Source of the DNA: an uncultured archaeon
GTDB lineage: Archaea; Nanohalarchaeota; Nanosalinia; Nanosalinales; Nanosalinaceae
Direction of reading: 5' to 3'
Assembly: GCA_964421955.1 (NCBI GenBank)
Contig: CAYQYU010000012.1
Location: forward strand, 1 to 30,225
DNA length: 30,225 nucleotides
Shown: in pieces, positions 1 through 30,225 of the stretch
Layout of the letters: the number at the start of each line of letters is the position of its first letter
Position numbering within the stretch: the stretch's first letter is position 1
Notes under the pieces: generated by a model
Databases searched by the model: none
Told to the model about the DNA's origin: nothing
Seen by the model: only the letters and a program-made list of their open reading frames with translations
Made by a program: the position numbers and the translations under genes

Positions 1-588
1 CAGCCCGGTCAGAAATCGGGCGTAGAGTACAAGGATAAAAGCCTGCCTGACTGGAATCTCATCAGTACGGATTCCAGGCGCGAAAGCGTGGCCTAGCGAA
101 CCTCTGTGTGCCAATTAGTGAGGCCCAGGTATGACAGAAAAGGTACTCCAGGGATAACTGGATTGTCTAGGGCGCGAGCTCACATCGACCCCTAGGCTTG
201 TTACTTCGATGTCGGCTCTCCGTATCCTGGCTGTGCAACAGCAGCCAAGGGTGGGGGTGTTCACCCATTAAAACGGATCGTGAGCTGGGTTTAGATCGGC
301 GTGAGCCAGATCGGTTGCTATCTGCCGGGAGTGTTTGTGTGGTCTGAGAGGAAAGTCCGGACAGTACGAAAGGAACCCCGGACTGAGGCCTCTGGTCTAC
401 CGGTTGTCCGAGAGGGCAGCGCCGGGTAGCTACGCCTCACAGGCCTAAAAGCTGAAAGCATCTAAGCTTGAAGGCCTCCTCAAACAAGAGACCGCATCCG
501 CTCCCGTACAACACGGGTTGATAGAGTGGCGGTGTAAGAACCAAGGCAACGAGGTTTTCAGCCGACCACTACTAATCGCGGGCTTCCA
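1..588 (+). rRNA. rrl: 23S rRNA, 3' part (domains V-VI), runs off the window start
   Basis: Peptidyl-transferase motifs GGGATAAC (151-158), CGATGTCGGCTC (207-218) and GAGCTGGGTTTAGA (283-296); sarcin-ricin loop AGTACGAAAGGAAC (363-376); GCTGAAAGCATCTAAG (451-466). The 3' end is approximate. Confidence 0.97.
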
Positions 589-716
589 GCACTTCCAACT
601 ACACGGCACCAGCTTGAGCTCTAACATTGAGCTTTCTGCGCAAGCAGATGGCTCATCGCAGGAAATCTTTGATTTCCGAGCTCGGTGGATACGCTGTGGT
701 CGGACCTGTTATACGT

Positions 717-726
717 ACTTTTTCTC
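717..726 (+). terminator. Putative oligo-T terminator of the 23S transcript
   Basis: T-rich tract after the structured rRNA trailer, facing a convergent gene. Confidence 0.4.
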
Positions 727-980
727 TAAAGATTGTACTCTATATCCTTCTCAGGATCTAAATGGGCCAAGAAAACTTCCCATACATCAGGAGCTCCTAT
801 TACAAAGGAAATGACAAATGTTACTGCAGCAATAACAGATATAACATGTCTTGTCACTAACATCTCTCTTTCAATAGTCACTATCAAAGCTTGAACATAT
901 GAGAAAATTAGCAAAGCCCAAGTAAGAAGCGTTTGGATAGCTCCGTTTATTCGTATAGCCTTTATCTGAGACGAGGCCAT
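726..980 (-). CDS. Small hypothetical membrane protein
   Basis: 84 aa, two hydrophobic segments, AT-rich, fills the gap between the rRNA and the methyltransferase. Confidence 0.6.
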   Translation of the reverse strand: MASSQIKAIRINGAIQTLLTWALLIFSYVQALIVTIEREMLVTRHVISVIAAVTFVISFVIGAPDVWEVFLAHLDPEKDIEYNL

Positions 981-1030
981 ACTAGTTCAAAGTCTCTAAA
1001 ACCTTAAACTTCTATCTCTAAATAGCGATC

Positions 1031-1630
1031 ATGCCCCAACCACCTGAAGAGTTCTATTCCAGCATCTCCGAGGAGTTCGCGGAGGAGTATGCGATGGAGA
1101 ATATGCCGCAGGTGTATATCGATCTGCTGGACCGTTTTATCGAGCTTGTCGAGGGCGAGAAAGTTCTGGACGCCGGTTGCGGGCCTGGCCGCGACACGGA
1201 GTACTTCGTGGAGAACGGGCTGGACGCGACAGGGATCGATCTAGGAGAGGACATGATCCGGCACGCGGAGGAGAATAAAAAGGGCCGCTTTAAGTTAATG
1301 GATGTTAAAGATCTAGAGTTTGAAGACGGCGAGTTTGACGGGGTGTGGTCGAACACGCTCGTAAACCTGTTCCCGCCGGAGGAGATGCCAGATGTTGTCT
1401 CCGAGCTGGCCCGGGTCACTAGAAAAAATGGCGTGGTCTACATCAGCTTCAAGATCGGGAAAGGCTCGATCATGCGGGAAGCTTATGGCGGCGAAGTCAA
1501 GCAGTACCGTGTATCCGAGGAGAAGGCGCGGGAAATACTTGAGTCGCAGGGCCTGGAGATCGTCGAGATGAACGTTTCCGAGACCTCGGGCGGCTTCACC
1601 TCGGCAGGTACTTTTTGCAGGAAAAAGTGA
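1031..1630 (+). CDS. Class I SAM-dependent methyltransferase
   Basis: Motif I VLDAGCGPGRD, post-I GIDL, motif II FEDGEFDGVW. Confidence 0.93.
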   Translation: MPQPPEEFYSSISEEFAEEYAMENMPQVYIDLLDRFIELVEGEKVLDAGCGPGRDTEYFVENGLDATGIDLGEDMIRHAEENKKGRFKLMDVKDLEFEDGEFDGVWSNTLVNLFPPEEMPDVVSELARVTRKNGVVYISFKIGKGSIMREAYGGEVKQYRVSEEKAREILESQGLEIVEMNVSETSGGFTSAGTFCRKK

Positions 1631-1659
1631 GAGTTCAGATTAAATGAACAGTCCTAGGG

Positions 1660-1753
1660 TTGAACGAAATTGAACGGCTTCTTTCTGTAGTTAGGCTCTA
1701 TCAAGGCTATATTTAACGCCATTAAACGTTCGTTCACGGAAACGGCATATAAG
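1660..1753 (+). promoter_or_regulatory. Promoter of the 1788 gene with four upstream TTNAACG boxes
   Basis: TTGAACG at 1660 and 1670, TTTAACG at 1712, TTAAACG at 1722; TATA-like CATATAAG at 1746-1753; GGTGA before the ATG. Confidence 0.5.
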
Positions 1754-1787
1754 GCCTGACTCAGAGTTCTCGGATGGTGAATCGAAC

Positions 1788-2372
1788 ATGAGAACCAATC
1801 ACACACTCGCAACAGGATTTATAGTGGCACTACTTGCCACAGGTTTCGCAGCTCCTGCGGCTGCGCAGTCAACAAATGCGCAGGCACACGCAGATGTGGA
1901 GGCATCTGCACAAAGTAATGGACTTTTACAGGCAGTGAACCAGGTACAGGCTCAGCTGGGGAAAGTAAGCCAGCAGCTACAGGATATACAGGAAAGAATT
2001 AGCCGGCTGGAAGCCAAAGTAGAGGCTAACGCCAGCCAGGAAGTAGAAGCAGAGAATGAAGAGGCAAGAGGATCACAGAGAGCAGAAGTCAACCACAGTG
2101 TAGATGTAGAGAACGGTACCAAAACCATTAGACATGAAGTCAGGAAAGACGGAGAGACTCTGGTCAGCTTCGTGAAGCAGATAGTGATTGGTGCTGAAGC
2201 CGATGGGGAGGCAGAAGCTGAGGCTGATACAGAGCACGATGCAGAGGTAGAAGGACAGGAAGATGAGGAAGCAGAAGCTGATGCCGAAGCAGACGGAGAG
2301 GTCGGAAACCAGGGAAAAACAGGGGCAAGAGGCCAAGTAGGCCTTAGAGCCAGTGTCGAAACAGGTAGGTGA
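1788..2372 (+). CDS. Secreted acidic protein with a coiled coil
   Basis: Sec signal peptide (GFIVALLATGFAAPAAA-Q), heptad segment, E/A/D-rich C-terminal half. Confidence 0.8.
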   Translation: MRTNHTLATGFIVALLATGFAAPAAAQSTNAQAHADVEASAQSNGLLQAVNQVQAQLGKVSQQLQDIQERISRLEAKVEANASQEVEAENEEARGSQRAEVNHSVDVENGTKTIRHEVRKDGETLVSFVKQIVIGAEADGEAEAEADTEHDAEVEGQEDEEAEADAEADGEVGNQGKTGARGQVGLRASVETGR

Positions 2373-2584
2373 TCAGGTTGAGAAGCATAGAATTCCGGTG
2401 CCTCAACTGTGGGAACCGTGTGGAGAAGGATCTGATACCCGGGAAGCACACAGTCCTTGGCTCCCTTCCCGTAGTTAACAAGGAAGCCTCTTGCTGTGAA
2501 AACCCTGAATACGAGGACTCGGAAGGATACTTCAGGCCCAGGCAGAAACAGTCCCTGAGGGACCTCCTTCCGGGCCTCGCATAA
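2369..2584 (+). CDS. Small zinc-ribbon-like protein
   Basis: CLNC...CCENP; GTGA overlap with the upstream stop; T-rich tract follows. Confidence 0.65.
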   Translation: MIRLRSIEFRCLNCGNRVEKDLIPGKHTVLGSLPVVNKEASCCENPEYEDSEGYFRPRQKQSLRDLLPGLA

Positions 2585-2651
2585 CTCTTTTTCTTTCAAT
2601 AATGCGCAAAAAACCGTTTAAAACTGATTTTCAAACAACAGGACAGGGAAA

Positions 2652-3410
2652 ATGCGTAAGACAATCTTGATACTGGCTCTCGTAATCTTGACCGGGATGG
2701 TCGCGGCCCAGCCATCCGGGAACTCCGGGCTCGTGAAGCCCGGGTTTGTCCCTGGCGATCTCTTCTATCCCGTGGAGCAAGGTGTAGAAAGACTCGAAGT
2801 CGGGCTCGCCTCCGTCATAGGAGGTCCTGAACTCAGGGCGAAGGTTATGGCGAACAATGCCGAGGAAAGACTATCAGAGGCCCAGGTGCTCATGGAGAGG
2901 AACCGATCGGACAGGGCCGCAAGGATGGTTGAGAAGTATGAGCGGACAATAAACCAGTCCCGGGAAAACGCCCGGAAATCCGGGAACGCCGAGATCGAGG
3001 CCAGGATAGATAATGTCTCAGAGAAACATTTGAAGGTGCTCGAAGACGTGAAAAGAAAGGTTCCGGAACCCGCGAAAGCCGGCATCCAGAGGGCCATCGA
3101 CAACTCGAGGAAGAAGTCACCCTCCACGAGAAAAAATGATCAGAGTCCAGACGAACAGCCCAGATCAGAACCCGGATCACAGGAATTCTCCAGATTCCGT
3201 GGAAAGAAGACAGACAATTCGGATATGACAGAGAACATCACAGAGGAGCTAGAAAGCGAAACCAGCACCTCAGGTGATGGGAGCCAACCGGTTGAGGACA
3301 TCGAGGAATCGGTGACCGGTCAGGCCACTGGGCAGGAGAGAAGACCCGATACCGGGACCTCAGAAAACCCTGGAAACAGTCCTGTTGAAGAGGCTCCTCT
3401 GGAGCCATAG
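2652..3410 (+). CDS. Secreted DUF5667-like helical protein with a disordered acidic tail
   Basis: Signal peptide, then PGFVPGDLFYPVEQGVE, AEERLSEA and HLKVLEDVKRKVPEPAKAGIQRAI, which I recognise as typical of DUF5667. Confidence 0.8.
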   Translation: MRKTILILALVILTGMVAAQPSGNSGLVKPGFVPGDLFYPVEQGVERLEVGLASVIGGPELRAKVMANNAEERLSEAQVLMERNRSDRAARMVEKYERTINQSRENARKSGNAEIEARIDNVSEKHLKVLEDVKRKVPEPAKAGIQRAIDNSRKKSPSTRKNDQSPDEQPRSEPGSQEFSRFRGKKTDNSDMTENITEELESETSTSGDGSQPVEDIEESVTGQATGQERRPDTGTSENPGNSPVEEAPLEP

Positions 3411-3440
3411 GCCTGTATATTTTCCTGTTAAAGGATAGCT

Positions 3441-3821
3441 ATGGCGGCACCCTTTCCAGGAGCGGACTTCGAAGTAGTTATCTATATGCTCCTGGGCGCC
3501 TTCATGACCCTGTCCACGGTATCAGGACTCTACATCAGGAGACTTCACAGTAAAATTGAGGACGTGGTATCCGAGGAAGACGGCCCTGAGCTCAGGACCG
3601 ACAACATCGGCCTCCCAAAGCGGGCAGAGGATTTGATGAACGCGGTAATGGAGGATCCAATGCTGCAGAGCGAGCTACCTGGCGAACTGGAAGTCTCAAA
3701 GGCGACCGTCAGCAACGCGGTTTCAGAGCTGTTCGACCGGAACCTTGTAAAGAAGAAAAAGAAAGCCAACACCTACCTTATAGAGCCGAACCTGGAAGAA
3801 CTGGAGAGACAGCAGCGCTAG
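3441..3821 (+). CDS. Membrane-anchored winged-helix DNA-binding protein
   Basis: N-terminal TM helix; C-terminal LQSELPGELEVSKATVSNAVSELFDRNLV HTH plus wing. Confidence 0.85.
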   Translation: MAAPFPGADFEVVIYMLLGAFMTLSTVSGLYIRRLHSKIEDVVSEEDGPELRTDNIGLPKRAEDLMNAVMEDPMLQSELPGELEVSKATVSNAVSELFDRNLVKKKKKANTYLIEPNLEELERQQR

Positions 3822-4537
3822 ACAGAGTGGCCTGGGCTGAACTCATACTTCCGTTTCATGTGGTCCTCCATGCCGAGCATGTACTCGAGCGAAGGAGGCA
3901 CGTAGTCGAGAACTGTCCCTATGAAACCGCGGTTGACCACTCTCCTTCCCGAGACCTGGAATTCCCTGTCAAGTACCACGGTCTCTCCCCGTTCTTCCAT
4001 ACGGGCCATCAGGTCATGGTCCTCATGGTATGGAAGCTCCTCGTCAAATCCTCCGACCTCCATGAAACTCTGCCTGTCGACAAACAGGAAATTGCCGGCC
4101 GCAACAGGTATGCCCAGGAACCGGACTGGTTTTACCAGCCGGGAACCTATTCCGAGCAAAATCTTGCCCCTGATGTTCGTGTCAAACGTCTTCCATGTGG
4201 AAAAGCCCGCGACCACTTCTTCCTCCTGCATCGCCTCATATACATCGGAAAAAACATTCTCGTGGAGAAGCTCGACGTCAGAGTCTAGGAACAGGATGAT
4301 GTCGCCCTCGGCCTCTCTTGCGCCGTGATTCCTAGCCTGGCCGGGACCGTCATCCTCACTCTCCACCACTTTTACGCCACGCTCACTCGCAAAATCGACG
4401 GTTCCGTCATCACTCCCGCCGTCTTTCAGTATAACCTCGTAGTCTTCAAAATCCTGCATCTCGATGCTGTCAAGTAAACTTCCAATATAGTCTATCTCAT
4501 TCTTCGCCGGTATAACTACAGATATCGCCGTCATCAC
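3818..4537 (-). CDS. Glycosyltransferase family 2
   Basis: ISVVIPAKNE, DGGSDDGT, ARNHGA, FLDSD, GGFDE and HEDHD motifs. Confidence 0.95.
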   Translation of the reverse strand: MMTAISVVIPAKNEIDYIGSLLDSIEMQDFEDYEVILKDGGSDDGTVDFASERGVKVVESEDDGPGQARNHGAREAEGDIILFLDSDVELLHENVFSDVYEAMQEEEVVAGFSTWKTFDTNIRGKILLGIGSRLVKPVRFLGIPVAAGNFLFVDRQSFMEVGGFDEELPYHEDHDLMARMEERGETVVLDREFQVSGRRVVNRGFIGTVLDYVPPSLEYMLGMEDHMKRKYEFSPGHSV

Positions 4538-5877
4538 ATATACCCCAGGTCTTCCAACCTCTTCTTTACCTCCTCATCCTCTTCTCTCTGTTCACCGGGT
4601 TCAACATCGACATCGGATATTTTGTCGACCTCCCGCTTAAATTCTTCCTCGACCTCGATTTCTTCGCCCGACTCAAGGTCGTACATCTTATACGACGTTC
4701 TCCCGTCCTCGGTCTTCGACTTGACTATCTTCTTTCCGTCCTTCTTGACATAGCGGAACTTCCTGTAGTACCTGTCCCAGTCGCTCTCCGGTATCTGGCC
4801 GAGAGACCCTGGTGCATCCGGGAACTCGACGCCTCCACGCACGTACTCTGGGTGAATCTCCTCCGGCTCTTCACCGATACCGGCGTAGTAAGGAACTAGC
4901 TCGGCAAGTTTCCTCAGCTCCACCATCTGCGGCCTTCTATCTGCCTCCCTGCCAGGGCGGTCCACCATCATCACAGTATTTATCACCGGCTCCATCACGT
5001 TGAACTGGTGCCCGAACATTCCCTCTTCTCCAAGCGCCTGCCCATGATCAGATACTATTATCACAACAGTTTCATCTTTCAGACCGTTATCCCTGAGATG
5101 TTCCATCAGGCGGCCTAACACGTCATCAGTGTAGTCTACAGACGCATCGTAGACCCTCCTGAGGTTCTCGAAATCATCTTTGCCTTCAATCACGTCCTTC
5201 TGGCTGTTGGGTATCGAACCGGTATCCTCCAATCCGTGCGCCTCGGAGTATTTTTCAGGAGGATTGTAGGGCTCATGGGGCTCCATGATGTTCATGAAGA
5301 GAAAGAAGCGTTCGTCCTCATCCACGTTATCTATGTATTTCCTCGCCTCAGATACTATTTCCTCGGTCTTGCAGGCGTCGTTGAGGTTGAGAAACTCGAA
5401 GGACCTGTCTACTACCCTGGTAATCGATCTCTTGACGGTGTTGCTCCTGTTGTCAAGGAACTTTGCCGCCATCCGAGAGATTTTGGTCACCAGCACGTTA
5501 TCCGCCTTTCCAAGGAAGTTCTGGACGTAGTCAAAGTCGTCCGTCATGTTCTTGTGCGGCGTGATCCAGGGATTGGTGGTTATACAGGCCGTTCTGTACC
5601 CCTCCTCCTTGAATTTCCGGACAAAGAGCTCCTTCTCTCCCTTGAAGTAGGCTCTCTGGTGGGTGGCGCCGTGCTCCCAGGGATACCTCCCCGTAAACAT
5701 CGATGCATGGGAGGGCAGACTCCAGTTTGCCTGTGCCACCGCGTCTTCAAAAACTATGGATTCATCAGCTATCTCCTGGAGGTTCTCCGTAAAGTCTATA
5801 TCATCATTATAAACCGATAGACGGTCTTTCCTGAGAGAATCCAGAACTATGAAGATCACGTTCTTTTGATCATACAT
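4534..5877 (-). CDS. Sulfatase-like / alkaline phosphatase superfamily enzyme
   Basis: NVIFIVLDSLRKD, WSLPSHASMFTG, EPHEPY, SDHG and the C-terminal RLEDLGY. Confidence 0.92.
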   Translation of the reverse strand: MYDQKNVIFIVLDSLRKDRLSVYNDDIDFTENLQEIADESIVFEDAVAQANWSLPSHASMFTGRYPWEHGATHQRAYFKGEKELFVRKFKEEGYRTACITTNPWITPHKNMTDDFDYVQNFLGKADNVLVTKISRMAAKFLDNRSNTVKRSITRVVDRSFEFLNLNDACKTEEIVSEARKYIDNVDEDERFFLFMNIMEPHEPYNPPEKYSEAHGLEDTGSIPNSQKDVIEGKDDFENLRRVYDASVDYTDDVLGRLMEHLRDNGLKDETVVIIVSDHGQALGEEGMFGHQFNVMEPVINTVMMVDRPGREADRRPQMVELRKLAELVPYYAGIGEEPEEIHPEYVRGGVEFPDAPGSLGQIPESDWDRYYRKFRYVKKDGKKIVKSKTEDGRTSYKMYDLESGEEIEVEEEFKREVDKISDVDVEPGEQREEDEEVKKRLEDLGYM

Positions 5878-5984
5878 CTATATCCTACAGAACAGCGGAT
5901 TCTTTTTAAGCTTATTAACACTAGAACACCGGAATCCCTGCGGCAGGGGCTACAGATAAAAAAATAACCCTTCATAGCCTAAAA

Positions 5985-6479
5985 AGGAGGCGGAGTGGCT
6001 GTCCCCGCTGGCGTTCCGTATCGCCGCATCTCTTGCGAGAAACGGCGGACGCATCCTGACGGATGCTCGACCCCATAGAACCTTGCGGTTCGCTGAGTGA
6101 GGAAAGTCCCGACACCTCGACGGGCAATAAGTTGCCTTTCGTAGAGAAGATCCTTGATCTTCGAAACGTGGCAGGTGCAAGACCTGTGGACCGAGAGGTC
6201 TCAGAGACACGCCTTAACTCGTTTAAAAACGAGGTAGGCGGCTCATTGAGCAGCAGAAACGACACGTCTCCTGTAATGGCCAGGATCACGGTAACGGCGT
6301 CAAAGCCAGCGTCGTGTGGAGCCAGTTCAGGAGGATCGGTGAAACGTGGCTCAGACACGGGGTGCAAGCCGAAGAGCGCAAGCACGCATTTCGAAGAAAT
6401 GCTGGTTTCCAGCAAATCTTCGATTTGCGTCGAGTCAAATGCGGCCATAGAAACAGAATCGGGCTTACTCCCGCCACCT
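5985..6479 (+). ncRNA. rnpB: RNase P RNA (about 495 nt)
   Basis: GAGGAAAGTCCCGA (6099-6112) pairs in P4 with ACAGAATCGGGCTTA (6453-6467); P1 AGGAGGCGGAGT/ACTCCCGCCACCT; P2 TGGCTGT/GCGGCCA; P5 CACCTCG/CGGGGTG; conserved CAGAAAC and TGAAAC. Confidence 0.93.
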
Positions 6480-6515
6480 GAAACACTTTTGAAGATACGC
6501 GACAAGGTTTAGAAC

Positions 6516-6677
6516 ATGGCGAACGACAACCAGGTCCAGATGCCTTCCTCACAGGGAGGACTGGTACAGTACTTTGATGCCGATGCAGGCATGGAGCTAG
6601 ACCCCAAGGTGGTCGTGGGGGGAGTTGTGGGAATCGCGATAATCGAAATGGGTCTGCACATGGGACTCTTCATTTAA
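6516..6677 (+). CDS. secG: Preprotein translocase subunit Sec61beta (53 aa, not in the ORF track)
   Basis: Manual translation MANDNQVQMPSSQGGLVQYFDADAGMELDPKVVVGGVVGIAIIEMGLHMGLFI shows the GLxxYF...LDP plus TM signature. Confidence 0.92.
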   Translation: MANDNQVQMPSSQGGLVQYFDADAGMELDPKVVVGGVVGIAIIEMGLHMGLFI

Positions 6678-6783
6678 CGCAGATTCTCTTAAGAGAAGAA
6701 GGGTTCGAGAAGTGAGCGAACGCGAGCTTCGATGTAGAGTTTATTTAAGAATTCTACTGGCAAACTTTCTCTAGACACCAACT

Positions 6784-6936
6784 GGACCCGTAGCTCAGCC
6801 CGGACAGAGCAACCGGCTTCTACCGAACTTCTGAAAGTTCGATCATCACGAGGCATTCCATGAATGCCTCTGGGTCGGCTTTTAGGGCTCTCGGCAAGAT
6901 ACCGGTAGGTCGAGGGTTCAAATCCCTCCGGGTTCG
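6784..6936 (+). tRNA. tRNA-Arg(TCT) with a 78-nt intron at 37/38 (6823-6900)
   Basis: Acceptor GGACCCG/CGGGTTC, D arm GCTC/GAGC, anticodon stem ACCGG/CCGGT with TCT at 6819-6821, T arm GAGGG-TTCAAAT-CCCTC; relaxed BHB; no encoded CCA; TATA-like TTATTTAA about 6741. Confidence 0.93.
6824..6848 (+). repeat. 25-bp palindromic module, copy 1 (inside the tRNA-Arg intron)
   Basis: CGAACTTCTGAAAGTTCGATCATCA, identical to 20976-21000. Confidence 0.95.
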
Positions 6937-6944
6937 AATCTCCT

Positions 6945-7718
6945 ATGCCACGAACCAATTCTCTGGAAGACGCAGAAGTGATTGTGCAGAAGCTTCCCTC
7001 GGACATCGGCATCCACAGGAATCCGCGGAAAGGAACGCTGGATGCGCCGGAGAAGGTTCTTGAGGATTTCGAGTTTGAGAAAACAGTTCTTGTAACAGAG
7101 GTTTTCCCCGACGAATTCTCGCTGGAGAACACGCACAGACGTATCGAGGACAACACGGACGAGATCCGGAACTTCTCCAGACCTCTTGTCTCCATAGGCG
7201 GCGACCACTCCGTCTCCTACCCCGTCATAAGGGCGATGAAACGGGAGCATCCCGATATGAAGCTAGTGTGGCTCGACGCCCATCTTGACCTGAAAGAGAA
7301 AGTCAACAACCACGTGTCGCACGACGTCGTGGTGCGGGAGCTGCTGGAGCACGGCTTCTCGGAGGAAGAGATCTGGTTCGTGGGAATAACCCATGTGGAC
7401 GACGACGAGCAGGATTTCCTGGACGGACGAGACCTGAGAGTGTTCAGGTCGGGCGAACTGGAAGAGTTCAGACGAAAGTTCAATACAAGTGAACAGCACG
7501 TGTATCTCAGCGTAGATATAGACGTCCTAACCCGGGAAGAAGCTCCAGGAACCGGCTATCCGGACGGAGAACTCGATCTAGAGCAGGTTCTGGAGGTAAT
7601 CGATCTCGTAAGTCCCGATTACGCCGACCTCGTCGAGGTCGCGCCCTCGCTTGATGAAGATAAGAACACTATAGATAGCGCGAGAAAGATACTTGCCAGG
7701 TTAATGAAACAGTTTTGA
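6945..7718 (+). CDS. Arginase/agmatinase (ureohydrolase) family protein
   Basis: GGDHS, DAHLD, SVDIDVL, APGTG and DLVEV motifs. Confidence 0.92.
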   Translation: MPRTNSLEDAEVIVQKLPSDIGIHRNPRKGTLDAPEKVLEDFEFEKTVLVTEVFPDEFSLENTHRRIEDNTDEIRNFSRPLVSIGGDHSVSYPVIRAMKREHPDMKLVWLDAHLDLKEKVNNHVSHDVVVRELLEHGFSEEEIWFVGITHVDDDEQDFLDGRDLRVFRSGELEEFRRKFNTSEQHVYLSVDIDVLTREEAPGTGYPDGELDLEQVLEVIDLVSPDYADLVEVAPSLDEDKNTIDSARKILARLMKQF

Positions 7719-7742
7719 AGCTTGAAGCCGGAGAGAAATTAC

Positions 7743-9398
7743 ATGAAGCGACTCAAAACACAGCTCGCAGAAGAAATCTCAGACTTTCTGGATACAGAGA
7801 TCCAGGAATCAGACATAGAGGTTCCAGAGCCGGAGCACGGCGACTTTGCCTATCCTGTCATGAGGGCTGCCTCAGAACTCGGCGAGAACCCGCGGGAACT
7901 TGCGGAAAAAGCCGGGCGAGAACTCGAGGAACTGGATATTGTTGAGGAAATAGAGGTCGCGGGACCGGGCTACCTCAACTTCTACCTCGACCGGGAAAGG
8001 TATTCCAGGATCATAGTGGAGCAACTCGAATCGGAAAAAATGGGTGTCACGCCTCAAGAGGGCAAGATGGTGGTAGAGTTCTCTTCTCCAAACGTTGCAA
8101 AGCCTATGCACGTCGGCCACTTCAGGAACAACGCGCTCGGGGATGCTCTCCAGAGAATCATGAGGTTCGTGGGCTACGACGTAACTTCTGAGAACTACCT
8201 GGGAGACTGGGGCACACAGTACGGCAAGCTGATATATGCGTTCAAGGAGTTCGGCTCCCGGGAAGAGTTCAGAGAGGCGCCAATGGAGCACATGTACTCG
8301 CTCTACGTCAAGTTCCACGAGGAGATGGAAGACGATGAAGAAATGGAGAAGAAAGGCCGTGAATGGGCGGCAAAGATTGAGGAAGGCGATGAGGAAGCGG
8401 TCGAACTCTGGGAGATGTTCCGTGACGCATCGATCGAGTACCACGAGAAGGACTACGACCGGATGGGAATCGATTTCGACCGCTGGATGGGCGAATCAAA
8501 GGTTGTAGAAGGCACCAGAGAAATGGTCGAGGAATGGATTGACGGAGGGAAACTTGACCGTGACGGGGACGGGAGCGTCTTCCTGGAGTTTGAAGACGAA
8601 GATCTGCCAGGCACTGTTCTGCTCAAGGAGGACGGCTCGACGCTGTACCTCACAAGAGACCTCTACAACCTGAAGAAGAGAAATAGTGAAGGATTCAACT
8701 ACAATCTCTACATCGTGGGTTCGGAGCAGGAACTCCACTTCCGGCAGGTTTTTGCGGCCGCAGAGAAACTGGGGCTCGACCCTGAAGGCTCGGAACACAT
8801 CTCCTACGGCCTCCTTTCACTCCCGGATGGAAGCATGTCATCCCGCCAGGGCCGGATAATCCGGCTGGAGGACGTGCTTGATGAAGCTGTCGAGAGAGCT
8901 GAAGAGAAGGCCAGAGAAAAGATGGATAGATCGGTCGAGAACGCTGAATACATCGGTATAGGAGCTGTAAAATACGCCAACCTTTCCGTTTCGAGAAGAA
9001 AAGATATCGAGTTCGACTGGGACCGCGCCCTGTCATTCGAGGGTGACTCTGGCCCCTATCTACAGTACTCGAACGCCCGGGCAAAGAGCATACTCGAGAA
9101 AGCTGGAGAGGAAGGAGAACTCGGGGAAGAGCCTGGAGACGAGGAGTACCTCCTCCTGAAGAAGCTGGCAGAGTTCCCGGAGAAGGTTGAAGCCGCGGCA
9201 GAAAGCAGGGACCCGGTCAAGGTGGCCCGGTACCTCTCCTCGCTTTCGGAAGAGTTCAACAGCTTCTACCACAGCTGCCCCGTAATTGACGCGGAAGAAG
9301 CTGCAAGAAAAAGGAGGCTGAAGCTGGTCGAGCTGTTTGTCGAAGTGACAGATAAAGGTCTTGAGATGCTCGGAATCGAGCCTCTAGACCAGATGTAG
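7743..9398 (+). CDS. argS: Arginine--tRNA ligase
   Basis: VEFSSPNVAKPMHVGH (HIGH), GDWGTQ, SMSSRQG (KMSKS), GPYLQY, FYHSCPV. ATG 7743 preferred over TTG 7722. Confidence 0.97.
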   Translation: MKRLKTQLAEEISDFLDTEIQESDIEVPEPEHGDFAYPVMRAASELGENPRELAEKAGRELEELDIVEEIEVAGPGYLNFYLDRERYSRIIVEQLESEKMGVTPQEGKMVVEFSSPNVAKPMHVGHFRNNALGDALQRIMRFVGYDVTSENYLGDWGTQYGKLIYAFKEFGSREEFREAPMEHMYSLYVKFHEEMEDDEEMEKKGREWAAKIEEGDEEAVELWEMFRDASIEYHEKDYDRMGIDFDRWMGESKVVEGTREMVEEWIDGGKLDRDGDGSVFLEFEDEDLPGTVLLKEDGSTLYLTRDLYNLKKRNSEGFNYNLYIVGSEQELHFRQVFAAAEKLGLDPEGSEHISYGLLSLPDGSMSSRQGRIIRLEDVLDEAVERAEEKAREKMDRSVENAEYIGIGAVKYANLSVSRRKDIEFDWDRALSFEGDSGPYLQYSNARAKSILEKAGEEGELGEEPGDEEYLLLKKLAEFPEKVEAAAESRDPVKVARYLSSLSEEFNSFYHSCPVIDAEEAARKRRLKLVELFVEVTDKGLEMLGIEPLDQM

Positions 9399-9455
9399 GC
9401 AGGTTACAGACAACAGTTCTTATTAACAGGCTCCGACCATTTTTAAGACAGGGCT

Positions 9456-11369
9456 ATGTCGGTTTTATCACGGGTCAAAAAAGCATTCTCCTCGAAGGAG
9501 ATTCAGGAAGACTTTGATTACGAGCCAAGTGAAAGTAGCCACTTCCAGTTCAACGAAGATCCGGGCGTCAAGATCACGACGGAAGCGGAAACAGTTGACG
9601 AGATCGACGTAAAGTATCCGCTTATCAAGCCCTTCGCGAACGCACACATCAAGTGGAACAAAGAAGAGAAAGAGCTGATGTACTACGTCGAAGAACCTAG
9701 CCTGAGTGACGAGGACGAAGAGCTGTACAGGAAGATAAAGGAAAACCTGTCCGAGAAGCTCGATGTCTCCCTGAGCTCAATGCAGGAACGGGAGAAGGTC
9801 ATCGGCTACCTGGAGAAGAAGATAGATGAGCTCCTGCTTGAACTCGGCCTTGAGCTTTCCGACCAGCAGCACGATAAGATAATGTACTTCATCTACCGCG
9901 ACTTTGTCGGTCTCGGAAAGATCGAGCCTTTAATGCACGACCCTTACATAGAGGACCTGGGATGTGACGGCACCGACATACCTATCTTTGCTGTCCACTC
10001 CGAATTCGGCTCCATAAAGTCAGACGTGAGGTTCGAGGACCAGGAAGACCTGAAGAACCTCGTGGTCAAGCTGGCGGAGCGAGCAGGAAAATACGTCTCG
10101 TACGCAAATCCGCTGCTCGACGGTGCTTTACCTGATGGTTCACGTGTCAACGCATCGCTCACTGAGGACGTTACATCGCACGGACCGACTTTTTCGATAA
10201 GAAAGTTCCAGGAGGAGCCGTTCTCATCCGTCGACCTGATGGATCTCGGAACCGTGTCCGCCGGTTTAATGGCGTACATGTGGCTCCTGATGGAGTACCA
10301 GCAGTCCGTGCTGATCTGCGGTGGAACGGCCACAGGTAAGACAACGTTCCTGAACTCCGCGGTATCTTTCATACCTCCAGAGGACAAGATCGTCTCGATT
10401 GAAGACACGCGTGAACTCAGGCTTCCGCACGAGAACTGGATTCCGTCTGTCACGAGAACCATGTTTGGTACAGATGATAAATCCGATGTCGACATGAACC
10501 AGCTGCTGAAAGAATCCTTCAGGGAGAACCCTGACTACGTGGTGGTCGGTGAGGTCCGTGGTGAAGAGGCCTCGGTGCTCTTCCAGGGAATGTCCTCGGG
10601 ACATCCCTCACTCGGTACGATGCACGCCTCGGGGCCGAACGATGTTGTGAAGCGGCTTGTGACACCCCCGATCTCGCTTTCCGCCGCACTTGTAGAATCT
10701 CTCGATGTCATCGTCCAGATGACCCACGCAAAGGGAGTCGAGGAGAGCGCCCGCCGTGTTAGAGCTGTGCACGAGGTACAGAAGGTCATGGGAGAATCAC
10801 AGAGCGCAAGGACCAACGAGGCATTCACATGGACCGCCAAAGACGACTCATACAAGATGCGTGGAGAACCCTACCTCTTTGACCAGATCAGCAGCGATTA
10901 CGGCGTTTCAAAGGACAACCTCAAGGAGGAGCATGAAAACAGGACTAGATTACTCGAATGGCTCCAGAAGAAAGGAGTCAAGGACTTCGACAGCGTGTCC
11001 AAGATAATTGCGGAATACTACAAGAGCAAGGAAGACATCCTGAAAATGGTGAACTCGGAGGACGGGGAATCCACTCTAAACGAGATAATCGAGGCAGAGC
11101 AGAAAGTCGATATTACAAGGCCCGATCAACTGGACAATGCAGTGAGGGCCGAGAGAGAATCAGGAGGCCTCGAATCCGAGATTGAAAACATGGACGCAGG
11201 TCAGGCACTTGAGGAGAAAATCAGGGAGGAAGAAAATCCGGTCGAAGAAATTGAAAAAAGGCTGAAAGACGAACAGAGAAAGGTTGACAGCACAAGAGAT
11301 GCGGACAGGGATAAGGACCCTTTTGAGGACTCTAAAGAAAACGTCGATGCAAACCCGTTCGAGGCCTGA
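9456..11369 (+). CDS. Type IV pilus / type II-IV secretion ATPase (PilB/FlaI/VirB11 family)
   Basis: Walker A GGTATGKTT, SIEDTREL, RENPDYVVVGEVRG, TMHA; long acidic C-terminal tail. Confidence 0.95.
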   Translation: MSVLSRVKKAFSSKEIQEDFDYEPSESSHFQFNEDPGVKITTEAETVDEIDVKYPLIKPFANAHIKWNKEEKELMYYVEEPSLSDEDEELYRKIKENLSEKLDVSLSSMQEREKVIGYLEKKIDELLLELGLELSDQQHDKIMYFIYRDFVGLGKIEPLMHDPYIEDLGCDGTDIPIFAVHSEFGSIKSDVRFEDQEDLKNLVVKLAERAGKYVSYANPLLDGALPDGSRVNASLTEDVTSHGPTFSIRKFQEEPFSSVDLMDLGTVSAGLMAYMWLLMEYQQSVLICGGTATGKTTFLNSAVSFIPPEDKIVSIEDTRELRLPHENWIPSVTRTMFGTDDKSDVDMNQLLKESFRENPDYVVVGEVRGEEASVLFQGMSSGHPSLGTMHASGPNDVVKRLVTPPISLSAALVESLDVIVQMTHAKGVEESARRVRAVHEVQKVMGESQSARTNEAFTWTAKDDSYKMRGEPYLFDQISSDYGVSKDNLKEEHENRTRLLEWLQKKGVKDFDSVSKIIAEYYKSKEDILKMVNSEDGESTLNEIIEAEQKVDITRPDQLDNAVRAERESGGLESEIENMDAGQALEEKIREEENPVEEIEKRLKDEQRKVDSTRDADRDKDPFEDSKENVDANPFEA

Positions 11370-11375
11370 AACAAA

Positions 11376-12014
11376 ATGCAGCGAATAAAATCCGGAATCC
11401 ACAACTTTGACCGTCTCCTGGGCGGCGGCATACCTGACAGAGAGCTCATACTGGTCAAGGGAGAGCCTGGATGCGGAAAATCCAACCTTGGAATGGAATA
11501 CCTTTACAGGGGCGCCCAGAAAGGAGAGAACGGTCTCTACGTTTCCTTCCAGGATACTGAGCCAGAGATACTCCGGACCACGACATTCGACTGGGACTTC
11601 GGGGAGATGGTCGAGGAAGACACCATCAACATAACCAAGTTCGACCCCTACAGGTACGAGCAGATCGCCAACATGCTTCGTTCAACTGTGAAGGAGAACG
11701 ACGCCACGCGCGTGGTCCTGGACCCTATAACCGATCTCGATCTGTATATTGATTCACGGAAGGACCAGAGGAAGAATCTCCTGAAGATCAAAGAGGAGTT
11801 GAAAGACCTTGGGTGCACAACAATTCTTGTTGCGGAGAAGGAAGAGGCCACAGAGCTGGAGGAGGAGATTGCCGACGGGATTGTGGAGCTTGAACTTCTG
11901 CGGAAAGAGGGCCAGGTCGAACGCCATATACTGGTGAAGAAGCTGAAAGGTTCAGACTATAACCACAGCGTCCATAGCTACATAATCAACAGCGACGGAA
12001 TAAAGATACAATGA
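11376..12014 (+). CDS. KaiC/RAD55-like single-domain RecA-family ATPase
   Basis: RIKSGIHNFDRLLGGGIP, Walker A GEPGCGKS, RVVLD, VKKLKGS. Confidence 0.9.
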   Translation: MQRIKSGIHNFDRLLGGGIPDRELILVKGEPGCGKSNLGMEYLYRGAQKGENGLYVSFQDTEPEILRTTTFDWDFGEMVEEDTINITKFDPYRYEQIANMLRSTVKENDATRVVLDPITDLDLYIDSRKDQRKNLLKIKEELKDLGCTTILVAEKEEATELEEEIADGIVELELLRKEGQVERHILVKKLKGSDYNHSVHSYIINSDGIKIQ

Positions 12015-12118
12015 CGCAAACCAGAGATTTGCTCAGAGCGAAGACCGGGTGGTCTTCTCTAAGCAGAAAACGCTACCTGTTTTCGAGAGACGAAAACACA
12101 TGCGGTGTTTTCGAATGA
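12010..12118 (+). repeat. Four-hairpin insert flanked by AATGA direct repeats, open as a 35-aa mini-ORF (12011-12118)
   Basis: Hairpins at 12016-12032, 12040-12057, 12066-12084 and 12091-12113; AATGA at 12010 and 12114. Confidence 0.75.
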
Positions 12119-13041
12119 GTGAAAGCGATCCTTTCCAGAGTTCTTTCAGGGCCAGGATCAAGAGGGCGATGCAGACAGATAATACCGCTGCAGCAGCCAA
12201 CGCTCTTTTTGGACCCACGGTTGACAGCCACAGCGAGTATTTCGAGGACCTGAAGACCGACATGAAGAAGGCGGGCATGGACGTGCTCTTCAGAACCTAC
12301 GTTTCGAAAATGTTCCTTTACACCATCGTGACCTTCATCCTCGCTATGGTCTCGGGAATTTTCTACACATTCATCAACTCTCCCGCTCCACAGACTGCCT
12401 TGAGACTGATAGTTGGCATGCCCTTCGCGCTCTCGATTCTCGTCCTGGGCGGGATGTACATGTACCCATCACAGGTCGCGAAGAGGAGGGAGAAAAATAT
12501 AGATGAGAACCTGCCGTTTGCGCTGAACCATCTGAGCGCGATCGCGACCTCGGGTATACCGCCAAGCTCGATGTTCCAGCTCCTGCAGGGCTTCAAGGAG
12601 TATGAGGGAATTGCGCAGGAGGCCGGAGAAATTTCCCGCAGAGTCAATGTCTTCGGTGAAGACCTCACCACCGCATTAAGGGAAGTGGCGGAGCGGTCTC
12701 CGAGCGAGGACTGGACCGAAGTGCTGTACGGCATCCTTTCAACAGTTGAAACCGGGGGAAATCTCGACGACTTCCTGAAGGAGCAGGCCGACGAGGCGCT
12801 TTTCGACTACAAGATGGAGCGCGAAAGAGAAATCGAGCGGCTCAGCACTTACGCGTCGTTCTACACCGCAATCCTGATAGCTGCACCGGTTTTCCTGGTA
12901 GTTATACTCGCGGTCATGAACCTGCTTGGCGGCCAGCTAATGGGCTTCGCCATCAGGGATTTGATGTGGCTTGGCGTCCACATAATCATACCTGTCATAA
13001 ACATCCTGTTCATAATATTCCTGACAATCAAGGTGGACTAG
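12115..13041 (+). CDS. Type II secretion system F family (TadC/PilC/FlaJ-like) membrane platform protein
   Basis: IDENLPFALNHLSAIATSG, FGEDLTTAL, ETGGNL, several TMs. ATG 12115 (GGTG 7 nt upstream) preferred over GTG 12049. Confidence 0.92.
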   Translation: MSESDPFQSSFRARIKRAMQTDNTAAAANALFGPTVDSHSEYFEDLKTDMKKAGMDVLFRTYVSKMFLYTIVTFILAMVSGIFYTFINSPAPQTALRLIVGMPFALSILVLGGMYMYPSQVAKRREKNIDENLPFALNHLSAIATSGIPPSSMFQLLQGFKEYEGIAQEAGEISRRVNVFGEDLTTALREVAERSPSEDWTEVLYGILSTVETGGNLDDFLKEQADEALFDYKMEREREIERLSTYASFYTAILIAAPVFLVVILAVMNLLGGQLMGFAIRDLMWLGVHIIIPVINILFIIFLTIKVD

Positions 13042-13123
13042 AATCGAGCTAATAAGCAAAAAATACAGGCTGAAACTCAAGAACCTCTGGAGGAAGTATG
13101 AAGACCTGATTGTACTTGTCGCG

Positions 13124-14257
13124 ATGGCGGCGATCCTGGGAGTTCTGGTCTCGGCGGCCAACACATGGTACTACGAACAGACCACCCAGAAGTTCGTGCT
13201 AGATGAACCCCAGACCATCGGGAACGAGCGGGACGCAACCTTCACATTCCATCTCCAGGAGCCACAGCTGGCGTCGGAAACAACCCTTGAATTCACCGTC
13301 GAAGACATCGAGTCCACCACCAATATCTACCTGCAGGTAAACGGTCAGGATGTCACCCCGATATCTCCAGGAGAGAACATAGTAAAGCTCTCCAGCAACA
13401 GGCTCAAGAATAGTAACACTGTTAGACTGTACAAGAAAAACATCGGATTCACTGACCAGAAGCTGGTTGAGGCCAGGGTAACATCCAACACCAGCCTGCA
13501 ACAGCTAATTTTCGTCCTGATAAACTTCTCCTCGCTCCTGCTGGTATTCCTGCCGATAGGATACGTAAAATATACAGGATATCTGCGGAGAAAAGAGATG
13601 GAAGAACAGTTCCCCACCTTCCTGAGAGATATTGTCCAGGGCACCCGGGCCGGCATGTCACTGCCACAGGCGATCCAGAACACCGAATCCGCAAACTACG
13701 GTGCTCTGAACCCGCACATAAGGAAAATGTCAGCACAGATCGAATGGGGTGTGCCGTTCGACAAGGTTCTCGACAGCTTCGGCAGCACCATAGGAACACC
13801 CATGGTCAGGAGAAGCGTTGACACCATAATACAGGCCTACACCTCTGGAGGAGATATTGAAGATGTCCTCGAATCAGTAGGGGAGAACATAAGGTCGATC
13901 AAGAAGCTGAAGGAGGAGCGGCAGAGCCAGCTCTACGGAGAGATGATCACGGGTTACGTGGTCTACTTCATATTCATCGGTATACTGATCGCGCTCCAGA
14001 CCTACCTGCTTCCGAACCTTGCCGCGGCGTCCGAGTCGCTAGGGGGCGGGCTCGACATACTCGGCAGCAGTGGCGGAGGAAATCTCCAGGAGAACATCAA
14101 CCTCTACGAGGTCTGGTTCTCTAGACTTGTCTACATCCAGGCCATATTTTCCGGTATCATAATCGGAAAGCTCTCCGAGGGTCAGCTACAGGCAGGACTA
14201 AAACACTCCGCGATACTTTTCGCAGTAGGGTACCTCTCGGTGACCTTCTTCCTCTAG
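13124..14257 (+). CDS. Second T2SS-F (TadB/TadC-like) protein with an extra extracytoplasmic domain; the true start may be upstream (about 13043)
   Basis: MEEQFPTFLRDI..RAGMSL, IEWGVPF, SGGDIEDVL, GKLSEG..AGLKH. Confidence 0.9.
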   Translation: MAAILGVLVSAANTWYYEQTTQKFVLDEPQTIGNERDATFTFHLQEPQLASETTLEFTVEDIESTTNIYLQVNGQDVTPISPGENIVKLSSNRLKNSNTVRLYKKNIGFTDQKLVEARVTSNTSLQQLIFVLINFSSLLLVFLPIGYVKYTGYLRRKEMEEQFPTFLRDIVQGTRAGMSLPQAIQNTESANYGALNPHIRKMSAQIEWGVPFDKVLDSFGSTIGTPMVRRSVDTIIQAYTSGGDIEDVLESVGENIRSIKKLKEERQSQLYGEMITGYVVYFIFIGILIALQTYLLPNLAAASESLGGGLDILGSSGGGNLQENINLYEVWFSRLVYIQAIFSGIIIGKLSEGQLQAGLKHSAILFAVGYLSVTFFL

Positions 14258-14299
14258 AAAGAGAATATAATTAAAAGCAGAGATAACGCTTCAATTAAT

Positions 14300-14722
14300 A
14301 TGGTCAGGAAAGGTATATCCCCTCTTATATCCGCAGTGCTGCTACTGGCGGTGACTCTCTCAATGGCCGCACTGTTTTCAGGATGGGGTCCTAGCCTCGT
14401 CAACACCGTTACAGACAGCACCGAGAACCAGACCGAGAGAACGATCAACTGTAACGAGGCCGGCATCGAGATAATAGCAGCCAAGTACTACCCTGCCGGA
14501 CAGACCTCTATCGTTGTCAGGAACACGGGAAGGTCTGAGCTAGACAATCTCGAAGTTTCGGCCTGGAAAGGCGATCTACCTATGAACAACAGTCTGCTCA
14601 GCGCTCTCGCGCAGGGCAACTTCACCACCTCCAACGTCACCACCTCGTCGAAACCCGACGACGTCAGGGCGTTCTCCAGAGACTGCACCTCAGTCCAGGA
14701 TACGCACGAGGAAATAGGCTGA
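14300..14722 (+). CDS. Archaeal type IV pilin
   Basis: Class III signal peptide RKG/ISPLISAVLLLAV, VRNTG motif, Cys pair. Confidence 0.9.
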   Translation: MVRKGISPLISAVLLLAVTLSMAALFSGWGPSLVNTVTDSTENQTERTINCNEAGIEIIAAKYYPAGQTSIVVRNTGRSELDNLEVSAWKGDLPMNNSLLSALAQGNFTTSNVTTSSKPDDVRAFSRDCTSVQDTHEEIG

Positions 14723-14729
14723 TAAGATA

Positions 14730-15164
14730 ATGAAAGGTATCTCGGAGATAGTTTCCGCCGTCGTGATTCTCGGAATCGGCATTTCCCTCGTCTCCCTCTA
14801 CGCGGAGTGGGCCCCCACCTTTGCTGAAGATACAGTGGGCGATTTCTCGAACAGGTCAGGCCAGCAAATAAAGTGCAGCAATGCCGCCTTCTCTATAAAG
14901 GATGCGGAGTACGACAAGTCGAGCAACTCCACCATTTTCTACCTCGAAAACGACGGCACCATACGTTTCGCTGGCGGAATAACGGTTGGCGTCTTCAACT
15001 CCACTACAGTCGAGATCGGAAGGAAGGCGATACAGAACCTGGATGTCGAACAGGAGAAGAGGATAAGCGTGGATAGCCCCCGAATACCTTCCTACATAAT
15101 CGCCACGAGCAGGGACTGCCCGGATGTCGAGGCGACCGAGGAGAGGATCAACGTCCACAGGTAA
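14730..15164 (+). CDS. Archaeal type IV pilin
   Basis: MKG/ISEIVSAVVILGI, LENDG, SRDC shared with the previous pilin. Confidence 0.88.
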   Translation: MKGISEIVSAVVILGIGISLVSLYAEWAPTFAEDTVGDFSNRSGQQIKCSNAAFSIKDAEYDKSSNSTIFYLENDGTIRFAGGITVGVFNSTTVEIGRKAIQNLDVEQEKRISVDSPRIPSYIIATSRDCPDVEATEERINVHR

Positions 15165-15202
15165 ACGGAAGAAATGTAAATCTGGAGGCGGCAAATTCTG
15201 AT

Positions 15203-15400
15203 ATGTCAGGAAACTTCTGGTTGATCGAGATATACAGCAATGATACAGCGAACGTATCAATAACCTCGAAAGAAGAGATAGAGGCGCTGAAAAATACGGA
15301 TAGCATCGAGGACTGGCAGTTCGCACCTACTTCAGAGGTCTCCGAGGACGACATGATCGAACGGGCAGAAGAACACGGGTACGAGCACGACCCCTGGTAG
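15203..15400 (+). CDS. Small acidic hypothetical protein
   Basis: 65 aa with host-like acidic composition; fills the gap. Confidence 0.65.
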   Translation: MSGNFWLIEIYSNDTANVSITSKEEIEALKNTDSIEDWQFAPTSEVSEDDMIERAEEHGYEHDPW

Positions 15401-15439
15401 CCCGAAGCCATTTTATGGGGCGGCCCAAAACTTCTACCG

Positions 15440-16522
15440 ATGAGAAAAATATTAGCCGCCGCAATTCTCCTCCTGCTTGCCTCCTCCGCTGCAGGAGTTG
15501 ATTTTGAAACCATCCTTCTCGACGATGACAGGGATGAAATATTCCAGATGGACGGGTTCATCTTCTCGTCCTCTGAAAACACGACCGAGGTTATCATAGA
15601 ATACAACCTGACGCTAGAGGTGAACTACAACAAGACCAGTCTGAAGAACTTCACCACCACCCTCGCCCACGGAAACAGGACTGTAGCCGCGGACAGCAGC
15701 AAGCCCGGAAACCTGAAGCCCGGGGAATCCCTTTCAGGCTTCAAGACCATAGAGTCCAGGACACCGCCCGATCTTGTTGACCGGGTAAAAATCCTTCTCG
15801 AATACCAGAAAACCGTCTCTGACGGCAGCAAGGTGAAAGAAAACGCCAGCAACTACTTCCTTTACGACCTCAACGACAGGAATCCCAGGATAAAAACTCT
15901 CGAAACTTCTTCTCCCGAGGTCAGGCGCGGCCAGAACATTACAGTCACCGCAGAAACAGCCGACATCTCCAGGCTAAAGACTGCGGAAACCAATTTCTCA
16001 AAGACCGGGAATGACACGTTCCGTGCAAACCTTACCGTTCCCCAGGAAACCAGTGAAGGTGAGCCTCCCGTATACACTATCATAGACGGCCGCGGAAATG
16101 TCTTCCAGAAATATCTAGATGCCCGGGTGATCAATGAGCCTCCCGAGCTAGAGCTGGAGTTCGACTGGAATGTAACACAGGGAGAAAACACAGAGATAAC
16201 TATCATGGACTCGGACGATTACAGGGTCAACAAGACCTACATAGAGTTCCGGGGCAGGAGATACCGGAAGGGGGACTCCAAGAAGATAACTATTCTCACA
16301 GAGGCCCTGGATCCCGGTACATACCGTTTCAAAGCGGTAACAGTGGATAATGAGGGTGCCAGAACCACCAGGACTGGAGGCCTATCCATTCCTGGAGAAG
16401 GAACTCCAGCAAAGAAACCGGGAACAGGAAGTCAGGAAACCCAGAACCGTGGAGACGAAGAAAACCCGGGCAGCCTCACGTTCGTAGAATCCATAATCAA
16501 ATTCCTGAAATCGCTCTTCTAG
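15440..16522 (+). CDS. Secreted/surface glycoprotein with predicted beta-sandwich (Ig-like) domains
   Basis: Signal peptide, many N-x-S/T sequons, PGTYRFKAVTVDNEG, amphipathic C-terminus FVESIIKFLKSLF. Confidence 0.8.
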   Translation: MRKILAAAILLLLASSAAGVDFETILLDDDRDEIFQMDGFIFSSSENTTEVIIEYNLTLEVNYNKTSLKNFTTTLAHGNRTVAADSSKPGNLKPGESLSGFKTIESRTPPDLVDRVKILLEYQKTVSDGSKVKENASNYFLYDLNDRNPRIKTLETSSPEVRRGQNITVTAETADISRLKTAETNFSKTGNDTFRANLTVPQETSEGEPPVYTIIDGRGNVFQKYLDARVINEPPELELEFDWNVTQGENTEITIMDSDDYRVNKTYIEFRGRRYRKGDSKKITILTEALDPGTYRFKAVTVDNEGARTTRTGGLSIPGEGTPAKKPGTGSQETQNRGDEENPGSLTFVESIIKFLKSLF

Positions 16523-16552
16523 AACAGATCCTGGATATTGTCCTGAGTAAAA

Positions 16553-16668
16553 TGGCCGATCCCGGATTTGAACCGGGGACAACTGCATAACTGAACTATG
16601 TTCAGTGAAACGCCGATAGAATCGGCGTGTCTTCAGTGCAGCGCTCTCCCAGGCTGAGCTAATCGGCC
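16553..16668 (-). tRNA. tRNA-Phe(GAA) with a 42-nt intron at 37/38 (16589-16630)
   Basis: Minus strand GGCCGAT/ATCGGCC-A, GCTC/GAGC, CTGCA-CT-GAA-G|intron|A-TGCAG, CCCGG-TTCAAAT-CCGGG; BHB helix CTGA/TCAG. Confidence 0.94.
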
Positions 16669-16968
16669 GTCAAAGTGCTACAGGCTTAATGGAAAAGATG
16701 AGCTTTAAGAATCAATCCTTGACCAACGCATCTTTCCCCCGAAATAAGCCAGAAATAGATTCTAAAGACCTTATAAACAGTTCATAAAAGCCTAAAAACA
16801 TATAGAAGCTTCAATAAAATTCTGATTCTATTTTAAGAGATTAAAAAACTTTTTCATACATTCGAAAACTCTTAAAAACCTTTAGAAAGTGAATTAAACG
16901 ATCTTGAAACTTTATGAAGCCAGAAAACGTTTTTAACAGGCTTGAACTTAGTTGGAACTGGTGAATAG

Positions 16969-17484
16969 ATGAGCTTTCAAGGACAGGATAACAACCACTT
17001 GCCAGATTCAAACTCACGTAACGAAACAACGAGGGTCGAGCAACTGTTTGTACCATCTGGAGTTGTCGTGGATAGATCCCTGGTTGACAGCTACAGCTCA
17101 GAAATCAGGAACTATATTGAAACCAACGATTATGGCGCGGTCAGGTGCGACTTTGAGGAACTCAGCCGGCTGTACCGACAGGAACTAAGAGAGCAGACCA
17201 CAGACTACACCGCAGAATTTGAAAACGAGAAAAGTGTCAAATACAACTTCGGGATGGCGATCGAAAAGGCTGTTACCGAGGAGACCTCGGACCTGATAGG
17301 AAAACCTGATATCGAGCAGATTGTGCGCGAGACTGTTGACAGTGGAGGCTACGACTACCTGAGAGACGACAGCATGAGAACCGTGAAAGAAGGCGCTTAC
17401 AGCTGGAGATACCTTGGCCAGGAACTGGAGAGCATCGCAAACAGGAAGGTGAAACCGGATCAGCCAGACCGCCCCGAGCAATAA
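16969..17484 (+). CDS. Hypothetical protein, paralog of 20325-20816
   Basis: 171 aa; aligns by eye with the 20325 ORF. Confidence 0.75.
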   Translation: MSFQGQDNNHLPDSNSRNETTRVEQLFVPSGVVVDRSLVDSYSSEIRNYIETNDYGAVRCDFEELSRLYRQELREQTTDYTAEFENEKSVKYNFGMAIEKAVTEETSDLIGKPDIEQIVRETVDSGGYDYLRDDSMRTVKEGAYSWRYLGQELESIANRKVKPDQPDRPEQ

Positions 17485-17538
17485 TCGTGGACTCGGGAAA
17501 AGGCTGTAACTATAAATCTTTCTCGACAAATCCAGGAC

Positions 17539-18516
17539 ATGACAGAAGAAACGCGGGACAACGTGATCCCGGGAACGGATAAACCCCACAGCGGGGAAGA
17601 GGTCGAGGGCTACAGTTTCGACAAGGAGTTCTCCCTCAATGATCTGATAGACAGTTACAGGACCACGGGTTTCCAGGCCACCCACCTGGCGGAGGCCGTC
17701 GATATAGTCAAGGAGATGCAGGAAGAGGACGCCAAGATTTTCCTCACCTTCACCTCGAACATCGTCTCCTCCGGTCTAAGGGAAGCGGTAACCTACCTTG
17801 CGAAAGAGAACCTGGTCGACGTTATGATCACCACCTCCGGATCGGTTACAGAGGACGTTATCAAGACGTTCCACCCGTTCAAGATGGGAGAATGGGACGC
17901 GGATGAAAAGGCGTTGCGGGACCAGGGAATCAACCGGCTCGGCAACATCTACGTTGAAAGCGATGCCTACGTGAAACTCGAGGAGTATCTAACCGGGGAT
18001 TTCTTCCCTGACTTCTTCGAGGAGAAAAAGTTGAGGACGCCGACAGAAGTCGCGAGAGAACTTGGTAGGGATTTGGACGACGAGGACTCGTTCCTGACGC
18101 ACGCCGCAAGAAACGGGATACCTGTCTTCTGCCCCGCGCTGATCGACGCGGAGATAGGAGACTTCCTTTTCTACTACCGGCAGGAAGAAGATCCTGAAAT
18201 AGGGATCGAGACTCTCGATGACTGGGATTCGCTGATCAAAGAATCGATAGAGGCAGAGAAGACCGGCATCATCTGTGTGGGTGCAGGGGTCCCAAAGCAC
18301 CAGGCCATAATGAGCAACCTTTTCCGGGGTGGCGCCGACTACGCGGTCTATCTCTCGACAGGCATGGAAGGCGACGGCTCTCTCTCCGGTGCGCCTCCAA
18401 AAGAGGCAGTTTCCTGGGGAAAGATCAAGCAGAGCCGGAAGAACTATACACAGGTTGAGGCAGAGGCCACGCTCGTGTTTCCGCTGCTGGTTGAGGCCGC
18501 TTTCAGGCAATGCTAG
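17539..18516 (+). CDS. dys: Deoxyhypusine synthase
   Basis: TGFQATHL, TSNIVSSGLRE, GINRLGNI, DGSLSGA..EAVSWGK with the catalytic Lys. Confidence 0.96.
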   Translation: MTEETRDNVIPGTDKPHSGEEVEGYSFDKEFSLNDLIDSYRTTGFQATHLAEAVDIVKEMQEEDAKIFLTFTSNIVSSGLREAVTYLAKENLVDVMITTSGSVTEDVIKTFHPFKMGEWDADEKALRDQGINRLGNIYVESDAYVKLEEYLTGDFFPDFFEEKKLRTPTEVARELGRDLDDEDSFLTHAARNGIPVFCPALIDAEIGDFLFYYRQEEDPEIGIETLDDWDSLIKESIEAEKTGIICVGAGVPKHQAIMSNLFRGGADYAVYLSTGMEGDGSLSGAPPKEAVSWGKIKQSRKNYTQVEAEATLVFPLLVEAAFRQC

Positions 18517-18872
18517 TTGAGTTTTGTGAGCTTGTCTCTGACCTGGTCAAGAGGGGCCGCAAGGTTCTTCGATTCCAGGGTACTCATCGGAACCCACTGG
18601 CAGTTCTGTGGGCTTCCCTCGACTTCGACCCGGTAAGGCTGCCAGACAAACTCTTCTCCTTTAGCCTCAAAGGTCTTCTTCAGTTTTCGCTTGTACCTCA
18701 CGGTTACGGAGTCGCAGCCGGTAATCTCGGTAGTAACTCTTTCAGCCGCATCTGCGCTTAATTCGCCTTTCTGCCTCACTCCGCTGGGTACGTTCCAGAC
18801 CTGGTTTTCCTCATTGAACATCATAAGAATTTTCTTGCCCCGAACCACGAGGCCTCCAGAAATCTCGTCCAT
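18513..18872 (-). CDS. Nudix-fold protein with a degenerate Nudix box
   Basis: WNVPSGVRQKGELSADAAERVTTEITG, plus CQWVP. Confidence 0.75.
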   Translation of the reverse strand: MDEISGGLVVRGKKILMMFNEENQVWNVPSGVRQKGELSADAAERVTTEITGCDSVTVRYKRKLKKTFEAKGEEFVWQPYRVEVEGSPQNCQWVPMSTLESKNLAAPLDQVRDKLTKLN

Positions 18873-18955
18873 AGCAGTAATTTCGTGGCGACACGTTTAA
18901 AGCAAGTTAATTAAGGACTTAACTCGGGAAACCCCAAGATTGAGTGTGGCGAAAA

Positions 18956-19777
18956 ATGGAATACATCGAACTCCAGGGAGAAAAGGTGCCGGGACTTGGT
19001 TTCGGCACCTGGCAGCTGAAGGGGCAAGAATGCTACAGGAGCGTGCAGGACGCGCTTACAATCGGCTACAGACATATTGACACGGCCCAAGCCTACGGAA
19101 ATGAGGCCCGGGTAGGACAGGCAATAGAGGACTCAGAAGTCTCGAGAGACGAAATCTGGCTGACCACCAAGCTCTGGAGGGACAACCTTAACCGGCGGAA
19201 CCTGAAGAGGTCCATGAATGAAAGTCTGGAAAAGCTCCGGACCGATTACGTCGATCTATTGCTGATCCACTGGCCCTTCCCGGGGATGGATCTTGAGGCC
19301 GTCCTGGAAGAAATGTCGGAAATCGTGGAGGAGGGAAAGGCAAGGAACATAGGTATAAGCAACTTCACCCCTGAACAGATAGATGAGGCCACGAGTCTTT
19401 CAGAAAAGCCACTACTGACCGACCAGGTCGAGTACCACCCTTTCCTGGACCAGAGCGAGGTTCTTGAAAAATGCCGTGAAAGAGACATGATGCTGACCGC
19501 CTATTCTCCTGTCGCGAGAGGGAGCGTGATCGGTAACAAGGTGCTGGAGAGTATAGGCTCGAACTACGGAAAGACTGAGGCACAGGTCGCACTCCGGTGG
19601 TTAATTCAACAGAAGAACGTCGCGGCGATACCCAAGGCCGCGTCCCAAGAACACAGAGAGGCCAACTTCGATATCTTCGATTTCAAGCTAACAGAGGATG
19701 AAATGAAGGATATCAAGAAACTGACATCGAGAAACGACAGGAAGGTAAACCCTGGTTTCGGGCCCGACTGGGGCTGA
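18956..19777 (+). CDS. Aldo/keto reductase
   Basis: LGFGTW, GYRHIDTAQAY, TTKLW, DLLLIHWP, IGISNF, AYSP, IPKA. Confidence 0.96.
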   Translation: MEYIELQGEKVPGLGFGTWQLKGQECYRSVQDALTIGYRHIDTAQAYGNEARVGQAIEDSEVSRDEIWLTTKLWRDNLNRRNLKRSMNESLEKLRTDYVDLLLIHWPFPGMDLEAVLEEMSEIVEEGKARNIGISNFTPEQIDEATSLSEKPLLTDQVEYHPFLDQSEVLEKCRERDMMLTAYSPVARGSVIGNKVLESIGSNYGKTEAQVALRWLIQQKNVAAIPKAASQEHREANFDIFDFKLTEDEMKDIKKLTSRNDRKVNPGFGPDWG

Positions 19778-19793
19778 AAGTCAAGAAAAATTA

Positions 19794-19937
19794 TTAATCA
19801 GATATATCCTCGTATTTCTCGGCTTTATCCATCAGTTCTTCGATTACACCGGAAAAGCTCTGTCCTGGACTCTTTTTTTCCTTCAGCTTCTCGTATATGC
19901 GGTCCTTAATCCCGATGTTGGTCGTATATTTCCCCAT
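19794..19937 (-). CDS. Small RHH DNA-binding protein (VapB-like antitoxin type), 47 aa, not in the ORF track
   Basis: Manual translation MGKYTTNIGIKDRIYEKLKEKKSPGQSFSGVIEELMDKAEKYEDISD matches the TIxIxxxxYxxL..K..xSFSxVIxxL pattern. Confidence 0.82.
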   Translation of the reverse strand: MGKYTTNIGIKDRIYEKLKEKKSPGQSFSGVIEELMDKAEKYEDISD

Positions 19938-19983
19938 ACCGATTATTTCTATCATTAACTAAATAATTCCTTCCCACAGACAG

Positions 19984-20013
19984 TTATAAATGTACACAAA
20001 GAATTGTGTGCAT
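19984..20013 (+). promoter_or_regulatory. Histone promoter TATA box with an adjacent inverted repeat
   Basis: TTATAAA at 19984-19990; ATGTACACAA-agaa-TTGTGTGCAT at 19990-20013. Confidence 0.6.
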
Positions 20014-20024
20014 GGGTGTTTTAG

Positions 20025-20222
20025 GTGGAATTTTCAACGCTGGCAATGAGAAAGATTATCAAGAGCCAAACGGGCAAAAGAATCTCTGACGCGGGAGCAC
20101 AGGAGCTTGGCGACGTCCTGGAAAGGTTCGCCGGCGACATCGCAGAGGAAGCCATAGCCGTCGCCAGGGACGACGGCAGGAAGACCGTTAGAGCCGAAGA
20201 CATCAAGAAGGCACTGTCCTAG
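20025..20222 (+). CDS. Archaeal histone (HMf-like)
   Basis: 65 aa, colinear with HMfB; R19 and GRKTVRAEDI (R52-T54-D59); GTG start. Confidence 0.93.
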   Translation: MEFSTLAMRKIIKSQTGKRISDAGAQELGDVLERFAGDIAEEAIAVARDDGRKTVRAEDIKKALS

Positions 20223-20324
20223 AACCATTCCAGCATCAGCTACTATTCCTGAACAGCACCTTAGCACATAACTACAACACCCTATAATAATTCTCGGCTT
20301 CTCCAATATGACTGGCCCATCATT

Positions 20325-20816
20325 ATGAGTCTAGCCGATAAATTCAGATCCCTGAGATCCCTCGAATTCCGAAAAACCCCTGGAAACTACCAAATAGGAG
20401 AAAGAGATCTTAACAGTTTTTCCGAGTACAACAAAGGCTCTGCAAAGATAGTGGCGGATTCAAGATTTATTGAGAGCTATATCTCACAGATAGAACCCCA
20501 TATAGAAACAGGAGACTATGAAAAAGTAAGCTTTGACAGCGCCAAATTGAACTCCCTGTACCACCAGGCGAAAAACAGCCAGGTACACGATCACCCAGGA
20601 AGCTTCGATGTGGGATACAGCGTGGACTACAGCTTCGGTGTCGCGCTCGGGAAGGCTGCCAACAGCGGACCAGGGCTGGTAGATAACCAGGAACTGCTCC
20701 AGGCTGTCAACAGGATACATCGGTACCGCCCGGCCATGTACCATTCCGGAAGCGCCAAGATGATGAAAGACGGTGCCATCGAATGGGAGCAGGTTATAGA
20801 GGAACTGGGAGAATAA
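20325..20816 (+). CDS. Hypothetical protein, paralog of 16969-17484
   Basis: 163 aa; shares SY..I..IET.DY..V.D...L..LY.Q and SV.Y.FG.A..KA. Confidence 0.75.
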   Translation: MSLADKFRSLRSLEFRKTPGNYQIGERDLNSFSEYNKGSAKIVADSRFIESYISQIEPHIETGDYEKVSFDSAKLNSLYHQAKNSQVHDHPGSFDVGYSVDYSFGVALGKAANSGPGLVDNQELLQAVNRIHRYRPAMYHSGSAKMMKDGAIEWEQVIEELGE

Positions 20817-20819
20817 GAG

Positions 20820-20973
20820 CGCCCAGGGCAGGGCTCGAACCTGCGACCACCACGTGTCTGCACCTTTTTTCTCGGCGTCAGCCGAGCACCGGTGGAACCG
20901 GCGATTGCGTGCCGCACTGAGCGTAACCAGGCGGTTTAACAGCGTGGCGCTCTACCTGCTGAGCTACCTGGGC
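20820..20973 (-). tRNA. tRNA-Asn(GTT) with an 81-nt intron at 37/38 (20856-20936)
   Basis: Minus strand GCCCAGG/CCTGGGC-G, CCACG-CT-GTT-A|intron|A-CGTGG, GCAGG-TTCGAGC-CCTGC; canonical BHB (CTGT/GCAG helix, ACC/GGT outer helix). Confidence 0.94.
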
Positions 20974-20975
20974 AA

Positions 20976-21000
20976 CGAACTTCTGAAAGTTCGATCATCA
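20976..21000 (+). repeat. 25-bp palindromic module, copy 2 (immediately upstream of tRNA-Asn)
   Basis: Identical to 6824-6848. Confidence 0.95.
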
Positions 21001-21095
21001 TACAGGGCTCCAGTGGATGCCAGAACCCTGACTGTAGTTTAGTGGTCGCTAACTATTTTTTTAAACATGAACTAAAAATGAAAGAAGATTTGAGG

Positions 21096-21195
21096 CCGGT
21101 TAGCCCTACGAAGAAACTGAAAAGTTGCTTCTTGAGAGCAGCTTCCTTGCAGAAGCTGCGTCTGGGCTACCCGGGCATTACTTAGCGGAGCGTAA
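21096..21195. repeat. Intergenic composite hairpin element
   Basis: TAGCCC/GGGCTA (21101-21169) encloses hairpins 21110-21131 and GCAGCTTC-cttgca-GAAGCTGC (21138-21159). Confidence 0.6.
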
Positions 21196-21200
21196 CACGC

Positions 21201-22331
21201 CTAGTCGAGGAACTCTTCGTTCTCGATTTTCGTCGGCAGGTACTCGTTGGCCACGAACTCGAGTGACTGCGAGGCGAGGGCCTGCTGCTCGACCCTTACG
21301 CCCATGTCGAGCATCTTCTGGAGCTGGTCCTGCCACTGCTTGGTCTGCATCCACTCGTACTCCATGACGTCTCTCGCCCTTTTGTAGTCCTTCGTCGGGC
21401 CGCCGTTATCTTCTGGCTTGCCCTTCAGGTTCTCGGTGACGTGGTGGAGGTCGTACTCGTCGATGTCCTCCATTGTCATGCCTACAAGTCGTGCGTCCGG
21501 AGTTGCGAGACGGTCGGACTGGAACGCCAGCGACATTGATCCCGACTTCAGCACTGAGTAGATGTAGTAACCCCATGGGTCGCCGTCCGTGAAGACGTAG
21601 ACAGGTAGATCAAGGCGCTCGTGCATGATGTTGATCAGCCTTCTCGCACCTCTCGCTGGCTGTCCTTTTGTACCGACGATGATCGCGTTGTGCTCCTTGT
21701 GGAAATCTTCTTCAACCAGCCTGTTGACCATCGCGTTGGTCTCCACGACAAGGATAAAATCGGCGTCGCATTCCACGAACTCATAGTGGTCGACGATCGA
21801 CGGGATGTTGAGCCCAGAAGTTCCCATCTCCATGCAGTCGATCTCGTCTCCGGAGTCGTTGATGACGACAGGTCCAAACAGCGATCCTTTCGCCTCCGCG
21901 ATCAGGTGGAGGTCTTCACGGATCGCGCCCGTGGCGGTTTCAATATCGACGATGACAGGATCAGATTCGTCCTGGTCCTCGAAAGTGTTCTCGTCGAGTC
22001 CCGGGACAGTATGCTTCAGCTGGTAGTACAGCTCTCTGATCGATGCTGTACGCCCTTCTTCCACGAACTGCTTTGCCTTCGATGCAACAAGCATCGTCTG
22101 CATGAACTTCCTAGCGTGAGATATGTTGAGGAACTTCCTCGACGAGTAGTTGTCCCCCAGCATCAGCCGTTCCTCGTCTTCGTCGTACTCTACATTCGAC
22201 TGGGAGCGGACCTTGGTCTCTATCTCAAGGTTATCCGACTCCGGATCCTCTAGCTGCTTCCTTATCTTCCTTCCCAGGTTTTTCAGCCTGTCAACTGTCT
22301 GCTCATCGTTCTCAAAGTCTTTCTTTGGCAC
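21201..22331 (-). CDS. top6A: DNA topoisomerase VI subunit A
   Basis: IRELYY (catalytic Tyr), FEDQDESD, ILVVET, KGQP, FTDGDPWG, EQQAL. Confidence 0.97.
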   Translation of the reverse strand: MPKKDFENDEQTVDRLKNLGRKIRKQLEDPESDNLEIETKVRSQSNVEYDEDEERLMLGDNYSSRKFLNISHARKFMQTMLVASKAKQFVEEGRTASIRELYYQLKHTVPGLDENTFEDQDESDPVIVDIETATGAIREDLHLIAEAKGSLFGPVVINDSGDEIDCMEMGTSGLNIPSIVDHYEFVECDADFILVVETNAMVNRLVEEDFHKEHNAIIVGTKGQPARGARRLINIMHERLDLPVYVFTDGDPWGYYIYSVLKSGSMSLAFQSDRLATPDARLVGMTMEDIDEYDLHHVTENLKGKPEDNGGPTKDYKRARDVMEYEWMQTKQWQDQLQKMLDMGVRVEQQALASQSLEFVANEYLPTKIENEEFLD

Positions 22332-22407
22332 TCAGAAATCACCTCTGTGATTTTCTGTGTCAAGAAGATCTCTGATCTTCGTCTGCTTCTTCATTTTTCA
22401 ATCACCT
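22332..22407 (-). repeat. Two-hairpin insert with a 20-aa mini-ORF (22394-22332), bounded by AGGTGATT direct repeats
   Basis: Hairpins at 22364-22380 and 22336-22353; AATCACCT on + at 22337 and 22400. Confidence 0.7.
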
Positions 22408-23992
22408 AAAGTTGCTCCGGGTTGTAGTCGGCTTCGACCATTGCCTGGATTTTCTGCTCGATTTCTTCAGGATCGCCCTCTTCCGCGAGTGAAGCAATCG
22501 CTGGCCCCATCTCCTTGGCGTAGGCGGTGAGCTTCCTTTTCTTCTTCTCCTGGATCTCTGCTCTCTCCTTCCGGCCAATGTAACGGCCGAGTTTTCTACC
22601 CGCCTCCTGTAGGGCGAGCTTCATCTCTTTCCGGATATCGTCGTAGTTAGCGATCGCCTCCTTTCCTTCTGACGTGAAAGGCACCCACACAGAGGCCATG
22701 TGGACCAGGATGTATACAGGCCCCTGAGGCCGATCGCCGGTCTGGGAGAGGTTGTAACGGTTCCAGGAGACTTCTTCTATAGCTTTTGTCGTGACACATG
22801 ACGACTTCTTGTAGAGCAGCGGTACCTTGTTCGCGAACCTCAGCTCGCTGTAGCTTCCGTCCTCCTCGATGTCTCCGCCGTAGGCCAGCCCGACTTCCAC
22901 GACGAAAGGGTTGCCCTTGTAGACCGTGGGCTTCCTCGTGATCGCGGTCGTGAACTCTGGGTTCAGCTCTTTCTTCAGTCCTTTGAGTATCAAATCTTCT
23001 CCAATCGGTGAGAGGCAGTCTGTCGGCGGCGACTGCAGTTTTACCCGCTGCGCCGCGTCAAGCAGCTGCTCGATCTCGTCCTTGCTCAGTGTGTTCGGCC
23101 TCCTGCCCGTGTCAACATCTGCCTCGTCACACACTTCTTCCGCAGAGGTTCTGCCCACGCGGGTGAACTCGCTCTGGAGGAAGCTGGAAATAGTCCTGGC
23201 ATCTGTGTCTTCTATCATCCTCATCATGATCCCGAGTTCAACGCCGTGTGGATGAGGCTTGATCTCCTTAGGCTTCTCGGGGAGATCCCTAGAAACGCGA
23301 GGGTACTCGATCTTGTTGCCGTCCGGCTCCCTCAGGACTACACGGGCGTAAGGATTCATGATCGCCGTGTGCTTCAGGTAGTTCCGGACCGAGTGATGGC
23401 CGCTCGTGTATTTGGCCTCTATATCCATCTCGATCGTGGTTCCGTGGTCAAAGTAGTAGTCTTTGTCTCCCGGGAACTCATCGCTGTCCTCGTCAACTAT
23501 CTCATCCTCGATAATCTCTGGCTCGTTCGCCTCAGTATCGATACGGACAACGAACTTGTGGCACGGCTCGCCCTCCTGCTTGGACCAGACTGTTACTGGT
23601 TCTCCTGTCGTGAGCTGTGCGTACATCGCGCTCGCACTTATCCCGATCCCCTGCTGTCCACGACTCTGTTGAAGCTTGTGGAACTTCGAACCGTAGAGAA
23701 GCTTTCCGAATACCTTCGGAATGTTCTCCCGGGAGAGCCCGATCGCGTTGTCCCTGATCTCGACCCGGCATTTCTCTTCTCCAATCTCGTCGATAAGCAC
23801 GTGGATCTCTGGAAGAATCTCTTCTTCCTCACATGCGTCCAGAGAGTTGTCGACGGCCTCCTTGACGACCGTGATTATTGATTTCTGGGGATTTTCGAAA
23901 CCTAGAAGATGCCTGTTTTTCTCGAAGAACTCCGCCACCGAAATCTCACGGTGATCGGACTCCTCAAGTTCTTGTTCTACTCCGTTTGGCAT
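22406..23992 (-). CDS. top6B: DNA topoisomerase VI subunit B
   Basis: ISVAEFFEKN, KEAVDNSLDA, SRGQQGIG, HGT, RFANKVPL, VPFTSEGKEAI. Start is ATG 23992 or GTG 24007. Confidence 0.97.
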   Translation of the reverse strand: MPNGVEQELEESDHREISVAEFFEKNRHLLGFENPQKSIITVVKEAVDNSLDACEEEEILPEIHVLIDEIGEEKCRVEIRDNAIGLSRENIPKVFGKLLYGSKFHKLQQSRGQQGIGISASAMYAQLTTGEPVTVWSKQEGEPCHKFVVRIDTEANEPEIIEDEIVDEDSDEFPGDKDYYFDHGTTIEMDIEAKYTSGHHSVRNYLKHTAIMNPYARVVLREPDGNKIEYPRVSRDLPEKPKEIKPHPHGVELGIMMRMIEDTDARTISSFLQSEFTRVGRTSAEEVCDEADVDTGRRPNTLSKDEIEQLLDAAQRVKLQSPPTDCLSPIGEDLILKGLKKELNPEFTTAITRKPTVYKGNPFVVEVGLAYGGDIEEDGSYSELRFANKVPLLYKKSSCVTTKAIEEVSWNRYNLSQTGDRPQGPVYILVHMASVWVPFTSEGKEAIANYDDIRKEMKLALQEAGRKLGRYIGRKERAEIQEKKKRKLTAYAKEMGPAIASLAEEGDPEEIEQKIQAMVEADYNPEQL

Positions 23993-24020
23993 AGTATTGT
24001 TTTTCACCTTGACAGTATTT

Positions 24021-24527
24021 TTATTGAGCGATCTTGGCCTGGTTCTTGTCTATGTACTGGTAAGCGGTCGAGTGCGAGCTGCCCTGGAGCAGCATCTTGA
24101 TGGCCTCAAGCGCGACCTTGATGTTTCCAGGGTCGCCGATCATCCCGACCGTCGAGCCGTATACCGAGATGTCGATGTTGGCCTCCTTCTCAATATGTCT
24201 GCGGGTTTCCCCGTCTCTCCCTATTACGCGACCTTTAAGCCTTTCCTGGGAGTTCTGTGTTTCCGCGTAGTCTTTGATATCGACTATATGAAGCATGACG
24301 TCTTTCTCGGTTGACAGCCTGAACGCCTTTCTCGGGCTGAAACCTCTCCCGATAGCCTTCGCAACGTTTTGAGCTTTCATCTCGTCGATGGCGTCGCCCT
24401 CTATCCTGGCAACATTGTCATCTATCTCAAGATCACAATCCGTAACGTCCTCAAAGTCTTCCCTGGTTTCTCCGTCCTCGCCTATCAGAACCCCGACGCG
24501 TTCATCCGGAATTCTTACCTCTTTCAT
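24021..24527 (-). CDS. KH-domain rRNA-processing protein (Dim2/Pno1/Krr1 family)
   Basis: RVGVLIGEDG, AIGRGFSP, KGRVIGRDG, GSSHSTAY; ATG at 24527. Confidence 0.93.
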   Translation of the reverse strand: MKEVRIPDERVGVLIGEDGETREDFEDVTDCDLEIDDNVARIEGDAIDEMKAQNVAKAIGRGFSPRKAFRLSTEKDVMLHIVDIKDYAETQNSQERLKGRVIGRDGETRRHIEKEANIDISVYGSTVGMIGDPGNIKVALEAIKMLLQGSSHSTAYQYIDKNQAKIAQ

Positions 24528-24593
24528 ACCTCTTCCCTGTAAAAACAAGGTTGACAAACCTTTTTATACCTTCAACCAGCGATACAGCTTCTC

Positions 24594-25355
24594 TCAGTCC
24601 TGAAAAACCCGTTCATAGGCGTTCTCAGAATCGGTCTCGGCACCCTGCTTCTCGAAGAAATCAGAGACCCTCTCTATGTCCCTTTTCAGCAGTTTCCCGG
24701 CCTCTGGATGCGTTTTGTGGACGCCCTGCGAGAAGTCTATCCAGACCAGTTTGTCGCCTTCCACCAGAATGTTGTACTCTGACAGGTCGCCGTGGACCAG
24801 ATCCTCCTCCTTCCAGAGCCTCTCAGTACCGTCAATAACCTGCTCGTAGCCCACTTCCGGGTTCTCTATCTCCACGTCCTTCAGTTTCGGGTAGGGCCGG
24901 AAGTCTTCTCCCACGAACTCCATCACGAGTATATTCTTCTGGTAAGCTCTAGGTTCAGGACAGCTCACGACTTCTGACGCGGCATCAAGGTTCCTGTACT
25001 CTTTCTTACACCACTCGTTGATCACCGAGCGCCGGTCAGGCTTGACGTTCCTGAAACGCCGATCTCCCTGGAGGTATCCTTTCCTGTCCCGGAAGCCACC
25101 TGCCTGGGTCATGTAGATCTTCACCAGCACCCGCTCATTTTCAGGCGTATCTGCGAGGAAGATTACCGACTCCTTGCCGGATTCTATGGTGCCATACATT
25201 TTCTTGAGCACTCCACGGTCCGCGAGCTTCAGGAGGGAACGCTGTGTATCCGCGTCAAAAACGTTTTCCGCGGCTTTCCTCGCTTCCGAGGAGTCGAACA
25301 TCTGGCGTGAGCGGTCCTTCCATCTCTCTTCAAAGTCGCGCGGGTCTTCTCCCAT
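24594..25355 (-). CDS. rio1: RIO1 serine/threonine kinase
   Basis: SGKES, VKIY, KEYRNL, LVMEF, VHGDLSEYNIL, IDFSQ. Confidence 0.96.
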   Translation of the reverse strand: MGEDPRDFEERWKDRSRQMFDSSEARKAAENVFDADTQRSLLKLADRGVLKKMYGTIESGKESVIFLADTPENERVLVKIYMTQAGGFRDRKGYLQGDRRFRNVKPDRRSVINEWCKKEYRNLDAASEVVSCPEPRAYQKNILVMEFVGEDFRPYPKLKDVEIENPEVGYEQVIDGTERLWKEEDLVHGDLSEYNILVEGDKLVWIDFSQGVHKTHPEAGKLLKRDIERVSDFFEKQGAETDSENAYERVFQD

Positions 25356-25385
25356 GCATAGAAATACTGGGTCAAAAAGTTAAAA

Positions 25386-25694
25386 CTAGAGGAACTCTGA
25401 GATCTCGTCGAGGTAGTCGTTGTCTTCTAGCCACTCGTTCTCGGCCTGGGAGTAGCTGTGGACTATATCTCCCTTTTCATCGCCCTGGATGTCCCAGGGT
25501 TCTACAAGGACTACAGAGTCGCGCTTCACCCATATTCCCCGTTTTTTCGAGCCGGGGATGCGGCAGATACGCTTCCTTCCATCAGTGCAGTAGACGCGGT
25601 ACTTTCCGCCACCTTCCTTTCTTAGAACTATTCCAAGAACTTCCTTTCCCTCGGGTTCGCGTACTCTTCCCACTCCTTCTTCATCGTCGGACAT
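25386..25694 (-). CDS. eif1a: Translation initiation factor aIF-1A
   Basis: CTDGRKRICRIPG, WVKRDSVVLVEPW, KGDIVHSY. Confidence 0.96.
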   Translation of the reverse strand: MSDDEEGVGRVREPEGKEVLGIVLRKEGGGKYRVYCTDGRKRICRIPGSKKRGIWVKRDSVVLVEPWDIQGDEKGDIVHSYSQAENEWLEDNDYLDEISEFL

Positions 25695-25750
25695 AAGCTG
25701 AATTTGATGCCTCTACATTTTTAAACTAGGTATGCTCCAGCAGAAGATCT

Positions 25751-26431
25751 TCAGCCAAGCCTTACTGATACGACGTTCCGGTAGACCTCCTGGCCGTCCC
25801 TTTCACCTATGAGCTCGTAGGAACGCTTGACCTCGGGATCGTACCTGTCTCTTAACATCGACAGGATCTTCTTCGCCATCCTCTCAGTTGAAATGTAGAA
25901 GTTGTAACCGTGATCTGTTTCTTCCATATTTGAGAGGAAGTCTTTCCTGTTGTCGTTGGTGATCTCCGCGGCCCTCGTGGCGATATTCTCCGCAATAGCC
26001 TTCAGATCCCCGTCTCCTCTCAGCTGTATCTTCACCTTGTAGAAGCCGCCGTGGAACTGCGAGCACTCGGAACACTGGTCCTGGGAGAAACGGACCTCCG
26101 CATCATAGCTGGCCTCCATCTCGCCCTTCGTTGCGTGGACACGGACAAACATCCTGTCGTCCTCTTCCCAGAACTGGAGCTCCATGTCAACGTCTTCTTC
26201 AGAAAACTCTTCAAACCTAGAGGCGAGCTGGTCATGGAGCGTGAACTCCTCGACCCACTCGCCTTTCTTCCTCATCCTTCCACACACGGAGCATACGGTT
26301 ACCTCGACTACATCAGGTATTTCCAGCAGCGAGTTCTTCTCGGGGTAGCATTCGGAACACAGCTTCTTCTCGTTGCCATAGAGCTCATCGACTTCTCTGC
26401 CGCACCGGGGACAGAATTTTGTTAGTTCCAT
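25751..26431 (-). CDS. nmd3: NMD3 family protein
   Basis: Four CxxC pairs, GGFYKVKIQLRG, C-terminal LIGERDGQEVYRNVVSVR. Confidence 0.92.
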   Translation of the reverse strand: MELTKFCPRCGREVDELYGNEKKLCSECYPEKNSLLEIPDVVEVTVCSVCGRMRKKGEWVEEFTLHDQLASRFEEFSEEDVDMELQFWEEDDRMFVRVHATKGEMEASYDAEVRFSQDQCSECSQFHGGFYKVKIQLRGDGDLKAIAENIATRAAEITNDNRKDFLSNMEETDHGYNFYISTERMAKKILSMLRDRYDPEVKRSYELIGERDGQEVYRNVVSVRLG

Positions 26432-26455
26432 GTGCCTGATTTGCCCTAGAAAGCT

Positions 26456-26794
26456 TTAAATCTCGAATTCCAGCCGGTCTCCCTCTTCGATATCCAGGAA
26501 ATCCGTTGACTCCAGCAGATATTTCGAAGGTTCCGAGGGCCGATAAAGCTTCCAGGTCCTCGGATCCAGGCTCCAGGGCTCTGCCTCCTGGATGTCGACC
26601 ACCCGCTTGTCTTCATCTAGAAACACCAGTTGAAGAGGAACTGAGAGGAACATCATGTCGATCATCGGTCTCGACTCCCGCGGGAAGCGGAAGAGCATCT
26701 TGCCCTCGGAGCGGAAACTCATTCCTTTTGCGCGGGAGAGAAAGCTGTCAGCTAGCACTGCTTCCAGTGTCTCATCTCTGAACTCGATCCTCAT
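26456..26794 (-). CDS. DUF192 family protein
   Basis: ADSFLSRAKGMSFR, MLF.F, LVFLDEDKRVV, YLLE, IEEGD. Confidence 0.88.
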   Translation of the reverse strand: MRIEFRDETLEAVLADSFLSRAKGMSFRSEGKMLFRFPRESRPMIDMMFLSVPLQLVFLDEDKRVVDIQEAEPWSLDPRTWKLYRPSEPSKYLLESTDFLDIEEGDRLEFEI

Positions 26795-26797
26795 TTC

Positions 26798-27145
26798 TCA
26801 ACCACCTTCCAGATATTCCTCTATTTCCTGTGTCTCTGATTTGAGGAAGAAGTTTAGCTCTTCACCGTACCCCATCTGCTCCAGGTCTAGCCCCGAGTAT
26901 ACGAACAGGTCAGCCTCCGACTCTTCTTCAAGATCTCTGTAAAACTCTACAGGCTCTTCTCCGTGGACGTAAAGGCTCCAGACCAGATCGCTCCAGTGCA
27001 TTCCTATATAGTCGTAACCTTCGACTCCGCTGAGGCTCTCGTGATCCTCAACCGTTTCAACCTCGAAACTCTGTTTCAAGGTGTTGTAAACGTAGTTTCT
27101 CCTTATGTCGGTGTCAAGCAGCAGAACGCTGGTCTCCCTATCCAC
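26798..27145 (-). CDS. Hypothetical acidic protein (possibly a receiver-like alpha/beta fold)
   Basis: 115 aa; VLLLDTD, YDYI, VYSG and FFLK loosely resemble a REC fold; GGAGGTG upstream of the GTG. Confidence 0.65.
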   Translation of the reverse strand: MDRETSVLLLDTDIRRNYVYNTLKQSFEVETVEDHESLSGVEGYDYIGMHWSDLVWSLYVHGEEPVEFYRDLEEESEADLFVYSGLDLEQMGYGEELNFFLKSETQEIEEYLEGG

Positions 27146-27308
27146 CTTTCACACCTCCGAACGCCCCATAAACCCCTACTTAATACTAAAGAAATAAAAC
27201 ACGCCCCCTCAGGACAAGACAATAAGAATTGACTCGCCCGCACAGGAGGTAAATCTAACAACTCATATCCCTGAAGGTTTTGTAATAGATATATGCGAGG
27301 AAAGAATT

Positions 27309-27845
27309 TTATGACCTGTCTTCTTTCTTGAAGTCTAACTTTCCCGGCTCTACCAAACTTCTGATATTGGCGATATCCTTCAAGTGATCTTCAATCTCCG
27401 ACACAGAATCAAGATCATGAACATCCTTGAAGCGTTTATGCTCAGAATCTTTCTTTGCGTTTATATGCTGGGATAGGTTATGAAGATTGTTCCAGCCTGT
27501 TCCACCGCATACAGGGCACCTTCCTATCTCAGCATCTCTAATCTCTTCATGAAACTTGTATAATGTCTTAAAGGCGAAGTTGGTCATCTCTTCCTCCAAA
27601 TCTTCAATCTCTTGCTTTACTTTTTCCCTTTCTTCATCCGTCAGGTTTTCTTCTGTCTTCAGGAGTTGTTCTCTCTGGTCAATCTCATCGTGTATGCGAA
27701 CCATCTCTGGCTTAATATACCCGAAGACGAAACCTTTGGCAATCATATCCTTGATTGTAGCGTTCTTGCTGTCCTTTTCGTGATGTTCTTTATACTCTTC
27801 AACCATCTCTTCGAGTTTTTCATCTAACTCAACAGGTGTCGGCAT
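27309..27845 (-). CDS. Putative regulator: RHH-like N-terminus, coiled coil, C2H2-like zinc finger
   Basis: Likely start ATG 27845 (MPTPVELDEKLEEMVEEY); CPVCG...HINAKKDSEH. Confidence 0.75.
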   Translation of the reverse strand: MPTPVELDEKLEEMVEEYKEHHEKDSKNATIKDMIAKGFVFGYIKPEMVRIHDEIDQREQLLKTEENLTDEEREKVKQEIEDLEEEMTNFAFKTLYKFHEEIRDAEIGRCPVCGGTGWNNLHNLSQHINAKKDSEHKRFKDVHDLDSVSEIEDHLKDIANIRSLVEPGKLDFKKEDRS

Positions 27846-27909
27846 GTTCAGAGGTTGATAGGGGAACTTATATACTCCTTTATATAGGGGAGAGTTCGCA
27901 CCCGCCCAC
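27846..27909. promoter_or_regulatory. Back-to-back promoters
   Basis: Two TTATATA boxes (27868 and 27879) between divergent genes, each about 25 nt from an ATG. Confidence 0.7.
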
Positions 27910-28059
27910 ATGGTAGAACCTAAGATCAAAACTTCGGTTGAAATGCACCCGGATATCCGGGAGAAACTTGAAAATCTGAAAGAACAGCGTGGAGAATCGA
28001 TGCGAGATATCATCGAAGAAGCCATCGAACGAGAGTATCAGGTGACCGTTCATGGTTAA
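27910..28059 (+). CDS. RHH (CopG-like) protein, 49 aa, not in the ORF track
   Basis: Manual translation MVEPKIKTSVEMHPDIREKLENLKEQRGESMRDIIEEAIEREYQVTVHG. Confidence 0.82.
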   Translation: MVEPKIKTSVEMHPDIREKLENLKEQRGESMRDIIEEAIEREYQVTVHG

Positions 28060-28162
28060 GGCAGAAGAGGAACTGAGAGAACTGCTGAAGAAGGAAGAAG
28101 TCAGGAACGGGCTGACAGAAAGCGAACTACAACTCGCTGAGAGGTTTGCAGAGGAGCATTAG
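28052..28162 (+). CDS. Small helical hypothetical protein, 36 aa
   Basis: MVKAEEELRELLKKEEVRNGLTESELQLAERFAEEH; GGTGA at 28041; overlaps the previous stop. Confidence 0.65.
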   Translation: MVKAEEELRELLKKEEVRNGLTESELQLAERFAEEH

Positions 28163-28178
28163 ACCTCCTCCGCAGGTG

Positions 28179-28403
28179 ATGAAGTTGTATAAATTATCTA
28201 ATGCAGATTCGCTGTTAAAAAGGTATCAAAACCGAGAGAGTAGCGAGGAACTACAGGTATTACCTGTCAGAGTAGAGAAGTCAGTTGTTCAGGAACTTGA
28301 CGAAGTAGCCGAAAATAGCCCAATGATTGAGAGTAGATCAACTCTTGTCCGAGCTTTCCTGACATTTCTGGTAGAAGAAGGTGTTCAGATATGGACACAA
28401 TAG
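28179..28403 (+). CDS. RHH (CopG-like) protein
   Basis: VLPVRVEKSVVQELDEVAE..SRSTLVRAFL. Start is ATG 28179 or TTG 28185 after GGTGA. Confidence 0.78.
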   Translation: MKLYKLSNADSLLKRYQNRESSEELQVLPVRVEKSVVQELDEVAENSPMIESRSTLVRAFLTFLVEEGVQIWTQ

Positions 28404-29908
28404 CTCAGGATATCTTATTCAGCGAAAAAGAGATTCTGAGTCAGACAGGATACGATCCCTCGATTCCAGAATTAAACAAGATTGAAAAATGGGCAGAAGA
28501 CCACCACCTCCCTCTACCTTCAGCAGTAGTGATCTACATGAAGAACAAGAAGGCAGGAATCAGCGAAAGTGAAATAGAGGATATGTTCGAGAAACATGAC
28601 GGTTACCCCGGTCCCAGCAAGTTCTTCGTGGAAAATCAGCATGGCAACGAAACCTTTTCTGAACACAGGATGGCGAAGTATCTGAAGAAATATTTCCATT
28701 TCTTTACCTTCAGAGATACAGGAGAACTCTACATCTACAAGCAAGGCAGATACATACCTAAGGGTAAGACCTATGTGGAAGAAGCAGTAGAGAAACTTCT
28801 TGGCTACCGCTATAGAGATAGGTTTCCGAAGAGAGTAGTCAAGAAATTGAAGCACAGCACATACACCGATAGAACTGAAGTCAACAACAATCAGGAACTT
28901 CTGAACTGTGCCAACTGTCTTGTGGATATCAGCAACAGGAACACGAAATCGCACACCCCCAGAAACCTGACAACCACGCAGATACCTGTCAAGTATGATC
29001 CACAGGCGACCTGTCCGAAGTTCAAGCAGTTTTTGGACGAAATAGTGGACAAGAAGCAGAAGAAAGAGAAGTTGCAGGAAATGTTCGGTTATGCTCTCGC
29101 CAAACATTACGACTACCAGAAGGCATTTCTACTTCATGGAGAAGGAAGTAACGGCAAGTCAGCACTCCTTAATGTGCTGTCGGCTCTAATAGGAGAGCCA
29201 AATACCTGTGCCATAGAGCTTCAGGAACTTGAGAAACGCTTCCAGAAACCTGAGCTTTCTGACAGGCTTACAAACATCGCTTCGGATATTTCCGATAAGA
29301 CATTAGAGCAGACCAGCTACTTCAAGAAACTGACAGGAGGCGACAAGCTCAAGGCGGAAGAGAAATTCCAGAAACCATTCCACTTCAGGAACTATGCAAC
29401 TCTGATCTTCTCAGCCAACCAGATTCCAAAGGTAGAGAACAAGCAGACTGCCTTCTATCGTAGATGGATAATTATCGAGTTTCCGTACAAGTTCACTACA
29501 AATCCTCATGACAACCACAAGGATGCTGATCCTGACATAGTTGAGAAGATTACAACTGACAAAGAGTTGTCAGGAATCCTAAATTGGGCTATTGAAGGAT
29601 ATCAGCGTCTAAAGAAGCAGGGAAGATTTACAGGACAGAGGTCAACACAGCAGGTCAAAGCAATCTATGAGAGACAGTCTGATCCTGTATCCTACTTCGC
29701 AATTCAGAAGATCAGACCAGCAAACAATTGGATCAAGAAAGATGACCTCTACCAGCAATTCCTTCAGTTCTGCGGAAATCATAGCTTGAAGCACACCAGC
29801 AAACAGGATTTCTGTAGAAGGATCAAGAATCTGACACCAGCTACAGACAGGCGAAAGAGGATTAACGGGAAAAGACAGACAGGTTTCACAGGAATCAAAG
29901 TAGTTTAA
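28391..29908 (+). CDS. SF3 helicase of the P4-alpha/D5 type (phage/plasmid primase C-terminal family)
   Basis: D5_N-like LLNCANCLVD..HTP..TTQIPVKYDPQATCPKF, Walker A GEGSNGKS, KKLTGGD, LIFSAN, AFYRRW, C-terminal wHTH. Confidence 0.93.
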   Translation: MDTIAQDILFSEKEILSQTGYDPSIPELNKIEKWAEDHHLPLPSAVVIYMKNKKAGISESEIEDMFEKHDGYPGPSKFFVENQHGNETFSEHRMAKYLKKYFHFFTFRDTGELYIYKQGRYIPKGKTYVEEAVEKLLGYRYRDRFPKRVVKKLKHSTYTDRTEVNNNQELLNCANCLVDISNRNTKSHTPRNLTTTQIPVKYDPQATCPKFKQFLDEIVDKKQKKEKLQEMFGYALAKHYDYQKAFLLHGEGSNGKSALLNVLSALIGEPNTCAIELQELEKRFQKPELSDRLTNIASDISDKTLEQTSYFKKLTGGDKLKAEEKFQKPFHFRNYATLIFSANQIPKVENKQTAFYRRWIIIEFPYKFTTNPHDNHKDADPDIVEKITTDKELSGILNWAIEGYQRLKKQGRFTGQRSTQQVKAIYERQSDPVSYFAIQKIRPANNWIKKDDLYQQFLQFCGNHSLKHTSKQDFCRRIKNLTPATDRRKRINGKRQTGFTGIKVV

Positions 29909-29988
29909 CTGTCCGACCTGTCCAACCCTTTCTCTATTTTTCTTCTCTCCATAATTGTTCCAATCTCTATGAGAAATAAGCAACAGGT

Positions 29989-30225
29989 ATGGAAGGAGTG
30001 GACAGAACGACTCGGATCAAAGAGTCATTTAGACACGACATAGAAGGTCCTGAAACCTGCCTATACACCGATTTCACACCGAATACTGCCAGAGAACACT
30101 CTACCTCACCGCCTTCACCTGCGAAAACAGAGGTCAAACACATCCCATTATATCTGCGGAAAATCGCTGGAAAACACGAAAAATCGGTGGAGAGAGTCTT
30201 TTACGACAACTTCGGAAACCCTTGA
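29989..30225 (+). CDS. Hypothetical protein of the element
   Basis: 78-aa ORF with AGGT directly before the ATG; no recognisable motif. Confidence 0.45.
   Translation: MEGVDRTTRIKESFRHDIEGPETCLYTDFTPNTAREHSTSPPSPAKTEVKHIPLYLRKIAGKHEKSVERVFYDNFGNP

Follow-up and report, generated by a model that had tools for sequence, protein, structure and literature searches.

Hairpin-built cassettes within and beside tRNA genes, in RNase P RNA and between genes of a nanohaloarchaeon: candidate families of non-autonomous insertions

Introduction

Short palindromes are chained together at 11 places in a 30,225-nt stretch of nanohaloarchaeal DNA (contig CAYQYU010000012.1, positions 1 to 30,225; hereafter the window), in settings as different as tRNA introns, RNase P RNA, an rRNA trailer and operon junctions. 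Why should hairpins of similar build recur in such places? The original prediction was that they form one non-autonomous family, resembling REPs, MITEs or Rickettsia palindromic elements (RPEs), able to persist where splicing removes it, where an RNA tolerates it as an expansion, or where it is translated through. Here we examine this idea against the source genome (0.92 Mb, 98.8% complete, about 92% covered by ORFs, and labelled G000 in our comparison sets) and the genomes of relatives. The features of the window are collected in Table 1.

Table 1. Coordinates of the hairpin-bearing features and their settings in the window
Feature	Position	Strand	Basis or detail
23S rRNA 3' end	1-595		
23S rRNA 3' trailer hairpins	635..677	+	folding; TCTGC-gcaa-GCAGA 635-648, GGAAATC-ttt-GATTTCC 661-677
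RNase P RNA with hairpin inserts	about 5986..6480	+	Rfam alignment
tRNA-Arg(TCT), 78-nt intron 6823-6900	6784..6936	+	
KaiC-like/T2SSF-like junction cassette	12011..12118	+	35-codon mini-ORF, ATGA overlap at both ends
tRNA-Phe intron, two hairpins 16590-16606 and 16610-16628	16589..16630	-	folding
tRNA-Asn intron	20856..20936	-	stem-TGGTTACGCTCAG-stem-CACGCAA (TGGTTACGCTCAG 20917-20929), then two hairpins 20871-20901
Right terminus TGATGATCGAACTTTCAGAAGTTCG	20976..21000	-	stops 2 nt short of tRNA-Asn 5' end
Rest of element upstream of tRNA-Asn	21001..21200	-	hairpin 21005-21032, branched hairpin structure 21096-21195
Topo VI B/A junction cassette	22332..22394	-	20-codon mini-ORF from relic start codon

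Results

Hairpin density and folding

All 11 stretches fold as chained hairpins, with z-scores of -1.8 to -6.2 relative to 200 dinucleotide shuffles, and for seven of them the folding was equalled by none of the 200. We defined a perfect hairpin as a stem of at least 7 bp closed by a loop of 3-8 nt. The non-ORF DNA of the genome (75,245 nt) contains 110 such hairpins, compared with a mean of 26.2 in 50 shuffles (sd 5.3, maximum 37), and that of the window contains 9, compared with a mean of 1.1 in 200 shuffles (maximum 4). Hairpin density was 1.54 per kb in non-ORF DNA versus 0.37 per kb in ORF-proxy DNA. Five of the 11 stretches have a match elsewhere in the genome at E<0.01. The remaining six (610-700, 5980-6100, 6100-6180, 12000-12125, 16580-16640 and 21085-21200) have none at this threshold and therefore many of the hairpins are unique by sequence and resemble one another solely in architecture. 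Thus the hairpins and their contexts were described correctly from the outset, whereas the proposed sharing of sequence extends to fewer than half of the stretches.

The modules belong to several ordered families

The shared modules comprise several ordered families, not one. Strict copies of a GATC-RAACT hairpin, which we call the terminus, number 19 in the genome, and 15 of these adjoin tRNA sequence with a gap of 0-2 nt: six lie at tRNA 5' ends, one at the start of exon 2, two, inverted, at an exon end or tRNA fragment, and six beside copies of tRNA 3' fragments. A looser version of the pattern gave 21 matches versus 2 for a reversed-pattern control. The fit of the termini to the ends of mature tRNAs is more exact than would be predicted if inserted cassettes had simply survived there, an observation that speaks against the cassette reading. 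The TGGTTACGCTCAG module is a separate family, as is a hairpin clamped by GAA…TTC, for which GAAAATCNNNGATTTTC occurs 11 times in the genome and the reversed-pattern control not at all; a further module, found only in introns, has 5 copies. Hairpins of the GAA type are nested within the TGGTTACGCTCAG module in tRNA-Thr(GGT) and in the relative L055. The element in the tRNA-iMet trailer has inverted ends; other copies instead carry the TGGTTACGCTCAG module as their left end.

Identities of 22-26 nt connect distant loci. The 25-mer said to be common to 6824 and 20976 is indeed exact; it has four exact copies in the genome and about eight degenerate ones with compensated stems, and is found in both orientations at exon borders. 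The GAAGATC..GATCTTC stem is likewise present at both 6146 and 22364, and 22362-22383 is identical (22/22) to a tRNA intron on another contig. Two smaller claims survive in part. The hairpin at 6412 (GCAAATC/GATTTGC) has relatives elsewhere, and its supposed partner at 12016, with a single mismatch in the stem, belongs to this type. The linker TCATC belongs to the 25-mer at 6843 and 20995, but at 653 is no more than a 5-mer. As had been anticipated, the modules are used in both orientations, and 9 of the 11 best matches between stable-RNA contexts (tRNA intron, RNase P RNA, rRNA trailer) and mRNA junctions are antisense. In our own small tally, pyrimidine-rich loops account for 10 of 11 hairpins in stable-RNA contexts versus 2 of 9 in mRNA junctions (Fisher P 0.0045).

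The further copies that were expected genome-wide are present, and extend to relatives: of 31 genomes that were searched, G000 among them, 22-23 contain exact GAAAATC-NNN-GATTTTC and terminus sequences, and exact hairpin sequences of 17-20 nt repeat across families of the order. Their conservation appears older than a recent MITE burst, which again is at odds with the cassette reading. Compensatory changes were seen in four of seven stem pairs, with 99% of cells paired, a figure biased upward by rows that were partly picked as hairpins; this selection did not apply to the seven rows of Topo VI orthologues. At orthologous sites the stems differ by compensatory pairs, which argues for long-term selection on structure. 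Given this covariation and the order-wide recurrence of exact sequences, a structural role is possible. No Rfam family matches the hairpin modules at E<=0.5.

Hairpins in stable RNAs

The settings assigned to the hairpins in the original prediction (the 23S 3' end, RNase P RNA and three intron-bearing tRNAs) were correct. The trailer hairpins are enclosed by the trailer stem CTTGAGCTC...GAGCTCGG; both are absent from the trailer of G017, and G009 keeps the GCAA-loop hairpin alone. RNase P RNA contains inserts at 6022-6091, at 6123-6162 (including GAAGATC-ctt-GATCTTC, 6146-6162) and at 6386-6428, the last a 43-nt palindromic trio that G002 and G010 also have. Insertions of 105 nt and 40 nt appear in the Rfam alignment, and because of the inserts the RNA scores 53 bits, below the Rfam cut-off of 84 bits. 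Among relatives this RNA is compact in families f3 and f5 (254-274 nt) and measures 306-484 nt in family f1; other genera have GA|GAA..TTC|GA hairpins at two positions, with different stems.

The three tRNAs have their intervening sequences at 37/38, the position of archaeal bulge-helix-bulge (BHB) tRNA introns, of which they are candidate examples, as determined by ARAGORN with introns allowed together with Rfam tRNA matches. The tRNA-Arg(TCT) intron begins with a left terminus hairpin and ATCATCA (6824-6848), followed by GAGGCATTC-cat-GAATGCCTC (6850-6870). Three of 13 orthologues lack an intron. Where one is present its content may be unrelated: G010 and G016 carry other modules, and G007 has the same intron with a compensated stem. 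For the tRNA-Phe intron, the genome search returned no sequence copies elsewhere. The tRNA-Asn intron is missing in four relatives (L037, L045, L046 and L057) and different in eight others, and even genomes with Topo VI A proteins 80-94% identical may lack it, have it or carry another in its place. Upstream of this tRNA, the right terminus has a compensated stem in L037 (CCAACTT/AAGTTGG), and the rest of the element carries a TATA-like TTTAAAAAAA and, in degenerate form, a second copy of the tRNA 5' end (14 of 16 nt matching). Leader hairpins adjoin tRNA +1 in several families.

By inspection, the 3' ends of the introns are complementary to the anticodon loop, not duplicated from it, and no target duplication was seen in the introns. 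The tRNA introns may therefore be older than the cassettes, which would only have colonised them, a further point against the cassette reading.

Operon junctions

The KaiC-like/T2SSF-like cassette contains hairpins at 12016-12032, 12040-12057 and 12091-12113. In the Topo VI cassette, GAAGATC-aga-GATCTTC occupies 22364-22380, a hairpin at 22336-22353 sequesters the Shine-Dalgarno (SD) sequence in the predicted fold, and the stop of the mini-ORF adjoins the Topo VI A start. These are examples of a general pattern. All nine junction cassettes examined contain a mini-ORF, and eight of these stop at most 8 nt from the next start; for six of them the shuffle P is 0.007-0.07. A tenth, on contig C9, behaves in the same way. 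The junction copies are thus separate mini-ORFs with their own stop, which overlaps or just precedes the next start, and their hairpins enclose the SD sequence. This agrees with the suggestion that such copies persist by being translated through.

Among 33 relatives the Topo VI junction is short and empty in 13 and filled in 10, and empty and filled genomes are mixed over the tree, some sister pairs differing in state.

Target duplications, gain and loss

At the junction of the PolD genes DP1 and DP2 on contig C4, a 77-nt element is flanked by a repeat (17/18 nt) made up of the last DP1 codons, the stop codon and the region of the start. In G037 this junction carries an insertion of independent origin with an 18/18-nt flanking repeat, and empty and filled junctions coexist within each of the genera g11, g17 and g18. 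Mini-elements that follow tRNA-iMet, Lys(CTT), Ser(TGA) and Ser(CGA) have 19-23-nt repeats of the tRNA 3' end on either side, and the 14-of-16-nt match at the tRNA-Asn 5' end is a further case. When 18 termini were scored for duplications, five exceeded every one of about 300 control positions; direct repeats of 13 to 23 bp are detectable for only about seven of the 18. That so few termini have repeats, and that repeat length is variable, unlike that of most transposases, also tells against the cassette reading. The empty-site orthologues that the original prediction proposed to seek in relatives were found at four loci (Topo VI, DP1/DP2, tRNA-Asn and tRNA-Arg(TCT)). Taken together, these sequence comparisons support gain and loss of cassettes at the DNA level.

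Search for a mobilising enzyme

The enzyme screen covered seven Pfam families and two proteins. The Y1/HUH, RVT_1, Cas1, rve and DDE_3 families had no match in G000. For Y1/HUH, the family of the RAYT transposases, the search used PF01797 at E<=0.01, and a control search found this family in 6 of 14 reference genomes. The original prediction saw no mobilising enzyme in the window, and this search found no HUH/RAYT transposase in the genome either. A TnpB-like match was weak. One fragment of an IS4-like gene is present, with no matching ends in view and relatives in only 3 of 61 genomes. Phage_integrase gave four matches, three of them next to tRNA genes; this tRNA-linked integrase family has no match in the element-rich genomes G003, G006, G010 and G013 and does have one in the element-free G015. 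Neither the IS4-like fragment nor the tyrosine integrases follow the elements in their distribution. No autonomous element with matching ends and no trans-acting transposase was found among the families and proteins searched, which weighs against the cassette reading.

Discussion

The cassettes occur in multicopy families with ordered architecture, flanking duplications, empty and filled orthologous sites, and open mini-ORFs. We favor, with a probability of about 0.6, the explanation that each is a small, non-autonomous DNA insertion built of hairpins, and that together they make up several families endemic to Nanohaloarchaeota. The expected kinship with MITEs and RPEs is supported, with the amendment that the variety is new and that several ordered modules replace the single family first envisaged.

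Alternatively, the hairpins may be functional RNA modules (protein or nuclease sites, stability elements or devices for translational coupling) that spread by duplication and selection, not by selfish transposition. The recurrence of exact hairpin and terminus sequences in most of the genomes searched is what such modules would show, as are the compensatory changes (biased by row selection, except in the Topo VI rows), the loop bias between stable RNAs and mRNA junctions, the leader hairpins at tRNA +1, and the placing of junction hairpins around the SD sequence with mini-ORFs that overlap or adjoin stops and starts. However, the modules are dispensable, since sister genomes are empty at Topo VI and DP1/DP2 and have intronless and leaderless tRNA-Asn and tRNA-Arg; they come with target duplications; a given module may lie in the sense orientation in a tRNA intron and in the opposite one in an mRNA; and Rfam holds no family that matches at E<=0.5. 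Some modules have GA...GA flanks reminiscent of a K-turn, the L7Ae site, which has a C stem, a 3-nt bulge and tandem sheared G·A pairs. By inspection, however, neither the bulge nor the C stem is present in most GAA..TTC modules. An example of the canonical motif lies in the 5' UTR of the L7Ae gene of this genome; we therefore discarded this candidate. On balance we regard a functional origin as rather unlikely.

It is more doubtful still that the tRNA-linked copies are debris of tyrosine integrases (attL/attR repeats and decayed arms), with the other hairpins unrelated to them. Integrase genes do lie beside tRNA genes, copies of tRNA 3' ends are found 40-100 nt downstream of at least five tRNAs, the 3' ends of Gly(TCC) and Pro(TGG) recur without change on other contigs, and in a 111-nt tandem array the element alternates with a 21-nt tRNA-3'-like core. 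The DP1/DP2 duplicate, however, is locus-specific coding sequence that could not have arrived with the element, and the insert there is the same composite as beside tRNAs; moreover, termini also lie at tRNA 5' ends and intron borders, and the distribution of the integrase family is out of step with element load. Finally, the hairpins could be products of chance or base composition with no shared origin, as the six stretches without copies might suggest, but this is scarcely credible and is refuted by the shuffles, by control patterns that yield 0-2 matches versus 11-21 real ones, and by the long identities between distant loci.

The insertion model that we favor may be sketched as follows. A composite would have a fixed order: a left end, consisting of an inverted terminus copy or the TGGTTACGCTCAG module, then one or more variable hairpins, then the right terminus, (TGAT)GATC-RAACTn-loop-nAGTTY. 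Insertion would occur at the DNA level, we infer by a staggered cut, duplicating 13-23 bp of target, and in a genome so densely covered by ORFs copies would survive only where the duplication preserves both neighbours and the insert is harmless. Four settings of this kind are seen: the interior or flank of a tRNA gene, from which splicing or trimming would remove the insert; peripheral helices of RNase P RNA; the rRNA trailer; and operon stop/start junctions, where it would remain a translated mini-ORF that passes ribosomes to the next gene. Precise later loss would follow, probably by recombination between the duplicated flanks. A need for the element or its transcript to fold would preserve the stems. 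Turnover of these cassettes, often accompanied by target duplication, within and beside tRNA genes, in RNase P RNA and between genes bears on the origin of archaeal tRNA introns.

Several known systems invite comparison. REP and BIME sequences are short extragenic palindromes, often clustered, that affect mRNA stability and are mobilised by RAYT (HUH) transposases. We know of no report of 17-23-bp target duplications for REPs; the elements described here have them, differ in sequence, and share their genome with no Y1/HUH gene that our search could find. Elements of the IS1634/IS1549 type, in the IS4 family, make unusually long target duplications of variable length, a point of likeness, but the IS4-like gene of G000 is a lone fragment. 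By analogy, sites of the integron attC kind, which an IntI-type integrase recombines as a folded single strand, might also be compared, having conserved ends and a variable palindromic middle.

Prokaryotic MITEs, such as the Correia elements of Neisseria, are described in a review as short, multicopy and non-coding, with inverted ends and target direct repeats; they vary in presence between relatives and may carry a promoter, alter transcripts or nest (PMC10969869). The cassettes resemble those described in being short, non-coding and multicopy, with target repeats, empty and filled sites, and nesting. They differ in the lack of a cognate transposase or autonomous partner among the searched families, in long and variable flanking repeats, in an interior that is an interchangeable chain of hairpins with covarying stems, and in ending at tRNA gene and exon boundaries. 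The archaeal MITEs of that review are from Sulfolobus, Halobacterium, Haloquadratum, Desulfurococcus and a few others, and the word "tRNA" is absent from its main text (PMC10969869). RPEs, as presented there, are palindromic, selfish elements of a reduced genome that survive via translation and have no known transposase, lying in-frame within protein genes and joining the host protein (PMC10969869). The cassettes too are palindromic, inhabit a reduced genome, may be translated through and have no transposase among the families searched, but unlike the RPEs of this account the junction copies are intergenic, separate mini-ORFs, and others lie in RNase P RNA or in the introns and flanks of tRNAs.

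Closest in setting are the transposition of tRNA introns in Thermoproteales, where similar introns occur in unrelated tRNAs (Fujishima 2010, as reviewed in PMC4090602), and the tRNA-disruption model for Caldiarchaeum, which involves a 1.8-kb element encoding a recombinase (PMC3293823). As in these accounts, similar introns are found in unrelated tRNAs, gain is proposed at the DNA level, and tRNA fragments lie beside the insert. Unlike the Caldiarchaeum element, the inserts described here measure 40-190 nt and have no recombinase gene. Their target duplications are visible. In contrast to both cases as they are described, the shared units are hairpin modules smaller than an intron, and these also occur in gene junctions and RNase P RNA.

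Hairpin clusters and their effect on annotation

The window is the entire contig C12 (30,225 nt) of the genome under study (G000), which comprises 922,649 nt in 27 contigs, is 98.8% complete and, at roughly 1 Mb, is about 92% covered by ORFs. Its proteins are strongly acidic, and close relatives of its Topo VI A carry the titles Candidatus Nanohaloarchaea, Nanosalina or Nanohalobium. The original prediction described chained hairpins at 11 stretches of the window, and all 11 fold as described, with z-scores from -1.8 to -6.2. In a genome-wide inverted-repeat scan, 429 perfect hairpins (stem at least 7 bp, loop 3-8 nt) were found, compared with 281-316 in five shuffles. This excess lies in non-ORF DNA (1.54 per kb, versus 0.37 per kb in ORF DNA), where ORFs are defined by a greedy longest-ORF proxy made for this analysis, so that RNA genes fall in the non-ORF class. 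Against shuffled non-ORF DNA the count is 110 versus 26.2±5.3 (50 shuffles), and in the window 9 versus 1.1. The further claim, that distant sites share sequence, holds for part of the set: of the 11 stretches used as queries, 5 matched copies at other loci (E<0.01) and six matched none.

These inserts have a practical effect. Large insertions bring the RNase P RNA of the window below the Rfam cut-off (see the table), and the window tRNAs are missed by ARAGORN at its default setting, which allows no introns and reports 0 tRNAs there. With introns allowed, 40 tRNA genes are reported in G000; a small number are doubtful, and introns of 42-190 nt are present in 28 of the 40. In the tRNA-Glu(CTC) gene, ARAGORN mis-parses what appears to be an intron of the D-loop region, and the introns of tRNA-Trp and elongator tRNA-Met contain C/D-box-like GATGA/CTGA strings.

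Coordinates of the features discussed (C, contigs of G000; L, individual loci)
Feature	Location	Remark
23S rRNA 3' end	window 1-595	
RNase P RNA	window 5986-6480	Rfam 53 bits vs 84-bit cut-off
Palindromic hairpin trio in RNase P RNA	window 6386-6428	43 nt
Three tRNA genes	window	introns 42-81 nt
Tandem array	C18:13980-14044, continuing at C8:1-300 (L003, L004)	111-nt unit
Two tRNA-Glu genes	C2:72350-72460; C15:11730-11975	near-identical trailers
tRNA-Glu(CTC)	C2:72458-72600	
tRNA-Trp	C2:49960-50136	
Elongator tRNA-Met	C6:15456-15630	
Four tyrosine-recombinase genes or fragments	C6:62655-63986; C7:2063-3196; C7:121-654; C2:58775-59032	3 of 4 adjoin tRNA genes
tRNA-Gly(TCC) 3'-end copy	C21:264	exact
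tRNA-Pro(TGG) 3'-end copy	C14:23003	exact
L7Ae gene 5' UTR	L074:1400-1480 (C6)	K-turn-like motif
Group I intron match in 23S rRNA of G009	L028:1-187	RF00028, 38 bits, under cut-off
Junctions Topo VI B/A, KaiC-like/T2SSF-like, S14/S8, S8/L6, S5/L30, putative DP1/DP2, and two named by position	C3:24361; C1:110138 (the last two)	mini-ORF stop overlapping the start or at most 8 nt from it
L32e/L19e junction		mini-ORF stop 18 nt short of start

The hairpins are assembled from recurrent modules

Four sequence families are prominent. Family A, the terminus, is a hairpin of the form (TGAT)GATC-RAACTn-loop-nAGTTY, the commonest version of which is the 25-mer shared by window positions 6824 and 20976, with four exact copies and about eight with compensated stems (for example CAAACTT/AAGTTTG and GAAACTT/AAGTTTC). 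Of 19 strict copies in G000, 15 lie within 0-2 nt of tRNA sequence: six adjoin tRNA 5' ends, six adjoin copies of tRNA 3' fragments, one adjoins the start of exon 2, and two, inverted, adjoin an exon end or tRNA fragment. The remaining four are at or near mRNA starts. Family B consists of GAA...TTC-clamped hairpins, which are found in the introns and the trailers of tRNAs and also in operon junctions, the rRNA trailer and RNase P RNA. A GAA start is seen in 43 of 296 non-ORF hairpins, and the B hairpin GAAAATCNNNGATTTTC occurs 11 times versus 0 for the reversed control. Family C, an intron module (CTCAAGTTCTCC-loop-GGAGAACGAGG), has five copies in G000 and two in the relative G016 and is absent from the other 29 genomes searched. 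Family D (stem-TGGTTACGCTCAG-stem-CACGCAA) is the 5'-terminal part of the tRNA-Asn, Arg(GCG) and Thr(GGT) introns, and also opens elements 3' of tRNA-Ser(CGA), 5' of tRNA-Gly(TCC) and, on C4, at a junction between protein genes. An additional hairpin, AAGGCATTC-nnn-GAATGCCTT, usually adjoins a terminus. An Rfam search with the modules returned no family at E<=0.5.

The order of modules is consistent, with a left end (inverted terminus or D), at least one variable hairpin and a right terminus, and three copies of 77-90 nt display this build. Module D itself contains nested B hairpins in tRNA-Thr(GGT) and, in a relative (L055), within the intron of tRNA-Asn. Among the 31 genomes searched, with G000 counted in both cases, the exact GAAAATC hairpin is present in 23 and the terminus in 22, and controls in 0-1. 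G011, G014 and G015 are element-free, and G000, G006, G013 and G016 are rich in elements.

Target duplications and turnover at orthologous sites

On C4, a 77-nt element built of D, a hairpin and a terminus lies between two genes putatively encoding PolD DP1 and DP2, and each side of it carries the final five codons of DP1 together with the stop and the start region (17/18 nt match). In relatives without the insert this junction reads ...GAGGTGAAnnAnTTCTGATG. An independent insertion at this site in G037 finishes with the same terminus and has a perfect 18-nt repeat, and the junction is empty in its congener G010. Within other single genera it is filled in G041 and empty in G016, and filled in G042 and empty in G017. 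Thus the empty-site orthologues that had been sought in relatives were found, including same-genus filled and empty pairs. In L077, L079, L084 and other relatives a frame is open for 1630-2162 codons over the upstream gene and a 1151-aa gene, which could be a fusion or merely a stop-free junction.

Similar duplications accompany tRNA genes. In the 3' flank of tRNA-iMet, an element with inverted termini, about 85 nt long, precedes a second, degenerate copy of the final 22 nt of this tRNA, and repeats of 19-23 nt of the tRNA 3' end are likewise present at Lys(CTT), Ser(TGA), Ser(CGA) and Arg(CCT). The tRNA-Asn gene has a 14/16-nt copy of its own 5' end upstream, 181 nt ahead of the terminus. The tandem array that runs from the end of C18 into the start of C8 has a unit composed of a right terminus hairpin, a 21-nt tRNA-3'-like core, a left hairpin and two further hairpins; it begins after a copy of the 3' part of tRNA-Arg(TCG), and the assembly is broken there. 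At two tRNA-Glu genes, near-identical trailers of about 70 nt precede hairpin elements, which suggests that a segment holding the tRNA and its flank was duplicated.

The Topo VI B/A junction is bare (stop-GGTGAT-n5-ATG) in 13 relatives and filled in 10, where a hairpin with a GAAGATC, GAAAATG, GCAAATC or GAAAATC stem is followed by a second Shine-Dalgarno sequence and start. On the Topo VI A tree the two states are interspersed: the pairs L037 (filled) and L038 (empty), and L050 (filled) and L053 (empty), are well-supported sisters, and L045 (filled) and L046 (empty) are sisters with support 88/94. Because the filled spacers are alike, repeated precise loss of an old insertion is as likely as repeated gain. 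Among metagenome contigs at 85% likeness, one low-depth (2.4) contig has 12 nt in place of this junction, a weak hint of an empty site. Joints in these contigs that skip three window tRNA introns have sides of just 20-34 nt, probably derived from tRNAs of other organisms, and were therefore left out of the evidence. One relative on the tree (L061, JBLGBK010000001.1), titled as a 'Colwellia polaris' MAG, encodes a Topo VI A that is nanohaloarchaeal (80% identical) and falls within Nanohaloarchaea; the record is probably mislabelled.

The tRNA-Asn gene, downstream of Topo VI A, has no intron in L037 (Topo VI A 94% identical), L045, L046 or L057, and a different intron in L038 (also 94%) and seven other relatives. 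The leader terminus persists in L037, with compensatory change in its stem. The order 23S – RNase P RNA – tRNA-Arg(TCT) is kept across the taxonomic order (L011-L029). Three of 13 tRNA-Arg(TCT) orthologues lack an intron, that of G007 shares the intron of G000 but for compensatory changes in a stem (GACCTT/AAGGTC), those of G010 and G016 have C and B modules, and the remaining introns are unrelated. Families f3 and f5 have a compact RNase P RNA. That of f1 is expanded, and its inserts depress the score below the Rfam gathering score, so that standard annotation would miss these genes. The palindromic trio is common to three genera, and other genera have GA-GAA..TTC-GA hairpins, with differing stems, at two positions of this RNA. 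Hairpins of the 23S trailer are missing from G017 and partly present in G009, in the 23S rRNA of which there is also a weak group I intron match.

Junction cassettes carry translatable mini-ORFs

At co-directional junctions the cassette starts at or just past a relic start codon, and an ORF of 12-35 codons spans the hairpins. In eight of nine junctions, chosen after the pattern had been noticed, its stop overlaps the real start or lies within 8 nt of it, in the forms ATGA, TAATG, GTGA or TGAGTG; a tenth, on C9, has the same pattern. These open frames agree with the suggestion that some elements persist by being translated through. When cassette interiors were shuffled, the P value for an equally good ORF was 0.007-0.07 at six junctions; two of the controls carry no information, since the retained end is itself the stop. 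The Shine-Dalgarno sequence is usually enclosed by a second hairpin. In a survey of 240 junctions, 46 have a hairpin of at least 6 bp and most have none at all. By keeping ribosomes flowing, the mini-ORF would provide a persistence route for selfish DNA in so compact a genome.

Probable insertion cassettes and possible functional motifs

There are signs of selection on structure, among them the recurrence of the exact GAAAATC hairpin and the terminus across most genomes searched. In the stem alignment compensatory changes affect four of seven pairs and 99% are paired; many rows were ascertained as hairpins, a selection that does not apply to the seven orthologous rows from Topo VI. A pyrimidine-rich loop is found in 10 of 11 stable-RNA copies, and a purine-rich one in 7 of 9 copies at mRNA junctions (Fisher P 0.0045, from our own small tally). 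When stable RNAs were compared with junction spacers, 9 of the 11 best matches were antisense, including 26/26 and 23/24, and a separate antisense match is 22/22. As some intron hairpins are exact antisense of junction mini-ORF hairpins, the excised introns could act in trans on translation of operon junctions. The idea that the hairpins are purely functional motifs is weakened by the many empty orthologous sites, and they may be both functional motifs and insertion cassettes. On inspection, a K-turn/L7Ae reading of the GAA..TTC hairpins was rejected by comparison with the canonical K-turn in the L7Ae 5' UTR, and a C/D-box or H/ACA sRNA reading of TGATGA/CTGA misfits in box order and strand; the latter also had no Rfam match (E<=0.5). 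The 5' UTR of the L7Ae gene itself contains a K-turn-like CC-GAU-GA...GA-GG that includes the Shine-Dalgarno sequence. L7Ae autoregulation has been reported in other archaea, and the motif would fit such control.

The copies, flanking repeats and empty and filled sites are best fitted by small, non-autonomous insertion cassettes that behave like MITEs or RPEs, as the original prediction had proposed. The genome-wide search for an HUH/TnpA(REP)-type or other transposase covered named Pfam families in G000 and gave no match to Y1/HUH (PF01797), RVT_1 reverse transcriptase (PF00078), Cas1 (PF01867), rve (PF00665) or DDE_3 (PF13358), and a weak one to TnpB (PF07282). The single IS4-like fragment (PF01609), at a contig end with uninformative ends, has relatives in just 3 of 61 genomes and does not track the elements. 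Tyrosine integrases were also rejected as the mobiliser, as the family has no match in the element-rich G003, G006, G010 and G013 and does match in the element-free G015. Exact copies of the tRNA-Gly(TCC) and Pro(TGG) 3' ends occur on other contigs, as integrated elements would give.

We entertain, at a probability of roughly one in four, an insertion process in Nanohaloarchaeota that would work with no recognisable transposase, through housekeeping nucleic-acid enzymes or a structured RNA or ssDNA intermediate, and would insert hairpin cassettes, flanked by target duplications of 13-23 bp, precisely at the processing boundaries of tRNAs and at stop/start junctions. If true, it would be a live example of the creation and exchange of archaeal tRNA introns and leaders. 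By inspection, the 3' ends of introns show complementarity to the anticodon loop and do not duplicate it; the cautious view is thus that short introns pre-exist and are colonised, and it is possible that the cassettes themselves create introns.

The arrival of archaeal tRNA introns is described as an open question in a review (PMC4090602) and in a preprint from 2026 that deals with tRNA introns of Asgard archaea (10.64898/2026.10.13.758758). A full-text literature search, supplementary files aside, found no report of hairpin repeats or tRNA-intron modules in Nanohaloarchaeota, and the accessible parts of PMC3293823, PMC5829648, PMC10969869 and the two sources just cited do not describe such elements there. 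In this one lineage the same modules occupy tRNA introns, tRNA ends, RNase P RNA and the spaces between protein genes. Shared modules, visible target duplications and congeneric empty and filled sites make the gain, loss and exchange of intron content tractable by comparative genomics, and intron turnover is also open to experiment in the few cultivated nanohaloarchaeal co-cultures.

Relation to MITEs and RPEs

These cassettes differ from MITEs and RPEs in four respects. Their target duplications are long and variable, and their hairpin interior is modular and kept by compensatory change. In addition, their ends fall at tRNA processing boundaries, and they persist as coupled mini-ORFs.

Follow-up and report, generated by a model that had tools for sequence, protein, structure and literature searches.

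Two tRNA loci share a 25-nt hairpin module

The window, the whole 30,225-nt stretch of DNA analyzed here, belongs to a nanohaloarchaeal genome of 0.92 Mb (98.8% complete; G000) and carries a tRNA-Arg(UCU) and a tRNA-Asn(GUU) gene, each with an intron. The features at the two loci are as follows.

6077 to 6479, + strand: candidate RNase P RNA (full-length RF00373 match, 49-53 bits, E ~1e-12, below the gathering score of 84)
6784 to 6936, + strand: tRNA-Arg(UCU) gene, exons 6784 to 6822 and 6901 to 6936 (Rfam tRNA 50.7 bits; aragorn anticodon tct)
6823 to 6900, + strand: tRNA-Arg intron, 78 nt, after position 37 (aragorn with introns allowed)
6824 to 6848, + strand: A module copy 1, hairpin 6824 to 6841 (7 bp, loop CTGA) and tail ATCATCA 6842 to 6848; sense, at the 5' edge of the tRNA-Arg intron
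6850 to 6870, + strand: variable hairpin after the copy 1 tail, GAGGCATTC-CAT-GAATGCCTC
20820 to 20973, - strand: tRNA-Asn(GUU) gene, exons 20937 to 20973 and 20820 to 20855 (Rfam tRNA 55.1 bits; aragorn)
20856 to 20936, - strand: tRNA-Asn intron, 81 nt, after position 37
20904 to 20934, - strand: B' module (hairpin with loop GUUACGCU, then CACGCAAU) at the 5' end of the tRNA-Asn intron
20976 to 21000, + strand: A module copy 2, identical in letters to copy 1, in the leader of tRNA-Asn (- strand)
21003 to 21030, - strand: variable hairpin of the leader, CAGGG...CCCTG, containing a CTGGAGCC motif also present in other copies
21053 to 21066, - strand: TATA-like box GTTTAAAAAAATAG, upstream of the leader element
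21177 to 21200, - strand: B'-type module immediately 3' of the topoisomerase VI-A stop codon (21201 to 21203)

The 25-mer CGAACTTCTGAAAGTTCGATCATCA occurs exactly twice in the window, both times on the + strand and at the positions given in the original prediction, and the accompanying claim that such a match is not expected by chance also held, as 0 of 100 dinucleotide-preserving shuffles contained one even at up to 3 mismatches. Copy 1 is intronic and starts 1 nt past the tRNA-Arg 5' splice site; copy 2 starts 2 nt past the mature tRNA-Asn 5' end, in the 5' flank and 3' of the TATA-like box. These predicted placements agree with Rfam and aragorn, and the position of the box is conserved in the orthologous loci of two relatives (G023 and G007); it is a putative promoter. 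Outside the 25 nt the flanks are unrelated, and each copy precedes a different hairpin (6850 to 6870 versus 21003 to 21030), again as proposed. The tails of other copies also precede similar hairpins, with different stems.

The tRNA-Arg intron consists of 1 nt, the A module, the variable hairpin and a 3' part able to pair back onto the A module, and once excised is predicted to fold into a rod (-32.6 kcal/mol, z -3.98, equalled by 0 of 200 shuffles). Both inserts, 78 nt in tRNA-Arg and 81 nt in tRNA-Asn, follow tRNA position 37, as in archaeal bulge-helix-bulge (BHB) introns (Rfam alignment, aragorn). In a canonical BHB, two 3-nt bulges enclose a 4-bp helix and are themselves flanked by helices. 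With the anticodon stem enforced, the minimum free energy fold of the tRNA-Arg splice site has a central helix of only 3 bp, bordered by a 2x2 and a 1x2 loop, and manual drawing allows a 3-bp helix next to a 3-nt bulge; we model the motif as a near-canonical rather than a canonical BHB. A candidate splicing endonuclease is encoded elsewhere in the genome (PF01974, 96.8 bits, single match in a 194-aa open frame, G000:C1:99416-99697). As leader RNA, copy 2 would read UGAUGAU-CGAACUU-UCAG-AAGUUCG, ending 2 nt ahead of the mature 5' end, and the tRNA-Asn leader is predicted to fold into two hairpins (-25.4 kcal/mol, z -3.83). RNase P is presumably the enzyme that removes it.

The strands of the two genes bear out the prediction that the copies have opposite orientations in their transcripts and, if transcribed, place complementary 25-mers in them. 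This opposition follows from a general rule of the family described below, in which the hairpin always points toward the exon or gene edge and the tail away from it.

A same-strand direct repeat with one copy inside and the other beside a tRNA gene could also represent attL and attR, bounding an integrated element of 14 kb from 6824 to 21000. We give this reading virtually no credence: the gene content of the interval refutes it, with housekeeping genes for arginase, arginyl-tRNA synthetase, type IV pilus genes, deoxyhypusine synthase and aldo-keto reductase and no integrase or viral gene, and tRNA-Arg is intact on either side of copy 1.

The 25-mer belongs to a family of hairpin-plus-tail modules in Nanohaloarchaeota

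The window copies had been singled out as a pair, but an exact-match search of the genome and its relatives dissolved that status. The genome holds 14 strict copies, along with further variants with 5-8-nt loops at additional tRNA 5' ends; outside the window it has two more exact and 10 near copies, and the core 23-mer is identical in other genera. A relaxed pattern matched in 34 of 70 genomes of the phylum, compared to 0 for a reversed control pattern. Scanning 185,579 species genomes for exact matches gave 39 stretches, 33 of them labelled Nanohaloarchaea, Nanohalobium, Nanosalina or Nanohalarchaeota, and the module is present in records titled complete chromosomes of nanohaloarchaeal strains. 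From these sequence matches the element family seems specific to Nanohaloarchaeota. Copy number varies widely within genera (7, 0 and 0 in g16; 8, 2, 1, 0 and 0 in g21).

The consensus A module is a 7-bp hairpin, NNAACUN-CUGN-NAGUUNN, with the tail AUCAN'CA. Across 22 distinct 25-mers, 97.7% of cells are paired versus 79.1% after shuffling, a level reached by 0 of 500 shuffles. The hairpin itself is 98.7% paired, with two-sided changes in 4 of its 7 pairs; the AACU/AGUU stem sequence is almost invariant. The fourth loop base covaries with the fifth tail base (pair 11-23: AU 12, UA 6, GC 3, GU 1, unpaired 0).

The orthologues of both window copies in the sister genus g8 differ from them by compensatory stem changes, from which it follows that both insertions are old. 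The orthologous intron of G007 carries CGACCTT-CTGA-AAGGTCG-ATTATCA, with a compensatory A4>C / T15>G relative to copy 1; the orthologous leader module reads CCAACTT-TCAG-AAGTTGG in G023, also a compensatory change, and is a variant in G007. Because these sister-genus genomes were assembled independently and have related modules at the same two positions, an assembly artefact, which had been named as a way for the observation to fail, is unlikely.

The original prediction had taken the exact match to indicate recent mobility or conversion. Mobility is retained at the level of the family; a recent exchange between the Arg and Asn loci is not, given the unrelated flanks and old orthologues. That exchange, with the two excised RNAs acting as a functional sense-antisense pair, would account for an exact 25-nt identity with 0 expected by chance and for copies that oppose each other relative to their transcripts. 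We consider it very improbable nonetheless, since the identity stops at 25 nt, twelve other exact and near copies exist in the same genome, the core recurs in other genera, and the module occupies both loci in g8, so that neither copy is recent. Every leader-type copy is, moreover, complementary by construction to every trailer-type or intron-5'-type copy, and we found no evidence of any action of one excised RNA on the other. We read the window copies as separate, old members of an insertion-element family, and their identity is best read from the sequences as constraint on an end module and not as recent copying.

Modules sit at the borders of RNA units

The edge that the module faces may be the 5' or 3' end of a tRNA, either side of an intron, a stop codon or a ribosome-binding site. 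In G000, 8 of the 14 strict copies are separated by 0-3 nt from a genuine tRNA exon edge: the intron 5' edge of Arg-tct, the intron 3' edge of Thr-cgt, the 5' ends of Asn, Gly-tcc, Pro-tgg and Asp, and the 3' ends of iMet and Arg-tcg. Four of the remaining copies adjoin a duplicated tRNA 3' fragment and two are at protein-gene junctions. The position rule holds in relatives too. The B' module type found in the tRNA-Asn intron recurs in elements that lie outside genes, and the Arg-gcg, Thr-ggt, Gly-tcc and Trp introns likewise have it at their 5' edge.

Relatives differ in whether an orthologous site is filled or empty, and filled sites occur in either orientation. Among 14 relatives in which tRNA-Arg(tct) was located, the gene is intronless in 5, has an A-type intron in 1 (G007) and has other introns in 8. 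For tRNA-Asn, found downstream of topoisomerase VI-A in 11 relatives, there is a leader module in 2, no intron in 2 and an intron in 9 (18-109 nt, various types). The site after topoisomerase VI-A, B'-type in the window, holds an A-type module with the stop codon within its stem in G023, G017 and G054, and a decayed module in G007.

These positions also suit a quite different explanation, in which the module is a host processing or insulation signal, a cis-acting RNA element kept at tRNA, exon and cistron borders, whose spread is secondary. A protein might bind it, or cleavage might occur at its base, so as to define or protect the ends of RNAs. In its favor, modules lie 0-2 nt from mature tRNA ends, splice sites, stop codons, ribosome-binding sites or start codons, terminal exon bases sometimes supply the outer stem pairs, and the near-invariant AACU/AGUU stem with its loop-tail covariation suggests specific recognition. 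The long-term conservation with compensatory changes, seen between G000 and G007 in the tRNA-Arg intron and between G000 and G023 in the tRNA-Asn leader, points the same way; together with the 0-2 nt spacing, this makes the modules look like sequences that function in place and not dead copies. We nevertheless find this account doubtful, if far from negligible. The RNA differs with orientation (3' tail AUCAUCA versus 5' tail UGAUGAU, with complementary loops), which is difficult to reconcile with a single RNA-binding site. The module is missing from most of the genome's tRNAs, congeneric species including one with a 99%-complete genome have 0 matches, the copy after topoisomerase VI-A has decayed in G007 although its surroundings are the same as in G023, and one copy (C3) lies upstream of a TATA-like box and not at an RNA end. 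The candidate RNase P RNA and splicing endonuclease are present, so that no new end-forming activity is needed.

Some copies are flanked by direct repeats of variable length

At 10 of 34 copies, the outer flank is repeated directly 52-112 nt inward, with repeats of 11, 12, 15, 16, 17, 18 or 26 nt; the other 24 have no repeat of at least 10 nt. The segments between repeats, module included, are 77-137 bp long and non-coding. At the junction between DP1 and DP2, the genes for the two subunits of DNA polymerase D (PolD), the repeat is a perfect 17 nt, and the DP1 stop and DP2 ribosome-binding site are both retained. DP1 lies upstream of DP2 in 19 relatives, with an intergenic gap of at most about 30 nt in 15 of them, and inserts of 60-120 nt separate the genes in G045, G046 and G019. 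The G045 insert begins with an A module in the opposite orientation and its congener G016 is empty at this site; an A module at the junction also occurs in another metagenome-assembled genome (L171). Many elements combine an A end with a different B end. True terminal inverted repeats are few, and an A module at one end with its inverted form at the other is found in the iMet trailer, the C8 array and both tRNA-Arg flanks in G006.

Some of these repeats raise the possibility that the sequences are miniature integrative elements moved by tRNA-targeting tyrosine recombinases, the flanking duplications being attL and attR and not target-site duplications. Trailer-type copies are bounded by 15-24-nt repeats running from the tRNA T-arm to the 3' end, which match the identity blocks of integrases that target the T-loop; a unit made up of the element and a tRNA 3' fragment is repeated in tandem at C8 (period 111) and, in G023, after iMet; and the genome has four tyrosine recombinase genes, three of them beside tRNA genes. 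Against this, the segments between repeats extend only 52-112 nt beyond the module and are non-coding, intron-type copies lack such repeats, and repeats also occur in tRNA 5' parts (L007, L020, L162) and at the PolD junction, which is unrelated to tRNA, so that one integrase with one att site would not suffice. We therefore judge this origin improbable.

The search for a mobilizing enzyme, or for an autonomous partner with the same ends as MITEs would have, covered the profiles Y1_Tnp, Cas1, RVT_1 and Phage_integrase. Profile searches found no Cas1, Y1 transposase or reverse transcriptase in the 98.8%-complete genome. Across the phylum, Y1 transposase is present in only 4 of 70 genomes and the motif in 34; the distribution of the enzyme does not follow that of the motif, and G039 and G058 have the transposase but no motif match.

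Comparison with known elements

Bacterial REP/BIME sequences and MITEs are short, non-coding, multi-copy palindromes that lie between genes in both orientations, with a conserved stem and short flank, compensatory stem changes and copy numbers that vary between close species. The family described here resembles them in its palindromes, orientations, stem and flank, and copy number, and like MITEs it is short, non-coding, multi-copy (the 14 strict copies) and polymorphic in insertion among relatives. It differs from REP/BIME in having no RAYT/Y1 transposase, either in its own genome or in step with the motif across the phylum, and no GTAG-type REP head. It departs from both REP and MITE in its preference for tRNA exon edges and the 37/38 intron site and in long duplications that, instead of the fixed-length target-site duplication of MITEs, range from 11 to 26 nt where present.

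Box C/D sRNAs are housed in archaeal tRNA introns (tRNA-Trp, tRNA-Met), and they too are a conserved small motif carried by a tRNA intron; RUGAUGA is found in the reverse complement of the most frequent module variant, and the module's loop is CUGA. We rejected this identity: the variants UGUUGAU and UGGUGAU do not keep the letters that resemble a C box, and the module has neither a guide region nor paired C/D and C'/D' boxes. An Rfam search found no RNA family matching the module at E up to 5.

Closely similar sequences in introns of unrelated tRNA genes of Thermoproteales have been attributed to intron transposition, with gain at the DNA level proposed and the mechanism given as unknown (Fujishima et al. 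2010, as described in PMC4090602). Sequences common to introns of unrelated tRNA genes are shared with that case as described there. Here, by contrast, the module also occurs outside introns (leaders, trailers, protein-gene junctions), in both orientations and with flanking target duplications; only the 25-nt end module is conserved, not the whole intron; and the host is a DPANN archaeon whose single splicing-endonuclease match lies in the 194-aa frame. In the account of Sugahara et al. 2012 (PMC3293823), integration into archaeal tRNA genes by a 1.8-kb, recombinase-encoding element leaves tRNA fragments. A duplicated tRNA fragment adjoining an intact tRNA gene, and intron gain tied to a mobile element, are common to both, whereas the elements here are 40-140 bp, non-coding and end in shared hairpin-plus-tail modules. 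Repeats bounding an integrase-encoding element, as expected of att sites, were not found, the bounded segments being the 77-137 bp ones above and the 14-kb interval being housekeeping.

A model for tRNA intron gain

We consider it somewhat better than an even chance that the elements ending in the 25-mer, as their conserved end module, form a mobile, REP/MITE-like family from which tRNA introns, leaders and trailers arise. The elements would be short, modular, palindrome-rich insertions of about 40-140 bp with two hairpin-plus-tail ends, each A-type or B-type, the hairpin facing outward and the tail inward, and with one or two variable hairpins in between. They would integrate as DNA, facing either way, where one functional RNA unit borders on its surroundings, often duplicating 11-26 bp of the target directly. 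An insert landing at tRNA position 37/38 would become an intron, one at the mature 5' or 3' end a leader or trailer, and operon stop/start junctions would form a third target class. Palindromic stems allow the module to fold alike on either strand, and an element would therefore stay self-contained and leave the tRNA undisturbed; selection may favor such harmless folding. Ordinary enzymes would then remove the insert, the splicing endonuclease from introns, RNase P from leaders and RNase Z from trailers.

Several observations weigh against mobility. No mobilizing enzyme emerged from the four profiles searched, a duplication of variable length fits no known transposase and is missing from most copies, and the A and B ends are unlike, with few true terminal inverted repeats. 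The conservation across genera and the tight spacing to RNA ends, which look like function in place, count against it as well. A more specific version of the mobile-family reading, which we advance only tentatively, is that an active, strand-symmetric element lands at position 37/38, tRNA ends and cistron borders and becomes an intron where a BHB can form. It would be moved by an unrecognized enzyme that makes long, variable duplications, and its recognition site would be marked by the covariation between loop and tail.

The origin of archaeal tRNA introns is an open question, and a 2026 preprint about tRNA introns in Asgard archaea closes its abstract with 'how they arrive remains open'. The module family may show how they arise, as one module ties 37/38 introns to the leaders and trailers of tRNAs and to plain insertions between genes that have target duplications, all in the same genomes. 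It also explains contig breaks at tRNA loci and under-calling by tRNA finders in nanohaloarchaeal genomes. With sites that are empty, filled or swapped among relatives, the family offers a concrete candidate vehicle and a testable system, and if the active-element reading is true, it would be the first concrete vehicle for archaeal tRNA intron gain.

The two window copies and their tRNA genes

The exact 25-mer CGAACTTCTGAAAGTTCGATCATCA occurs twice in the window, at 6824-6848 and 20976-21000, both times on the + strand, and none of 100 shuffles yielded a match even with up to 3 mismatches permitted, in agreement with the original prediction that the match is not due to chance. Copy 1 starts 1 nt within the tRNA-Arg intron. 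Copy 2 starts 2 nt past the mature 5' end of tRNA-Asn, where it is the reverse complement in the sense of that transcript, and the TATA-like box proposed upstream lies at 21053-21066 and is kept in two relatives. The original description of the two copies is correct. ARAGORN at its defaults found no tRNA in the window, and the genes emerged only with Rfam and with ARAGORN set to allow introns. According to Rfam, three tRNA genes in the window are interrupted, and the 23S rRNA 3' end lies there too.

Features near the two copies
6823-6900, + strand: intron of tRNA-Arg(UCU), ARAGORN with introns allowed
20856-20936, - strand: intron of tRNA-Asn(GUU), ARAGORN with introns allowed
6077-6479, + strand: candidate RNase P RNA, full-length but sub-threshold match to the archaeal family RF00373 (49-53 bits; gathering score 84)

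A 149-aa ORF (6063-6512) overlaps the RNase P RNA match and has no Pfam match, and is for these reasons probably no gene. In the predicted fold, the Arg intron can form a near-canonical, though not canonical, bulge-helix-bulge, and the intron folded as a whole gives a rod, with the module paired to the intron's 3' part. A single frame in the genome, of 194 aa, matches the splicing endonuclease.

Between the copies lie 14 kb with genes for arginase, arginyl-tRNA synthetase, type IV pilus proteins, deoxyhypusine synthase (75-81% identity with Nanohaloarchaea MAG proteins) and an aldo-keto reductase. These housekeeping genes rule out an integrated element with the two copies as its ends. A 505-aa ORF near the window's end (28391-29908, +), whose D5_N and DUF5906 domains are of primase-helicase type, may belong to an integrated mobile element.

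The source genome (922,649 bp, 27 contigs, 98.8% complete), of which the window is contig C12, has heavily interrupted tRNA genes, with inserts of 42-190 nt in 29 of 40 ARAGORN calls, some of them doubtful, and in 14 of 24 Rfam tRNA matches. Of the sequencing runs listed for this DNA, none was of RNA. In contigs from four DNA runs of one study, joints at tRNA introns traced to tRNA genes of other organisms, and the pieces listed for the likely source run were broken at tRNA loci; these contigs shed no light on strain variants or the assembly.

A family of hairpin-plus-tail modules

The original prediction concerned the Arg and Asn copies. Searches of the genome and its relatives show that they belong to a family: the genome holds two further exact copies (contigs C3 and C4), 10 near copies, and variants with 5-8-nt loops that precede further tRNA genes. 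A relaxed pattern (AACTNCTGNNAGTTNNATCANCA, at most one mismatch) gave 124 matches in 34 of the 70 genomes of the phylum, and the same pattern read backwards gave none in these genomes. Within the same family, 30 of the other 49 genomes had matches; the counts for the remaining families were 1/1, 2/10, 0/1 and 0/8. Genomes of other genera (G020, G003, G008, G046, G064 and G042) also contain the exact 23-nt core shared by the window copies. Copy number varies widely between genomes of one genus; genomes rich in copies include the source genome (G000), G045, G063, G064 and G053. When 185,579 species genomes were scanned for exact matches, 39 stretches were returned (NZ_CP180230.1 and CP046106.1 are among the records with matches), labeled nanohaloarchaeal (33), 'uncultured archaeon' (2), Hydrothermarchaeota or Methanobacteriota MAGs (3) and a Clostridium MAG (1), the last of which looks like chance. 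At the three loci in Hydrothermarchaeota- or Methanobacteriota-labeled MAGs (L157, L181, L186), the module reads GCAACTT-CTGA-AAGTTGC-ATCATCA and is accompanied by a hairpin, with direct repeats of about 45-60 nt on the two sides, on contigs without a nanohaloarchaeal label; this would mean loose labels or a family that extends further.

Fold prediction makes the first 18 nt of the 25-mer a 7-bp hairpin on both strands. Across 22 distinct copies, 97.7% of cells pair versus 79.1% in shuffles (0 of 500 equal). Both sides change in four of the seven stem pairs, and sliding the partners out of register lowers pairing to 24-48%. The copies had been selected for the stem, which biases these figures towards structure. 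Outside the selection criteria, loop base 4 covaries with tail base 5 (columns 11 and 23 of alignment A1), pairing in 22 of 22 copies (AU 12, UA 6, GC 3, GU 1); by our count over all 124 matches, there are 118 Watson-Crick combinations, 2 G-U and 4 mismatches. The B-type end, the other hairpin-plus-tail end of the family, appears by eye to have similar loop-tail complementarity. On steric reasoning, an H-type pseudoknot is unlikely to underlie this loop-tail pairing with a 4-nt loop. Rfam placed no family over the module at gathering thresholds, nor at six loci with E up to 5, and hammerhead and C/D-box readings were dropped by eye as core letters are absent or variable.

Modules abut tRNA exon and gene edges

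The hairpin always points towards the exon or gene edge and the tail away from it, which accounts for the opposite transcript orientations of the window copies. For eight of the genome's 14 strict copies, the distance to a genuine tRNA exon edge is 0-3 nt, against our estimate of about 0.02 such cases by chance from about 140 exon edges in 0.92 Mb. Four adjoin a duplicated tRNA 3' fragment and two sit at protein-gene junctions.

Strict copies at tRNA exon edges
Intron edges: Arg-tct (5' edge), Thr-cgt (3' edge)
tRNA 5' ends: Asn, Gly-tcc, Pro-tgg, Asp
tRNA 3' ends: iMet, Arg-tcg

Contexts in relatives match: leaders, trailers, both intron edges, stop codons (at times within the module stem), and places where translation starts (ribosome-binding site or start codon), as at dnaJ. 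A promoter reading of the reverse-complement module was rejected, the dnaJ and tRNA cases having no TATA-like letters 26-33 nt upstream of the abutted start. In one relative (G006), tRNA-Arg(tct) has the module in leader and trailer alike.

Both window loci could be followed in relatives. tRNA-Asn lies 3' of topoisomerase VI-A in 11 of them, and its leader module is found only in G023 and G007, the closest by topoisomerase VI-A (94% identity); the G023 stem, CCAACTT/AAGTTGG, bears a compensatory change. tRNA-Asn is intronless in G023 and G017; in the remaining nine the introns measure 18-109 nt and belong to unrelated types. The G018 locus is left out of these counts. In 14 relatives tRNA-Arg(tct) lies 5' of arginase, intronless in five and with other introns in eight; G007 has the same A-type intron, with a compensatory stem CGACCTT/AAGGTCG. 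These modules at orthologous loci place both window copies before the split of two genera, and the recent origin proposed for the 25-mer pair is not borne out. Judged from these comparisons, the identity of the window copies is constraint, not recency, and introns at the tRNA-Arg(tct) site are lost, gained and swapped.

Such conservation in situ, together with abutment at 0-2 nt, favours the main rival reading, a host signal that would define RNA ends or serve as insulation; we consider it less likely, and patchy presence and decayed copies weaken it.

Insertion signatures

Direct repeats of the outer flank, 11-26 nt long and 52-112 nt past the tail, accompany 10 of 34 copies. They span the T-arm through the 3' end where the element is 3' of a tRNA gene, and the tRNA 5' part where it is 5' (loci L007, L020, L162). 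Between the genes for the DNA polymerase D subunits DP1 and DP2 (C4:64779), a perfect 17-nt repeat preserves the DP1 stop and the DP2 ribosome-binding site. DP1 is upstream of DP2 in 19 of 28 readable relatives, spaced by at most about 30 nt in 15 of the 19; G045, G046 and G019 have inserts of 60-120 nt. Locus L076 is left out of these counts. The G045 insert opens with an A module in the opposite orientation, and that of G046 is a B-type element; their respective congeners, G016 and G017, are empty at this site.

Contig C8 carries a tandem array of period 111, and contigs C2, C8, C17 and C18 end inside copies; both features fit a repeat family. The array unit (C8:1-260) consists of the element plus a tRNA-Asp 3' fragment with an altered T-loop, GGGTAGAAATCCC, a fragment also found 3' of tRNA-Asp in G005. 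The tRNA-Asp locus is broken in the assembly, as several contigs end inside these repeats.

Besides A, a census by eye distinguishes B', a GAAAATC-type hairpin and a GGCUCCAG motif. At 21177-21200 (-), immediately 3' of the topoisomerase VI-A stop, stands a B'-type hairpin with loop GTTACGCT and a tail; in G023, G017 and G054 that stop codon is inside an A-type stem. At 640-690 (+), just 3' of the 23S rRNA end, a GGAAATCTTTGATTTCC hairpin resembles the GAAAATCTNNGATTTTC hairpins that occur in the tRNA-Lys(ctt) trailer and, close to the 3' end, in several tRNA introns. Other recurrent modules in the genome are AACCTCAAGTTCTCC...GGAGAACGAGGACC at intron 5' edges and GGCTCCAG-TAGGTGCC in tRNA introns. 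In the 190-nt Thr-ggt intron, one element seems to be nested within the B' module of another.

Candidate enzymes and precedents

Cas1, Y1 transposase and reverse transcriptase were not found in the genome, and Y1 transposases across the phylum do not track the module. Three of the genome's four tyrosine recombinase matches adjoin tRNA genes; the C2 match is a C-terminal piece only, directly after the tRNA.

Tyrosine recombinase matches by tRNA gene
C6:63117-63698: Gly-tcc
C2:58775-59032: Leu-tag
C7:2243-2773: Arg-gcg

Bacterial REP/BIME elements and MITEs are nearest in form to the elements described here. Literature searches on nanohaloarchaeal repeats and tRNA introns and on archaeal tRNA intron mobility found no description of them; one paper goes no further than counting the intron-bearing tRNA genes of two cultivated strains (PMC10266531). 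The nearest precedent is the tRNA intron 'transposition' inferred in Thermoproteales, of unknown mechanism (PMC4090602); another is an element of 1.8 kb that bears a recombinase and is linked with tRNA disruption in Caldiarchaeum (PMC3293823). In contrast, the unit here is tiny and non-coding with hairpin-plus-tail ends, is common to introns, leaders, trailers and operon junctions, has long and variable duplications, and resides in a DPANN lineage.

On the sequence evidence we lean towards a mobile, REP/MITE-like family of elements, with the 25-mer as its conserved end. Owing to their palindromic stems, the ends of such elements would fold alike on either strand, and inserts would persist where ordinary tRNA processing removes them and also where they separate cistrons harmlessly.

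Follow-up and report, generated by a model that had tools for sequence, protein, structure and literature searches.

The insert that separates a KaiC-like ATPase gene from a T2SSF/TadC-like membrane protein gene in the window (the whole 30,225-nt stretch of DNA that was analysed) is probably made up of two tandem units, each of ~50-56 nt, of a phylum-specific dispersed intercistronic cassette that would relay translation across the spacer. The cassettes recur with a common architecture, their hairpins covary, their mini-ORFs keep a 3-nt phasing and orthologous junctions in relatives include empty sites. The features of the window are as follows.

11376..12014, + strand: KaiC-like ATPase gene, 212 aa, in a type IV pilus-like operon (Pfam PF06745, E 4e-46)
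12011..12118, + strand: mini-ORF, 35 codons plus stop, a putative relay cistron with an ATGA overlap at each end
12011..12061, + strand: cassette unit 1 (ATGAC, hairpin A1 at 12016-32, hairpin B1 at 12040-57)
12062..12117, + strand: cassette unit 2 (hairpin A2 at 12065-85, hairpin B2 at 12091-12113, 3' end GAATG(A))
12104..12107, + strand: GGTG, a partial Shine-Dalgarno (SD) motif 7 nt before ATG 12115, at the edge of the hairpin B2 loop and 3' arm
12115..13041, + strand: T2SSF/TadC-like membrane protein gene, 308 aa (PF00482); 13 orthologue N-termini align at ATG 12115
22329..22394, - strand: second cassette copy of the window, between Top6B (22406-24007) and Top6A (21201-22331); 37.6 bits with covariance model R1

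The TGA stop of the KaiC-like gene (12012-14) overlaps the ATG of the mini-ORF at 12011, and the mini-ORF, whose peptide is MTQTRDLLRAKTGWSSLSRKRYLFSRDENTCGVFE, runs to the TGA at 12116-18. Stop/start overlaps of the -4 type are present at both of its ends (ATGA 12011-14 and 12115-18), with GGTG upstream at -7. The insert can form four hairpins, A1 (6/7 bp), B1 (7 bp), A2 (7 bp) and B2 (9 bp), and an alternative pairing is available within unit 2 at 12079-97. The open frame, the ATGA overlaps, the four hairpins and the GGTG 7 nt before the TadC-like start, all described in an earlier sequence-only reading of this DNA, were confirmed in the sequence. The minimum free energy of the insert was -36.1 kcal/mol (z -2.38) and 4 of 200 shuffles folded equally well, so that its folding alone is modestly unusual; it is the comparison with other genomes, rather than folding alone, that raises the insert above chance. 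Of two DNA runs from one study, one gave a contig spanning 11751-12597 that was identical to the window and offered no variant form, and the contigs of the other do not reach the junction; the material is probably the source sample rather than independent.

KaiC-like orthologues were found in 13 genomes of the same family, at 54-79% identity. At 12 of the 13 corresponding KaiC-TadC junctions the two genes meet in a direct caATGAG overlap, that is, an empty site, and 12 loci from other families have short spacers only at the same junction. Deleting the insert and one ATGA in silico gives ATACAATGAGT, and that sequence occurs at the empty sites of the relatives. The direct overlap that the sequence-only reading proposed to look for in relatives thus exists, and its idea that an insertion arose later, at an ATGA overlap already present in the ancestor, holds. 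The thirteenth junction, in G016, carries a 56-nt insert with an open ATGA-to-ATGA mini-ORF; the hairpins have been lost, and the ORF, the modal 56-nt phase and the GGTG at -7 have been retained. The junction is therefore polymorphic for presence and absence, being filled in 2 of 14 loci. A metagenome scan for closer relatives of the KaiC-like protein gave 193 pattern matches, of which 0 were confirmed. The TadC N-terminus, MS(S/E)(N/D)PF, aligned at ATG 12115 in 14/14 loci; upstream of this start the TadC frame is closed in G016 and open across the insert in the window. The conserved N-terminal extension that had been named as evidence against an insertion was accordingly not found.

The same reading had explained the repeated AATGA at the flanks as a target-site duplication left by a single insertion, and this part did not hold, the insert being two tandem units of a multi-copy cassette. 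Elsewhere, cassettes have ATG(A) as their first bases and RTGA or TAATG as their last, irrespective of the flank, and because these ends are intrinsic to the cassette the AATGA repeat needs no duplication event. The repeat is also not above chance, four of its five bases being forced by the two stop/start overlaps; the flanking repeat in G016 is ATGAC. A separate candidate origin, in which the 3' end of KaiC had been duplicated in tandem and had then diverged (VNTDGV resembling INSDGI), was rejected, with z of -1.8 to 0.65 against shuffles when the upstream 104 or 53 nt were compared.

Unit 2 scored 55 bits with R1, the window copy having been among the seeds of that model. An independent HMM, built from 80 copies taken from other genomes only, matched 12080-12118 with an E of 1.4e-6 and covers that span only. 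Unit 1 has lost its own 3' start/stop end and matched the covariance model weakly (12013-44, 14 bits). Aligned to the cassette that G022 has between Top6B and Top6A, it gave a z of 9.8, with 0 of 2000 shuffles reaching the score, and BLAST found 95-96% identity over 22-24 nt in G022 and G002. Hairpin B1 carries an SD-like GGGTG in its loop and 3' arm. When the whole insert was used as a BLAST query, its 3' half was found in many relatives, always just upstream of gene starts, and the genome of the window itself gave partial matches of 14-27 nt only; the family becomes visible through relatives and a structure model, not through BLAST against its own genome. Rfam 15 held nothing relevant for 11800-12400 at E<=10 or for four strong cassette copies at E<=1, and a literature search found no description of such a cassette.

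R1 gave 417 matches at E<=0.1, spread over 41 of 50 same-family genomes, and at E<=1e-3 it matched 43 of the 70 genomes of the phylum (f1 36/49, f4 6/8, and f2, f3 and f5 together 0/12). We examined 90 copies, of which 86 lie directly before a gene start and in sense, with 45 codons or more in the ORF that follows. A mini-ORF of 13-22 codons whose stop overlaps or abuts that start is present in 71 copies; by scripted scoring, the other 19 have no intact mini-ORF. The 71 mini-ORFs end in RTGA (38), TAATG (24) or TGA followed by the start codon (6), 63 have an SD-like motif upstream of their own start, and 64 lie downstream of an ORF in the same direction whose end is no more than 45 nt away, 31 of these 64 overlapping it by ATGA or TAATG. 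Distances from their ATG to the gene start are 50, 53, 56, 59, 62 or 65 nt, and the distance is 2 mod 3 in 61 of the 71, a phase also seen for 66 of 86 when all nearby ATGs are counted; the window mini-ORF, at 104 nt from ATG to ATG, shares it. Ribosomal-protein genes make up 40 of 76 downstream genes, a roughly ten-fold enrichment. Near-identical 63-nt copies precede different genes (L1, L30 and S7) in different genera, and tandem and expanded forms are present.

Aligned, the copies share one plan. The cassette opens with a start codon on or just after the stop of the upstream gene, usually behind an SD, and continues with hairpin A (consensus GAAAATC-NNN-GATTTTC), a short spacer and hairpin B (GAAAACAC-loop-GTGTTTTC). 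A second SD, GGAGGTG, is contained in the loop and 3' arm of hairpin B, ~7 nt ahead of the next start, and the cassette stop overlaps or abuts that start as RTGA, TAATG or TGA-ATG. The consensus SD, (G)GAGGTG, is stronger than the GGTG of the window, which has the right spacing to the start and lies at the edge of a 9-bp stem. The 16S 3' end, taken from three relatives (none was found in the assembly of the window genome, G000), is GGATCACCTCCA and fits an anti-SD role, and GGAGGUGA is listed as the SD of Nanohaloarchaea in a table of PMC10783764. Across an alignment of 86 copies, 97.1% of the cells were paired and 12 of 15 pairs had changes on both sides, both hairpins covarying; double-changed cells numbered 96, compared to 13.9 in shuffles and at most 12 when the partners were slid. 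The 3' arm of each hairpin holds a TTTT run, and no terminator-like long U tract was seen. All three frames of hairpin A are used (KIKDF, ENQRFS, RKSKIF), and the ending ...ENTxGVFE common to many copies is hairpin B translated. What is kept among the mini-ORFs is the frame and not the peptide. Stop-free frames in the 86 copies numbered 82 for +1, 66 for +2, 35 for the gene frame and 34-61 for the reverse frames, and they are partly a property of the consensus. The variable peptides show no evident regulatory codon runs, and the 35-aa and 20-aa mini-ORF peptides were both absent in an exact look-up in a collection of 15 billion proteins.

The second copy in the window was matched by the independent HMM with an E of 2.3e-10. 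Its mini-ORF, MKKQTKIRDLLDTENHRGDF, ends in a TGA that directly abuts the GTG start of topoisomerase VI subunit A. We used Top6B-Top6A as an orthologous junction chosen independently of ORF content. Among 21 same-family genomes, 10 have spacers of 58-167 nt and 11 are empty, and the junction differs even within one genus (G023 filled, G007 empty). The mini-ORF stops at most 4 nt from the start in nine of the ten filled junctions and, read by eye, 5 nt before it in the tenth. Junctions without a cassette work, at 12 of 13 KaiC-TadC sites and 11 of 21 Top6 sites, a counterpoint to the relay.

An exact motif scan, which outside the phylum covered the exact pattern only, located the double hairpin in 107 stretches, 80 of which were listed; the titles of 51 of these 80 point to other lineages, namely Woesearchaeota-type (21), Methanosarcinales (12), Halobacteria (11), Methanobacterium (2) and bacteria (5). 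The double hairpin is intergenic in the records titled Woesearchaeota and Methanosarcinales, and in a haloarchaeal TnpB it forms an in-frame insertion of 18 aa, which 3 of 13 close homologues carry, with GGATTCAC and GGAATTCAC at its flanks. Hairpin A was also seen by itself, within predicted tRNA introns and close to tRNA genes. The SD in hairpin B is present in the copies of the phylum and absent from the outside copies that were inspected. Two-hairpin copies with neither SD nor ORF exist in other phyla and at sites next to or within tRNA genes, so that the hairpin module has a life independent of translation. The origin of the cassette is probably a double-hairpin element, tolerant of translation, that other archaea also possess.

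The relay suggested by the sequence-only reading fits the architecture that recurs in dozens of copies, and we infer it, with the translation of the mini-ORF and the coupling that would result, from these sequence statistics. Ribosomes that finish the KaiC-like gene at ATGA would re-start on the mini-ORF and melt the hairpins while translating it. Termination would then fall on the TadC-like start codon, where the SD is correctly placed, and reinitiation would take place there. The translational coupling of the ancestral ATGA overlap would thus survive the spacer.

A competing explanation, which we regard as unlikely, is that the cassette is a selfish, translation-tolerant palindromic mobile element, similar to a Rickettsia palindromic element or a MITE, that settles at junctions between genes, in coding regions and in tRNA genes; the lack of stops would then simply make it harmless, and the downstream gene would initiate on its own SD with no relay. 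Patchiness at orthologous sites (2/14 KaiC-TadC, 10/21 Top6B-Top6A, G023 against G007), near-identical copies before L1, L30 and S7 in different genera, and the tandem and expanded forms are what such an element would leave, as are the double hairpins in other lineages (51 of the 80 listed stretches), the in-frame TnpB insertion in three of the 13 haloarchaeal homologues and the several frames that are stop-free by consensus. However, cassettes are present in 43 of 70 genomes, compared to only 4 of 70, G000 not among them, for an IS200-type Y1 transposase (PF01797), and no transposase is linked to the cassettes in a search that covered the PF01797 family. By reading the sequences, the cassette has two internal palindromes rather than terminal inverted repeats, and no target-site duplication beyond what function needs. 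Its placement and orientation are extremely biased (86/90 abut a start codon in sense), and it is enriched before ribosomal-protein genes (40/76), where disruption should be least tolerated. Compensatory changes in situ and the 3-nt phasing indicate continuing selection on structure and frame. The relay may also merely neutralise a selfish insertion.

It is rather improbable that the cassette acts chiefly at the RNA level, as a processing or stability hairpin, an attenuator, a terminator or a protein-binding site that sets the ratio of upstream to downstream product, the open frame being secondary. Bacterial REP-type hairpins in operons act as such signals. The strong covariation of both hairpins, the TTTT runs in the 3' arms, the attenuator-like alternate pairing of 12065-85, 12079-97 and 12091-12113 in unit 2, and hairpin A alone in predicted tRNA introns and near tRNA genes would all suit this role, but it leaves the 3-nt phasing, the 5' start codon with its SD and the precise stop/start overlaps unexplained. 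G016 keeps the ORF despite decayed hairpins, and neither an Rfam family, nor a terminator-like long U tract, nor sensing codons in the variable peptides are evident. Least probable is that the mini-ORF encodes a functional micro-protein, or that TadC starts at GTG 12049 and the region extends its N-terminus. The TadC frame is open through the window insert, and many copies share the ...ENTxGVFE ending; however, that ending is the translation of hairpin B itself, and the peptides vary freely, use three frames of hairpin A and are absent from the collection of 15 billion proteins. Conservation of the TadC N-terminus begins at ATG 12115 in all 14 loci, and G016 has a closed frame upstream.

The translated relay thus remains our preferred reading of the insert. 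More tentatively, a translation-transparent double hairpin of several archaeal phyla may have been domesticated in Nanohaloarchaeota-like genomes as a portable translational coupler, a natural counterpart of the synthetic bicistronic design, placed before genes for ribosomal proteins, the exosome, RNA polymerase and subunits of complexes so that their translation is standardised and coupled; the copy in the pilus operon of the window would be a recent tandem example. If ribosomes do traverse the mini-cistrons, the cassette would be a natural, modular answer to the problem for which synthetic biology devised bicistronic designs. Among archaea it would be the first "coupler" element of a repeated kind to be described, and it would explain how very small genomes tolerate structured spacers of 50-170 nt in operons for ribosomal proteins and complex subunits with stoichiometric coupling intact. 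The 56-nt part is directly testable in the existing Haloferax two-reporter system and bears on the roles of RNA unfolding and reinitiation in translational coupling. The spread of the double hairpin (in frame in TnpB, in tRNA introns, in other phyla) suggests that archaea have very short, frame-tolerant repeats of a class so far unrecognised. For annotation, hundreds of putative cistrons of 13-35 codons are currently uncalled, and adjoining start codons can be mis-set.

Termination-reinitiation coupling at ATGA and TAATG overlaps is described for archaea and bacteria (PMC6728339, PMC10666635 and the review PMC12548453). In the Haloferax volcanii experiments described in PMC10666635, reinitiation was lost when a gap of 22 nt was present, and the final 15 nt of an upstream gene were enough for it. 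Like these gene pairs, the cassette has -4/-1 overlaps at both ends and an SD upstream of the restart codon, and its sites include operons of ribosomal proteins and junctions between genes for the subunits of a complex (KaiC-like/TadC, Top6B/A). Unlike them, it is a repeated structured element and not a gene pair, a putative relay of 13-35 codons over 50-170 nt, a distance at which reinitiation was abolished in the H. volcanii experiments. The original synthetic bicistronic design (BCD) is reportedly that of Mutalik et al. 2013. The BCD expression cassettes described in PMC5995908 resemble the present one in having a first SD, a short leader cistron, a second SD in the 3' end of the leader and a leader stop that overlaps the gene start. 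In contrast, the cassette is natural and archaeal, occurs in hundreds of copies per family, has two conserved hairpins in its leader and resides in native operons.

Among palindromic repeats, the Rickettsia palindromic elements are presented in the review PMC10969869 as ~150-bp elements inside ORFs that encode a conserved peptide. The cassette is similarly a short palindromic repeat, open in frame and tolerated in translated sequence (compare the 18-aa TnpB insertion); it differs in being ~50 nt long, mostly a separate mini-cistron at a junction, with an SD and a peptide that is not conserved. REP/BIME, ERIC and Correia palindromes are not translated and influence the stability of mRNA or termination, and REPs have a dedicated RAYT transposase. 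The cassette is, like these, a dispersed hairpin repeat between co-transcribed genes but, unlike REP, it occurs in a phylum in which only 4 of 70 genomes have a Y1 transposase. Leader-peptide attenuators such as trpL and ermCL combine a short leader ORF and alternative hairpins with a downstream SD held in a stem. The cassette resembles them in this combination, the alternative pairing being that of unit 2; in contrast to the attenuators, it has no regulatory codon runs or arrest motifs, its stop overlaps the start of the next gene, and it serves dozens of unrelated genes.

ORF calling and Pfam placed a type IV pilus-like operon in the window, with archaeal pilin-like ORFs also among its members and the following genes around the junction of interest:

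9456-11369, T2SSE ATPase gene
11376-12014, KaiC-like ATPase gene (PF06745)
12115-13041, first T2SSF/TadC-like gene
13124-14257, second T2SSF/TadC-like gene

The sequence-only reading had described a hairpin insert that bridges the KaiC-like and TadC-like genes with a mini-ORF, and its layout held up on re-reading. The KaiC-like stop codon TGA (12012-12014) overlaps the mini-ORF ATG at 12011, and the mini-ORF is open for 35 codons to a TGA at 12116-12118 that in turn overlaps the first TadC-like start, ATG 12115. Sequence and folding confirmed the four hairpins (12016-12032, 12040-12057, 12065-12085 and 12091-12113), with an alternative pairing at 12079-12097, and GGTG lies 7 nt 5' of ATG 12115 as described. 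Taken alone, the folding energy is mildly unusual (z -2.38; 4 of 200 shuffles equally good).

The KaiC-like protein was searched in 40 relatives, and the junction was read in 13 same-family loci of 54-79% identity. The proposed empty site exists: in 12 of the 13 the genes overlap directly as ca/aa/ga-ATGAG(T/C), with the conserved TadC N-terminus (MSSNPF and similar) immediately after, and removal of the insert together with one ATGA from the window yields exactly this overlap. The thirteenth locus, in the relative G016, carries a 56-nt insert in the same place with an open ATGA-to-ATGA mini-ORF (MTDRIRELFVPVNTDGVTV) and GGTG 7 nt 5' of the TadC start; its KaiC (79%) and TadC (74%) are the most similar of the 13. 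The region does not encode a conserved N-terminal TadC extension, because the TadC frame of G016 is closed upstream. In other families, the 12 loci whose junction was read by eye (KaiC identity 37-42% by tblastn; loci L024 and L032-L034 left out) had short spacers only, with locus L027 ambiguous. Since the overlap is direct in 12 same-family loci and spacers elsewhere are short, the insert is, on this comparison, derived.

When the 108-nt stretch was searched by BLAST in the order's 70 genomes, 47 had matches at E≤1; recurrent matches in many of them covered query positions 70-108 or 82-108 (best E 2.2e-6). All nine of the first contexts read lay just 5' of a start codon, as part of a small ORF (e.g. 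MITKIKDFLDHAENTGGVFE) whose stop overlaps that start. A covariance model, R1, of 54 positions and two hairpins was built from ten aligned copies (alignment A1), the window copy among the seeds. The consensus begins with SD1 and, 5-8 nt on, an ATG; then come hairpin A (GAAAATC-NNN-GATTTTC), a 6-14-nt spacer and hairpin B (GAAAACAC-loop-GTGTTTTC), and GA leads into the gene's start codon. In hairpin B, (G)GAGGTG extends across the loop and 3' arm. In three relatives the 16S 3' end is GGATCACCTCCA, and the SD of Nanohaloarchaea is tabulated as GGAGGUGA in PMC10783764. Among 86 copies aligned to R1, a fit that favours structure, 97.1% of cells are paired and in 12 of 15 pairs both sides have changed; double-changed cells number 96 compared to 13.9 in shuffles (0 of 500 reach 96), and shifting the partners by 1-3 columns leaves no more than 12. 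Copies in the window's own genome, G000, have plain compensatory stems (e.g. GAAGATC/GATCTTC and AAAGATCACC/GGTGATCTTT).

Across the 50 family genomes, R1 gave 417 matches at E≤0.1. They fall in 41 of the genomes, the richest of which has 37; G000 (0.92 Mb, 27 contigs) has 19 and, searched alone, 32 at E≤1. At E≤1e-3 the model matched 43 of 70 phylum genomes (phylum, class and order coincide in this collection), including 36/49 in family f1 and 6/8 in f4, with no match in f3 (0/10), f2 (0/1) or f5 (0/1). As an independent check, a sequence-only HMM from 80 copies in other genomes matched 12080-12118 (E 1.4e-6) and also 22330-22383 on the minus strand (E 2.3e-10), within a second copy:

22329-22394, minus strand, second cassette copy, between the genes for topoisomerase VI subunits B and A

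Weak R1 matches on the minus strand at 6387-6431 (E 0.08) and 632-680 (E 0.85) resemble hairpin A alone (GACGCAAATCGAAGATTTGCTGG). The 82-nt spacer between the two T2SSF genes (13042-13123) does not match the cassette and shows no obvious bridging ORF, in contrast to the bridged junction upstream. No Rfam 15 family matched the cassette, and no description of one was found in the literature, supplements aside.

These searches also revised the proposal of a single insertion: the insertion stands, its singleness does not. Positions 12011-12061 align to the Top6 cassette of the relative G022 (ATGACGCAAATCAGAGATTTGCTC...GGTGGTCTTTGAATG; z 9.8, 0 of 2000 shuffles as high), and 12062-12117 are the unit matched by R1 and the HMM. 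Because each part matches the cassette, the insert is, to judge from these alignments, two units of a dispersed family joined in frame (104 = 48 + 56 nt). The G016 insert, too, is similar to the family (over 80 copies the median z is 3.9, shuffled control 0.3; z 5.0 against locus L048); it has no R1 match and has lost both hairpins, and its ORF, 56-nt phase and GGTG persist. We do not claim a common-ancestor insertion for the two genomes. Top6A of G000 (21201-22331) is 91-94% identical to those of the relatives G023, G007 and G002 and 81% to that of G016, and the KaiC-like and TadC-like proteins (11376-13041) are closest to G016 (79% and 74%), so the pilus operon may have a history separate from the rest of the window.

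The mini-ORF was examined in 90 copies, the best-scoring 80 of 140 foreign copies listed at E≤0.1 plus 10 from G000, a selection biased towards well-kept copies ahead of highly expressed genes. Simple ORF rules, not a gene finder, set the gene starts and upstream genes, and since the copies are related, the counts do not represent independent events. Next to 86 copies lies a downstream ORF of 45 codons or more (60 ATG, 26 GTG), and 71 have a mini-ORF of 13-22 codons (69 ATG, 2 GTG) that stops at the gene start, by RTGA (38), TAATG (24), a TGA immediately 5' of the start (6) or, less often, otherwise. An SD-like motif precedes 63 of the 71, and in 64 a co-directional ORF ends within 45 nt upstream, overlapping in the ATGA manner in 16 cases and in the TAATG manner in 15. 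The script found no intact mini-ORF in 19 copies; some were missed by its ±9-nt window, and the true absences have an in-frame stop or lack the start codon. Distances from the mini-ORF ATG to the gene start cluster at 50, 53, 56 (the mode), 59, 62 and 65 nt and are 2 mod 3 in 61 of the 71; all ATGs near the 5' end, frame ignored, fall 66, 11 and 9 across the three phases. The window (104 nt) and G016 (56 nt) share the 2 mod 3 phase. The encoded peptide shows no conservation: different copies read hairpin A in all three frames (KIKDF, ENQRFS, RKSKIF), and spacer length compensates. Among 86 copies, stop-free frames number 82 (+1), 66 (+2), 35 (gene frame) and 34-61 (reverse frames). Openness alone is weak evidence, because stop-free frames are common in the consensus; phasing and exact overlaps carry the argument that the frame would matter.

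Pfam on 76 downstream N-termini assigned 40 to ribosomal-protein families, 7 to RNA-polymerase subunits or Spt4 and 6 to RNase PH (exosome), with 10 unmatched; the remainder include aminoacyl-tRNA synthetases, GatB/E, an EF-Tu-type GTPase domain, proteasome alpha, ATP synthase, thioredoxin and DnaJ. In G000, R1 has at least six matches within a single ribosomal-protein cluster (C3:59614-73497), e.g. before the S8 gene and its neighbours; the cassette recurs regularly in these operons. At the second window site, the mini-ORF has 20 codons and its TGA directly adjoins the GTG start of subunit A. Among 21 family genomes, G000 included and nine non-family Top6 loci left out, the Top6B-Top6A spacer is 13-22 nt with a plain SD in 11 and 58-167 nt in 10; both states occur within one genus (G023 58 nt, G007 16 nt). 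In nine of the ten long spacers a mini-ORF runs from just past the Top6B stop to within 4 nt of the Top6A start, and in the tenth, read by eye, it ends 5 nt 5' of that start. R1 does not match several of these long spacers, so the bridging ORF is kept even after the cassette sequence has drifted.

The main rival to a coupling function, a selfish element that simply does no harm, we consider rather unlikely. An exact two-hairpin pattern, the only form sought outside the phylum, matched 107 stretches in 596 Gb compared to ~0.02 expected by chance on a uniform-base estimate. By title, the 80 listed are Nanohaloarchaea, Nanohalobium and Nanosalina (23), Woesearchaeota, Pacearchaeota and Nanoarchaeia (21), Methanosarcinales (12), Halobacteria (11), untyped archaeon (5), bacterial MAGs (5), Methanobacterium (2) and Asbonarchaeaceae (1). 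Four copies in one Aminicenantes-titled MAG (L166, L195, L205, L244) lie ~100 nt or less from a contig end, as expected of an assembly-breaking repeat. The hairpin B loop lacks an SD in the 29 outside copies read except the Asbonarchaeaceae-titled L234, which has AAGGTG there and a start codon 5 nt downstream. In Haloferax prahovense the double hairpin lies within a TnpB gene adjoining a Y1 transposase gene. Haloarchaeal TnpB genes carry it in frame, as at:

L181:4902-6233, minus strand, TnpB gene, double hairpin inserted in frame (18 aa)

This segment (SRKIEDFPEVENTSRFRN; DNA flanks GGATTCAC and GGAATTCAC) is present in 3 of 13 close homologues and missing in 10, one of them 96% identical, so the hairpin module appears elsewhere as a frame-tolerant insertion. 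A second, different 18-aa insertion at another site (LPERLSLSESRKTKSSGR; 4 of 13, alignment A4) suggests repeated events of this kind. An IS200-type transposase is resident in only 4 of 70 phylum genomes, and none was found in G000.

A role in RNA-level processing or termination, which could coexist with either selfishness or coupling, seems to us quite improbable. ARAGORN predicted a tRNA-Lys(CTT) with a 60-nt anticodon-loop intron (G000 C1:103601-103736) and a tRNA-Met(CAT) with a 101-nt one (C6:15456-15630), both introns containing the hairpin A module, and further hairpin-A matches lie beside tRNA-like sequence at C3:73442. Against an RNA-level role, the ORF and phase of the G016 insert survive despite the loss of both hairpins.

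We think it probable, from these sequence patterns, that the mini-cistron couples TadC to KaiC translation. In H. volcanii, a 13-14-nt gap halved reinitiation, a 22-23-nt gap abolished it, and the last 15 nt of an upstream gene were enough for it (PMC10666635). A 104-nt untranslated spacer would thus uncouple TadC from KaiC; a mini-cistron running from the KaiC stop to the TadC start, which has an SD placed 7 nt before it, would restore two short-range hand-overs. PMC12548453 gives RNA unfolding by the upstream ribosome and reinitiation by the same ribosome as coupling models, and the cassette would serve both. The hand-over logic is that of synthetic bicistronic designs (PMC5995908).

Follow-up and report, generated by a model that had tools for sequence, protein, structure and literature searches.

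Sequence comparison identifies an insert between top6B and top6A as a copy of a dispersed two-hairpin start-codon repeat of nanohaloarchaea

Short repeats that sit on start codons are known from mycobacteria, where MIRUs insert at start codons and carry a coupled internal ORF (Supply et al. 1997, as related in the excerpted text of a review, PMC12548453). Judged by layout and by that description rather than by sequence, MIRUs would be the closest analogue of the element described here, which lies between top6B and top6A in the window (the whole stretch of 30,225 nucleotides that was analysed). Sequence homology between the two is not to be expected across domains. As far as the excerpts go, both are short dispersed start-codon repeats inside operons, co-oriented with the genes, both contain a small internal ORF that overlaps or abuts the downstream start and would couple translation, for which they are presumed to be tolerated, and both show presence/absence polymorphism between genomes. 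MIRUs are, however, actinobacterial, form tandem arrays and, in the same excerpts, keep the spacing fixed at -4, whereas the element here is archaeal (Nanohaloarchaeota) and shows spacings of -4, -1, 0 and +1. Its copies are either composites or single units with a length of about 55-65 nt, and its defining trait is a pair of covarying hairpins, the 3' one holding a replacement Shine-Dalgarno (SD) sequence.

Other known systems share single traits with the element. REP/BIME/REPIN sequences and PATEs are short hairpin-forming intergenic repeats, often located between operon genes, as is the case here. REPs are not known to carry a spanning ORF, SD or start codon or to be specific for start codons. 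Rickettsia palindromic elements (RPEs) are inserted in frame within genes and are translated as a segment of the gene product; they have in common with the present element that small palindromic repeats occur in reduced genomes of host-dependent cells and would survive through translatability, but the element here is a separate mini-cistron ahead of the gene. In ermC-type attenuators and in RNA phage coat/replicase coupling, translation of an upstream ORF opens an SD-sequestering hairpin, and a short upstream ORF is likewise proposed here to open a hairpin that hides the downstream SD; here, however, the ORF crosses the hairpin and ends at the start codon, so that opening would need no stalling or inducer, and the element is an insert present in many copies rather than a regulator of one locus. 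Overlapping gene pairs of Haloferax volcanii are coupled by termination-reinitiation (Huber et al. 2019, 2023, in the excerpts of PMC12548453). The stop/start arrangements in those excerpts (ATGA, TAATG, TGA-ATG) recur here and the same mechanism would be expected for the second step, but the pairs there are native, whereas here an interposed parasitic or neutral mini-cistron would relay the coupling. We found no such element in the portions covered of the Nanohaloarchaeota, DPANN and archaeal literature, including passages of PMC10266531 and of a MITE census (PMC11602168).

The features of the junction are collected in Table 1. The minus-strand layout read in the original prediction (overlap of the top6B TAG with an SD, mini-ORF, TGA, GTG, SD repeat and hairpin 2) was reproduced to the base; the hairpin it described is present, but hairpin 1 upstream of it had been missed. 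The insert proper, taken to begin behind the ATG and to include the GTG, measures 63 nt, and the whole top6B-top6A spacer is 74 nt. The first AGGTGATT is complementary to the 3' end of 16S rRNA, GGATCACCTCC, and the family junction comparison revealed the same TAG(A)GGTGAT-N5-7-ATG arrangement in the empty-site relatives; we take this copy to be the native top6A SD, now apparently serving the mini-ORF. The top6A start codon is GTG here and ATG in all 15 relatives compared. The identity of Top6A is given by Pfam TOP6A-Spo11_Toprim (5.4e-57) and TP6A_N (1.5e-16), and the mini-ORF product MKKQTKIRDLLDTENHRGDF matched no Pfam family. The covariance model matched the copy at 22329-22386 with 71 bits (E 4e-12), the copy itself being among the training sequences. 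No tandem repeat was found at the junction, and a search of Rfam 15 at gathering score gave no match there, the matches in the window being only the 23S rRNA 3' end and three tRNAs.

Table 1. Positions of the top6B-top6A junction features and of the composite insert at 12011.
Feature	Position	Strand	Basis or remark
KaiC-like ATPase gene, upstream neighbour of the 12011 insert	11376-12014	+	ORF
Composite insert, 35-codon mini-ORF, three to four hairpins	12011..12118	+	sequence, fold
T2SSF/FlaJ-like gene, downstream neighbour of the 12011 insert	12115-13041	+	ORF
top6B, 533 aa	22406..24007	-	ORF list, translation; Pfam Topo-VIb_trans 6e-64, HATPase_c
top6B stop TAG	22408-22406	-	read from sequence
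First SD copy, AGGTGATT	22407-22400	-	overlaps top6B stop
Inserted element, 66 nt, mini-ORF ATG to top6A GTG	22329..22394	-	covariance model, alignments
Putative pass-through mini-ORF, 20 codons + TGA, encodes MKKQTKIRDLLDTENHRGDF	22332..22394	-	ATG 22394, TGA 22334-22332
Hairpin 1, GAAGATC/AGA/GATCTTC	22364..22380	-	in MFE and centroid; -7.3 kcal/mol
Hairpin 2, AAATCAC (22353-22347)/AGAG/GTGATTT (22342-22336)	22336..22353	-	RNAfold, alone -6.3 kcal/mol
Replacement SD, second AGGTGATT, inside hairpin 2	22344-22337	-	exactly 63 nt past first copy
Mini-ORF TGA directly followed by top6A GTG (22331-22329)	22329..22334	-	sequence
top6A, 376 aa, N-terminus (M)PKKDFEN as in relatives	21201..22331	-	ORF list, Pfam, relatives

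In the predicted RNA ensemble, GTGATT within the second SD has a pairing probability of at least 0.98, and the mini-ORF ATG is unpaired with a probability of 0.80-0.93. The fold of the whole 106-nt junction barely beats shuffled sequences (z -1.17; 20 of 200 shuffles were as good), thus the folding energy by itself is not convincing and it is the comparative evidence that is. Among 47 distinct copies of the element, 93% of the pair cells are paired and compensatory changes occur at 11 of the 12 pairs (7/7 in hairpin 1 and 4/5 modelled pairs in hairpin 2), with 71 double-change cells observed versus 12.4 in shuffles, none of 500 of which reached 71; the alignment was fitted to the model and therefore leans toward structure.

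Comparison with relatives revealed that the top6 junction is polymorphic. Among 16 genomes of the same family, nine have a plain junction of 7-19 nt, and seven have a spacer of 60-117 nt with a mini-ORF; the plain group includes the closest relative, whose Top6A is 94% identical. Of named species representatives, 13/26 have the long spacer and the other 13 are empty. A spacer of 60 nt is found in the complete genome of strain M3_22, and an empty site in Ca. Nanosalina sp. VS9-1. The spacer is thus not lineage-wide and empty sites exist, which bears out the earlier proposal of a second junction insertion. On the Top6A tree, filled and empty states are intermixed, with at least five changes counted by eye. 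The inserts at this site in many genomes look like decayed forms of one old insertion, and the pattern may reflect ancient gain followed by repeated loss, not recent mobility. A search for RNA data sets covering the locus found none, the four runs listed being DNA contigs of one study, one of which may have given rise to this assembly. These contained contigs of relatives only, with a 12-nt spacer or other inserts at the junction and flanks of just 25-28 nt; we count this variety as a faint reflection of the polymorphism rather than as independent proof.

Instead of the locus-specific device originally envisaged, the top6 insert is, by sequence comparison, one copy of a dispersed two-hairpin repeat found genome-wide at gene start codons of salt-loving nano-archaea. 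The unit of about 55-65 nt has the layout ATG, hairpin 1, hairpin 2 with a new SD, stop and gene start, and longer composites of different hairpin modules occur beside single units. In this genome (G000, 0.92 Mb), the covariance model R1 gave 10 matches at E <= 1e-3, four of them outside the training set, and 34 at E <= 1, while a scan for peptide motifs was too noisy to use. Relatives hold 83 copies, with 0-13 per genome and presence in 13/18 genomes of the same family. Apart from single copies in 3/12 genomes of neighbouring families, the element is confined to a single family of nanohaloarchaea; because these genomes are related to one another, copy and junction counts are not independent. 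Out of 38 copies examined, 34 adjoin the same-strand start of an ORF of at least 50 codons, a proportion to be read with the bias of a model whose training copies carried ORFs, SD and start codons. Between non-orthologous junctions, copies share 75-87% identity; for instance, the L32e|L19e copy of this genome matches the S4e|L5 copy of G016 at 47/54 positions, and its S8|L6 copy matches L19e|L18 of G004 at 55/66. The ribosomal-protein operon of this genome holds four copies at junctions that are empty in most or all relatives examined, and the inserts at S14|S8 (67 nt) and S8|L6 (71 nt) are absent in 17/17 family relatives. GTG is the start codon at 5/14 filled junctions versus 2/56 empty ones; in this genome, it stands behind an insert at top6A, rpl6 and rpl19e.

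The window holds a second insert, the composite at 12011, and its resemblance to the top6 insert, noticed in the original prediction, is real, the two being copies or composites of one repeat family. The gene behind it, however, starts at ATG 12115, overlapping the TGA of the mini-ORF, and not at GTG 12119. The insert overlaps its neighbours by ATGA at each end, and its match to the model is weak (12010-12065, E 0.08). In 10/11 family relatives this junction is a plain ATGA overlap, and in G016 it carries a different mini-ORF.

A spanning ATG mini-ORF is present in 29/34 gene-adjacent copies and missing in five. Its stop lies at a spacing of -4 (7), -1 (5), 0 (9), +1 (2) or other (6) from the gene start, i.e. 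within -4 to +1 nt in 23/29; a few mini-ORFs end 6-7 nt early. The five copies without the ORF, together with the early stops, indicate that the ORF is not a strict requirement. Across copies, three frames are used for hairpin 1 (16, 9 and 2), thus it is the open frame that is kept and not the peptide. The in-frame arrangement with top6A, on which the idea of a read-through product was based, is not conserved: of the seven filled top6 junctions, four are in frame, one has +1 spacing and two overlap as TGATG, and family-wide the spacing is 0 in only 9/29 copies. Nor do the relatives support an N-terminally extended Top6A, since all of them start Top6A with MPKK at the same codon; the read-through reading was rejected on these two counts.

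We regard it as probable that the element is a dispersed insert on start codons which is tolerated through a pass-through mini-ORF relaying translation to Top6A. The element would land on gene start codons, mainly of operon-internal genes, whereupon the gene's own SD and ATG would initiate a short ORF across both hairpins, and the 3' hairpin would supply a replacement SD and, at top6A, also a replacement GTG start. Since the mini-ORF would terminate 0 nt from this GTG, its ribosomes could unfold hairpin 2 before terminating at the top6A start, and Top6A would be made through termination-reinitiation and/or SD unmasking, so that the insertion would cost little. From the 29/34 spanning ORFs, the 23/29 that end at the start and the upkeep of the ORF despite three hairpin 1 frames, we infer that the mini-ORF may be translated, pass ribosomes to top6A and open the SD hairpin, which would otherwise limit direct initiation; the weakness of hairpin 2 and the unremarkable folding energy of the whole junction count against this reading. 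In the excerpts of PMC12548453, translational coupling weakens past about 30 nt of spacing in H. volcanii and E. coli, hence a bridging ORF would be needed at filled junctions. If this holds, the family would represent an archaeal equivalent of MIRUs, surviving in a 0.9 Mb operon-dense symbiont genome, where even a ribosomal-protein operon is invaded, because it brings a ribosome-binding site along and passes translational coupling on. The natural pairs of filled and empty alleles might provide test material for termination-reinitiation and SD occlusion in archaea. Moreover, gene callers may annotate such ORFs of 15-35 codons as hypothetical proteins or misplace the starts of essential genes.

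The insert could instead be an adaptive cis-regulatory leader, an attenuator or a protein- or RNA-binding site that tunes Top6A versus Top6B or co-regulates operon-internal genes, which we consider rather doubtful. Such a leader would account for the covarying conserved hairpins, for a predicted fold that hides the SD but leaves the leader start accessible, and for the filled top6 junction kept by about half of the family. Some other sites are also filled in several genera: a gene starting M[QK]EK[KQ]FI.KGAR in G017 and G013, with a likely ortholog (VIEKQFVQDNIK) in G025, a second gene in G013 and G009, and an Spt4-like gene in G010 and G012. However, the closest relative and about half of the family lack the insert at this site with no change to the genes, and the same element precedes unrelated genes (ribosomal proteins, topo VI A, a pilus or archaellum membrane protein). 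Furthermore, the set of filled junctions changes from genome to genome, and decayed copies occur, one with a premature stop (C6:33148) and others with a truncated hairpin 1. A leader function would be compatible with a mobile origin.

That the mini-ORF encodes a functional micro-protein, e.g. a third topo VI-associated peptide, is very improbable. It has its own SD and ATG, and the N-terminal motif TKIRDLL is common to the top6 inserts of this genome and G016 and in part to that of G002. Yet hairpin 1 yields ENQRFS, KIRDF or KSEIF depending on the copy, so that shared residues amount to hairpin 1 in frame, the C-terminal RGD/E residues result from in-frame reading of the SD, and the peptide, for which Pfam holds no match, is missing in half of the relatives; the three-frame reading of hairpin 1 led us to reject this explanation. 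Hardly more credible is excision of the insert as an archaeal bulge-helix-bulge intron, or its loss through other RNA processing, to leave a short mature junction. The direct repeat AGGTGATT spaced 63 nt would suit it, and the tRNA introns of this genome, which are unusually long, contain hairpin modules identical to those of the insert; one intron has in its interior an exact match of 22/22 nt to the insert at hairpin 1 (G000:C17:5185-5206). But the predicted fold, as viewed, shows plain stem-loops and no bulge-helix-bulge, upkeep of an ORF in three frames would be pointless in a spliced insert, and the intron copies are mostly antisense to the junction copies, which are sense to the mRNA. 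A chance spacer with look-alike SDs and a coincidental hairpin, to which the poor z and the expected resemblance of SD sequences might point, is scarcely conceivable given the 71-bit match of the training copy, strong matches elsewhere with 75-87% identity at unrelated junctions, and covariation far above controls.

The element raises the question of how a 60-nt repeat spreads with no transposase in sight. A profile search found Y1_Tnp (PF01797; RAYT/TnpA) in none of 31 genomes, and TnpB (PF07282) exceeded the cut-off in five of them, three with zero element matches, and is unrelated to copy number; here the element differs from REPs and PATEs, and an IS200/IS605, REP or PATE origin was ruled out on these two grounds. 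In this genome, PF01385 and rve were not found and one DDE_Tnp_1 fragment was located at a contig end, thus no transposase partner for the element was found (31 genomes for Y1 and TnpB; this genome for the others). As to MITE features, no clear terminal inverted repeat was noticed by eye. Hairpin modules from a common pool occur in the start-codon cassettes, in the long modular introns of the tRNAs and in the rRNA trailers; should this go beyond shared colonisation of safe sites, which seems unlikely, excised introns might pair in trans with the junction hairpins and set the translation of scattered genes inside operons (ribosomal proteins, topo VI A), or the element might spread without transposase by SD-start recombination. 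Under the favoured reading of a tolerated start-codon insert, recombination through the SD-start motif at both element ends could serve for spread and would also permit clean loss. Direct repeats do bracket the inserts (AGGTGATT 63 nt apart at top6A, AATGA...AATGA at 12011), but they equal the SD and start motifs themselves.

The anatomy originally noted for the top6B-top6A junction was confirmed: the top6B TAG overlaps the first of two AGGTGATT copies 63 nt apart, an ATG...TGA mini-ORF leads directly into the GTG of top6A, and the second copy lies within a hairpin (hairpin 2). A further hairpin on its 5' side (hairpin 1) had not been mentioned, and both hairpins were found in the minimum-free-energy as well as in the centroid fold. 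In the ensemble, GTGATT of the second Shine-Dalgarno (SD) sequence is paired with p >= 0.98 and the mini-ORF ATG is 0.80-0.93 unpaired. Taken as a whole, the 106-nt junction has a fold hardly more stable than those of shuffled sequences (z -1.17). As the 16S rRNA of the genome to which the window belongs (G000) ends in GGATCACCTCC, each of the two AGGTGATT copies is a true SD. The mini-ORF has no Pfam match, and an N-terminally extended Top6A arising through read-through, also put forward originally, was not supported. The G000 assembly comprises 0.92 Mb in 27 contigs (98.8% complete; the window is contig 12), and the Top6A relatives of the window among named records are Candidatus Nanohaloarchaea, Nanosalina and Nanohalobium genomes.

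Positions of the junction elements and associated features (window coordinates unless a G000 contig, C, is given)
Feature	Position	Strand	Details
top6B	22406-24007	minus	533 aa, TAG stop 22408-22406; topoisomerase VI subunit by Pfam
First AGGTGATT	22407-22400	minus	overlaps top6B TAG
Mini-ORF MKKQTKIRDLLDTENHRGDF	ATG 22394 to TGA 22334-22332	minus	20 codons
Hairpin 1, GAAGATC/AGA/GATCTTC	22380-22364	minus	perfect 7 bp, -7.3 kcal/mol
Hairpin 2, AAATCAC/AGAG/GTGATTT	22353-22336	minus	-6.3 kcal/mol
Second AGGTGATT	22344-22337	minus	63 nt 3' of first copy, within hairpin 2
top6A start GTG	22331-22329	minus	directly after mini-ORF TGA; 376 aa, topoisomerase VI subunit by Pfam
Second window copy	12011-12118		between KaiC-like ATPase gene and T2SSF/FlaJ-like gene
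23S rRNA 3' end	1-595		
Long-intron tRNAs of the window	6783-6937, 16553-16668, 20819-20973		
Long-intron tRNAs, G000 examples	C1:103601-103736, C6:15456-15630, C17:19-188, C17:5064-5251, C18:10533-10795		

A Top6A match was present in 29 of 31 related genomes. In 16 genomes of the window's own family a single locus holds both gene ends, and there the gap separating the last codon of top6B from the start of top6A (with the stop codon counted in) measures 7-19 nt in nine cases and 60-117 nt in seven; in an overlapping set of 26 named species representatives (identity >= 78%) the spacer is 54-164 nt in 13 and 9-19 nt in 13. The closest relative, G007 (94% Top6A identity), has an empty site, TAACAGGTGATTAGAA-ATG, and Top6A starts with ATG-CCA-AAG (MPK...) in each of the 15 relatives whose alignment covers the complete N-terminus, only G000 having GTG at this codon. 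A maximum-likelihood tree of Top6A, built from 24 rows after exclusion of partial loci and of the G011 locus, shows filled sites intermingled with empty ones, a pattern that requires at least five changes by our own count. All long junctions carry a mini-ORF with its own SD immediately 3' of the top6B stop. In-frame reading of the top6A SD (AGAGGTGA) gives each of these mini-ORFs an R-G-D/E-x-stop or similar terminus. The mini-ORF stop directly precedes the top6A start, in the same frame, in four genomes, is offset by +1 in one and overlaps it as TGATG in two. Several of the long spacers resemble a single old insert that has lost part of hairpin 1, and others are composites of greater length. 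Metagenome contigs of related organisms from one study carry either other inserts or a spacer of 12 nt at this junction, weak evidence because the flanks are short. One record titled Colwellia polaris MAG (JBLGBK010000001.1, L153) contains a Top6A with 80% identity to the nanohaloarchaeal query, and the title probably mislabels the bin.

The top6 insert is one member of a repeat family, and the original reading of an insertion with translational coupling is supported and extends beyond the single locus, the coupling step itself being inferred. Full copies of its layout (ATG, hairpin 1, a CGCAGAAAA-like linker, hairpin 2 with GGAGGTG in loop and 3' arm, stop, gene start) were found at other G000 gene junctions including LSm|L37e, and four lie in the spc ribosomal-protein operon (C3:63072-68442; L030, L031) at S14|S8, S8|L6, L32e|L19e and S5|L30. 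In G000, rpl6 and rpl19e start with GTG directly 3' of the element, and the top6 and S8|L6 inserts are each 63 nt, counted after the ATG through the GTG. The top6 insert shares 22/22 nt with C17:5185-5206 and 22/23 nt with C16:18692-18714. A strand-blind scan of G000 gave 330 hairpins of the hairpin-1 type vs 100-122 in five shuffled genomes, with GAAAATC (25 counts) and GAAGATC (7) as dominant arms. At C15:19330-19440 the module GAAAATC/AGA/GATTTTC is flanked by a 27-nt perfect direct repeat.

Presence of the element varies from site to site. The G000 inserts at S14|S8 (67 nt) and S8|L6 (71 nt) are absent in 17/17 same-family relatives (spacers -4 to 21 nt), L32e|L19e is filled only in G000, G002 and G008, and further inserts were found at L5|S14 (G005, G012), L6|L32e (G005), S4e|L5 (G016, G005) and L19e|L18 (G004). 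The second window copy, a 104-nt insert bracketed by AATGA...AATGA, corresponds to a plain ATGA stop/start overlap in 10 of 11 relatives and to a different mini-ORF in G016. Between non-orthologous junctions, copies share 75-87% identity (G000 L32e|L19e vs G016 S4e|L5, 47/54 positions; G000 S8|L6 vs G004 L19e|L18, 55/66), which is the signature of inter-site copying and not of locus-specific evolution. A decayed G000 copy at C6:33148-33202, identical to LSm|L37e at 46/55 positions (84%), has a mini-ORF cut short by a TAG within hairpin 2 and shows that loss of the relay ORF is possible. In neighbouring families (L048, L050, L051, L053, L055, L059) the L32e|L19e spacer is 170-200 nt and holds a small zinc-ribbon-like ORF (about 55 aa, two CxxC pairs) that is missing from the window's family.

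Nine aligned copies gave a clear consensus, folded by RNAalifold into two hairpins; of the 12 pairs, 8 show compensatory changes. From this alignment a covariance model, R1, was built. R1 had 34 matches in G000 at E <= 1, 10 of them at E <= 1e-3 (six training sequences, four new); at the latter threshold relatives had 83 matches in all, spread over 13/18 same-family genomes (0-13 per genome) and only 3/12 genomes of neighbouring families (one match each). Across 49 matches, of which 47 are distinct, pairing holds in 93% of pair cells (slid controls <= 76%), double changes occur at 11/12 pairs, and double-change cells number 71 (12.4 in shuffles, none of 500 reaching 71); having been fitted to R1, the alignment is biased toward the structure. 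Rfam does not match the element.

For the reading frame we considered 38 strong R1 matches, all 10 of G000 and the 28/83 from relatives for which loci were available. Of these, 34 lie directly upstream of a same-strand ORF start (ORF >= 50 codons); the others include one 3' of a gene end, one after a tRNA gene and two with no long ORF start. An ATG ORF spans the element in 29 of the 34 and is absent in five, its stop-to-start spacing being -4 in 7, -1 in 5, 0 in 9, +1 in 2 and other in 6. Three reading phases occur at the hairpin-1 loop: 16 copies use codon phase 1 (...ENQRFS...), 9 use phase 0 (...KIRDF/L...) and 2 use phase 2 (...KSEIF...), so that the RDLL common to both window inserts represents one of three readable frames; judged from these copies, the conserved feature is the open frame, not the peptide. 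GTG is the downstream start at 5/14 filled vs 2/56 empty sites (70 junctions, top6 and five spc, only alignments reaching residue 1), a count among kin genomes that carries no formal test. The pattern fits a native ATG opening the mini-ORF, with the 3' end of the element supplying SD and often GTG.

Since topoisomerase VI is an A2B2 enzyme, coupling of top6A to top6B is plausibly under selection. We infer that ribosomes would start at the exposed native SD and ATG of the mini-ORF, read through both hairpins and stop 0 nt from the top6A start (-4 to +1 in other copies), where the 30S subunit or the whole ribosome would reinitiate, aided by the SD freed from hairpin 2. According to one review (PMC12548453), translational coupling weakens in Haloferax volcanii and E. 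coli once the spacing exceeds ~30 nt, and thus a 60-100 nt top6 insert would break it unless a relay ORF bridges the distance.

A derivative of REP/RAYT or IS200/IS605 was rejected by a partner test, as Y1 transposase was found in 0/31 genomes and TnpB does not track the element (above cut-off in five genomes, three of these without element matches); G000 itself has no OrfB_IS605 or rve, and its sole DDE_Tnp_1 is one fragment at a contig end. The element would work like a mycobacterial interspersed repetitive unit (MIRU), but is probably not a member by descent and forms no tandem arrays, none having been found. For Nanohaloarchaeota and DPANN, such elements are not described in the literature consulted. 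As an SD-start motif is present at both ends, recombination through it could, speculatively, both insert and cleanly delete the element.

Related modules also occur at RNA genes. Of the 40 tRNAs predicted by ARAGORN in G000, 29 were called with introns of 42-190 nt that consist of recurring hairpin modules. Several of these are junction-element modules, mostly in the opposite orientation; of the six R1 matches in introns, about five (own tally) are opposite to the tRNA strand, all being weak (19-30 bits). Weak to moderate rRNA-antisense matches lie just 3' of 16S (C16:18687-18745, plus) and 23S (window 632-683, minus). The introns of Trp and Met tRNAs look like hosts of box C/D guide RNAs. At tRNA-Lys (C1:103601-103800) and tRNA-Ser (C3:73245-73520) a hairpin module is followed by a second copy of the tRNA 3' end, reminiscent of a scar left by integration or of an alternative 3' half. 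Finally, window 5880-6510, between a 447-aa gene (4534-5877, minus) and a Sec61-beta-like ORF (6516-6677, plus), has no Rfam match, a weak element match (6387-6434, minus) and long ORFs of odd composition open on both strands, and may represent either a rapidly evolving gene or a divergent non-coding RNA.
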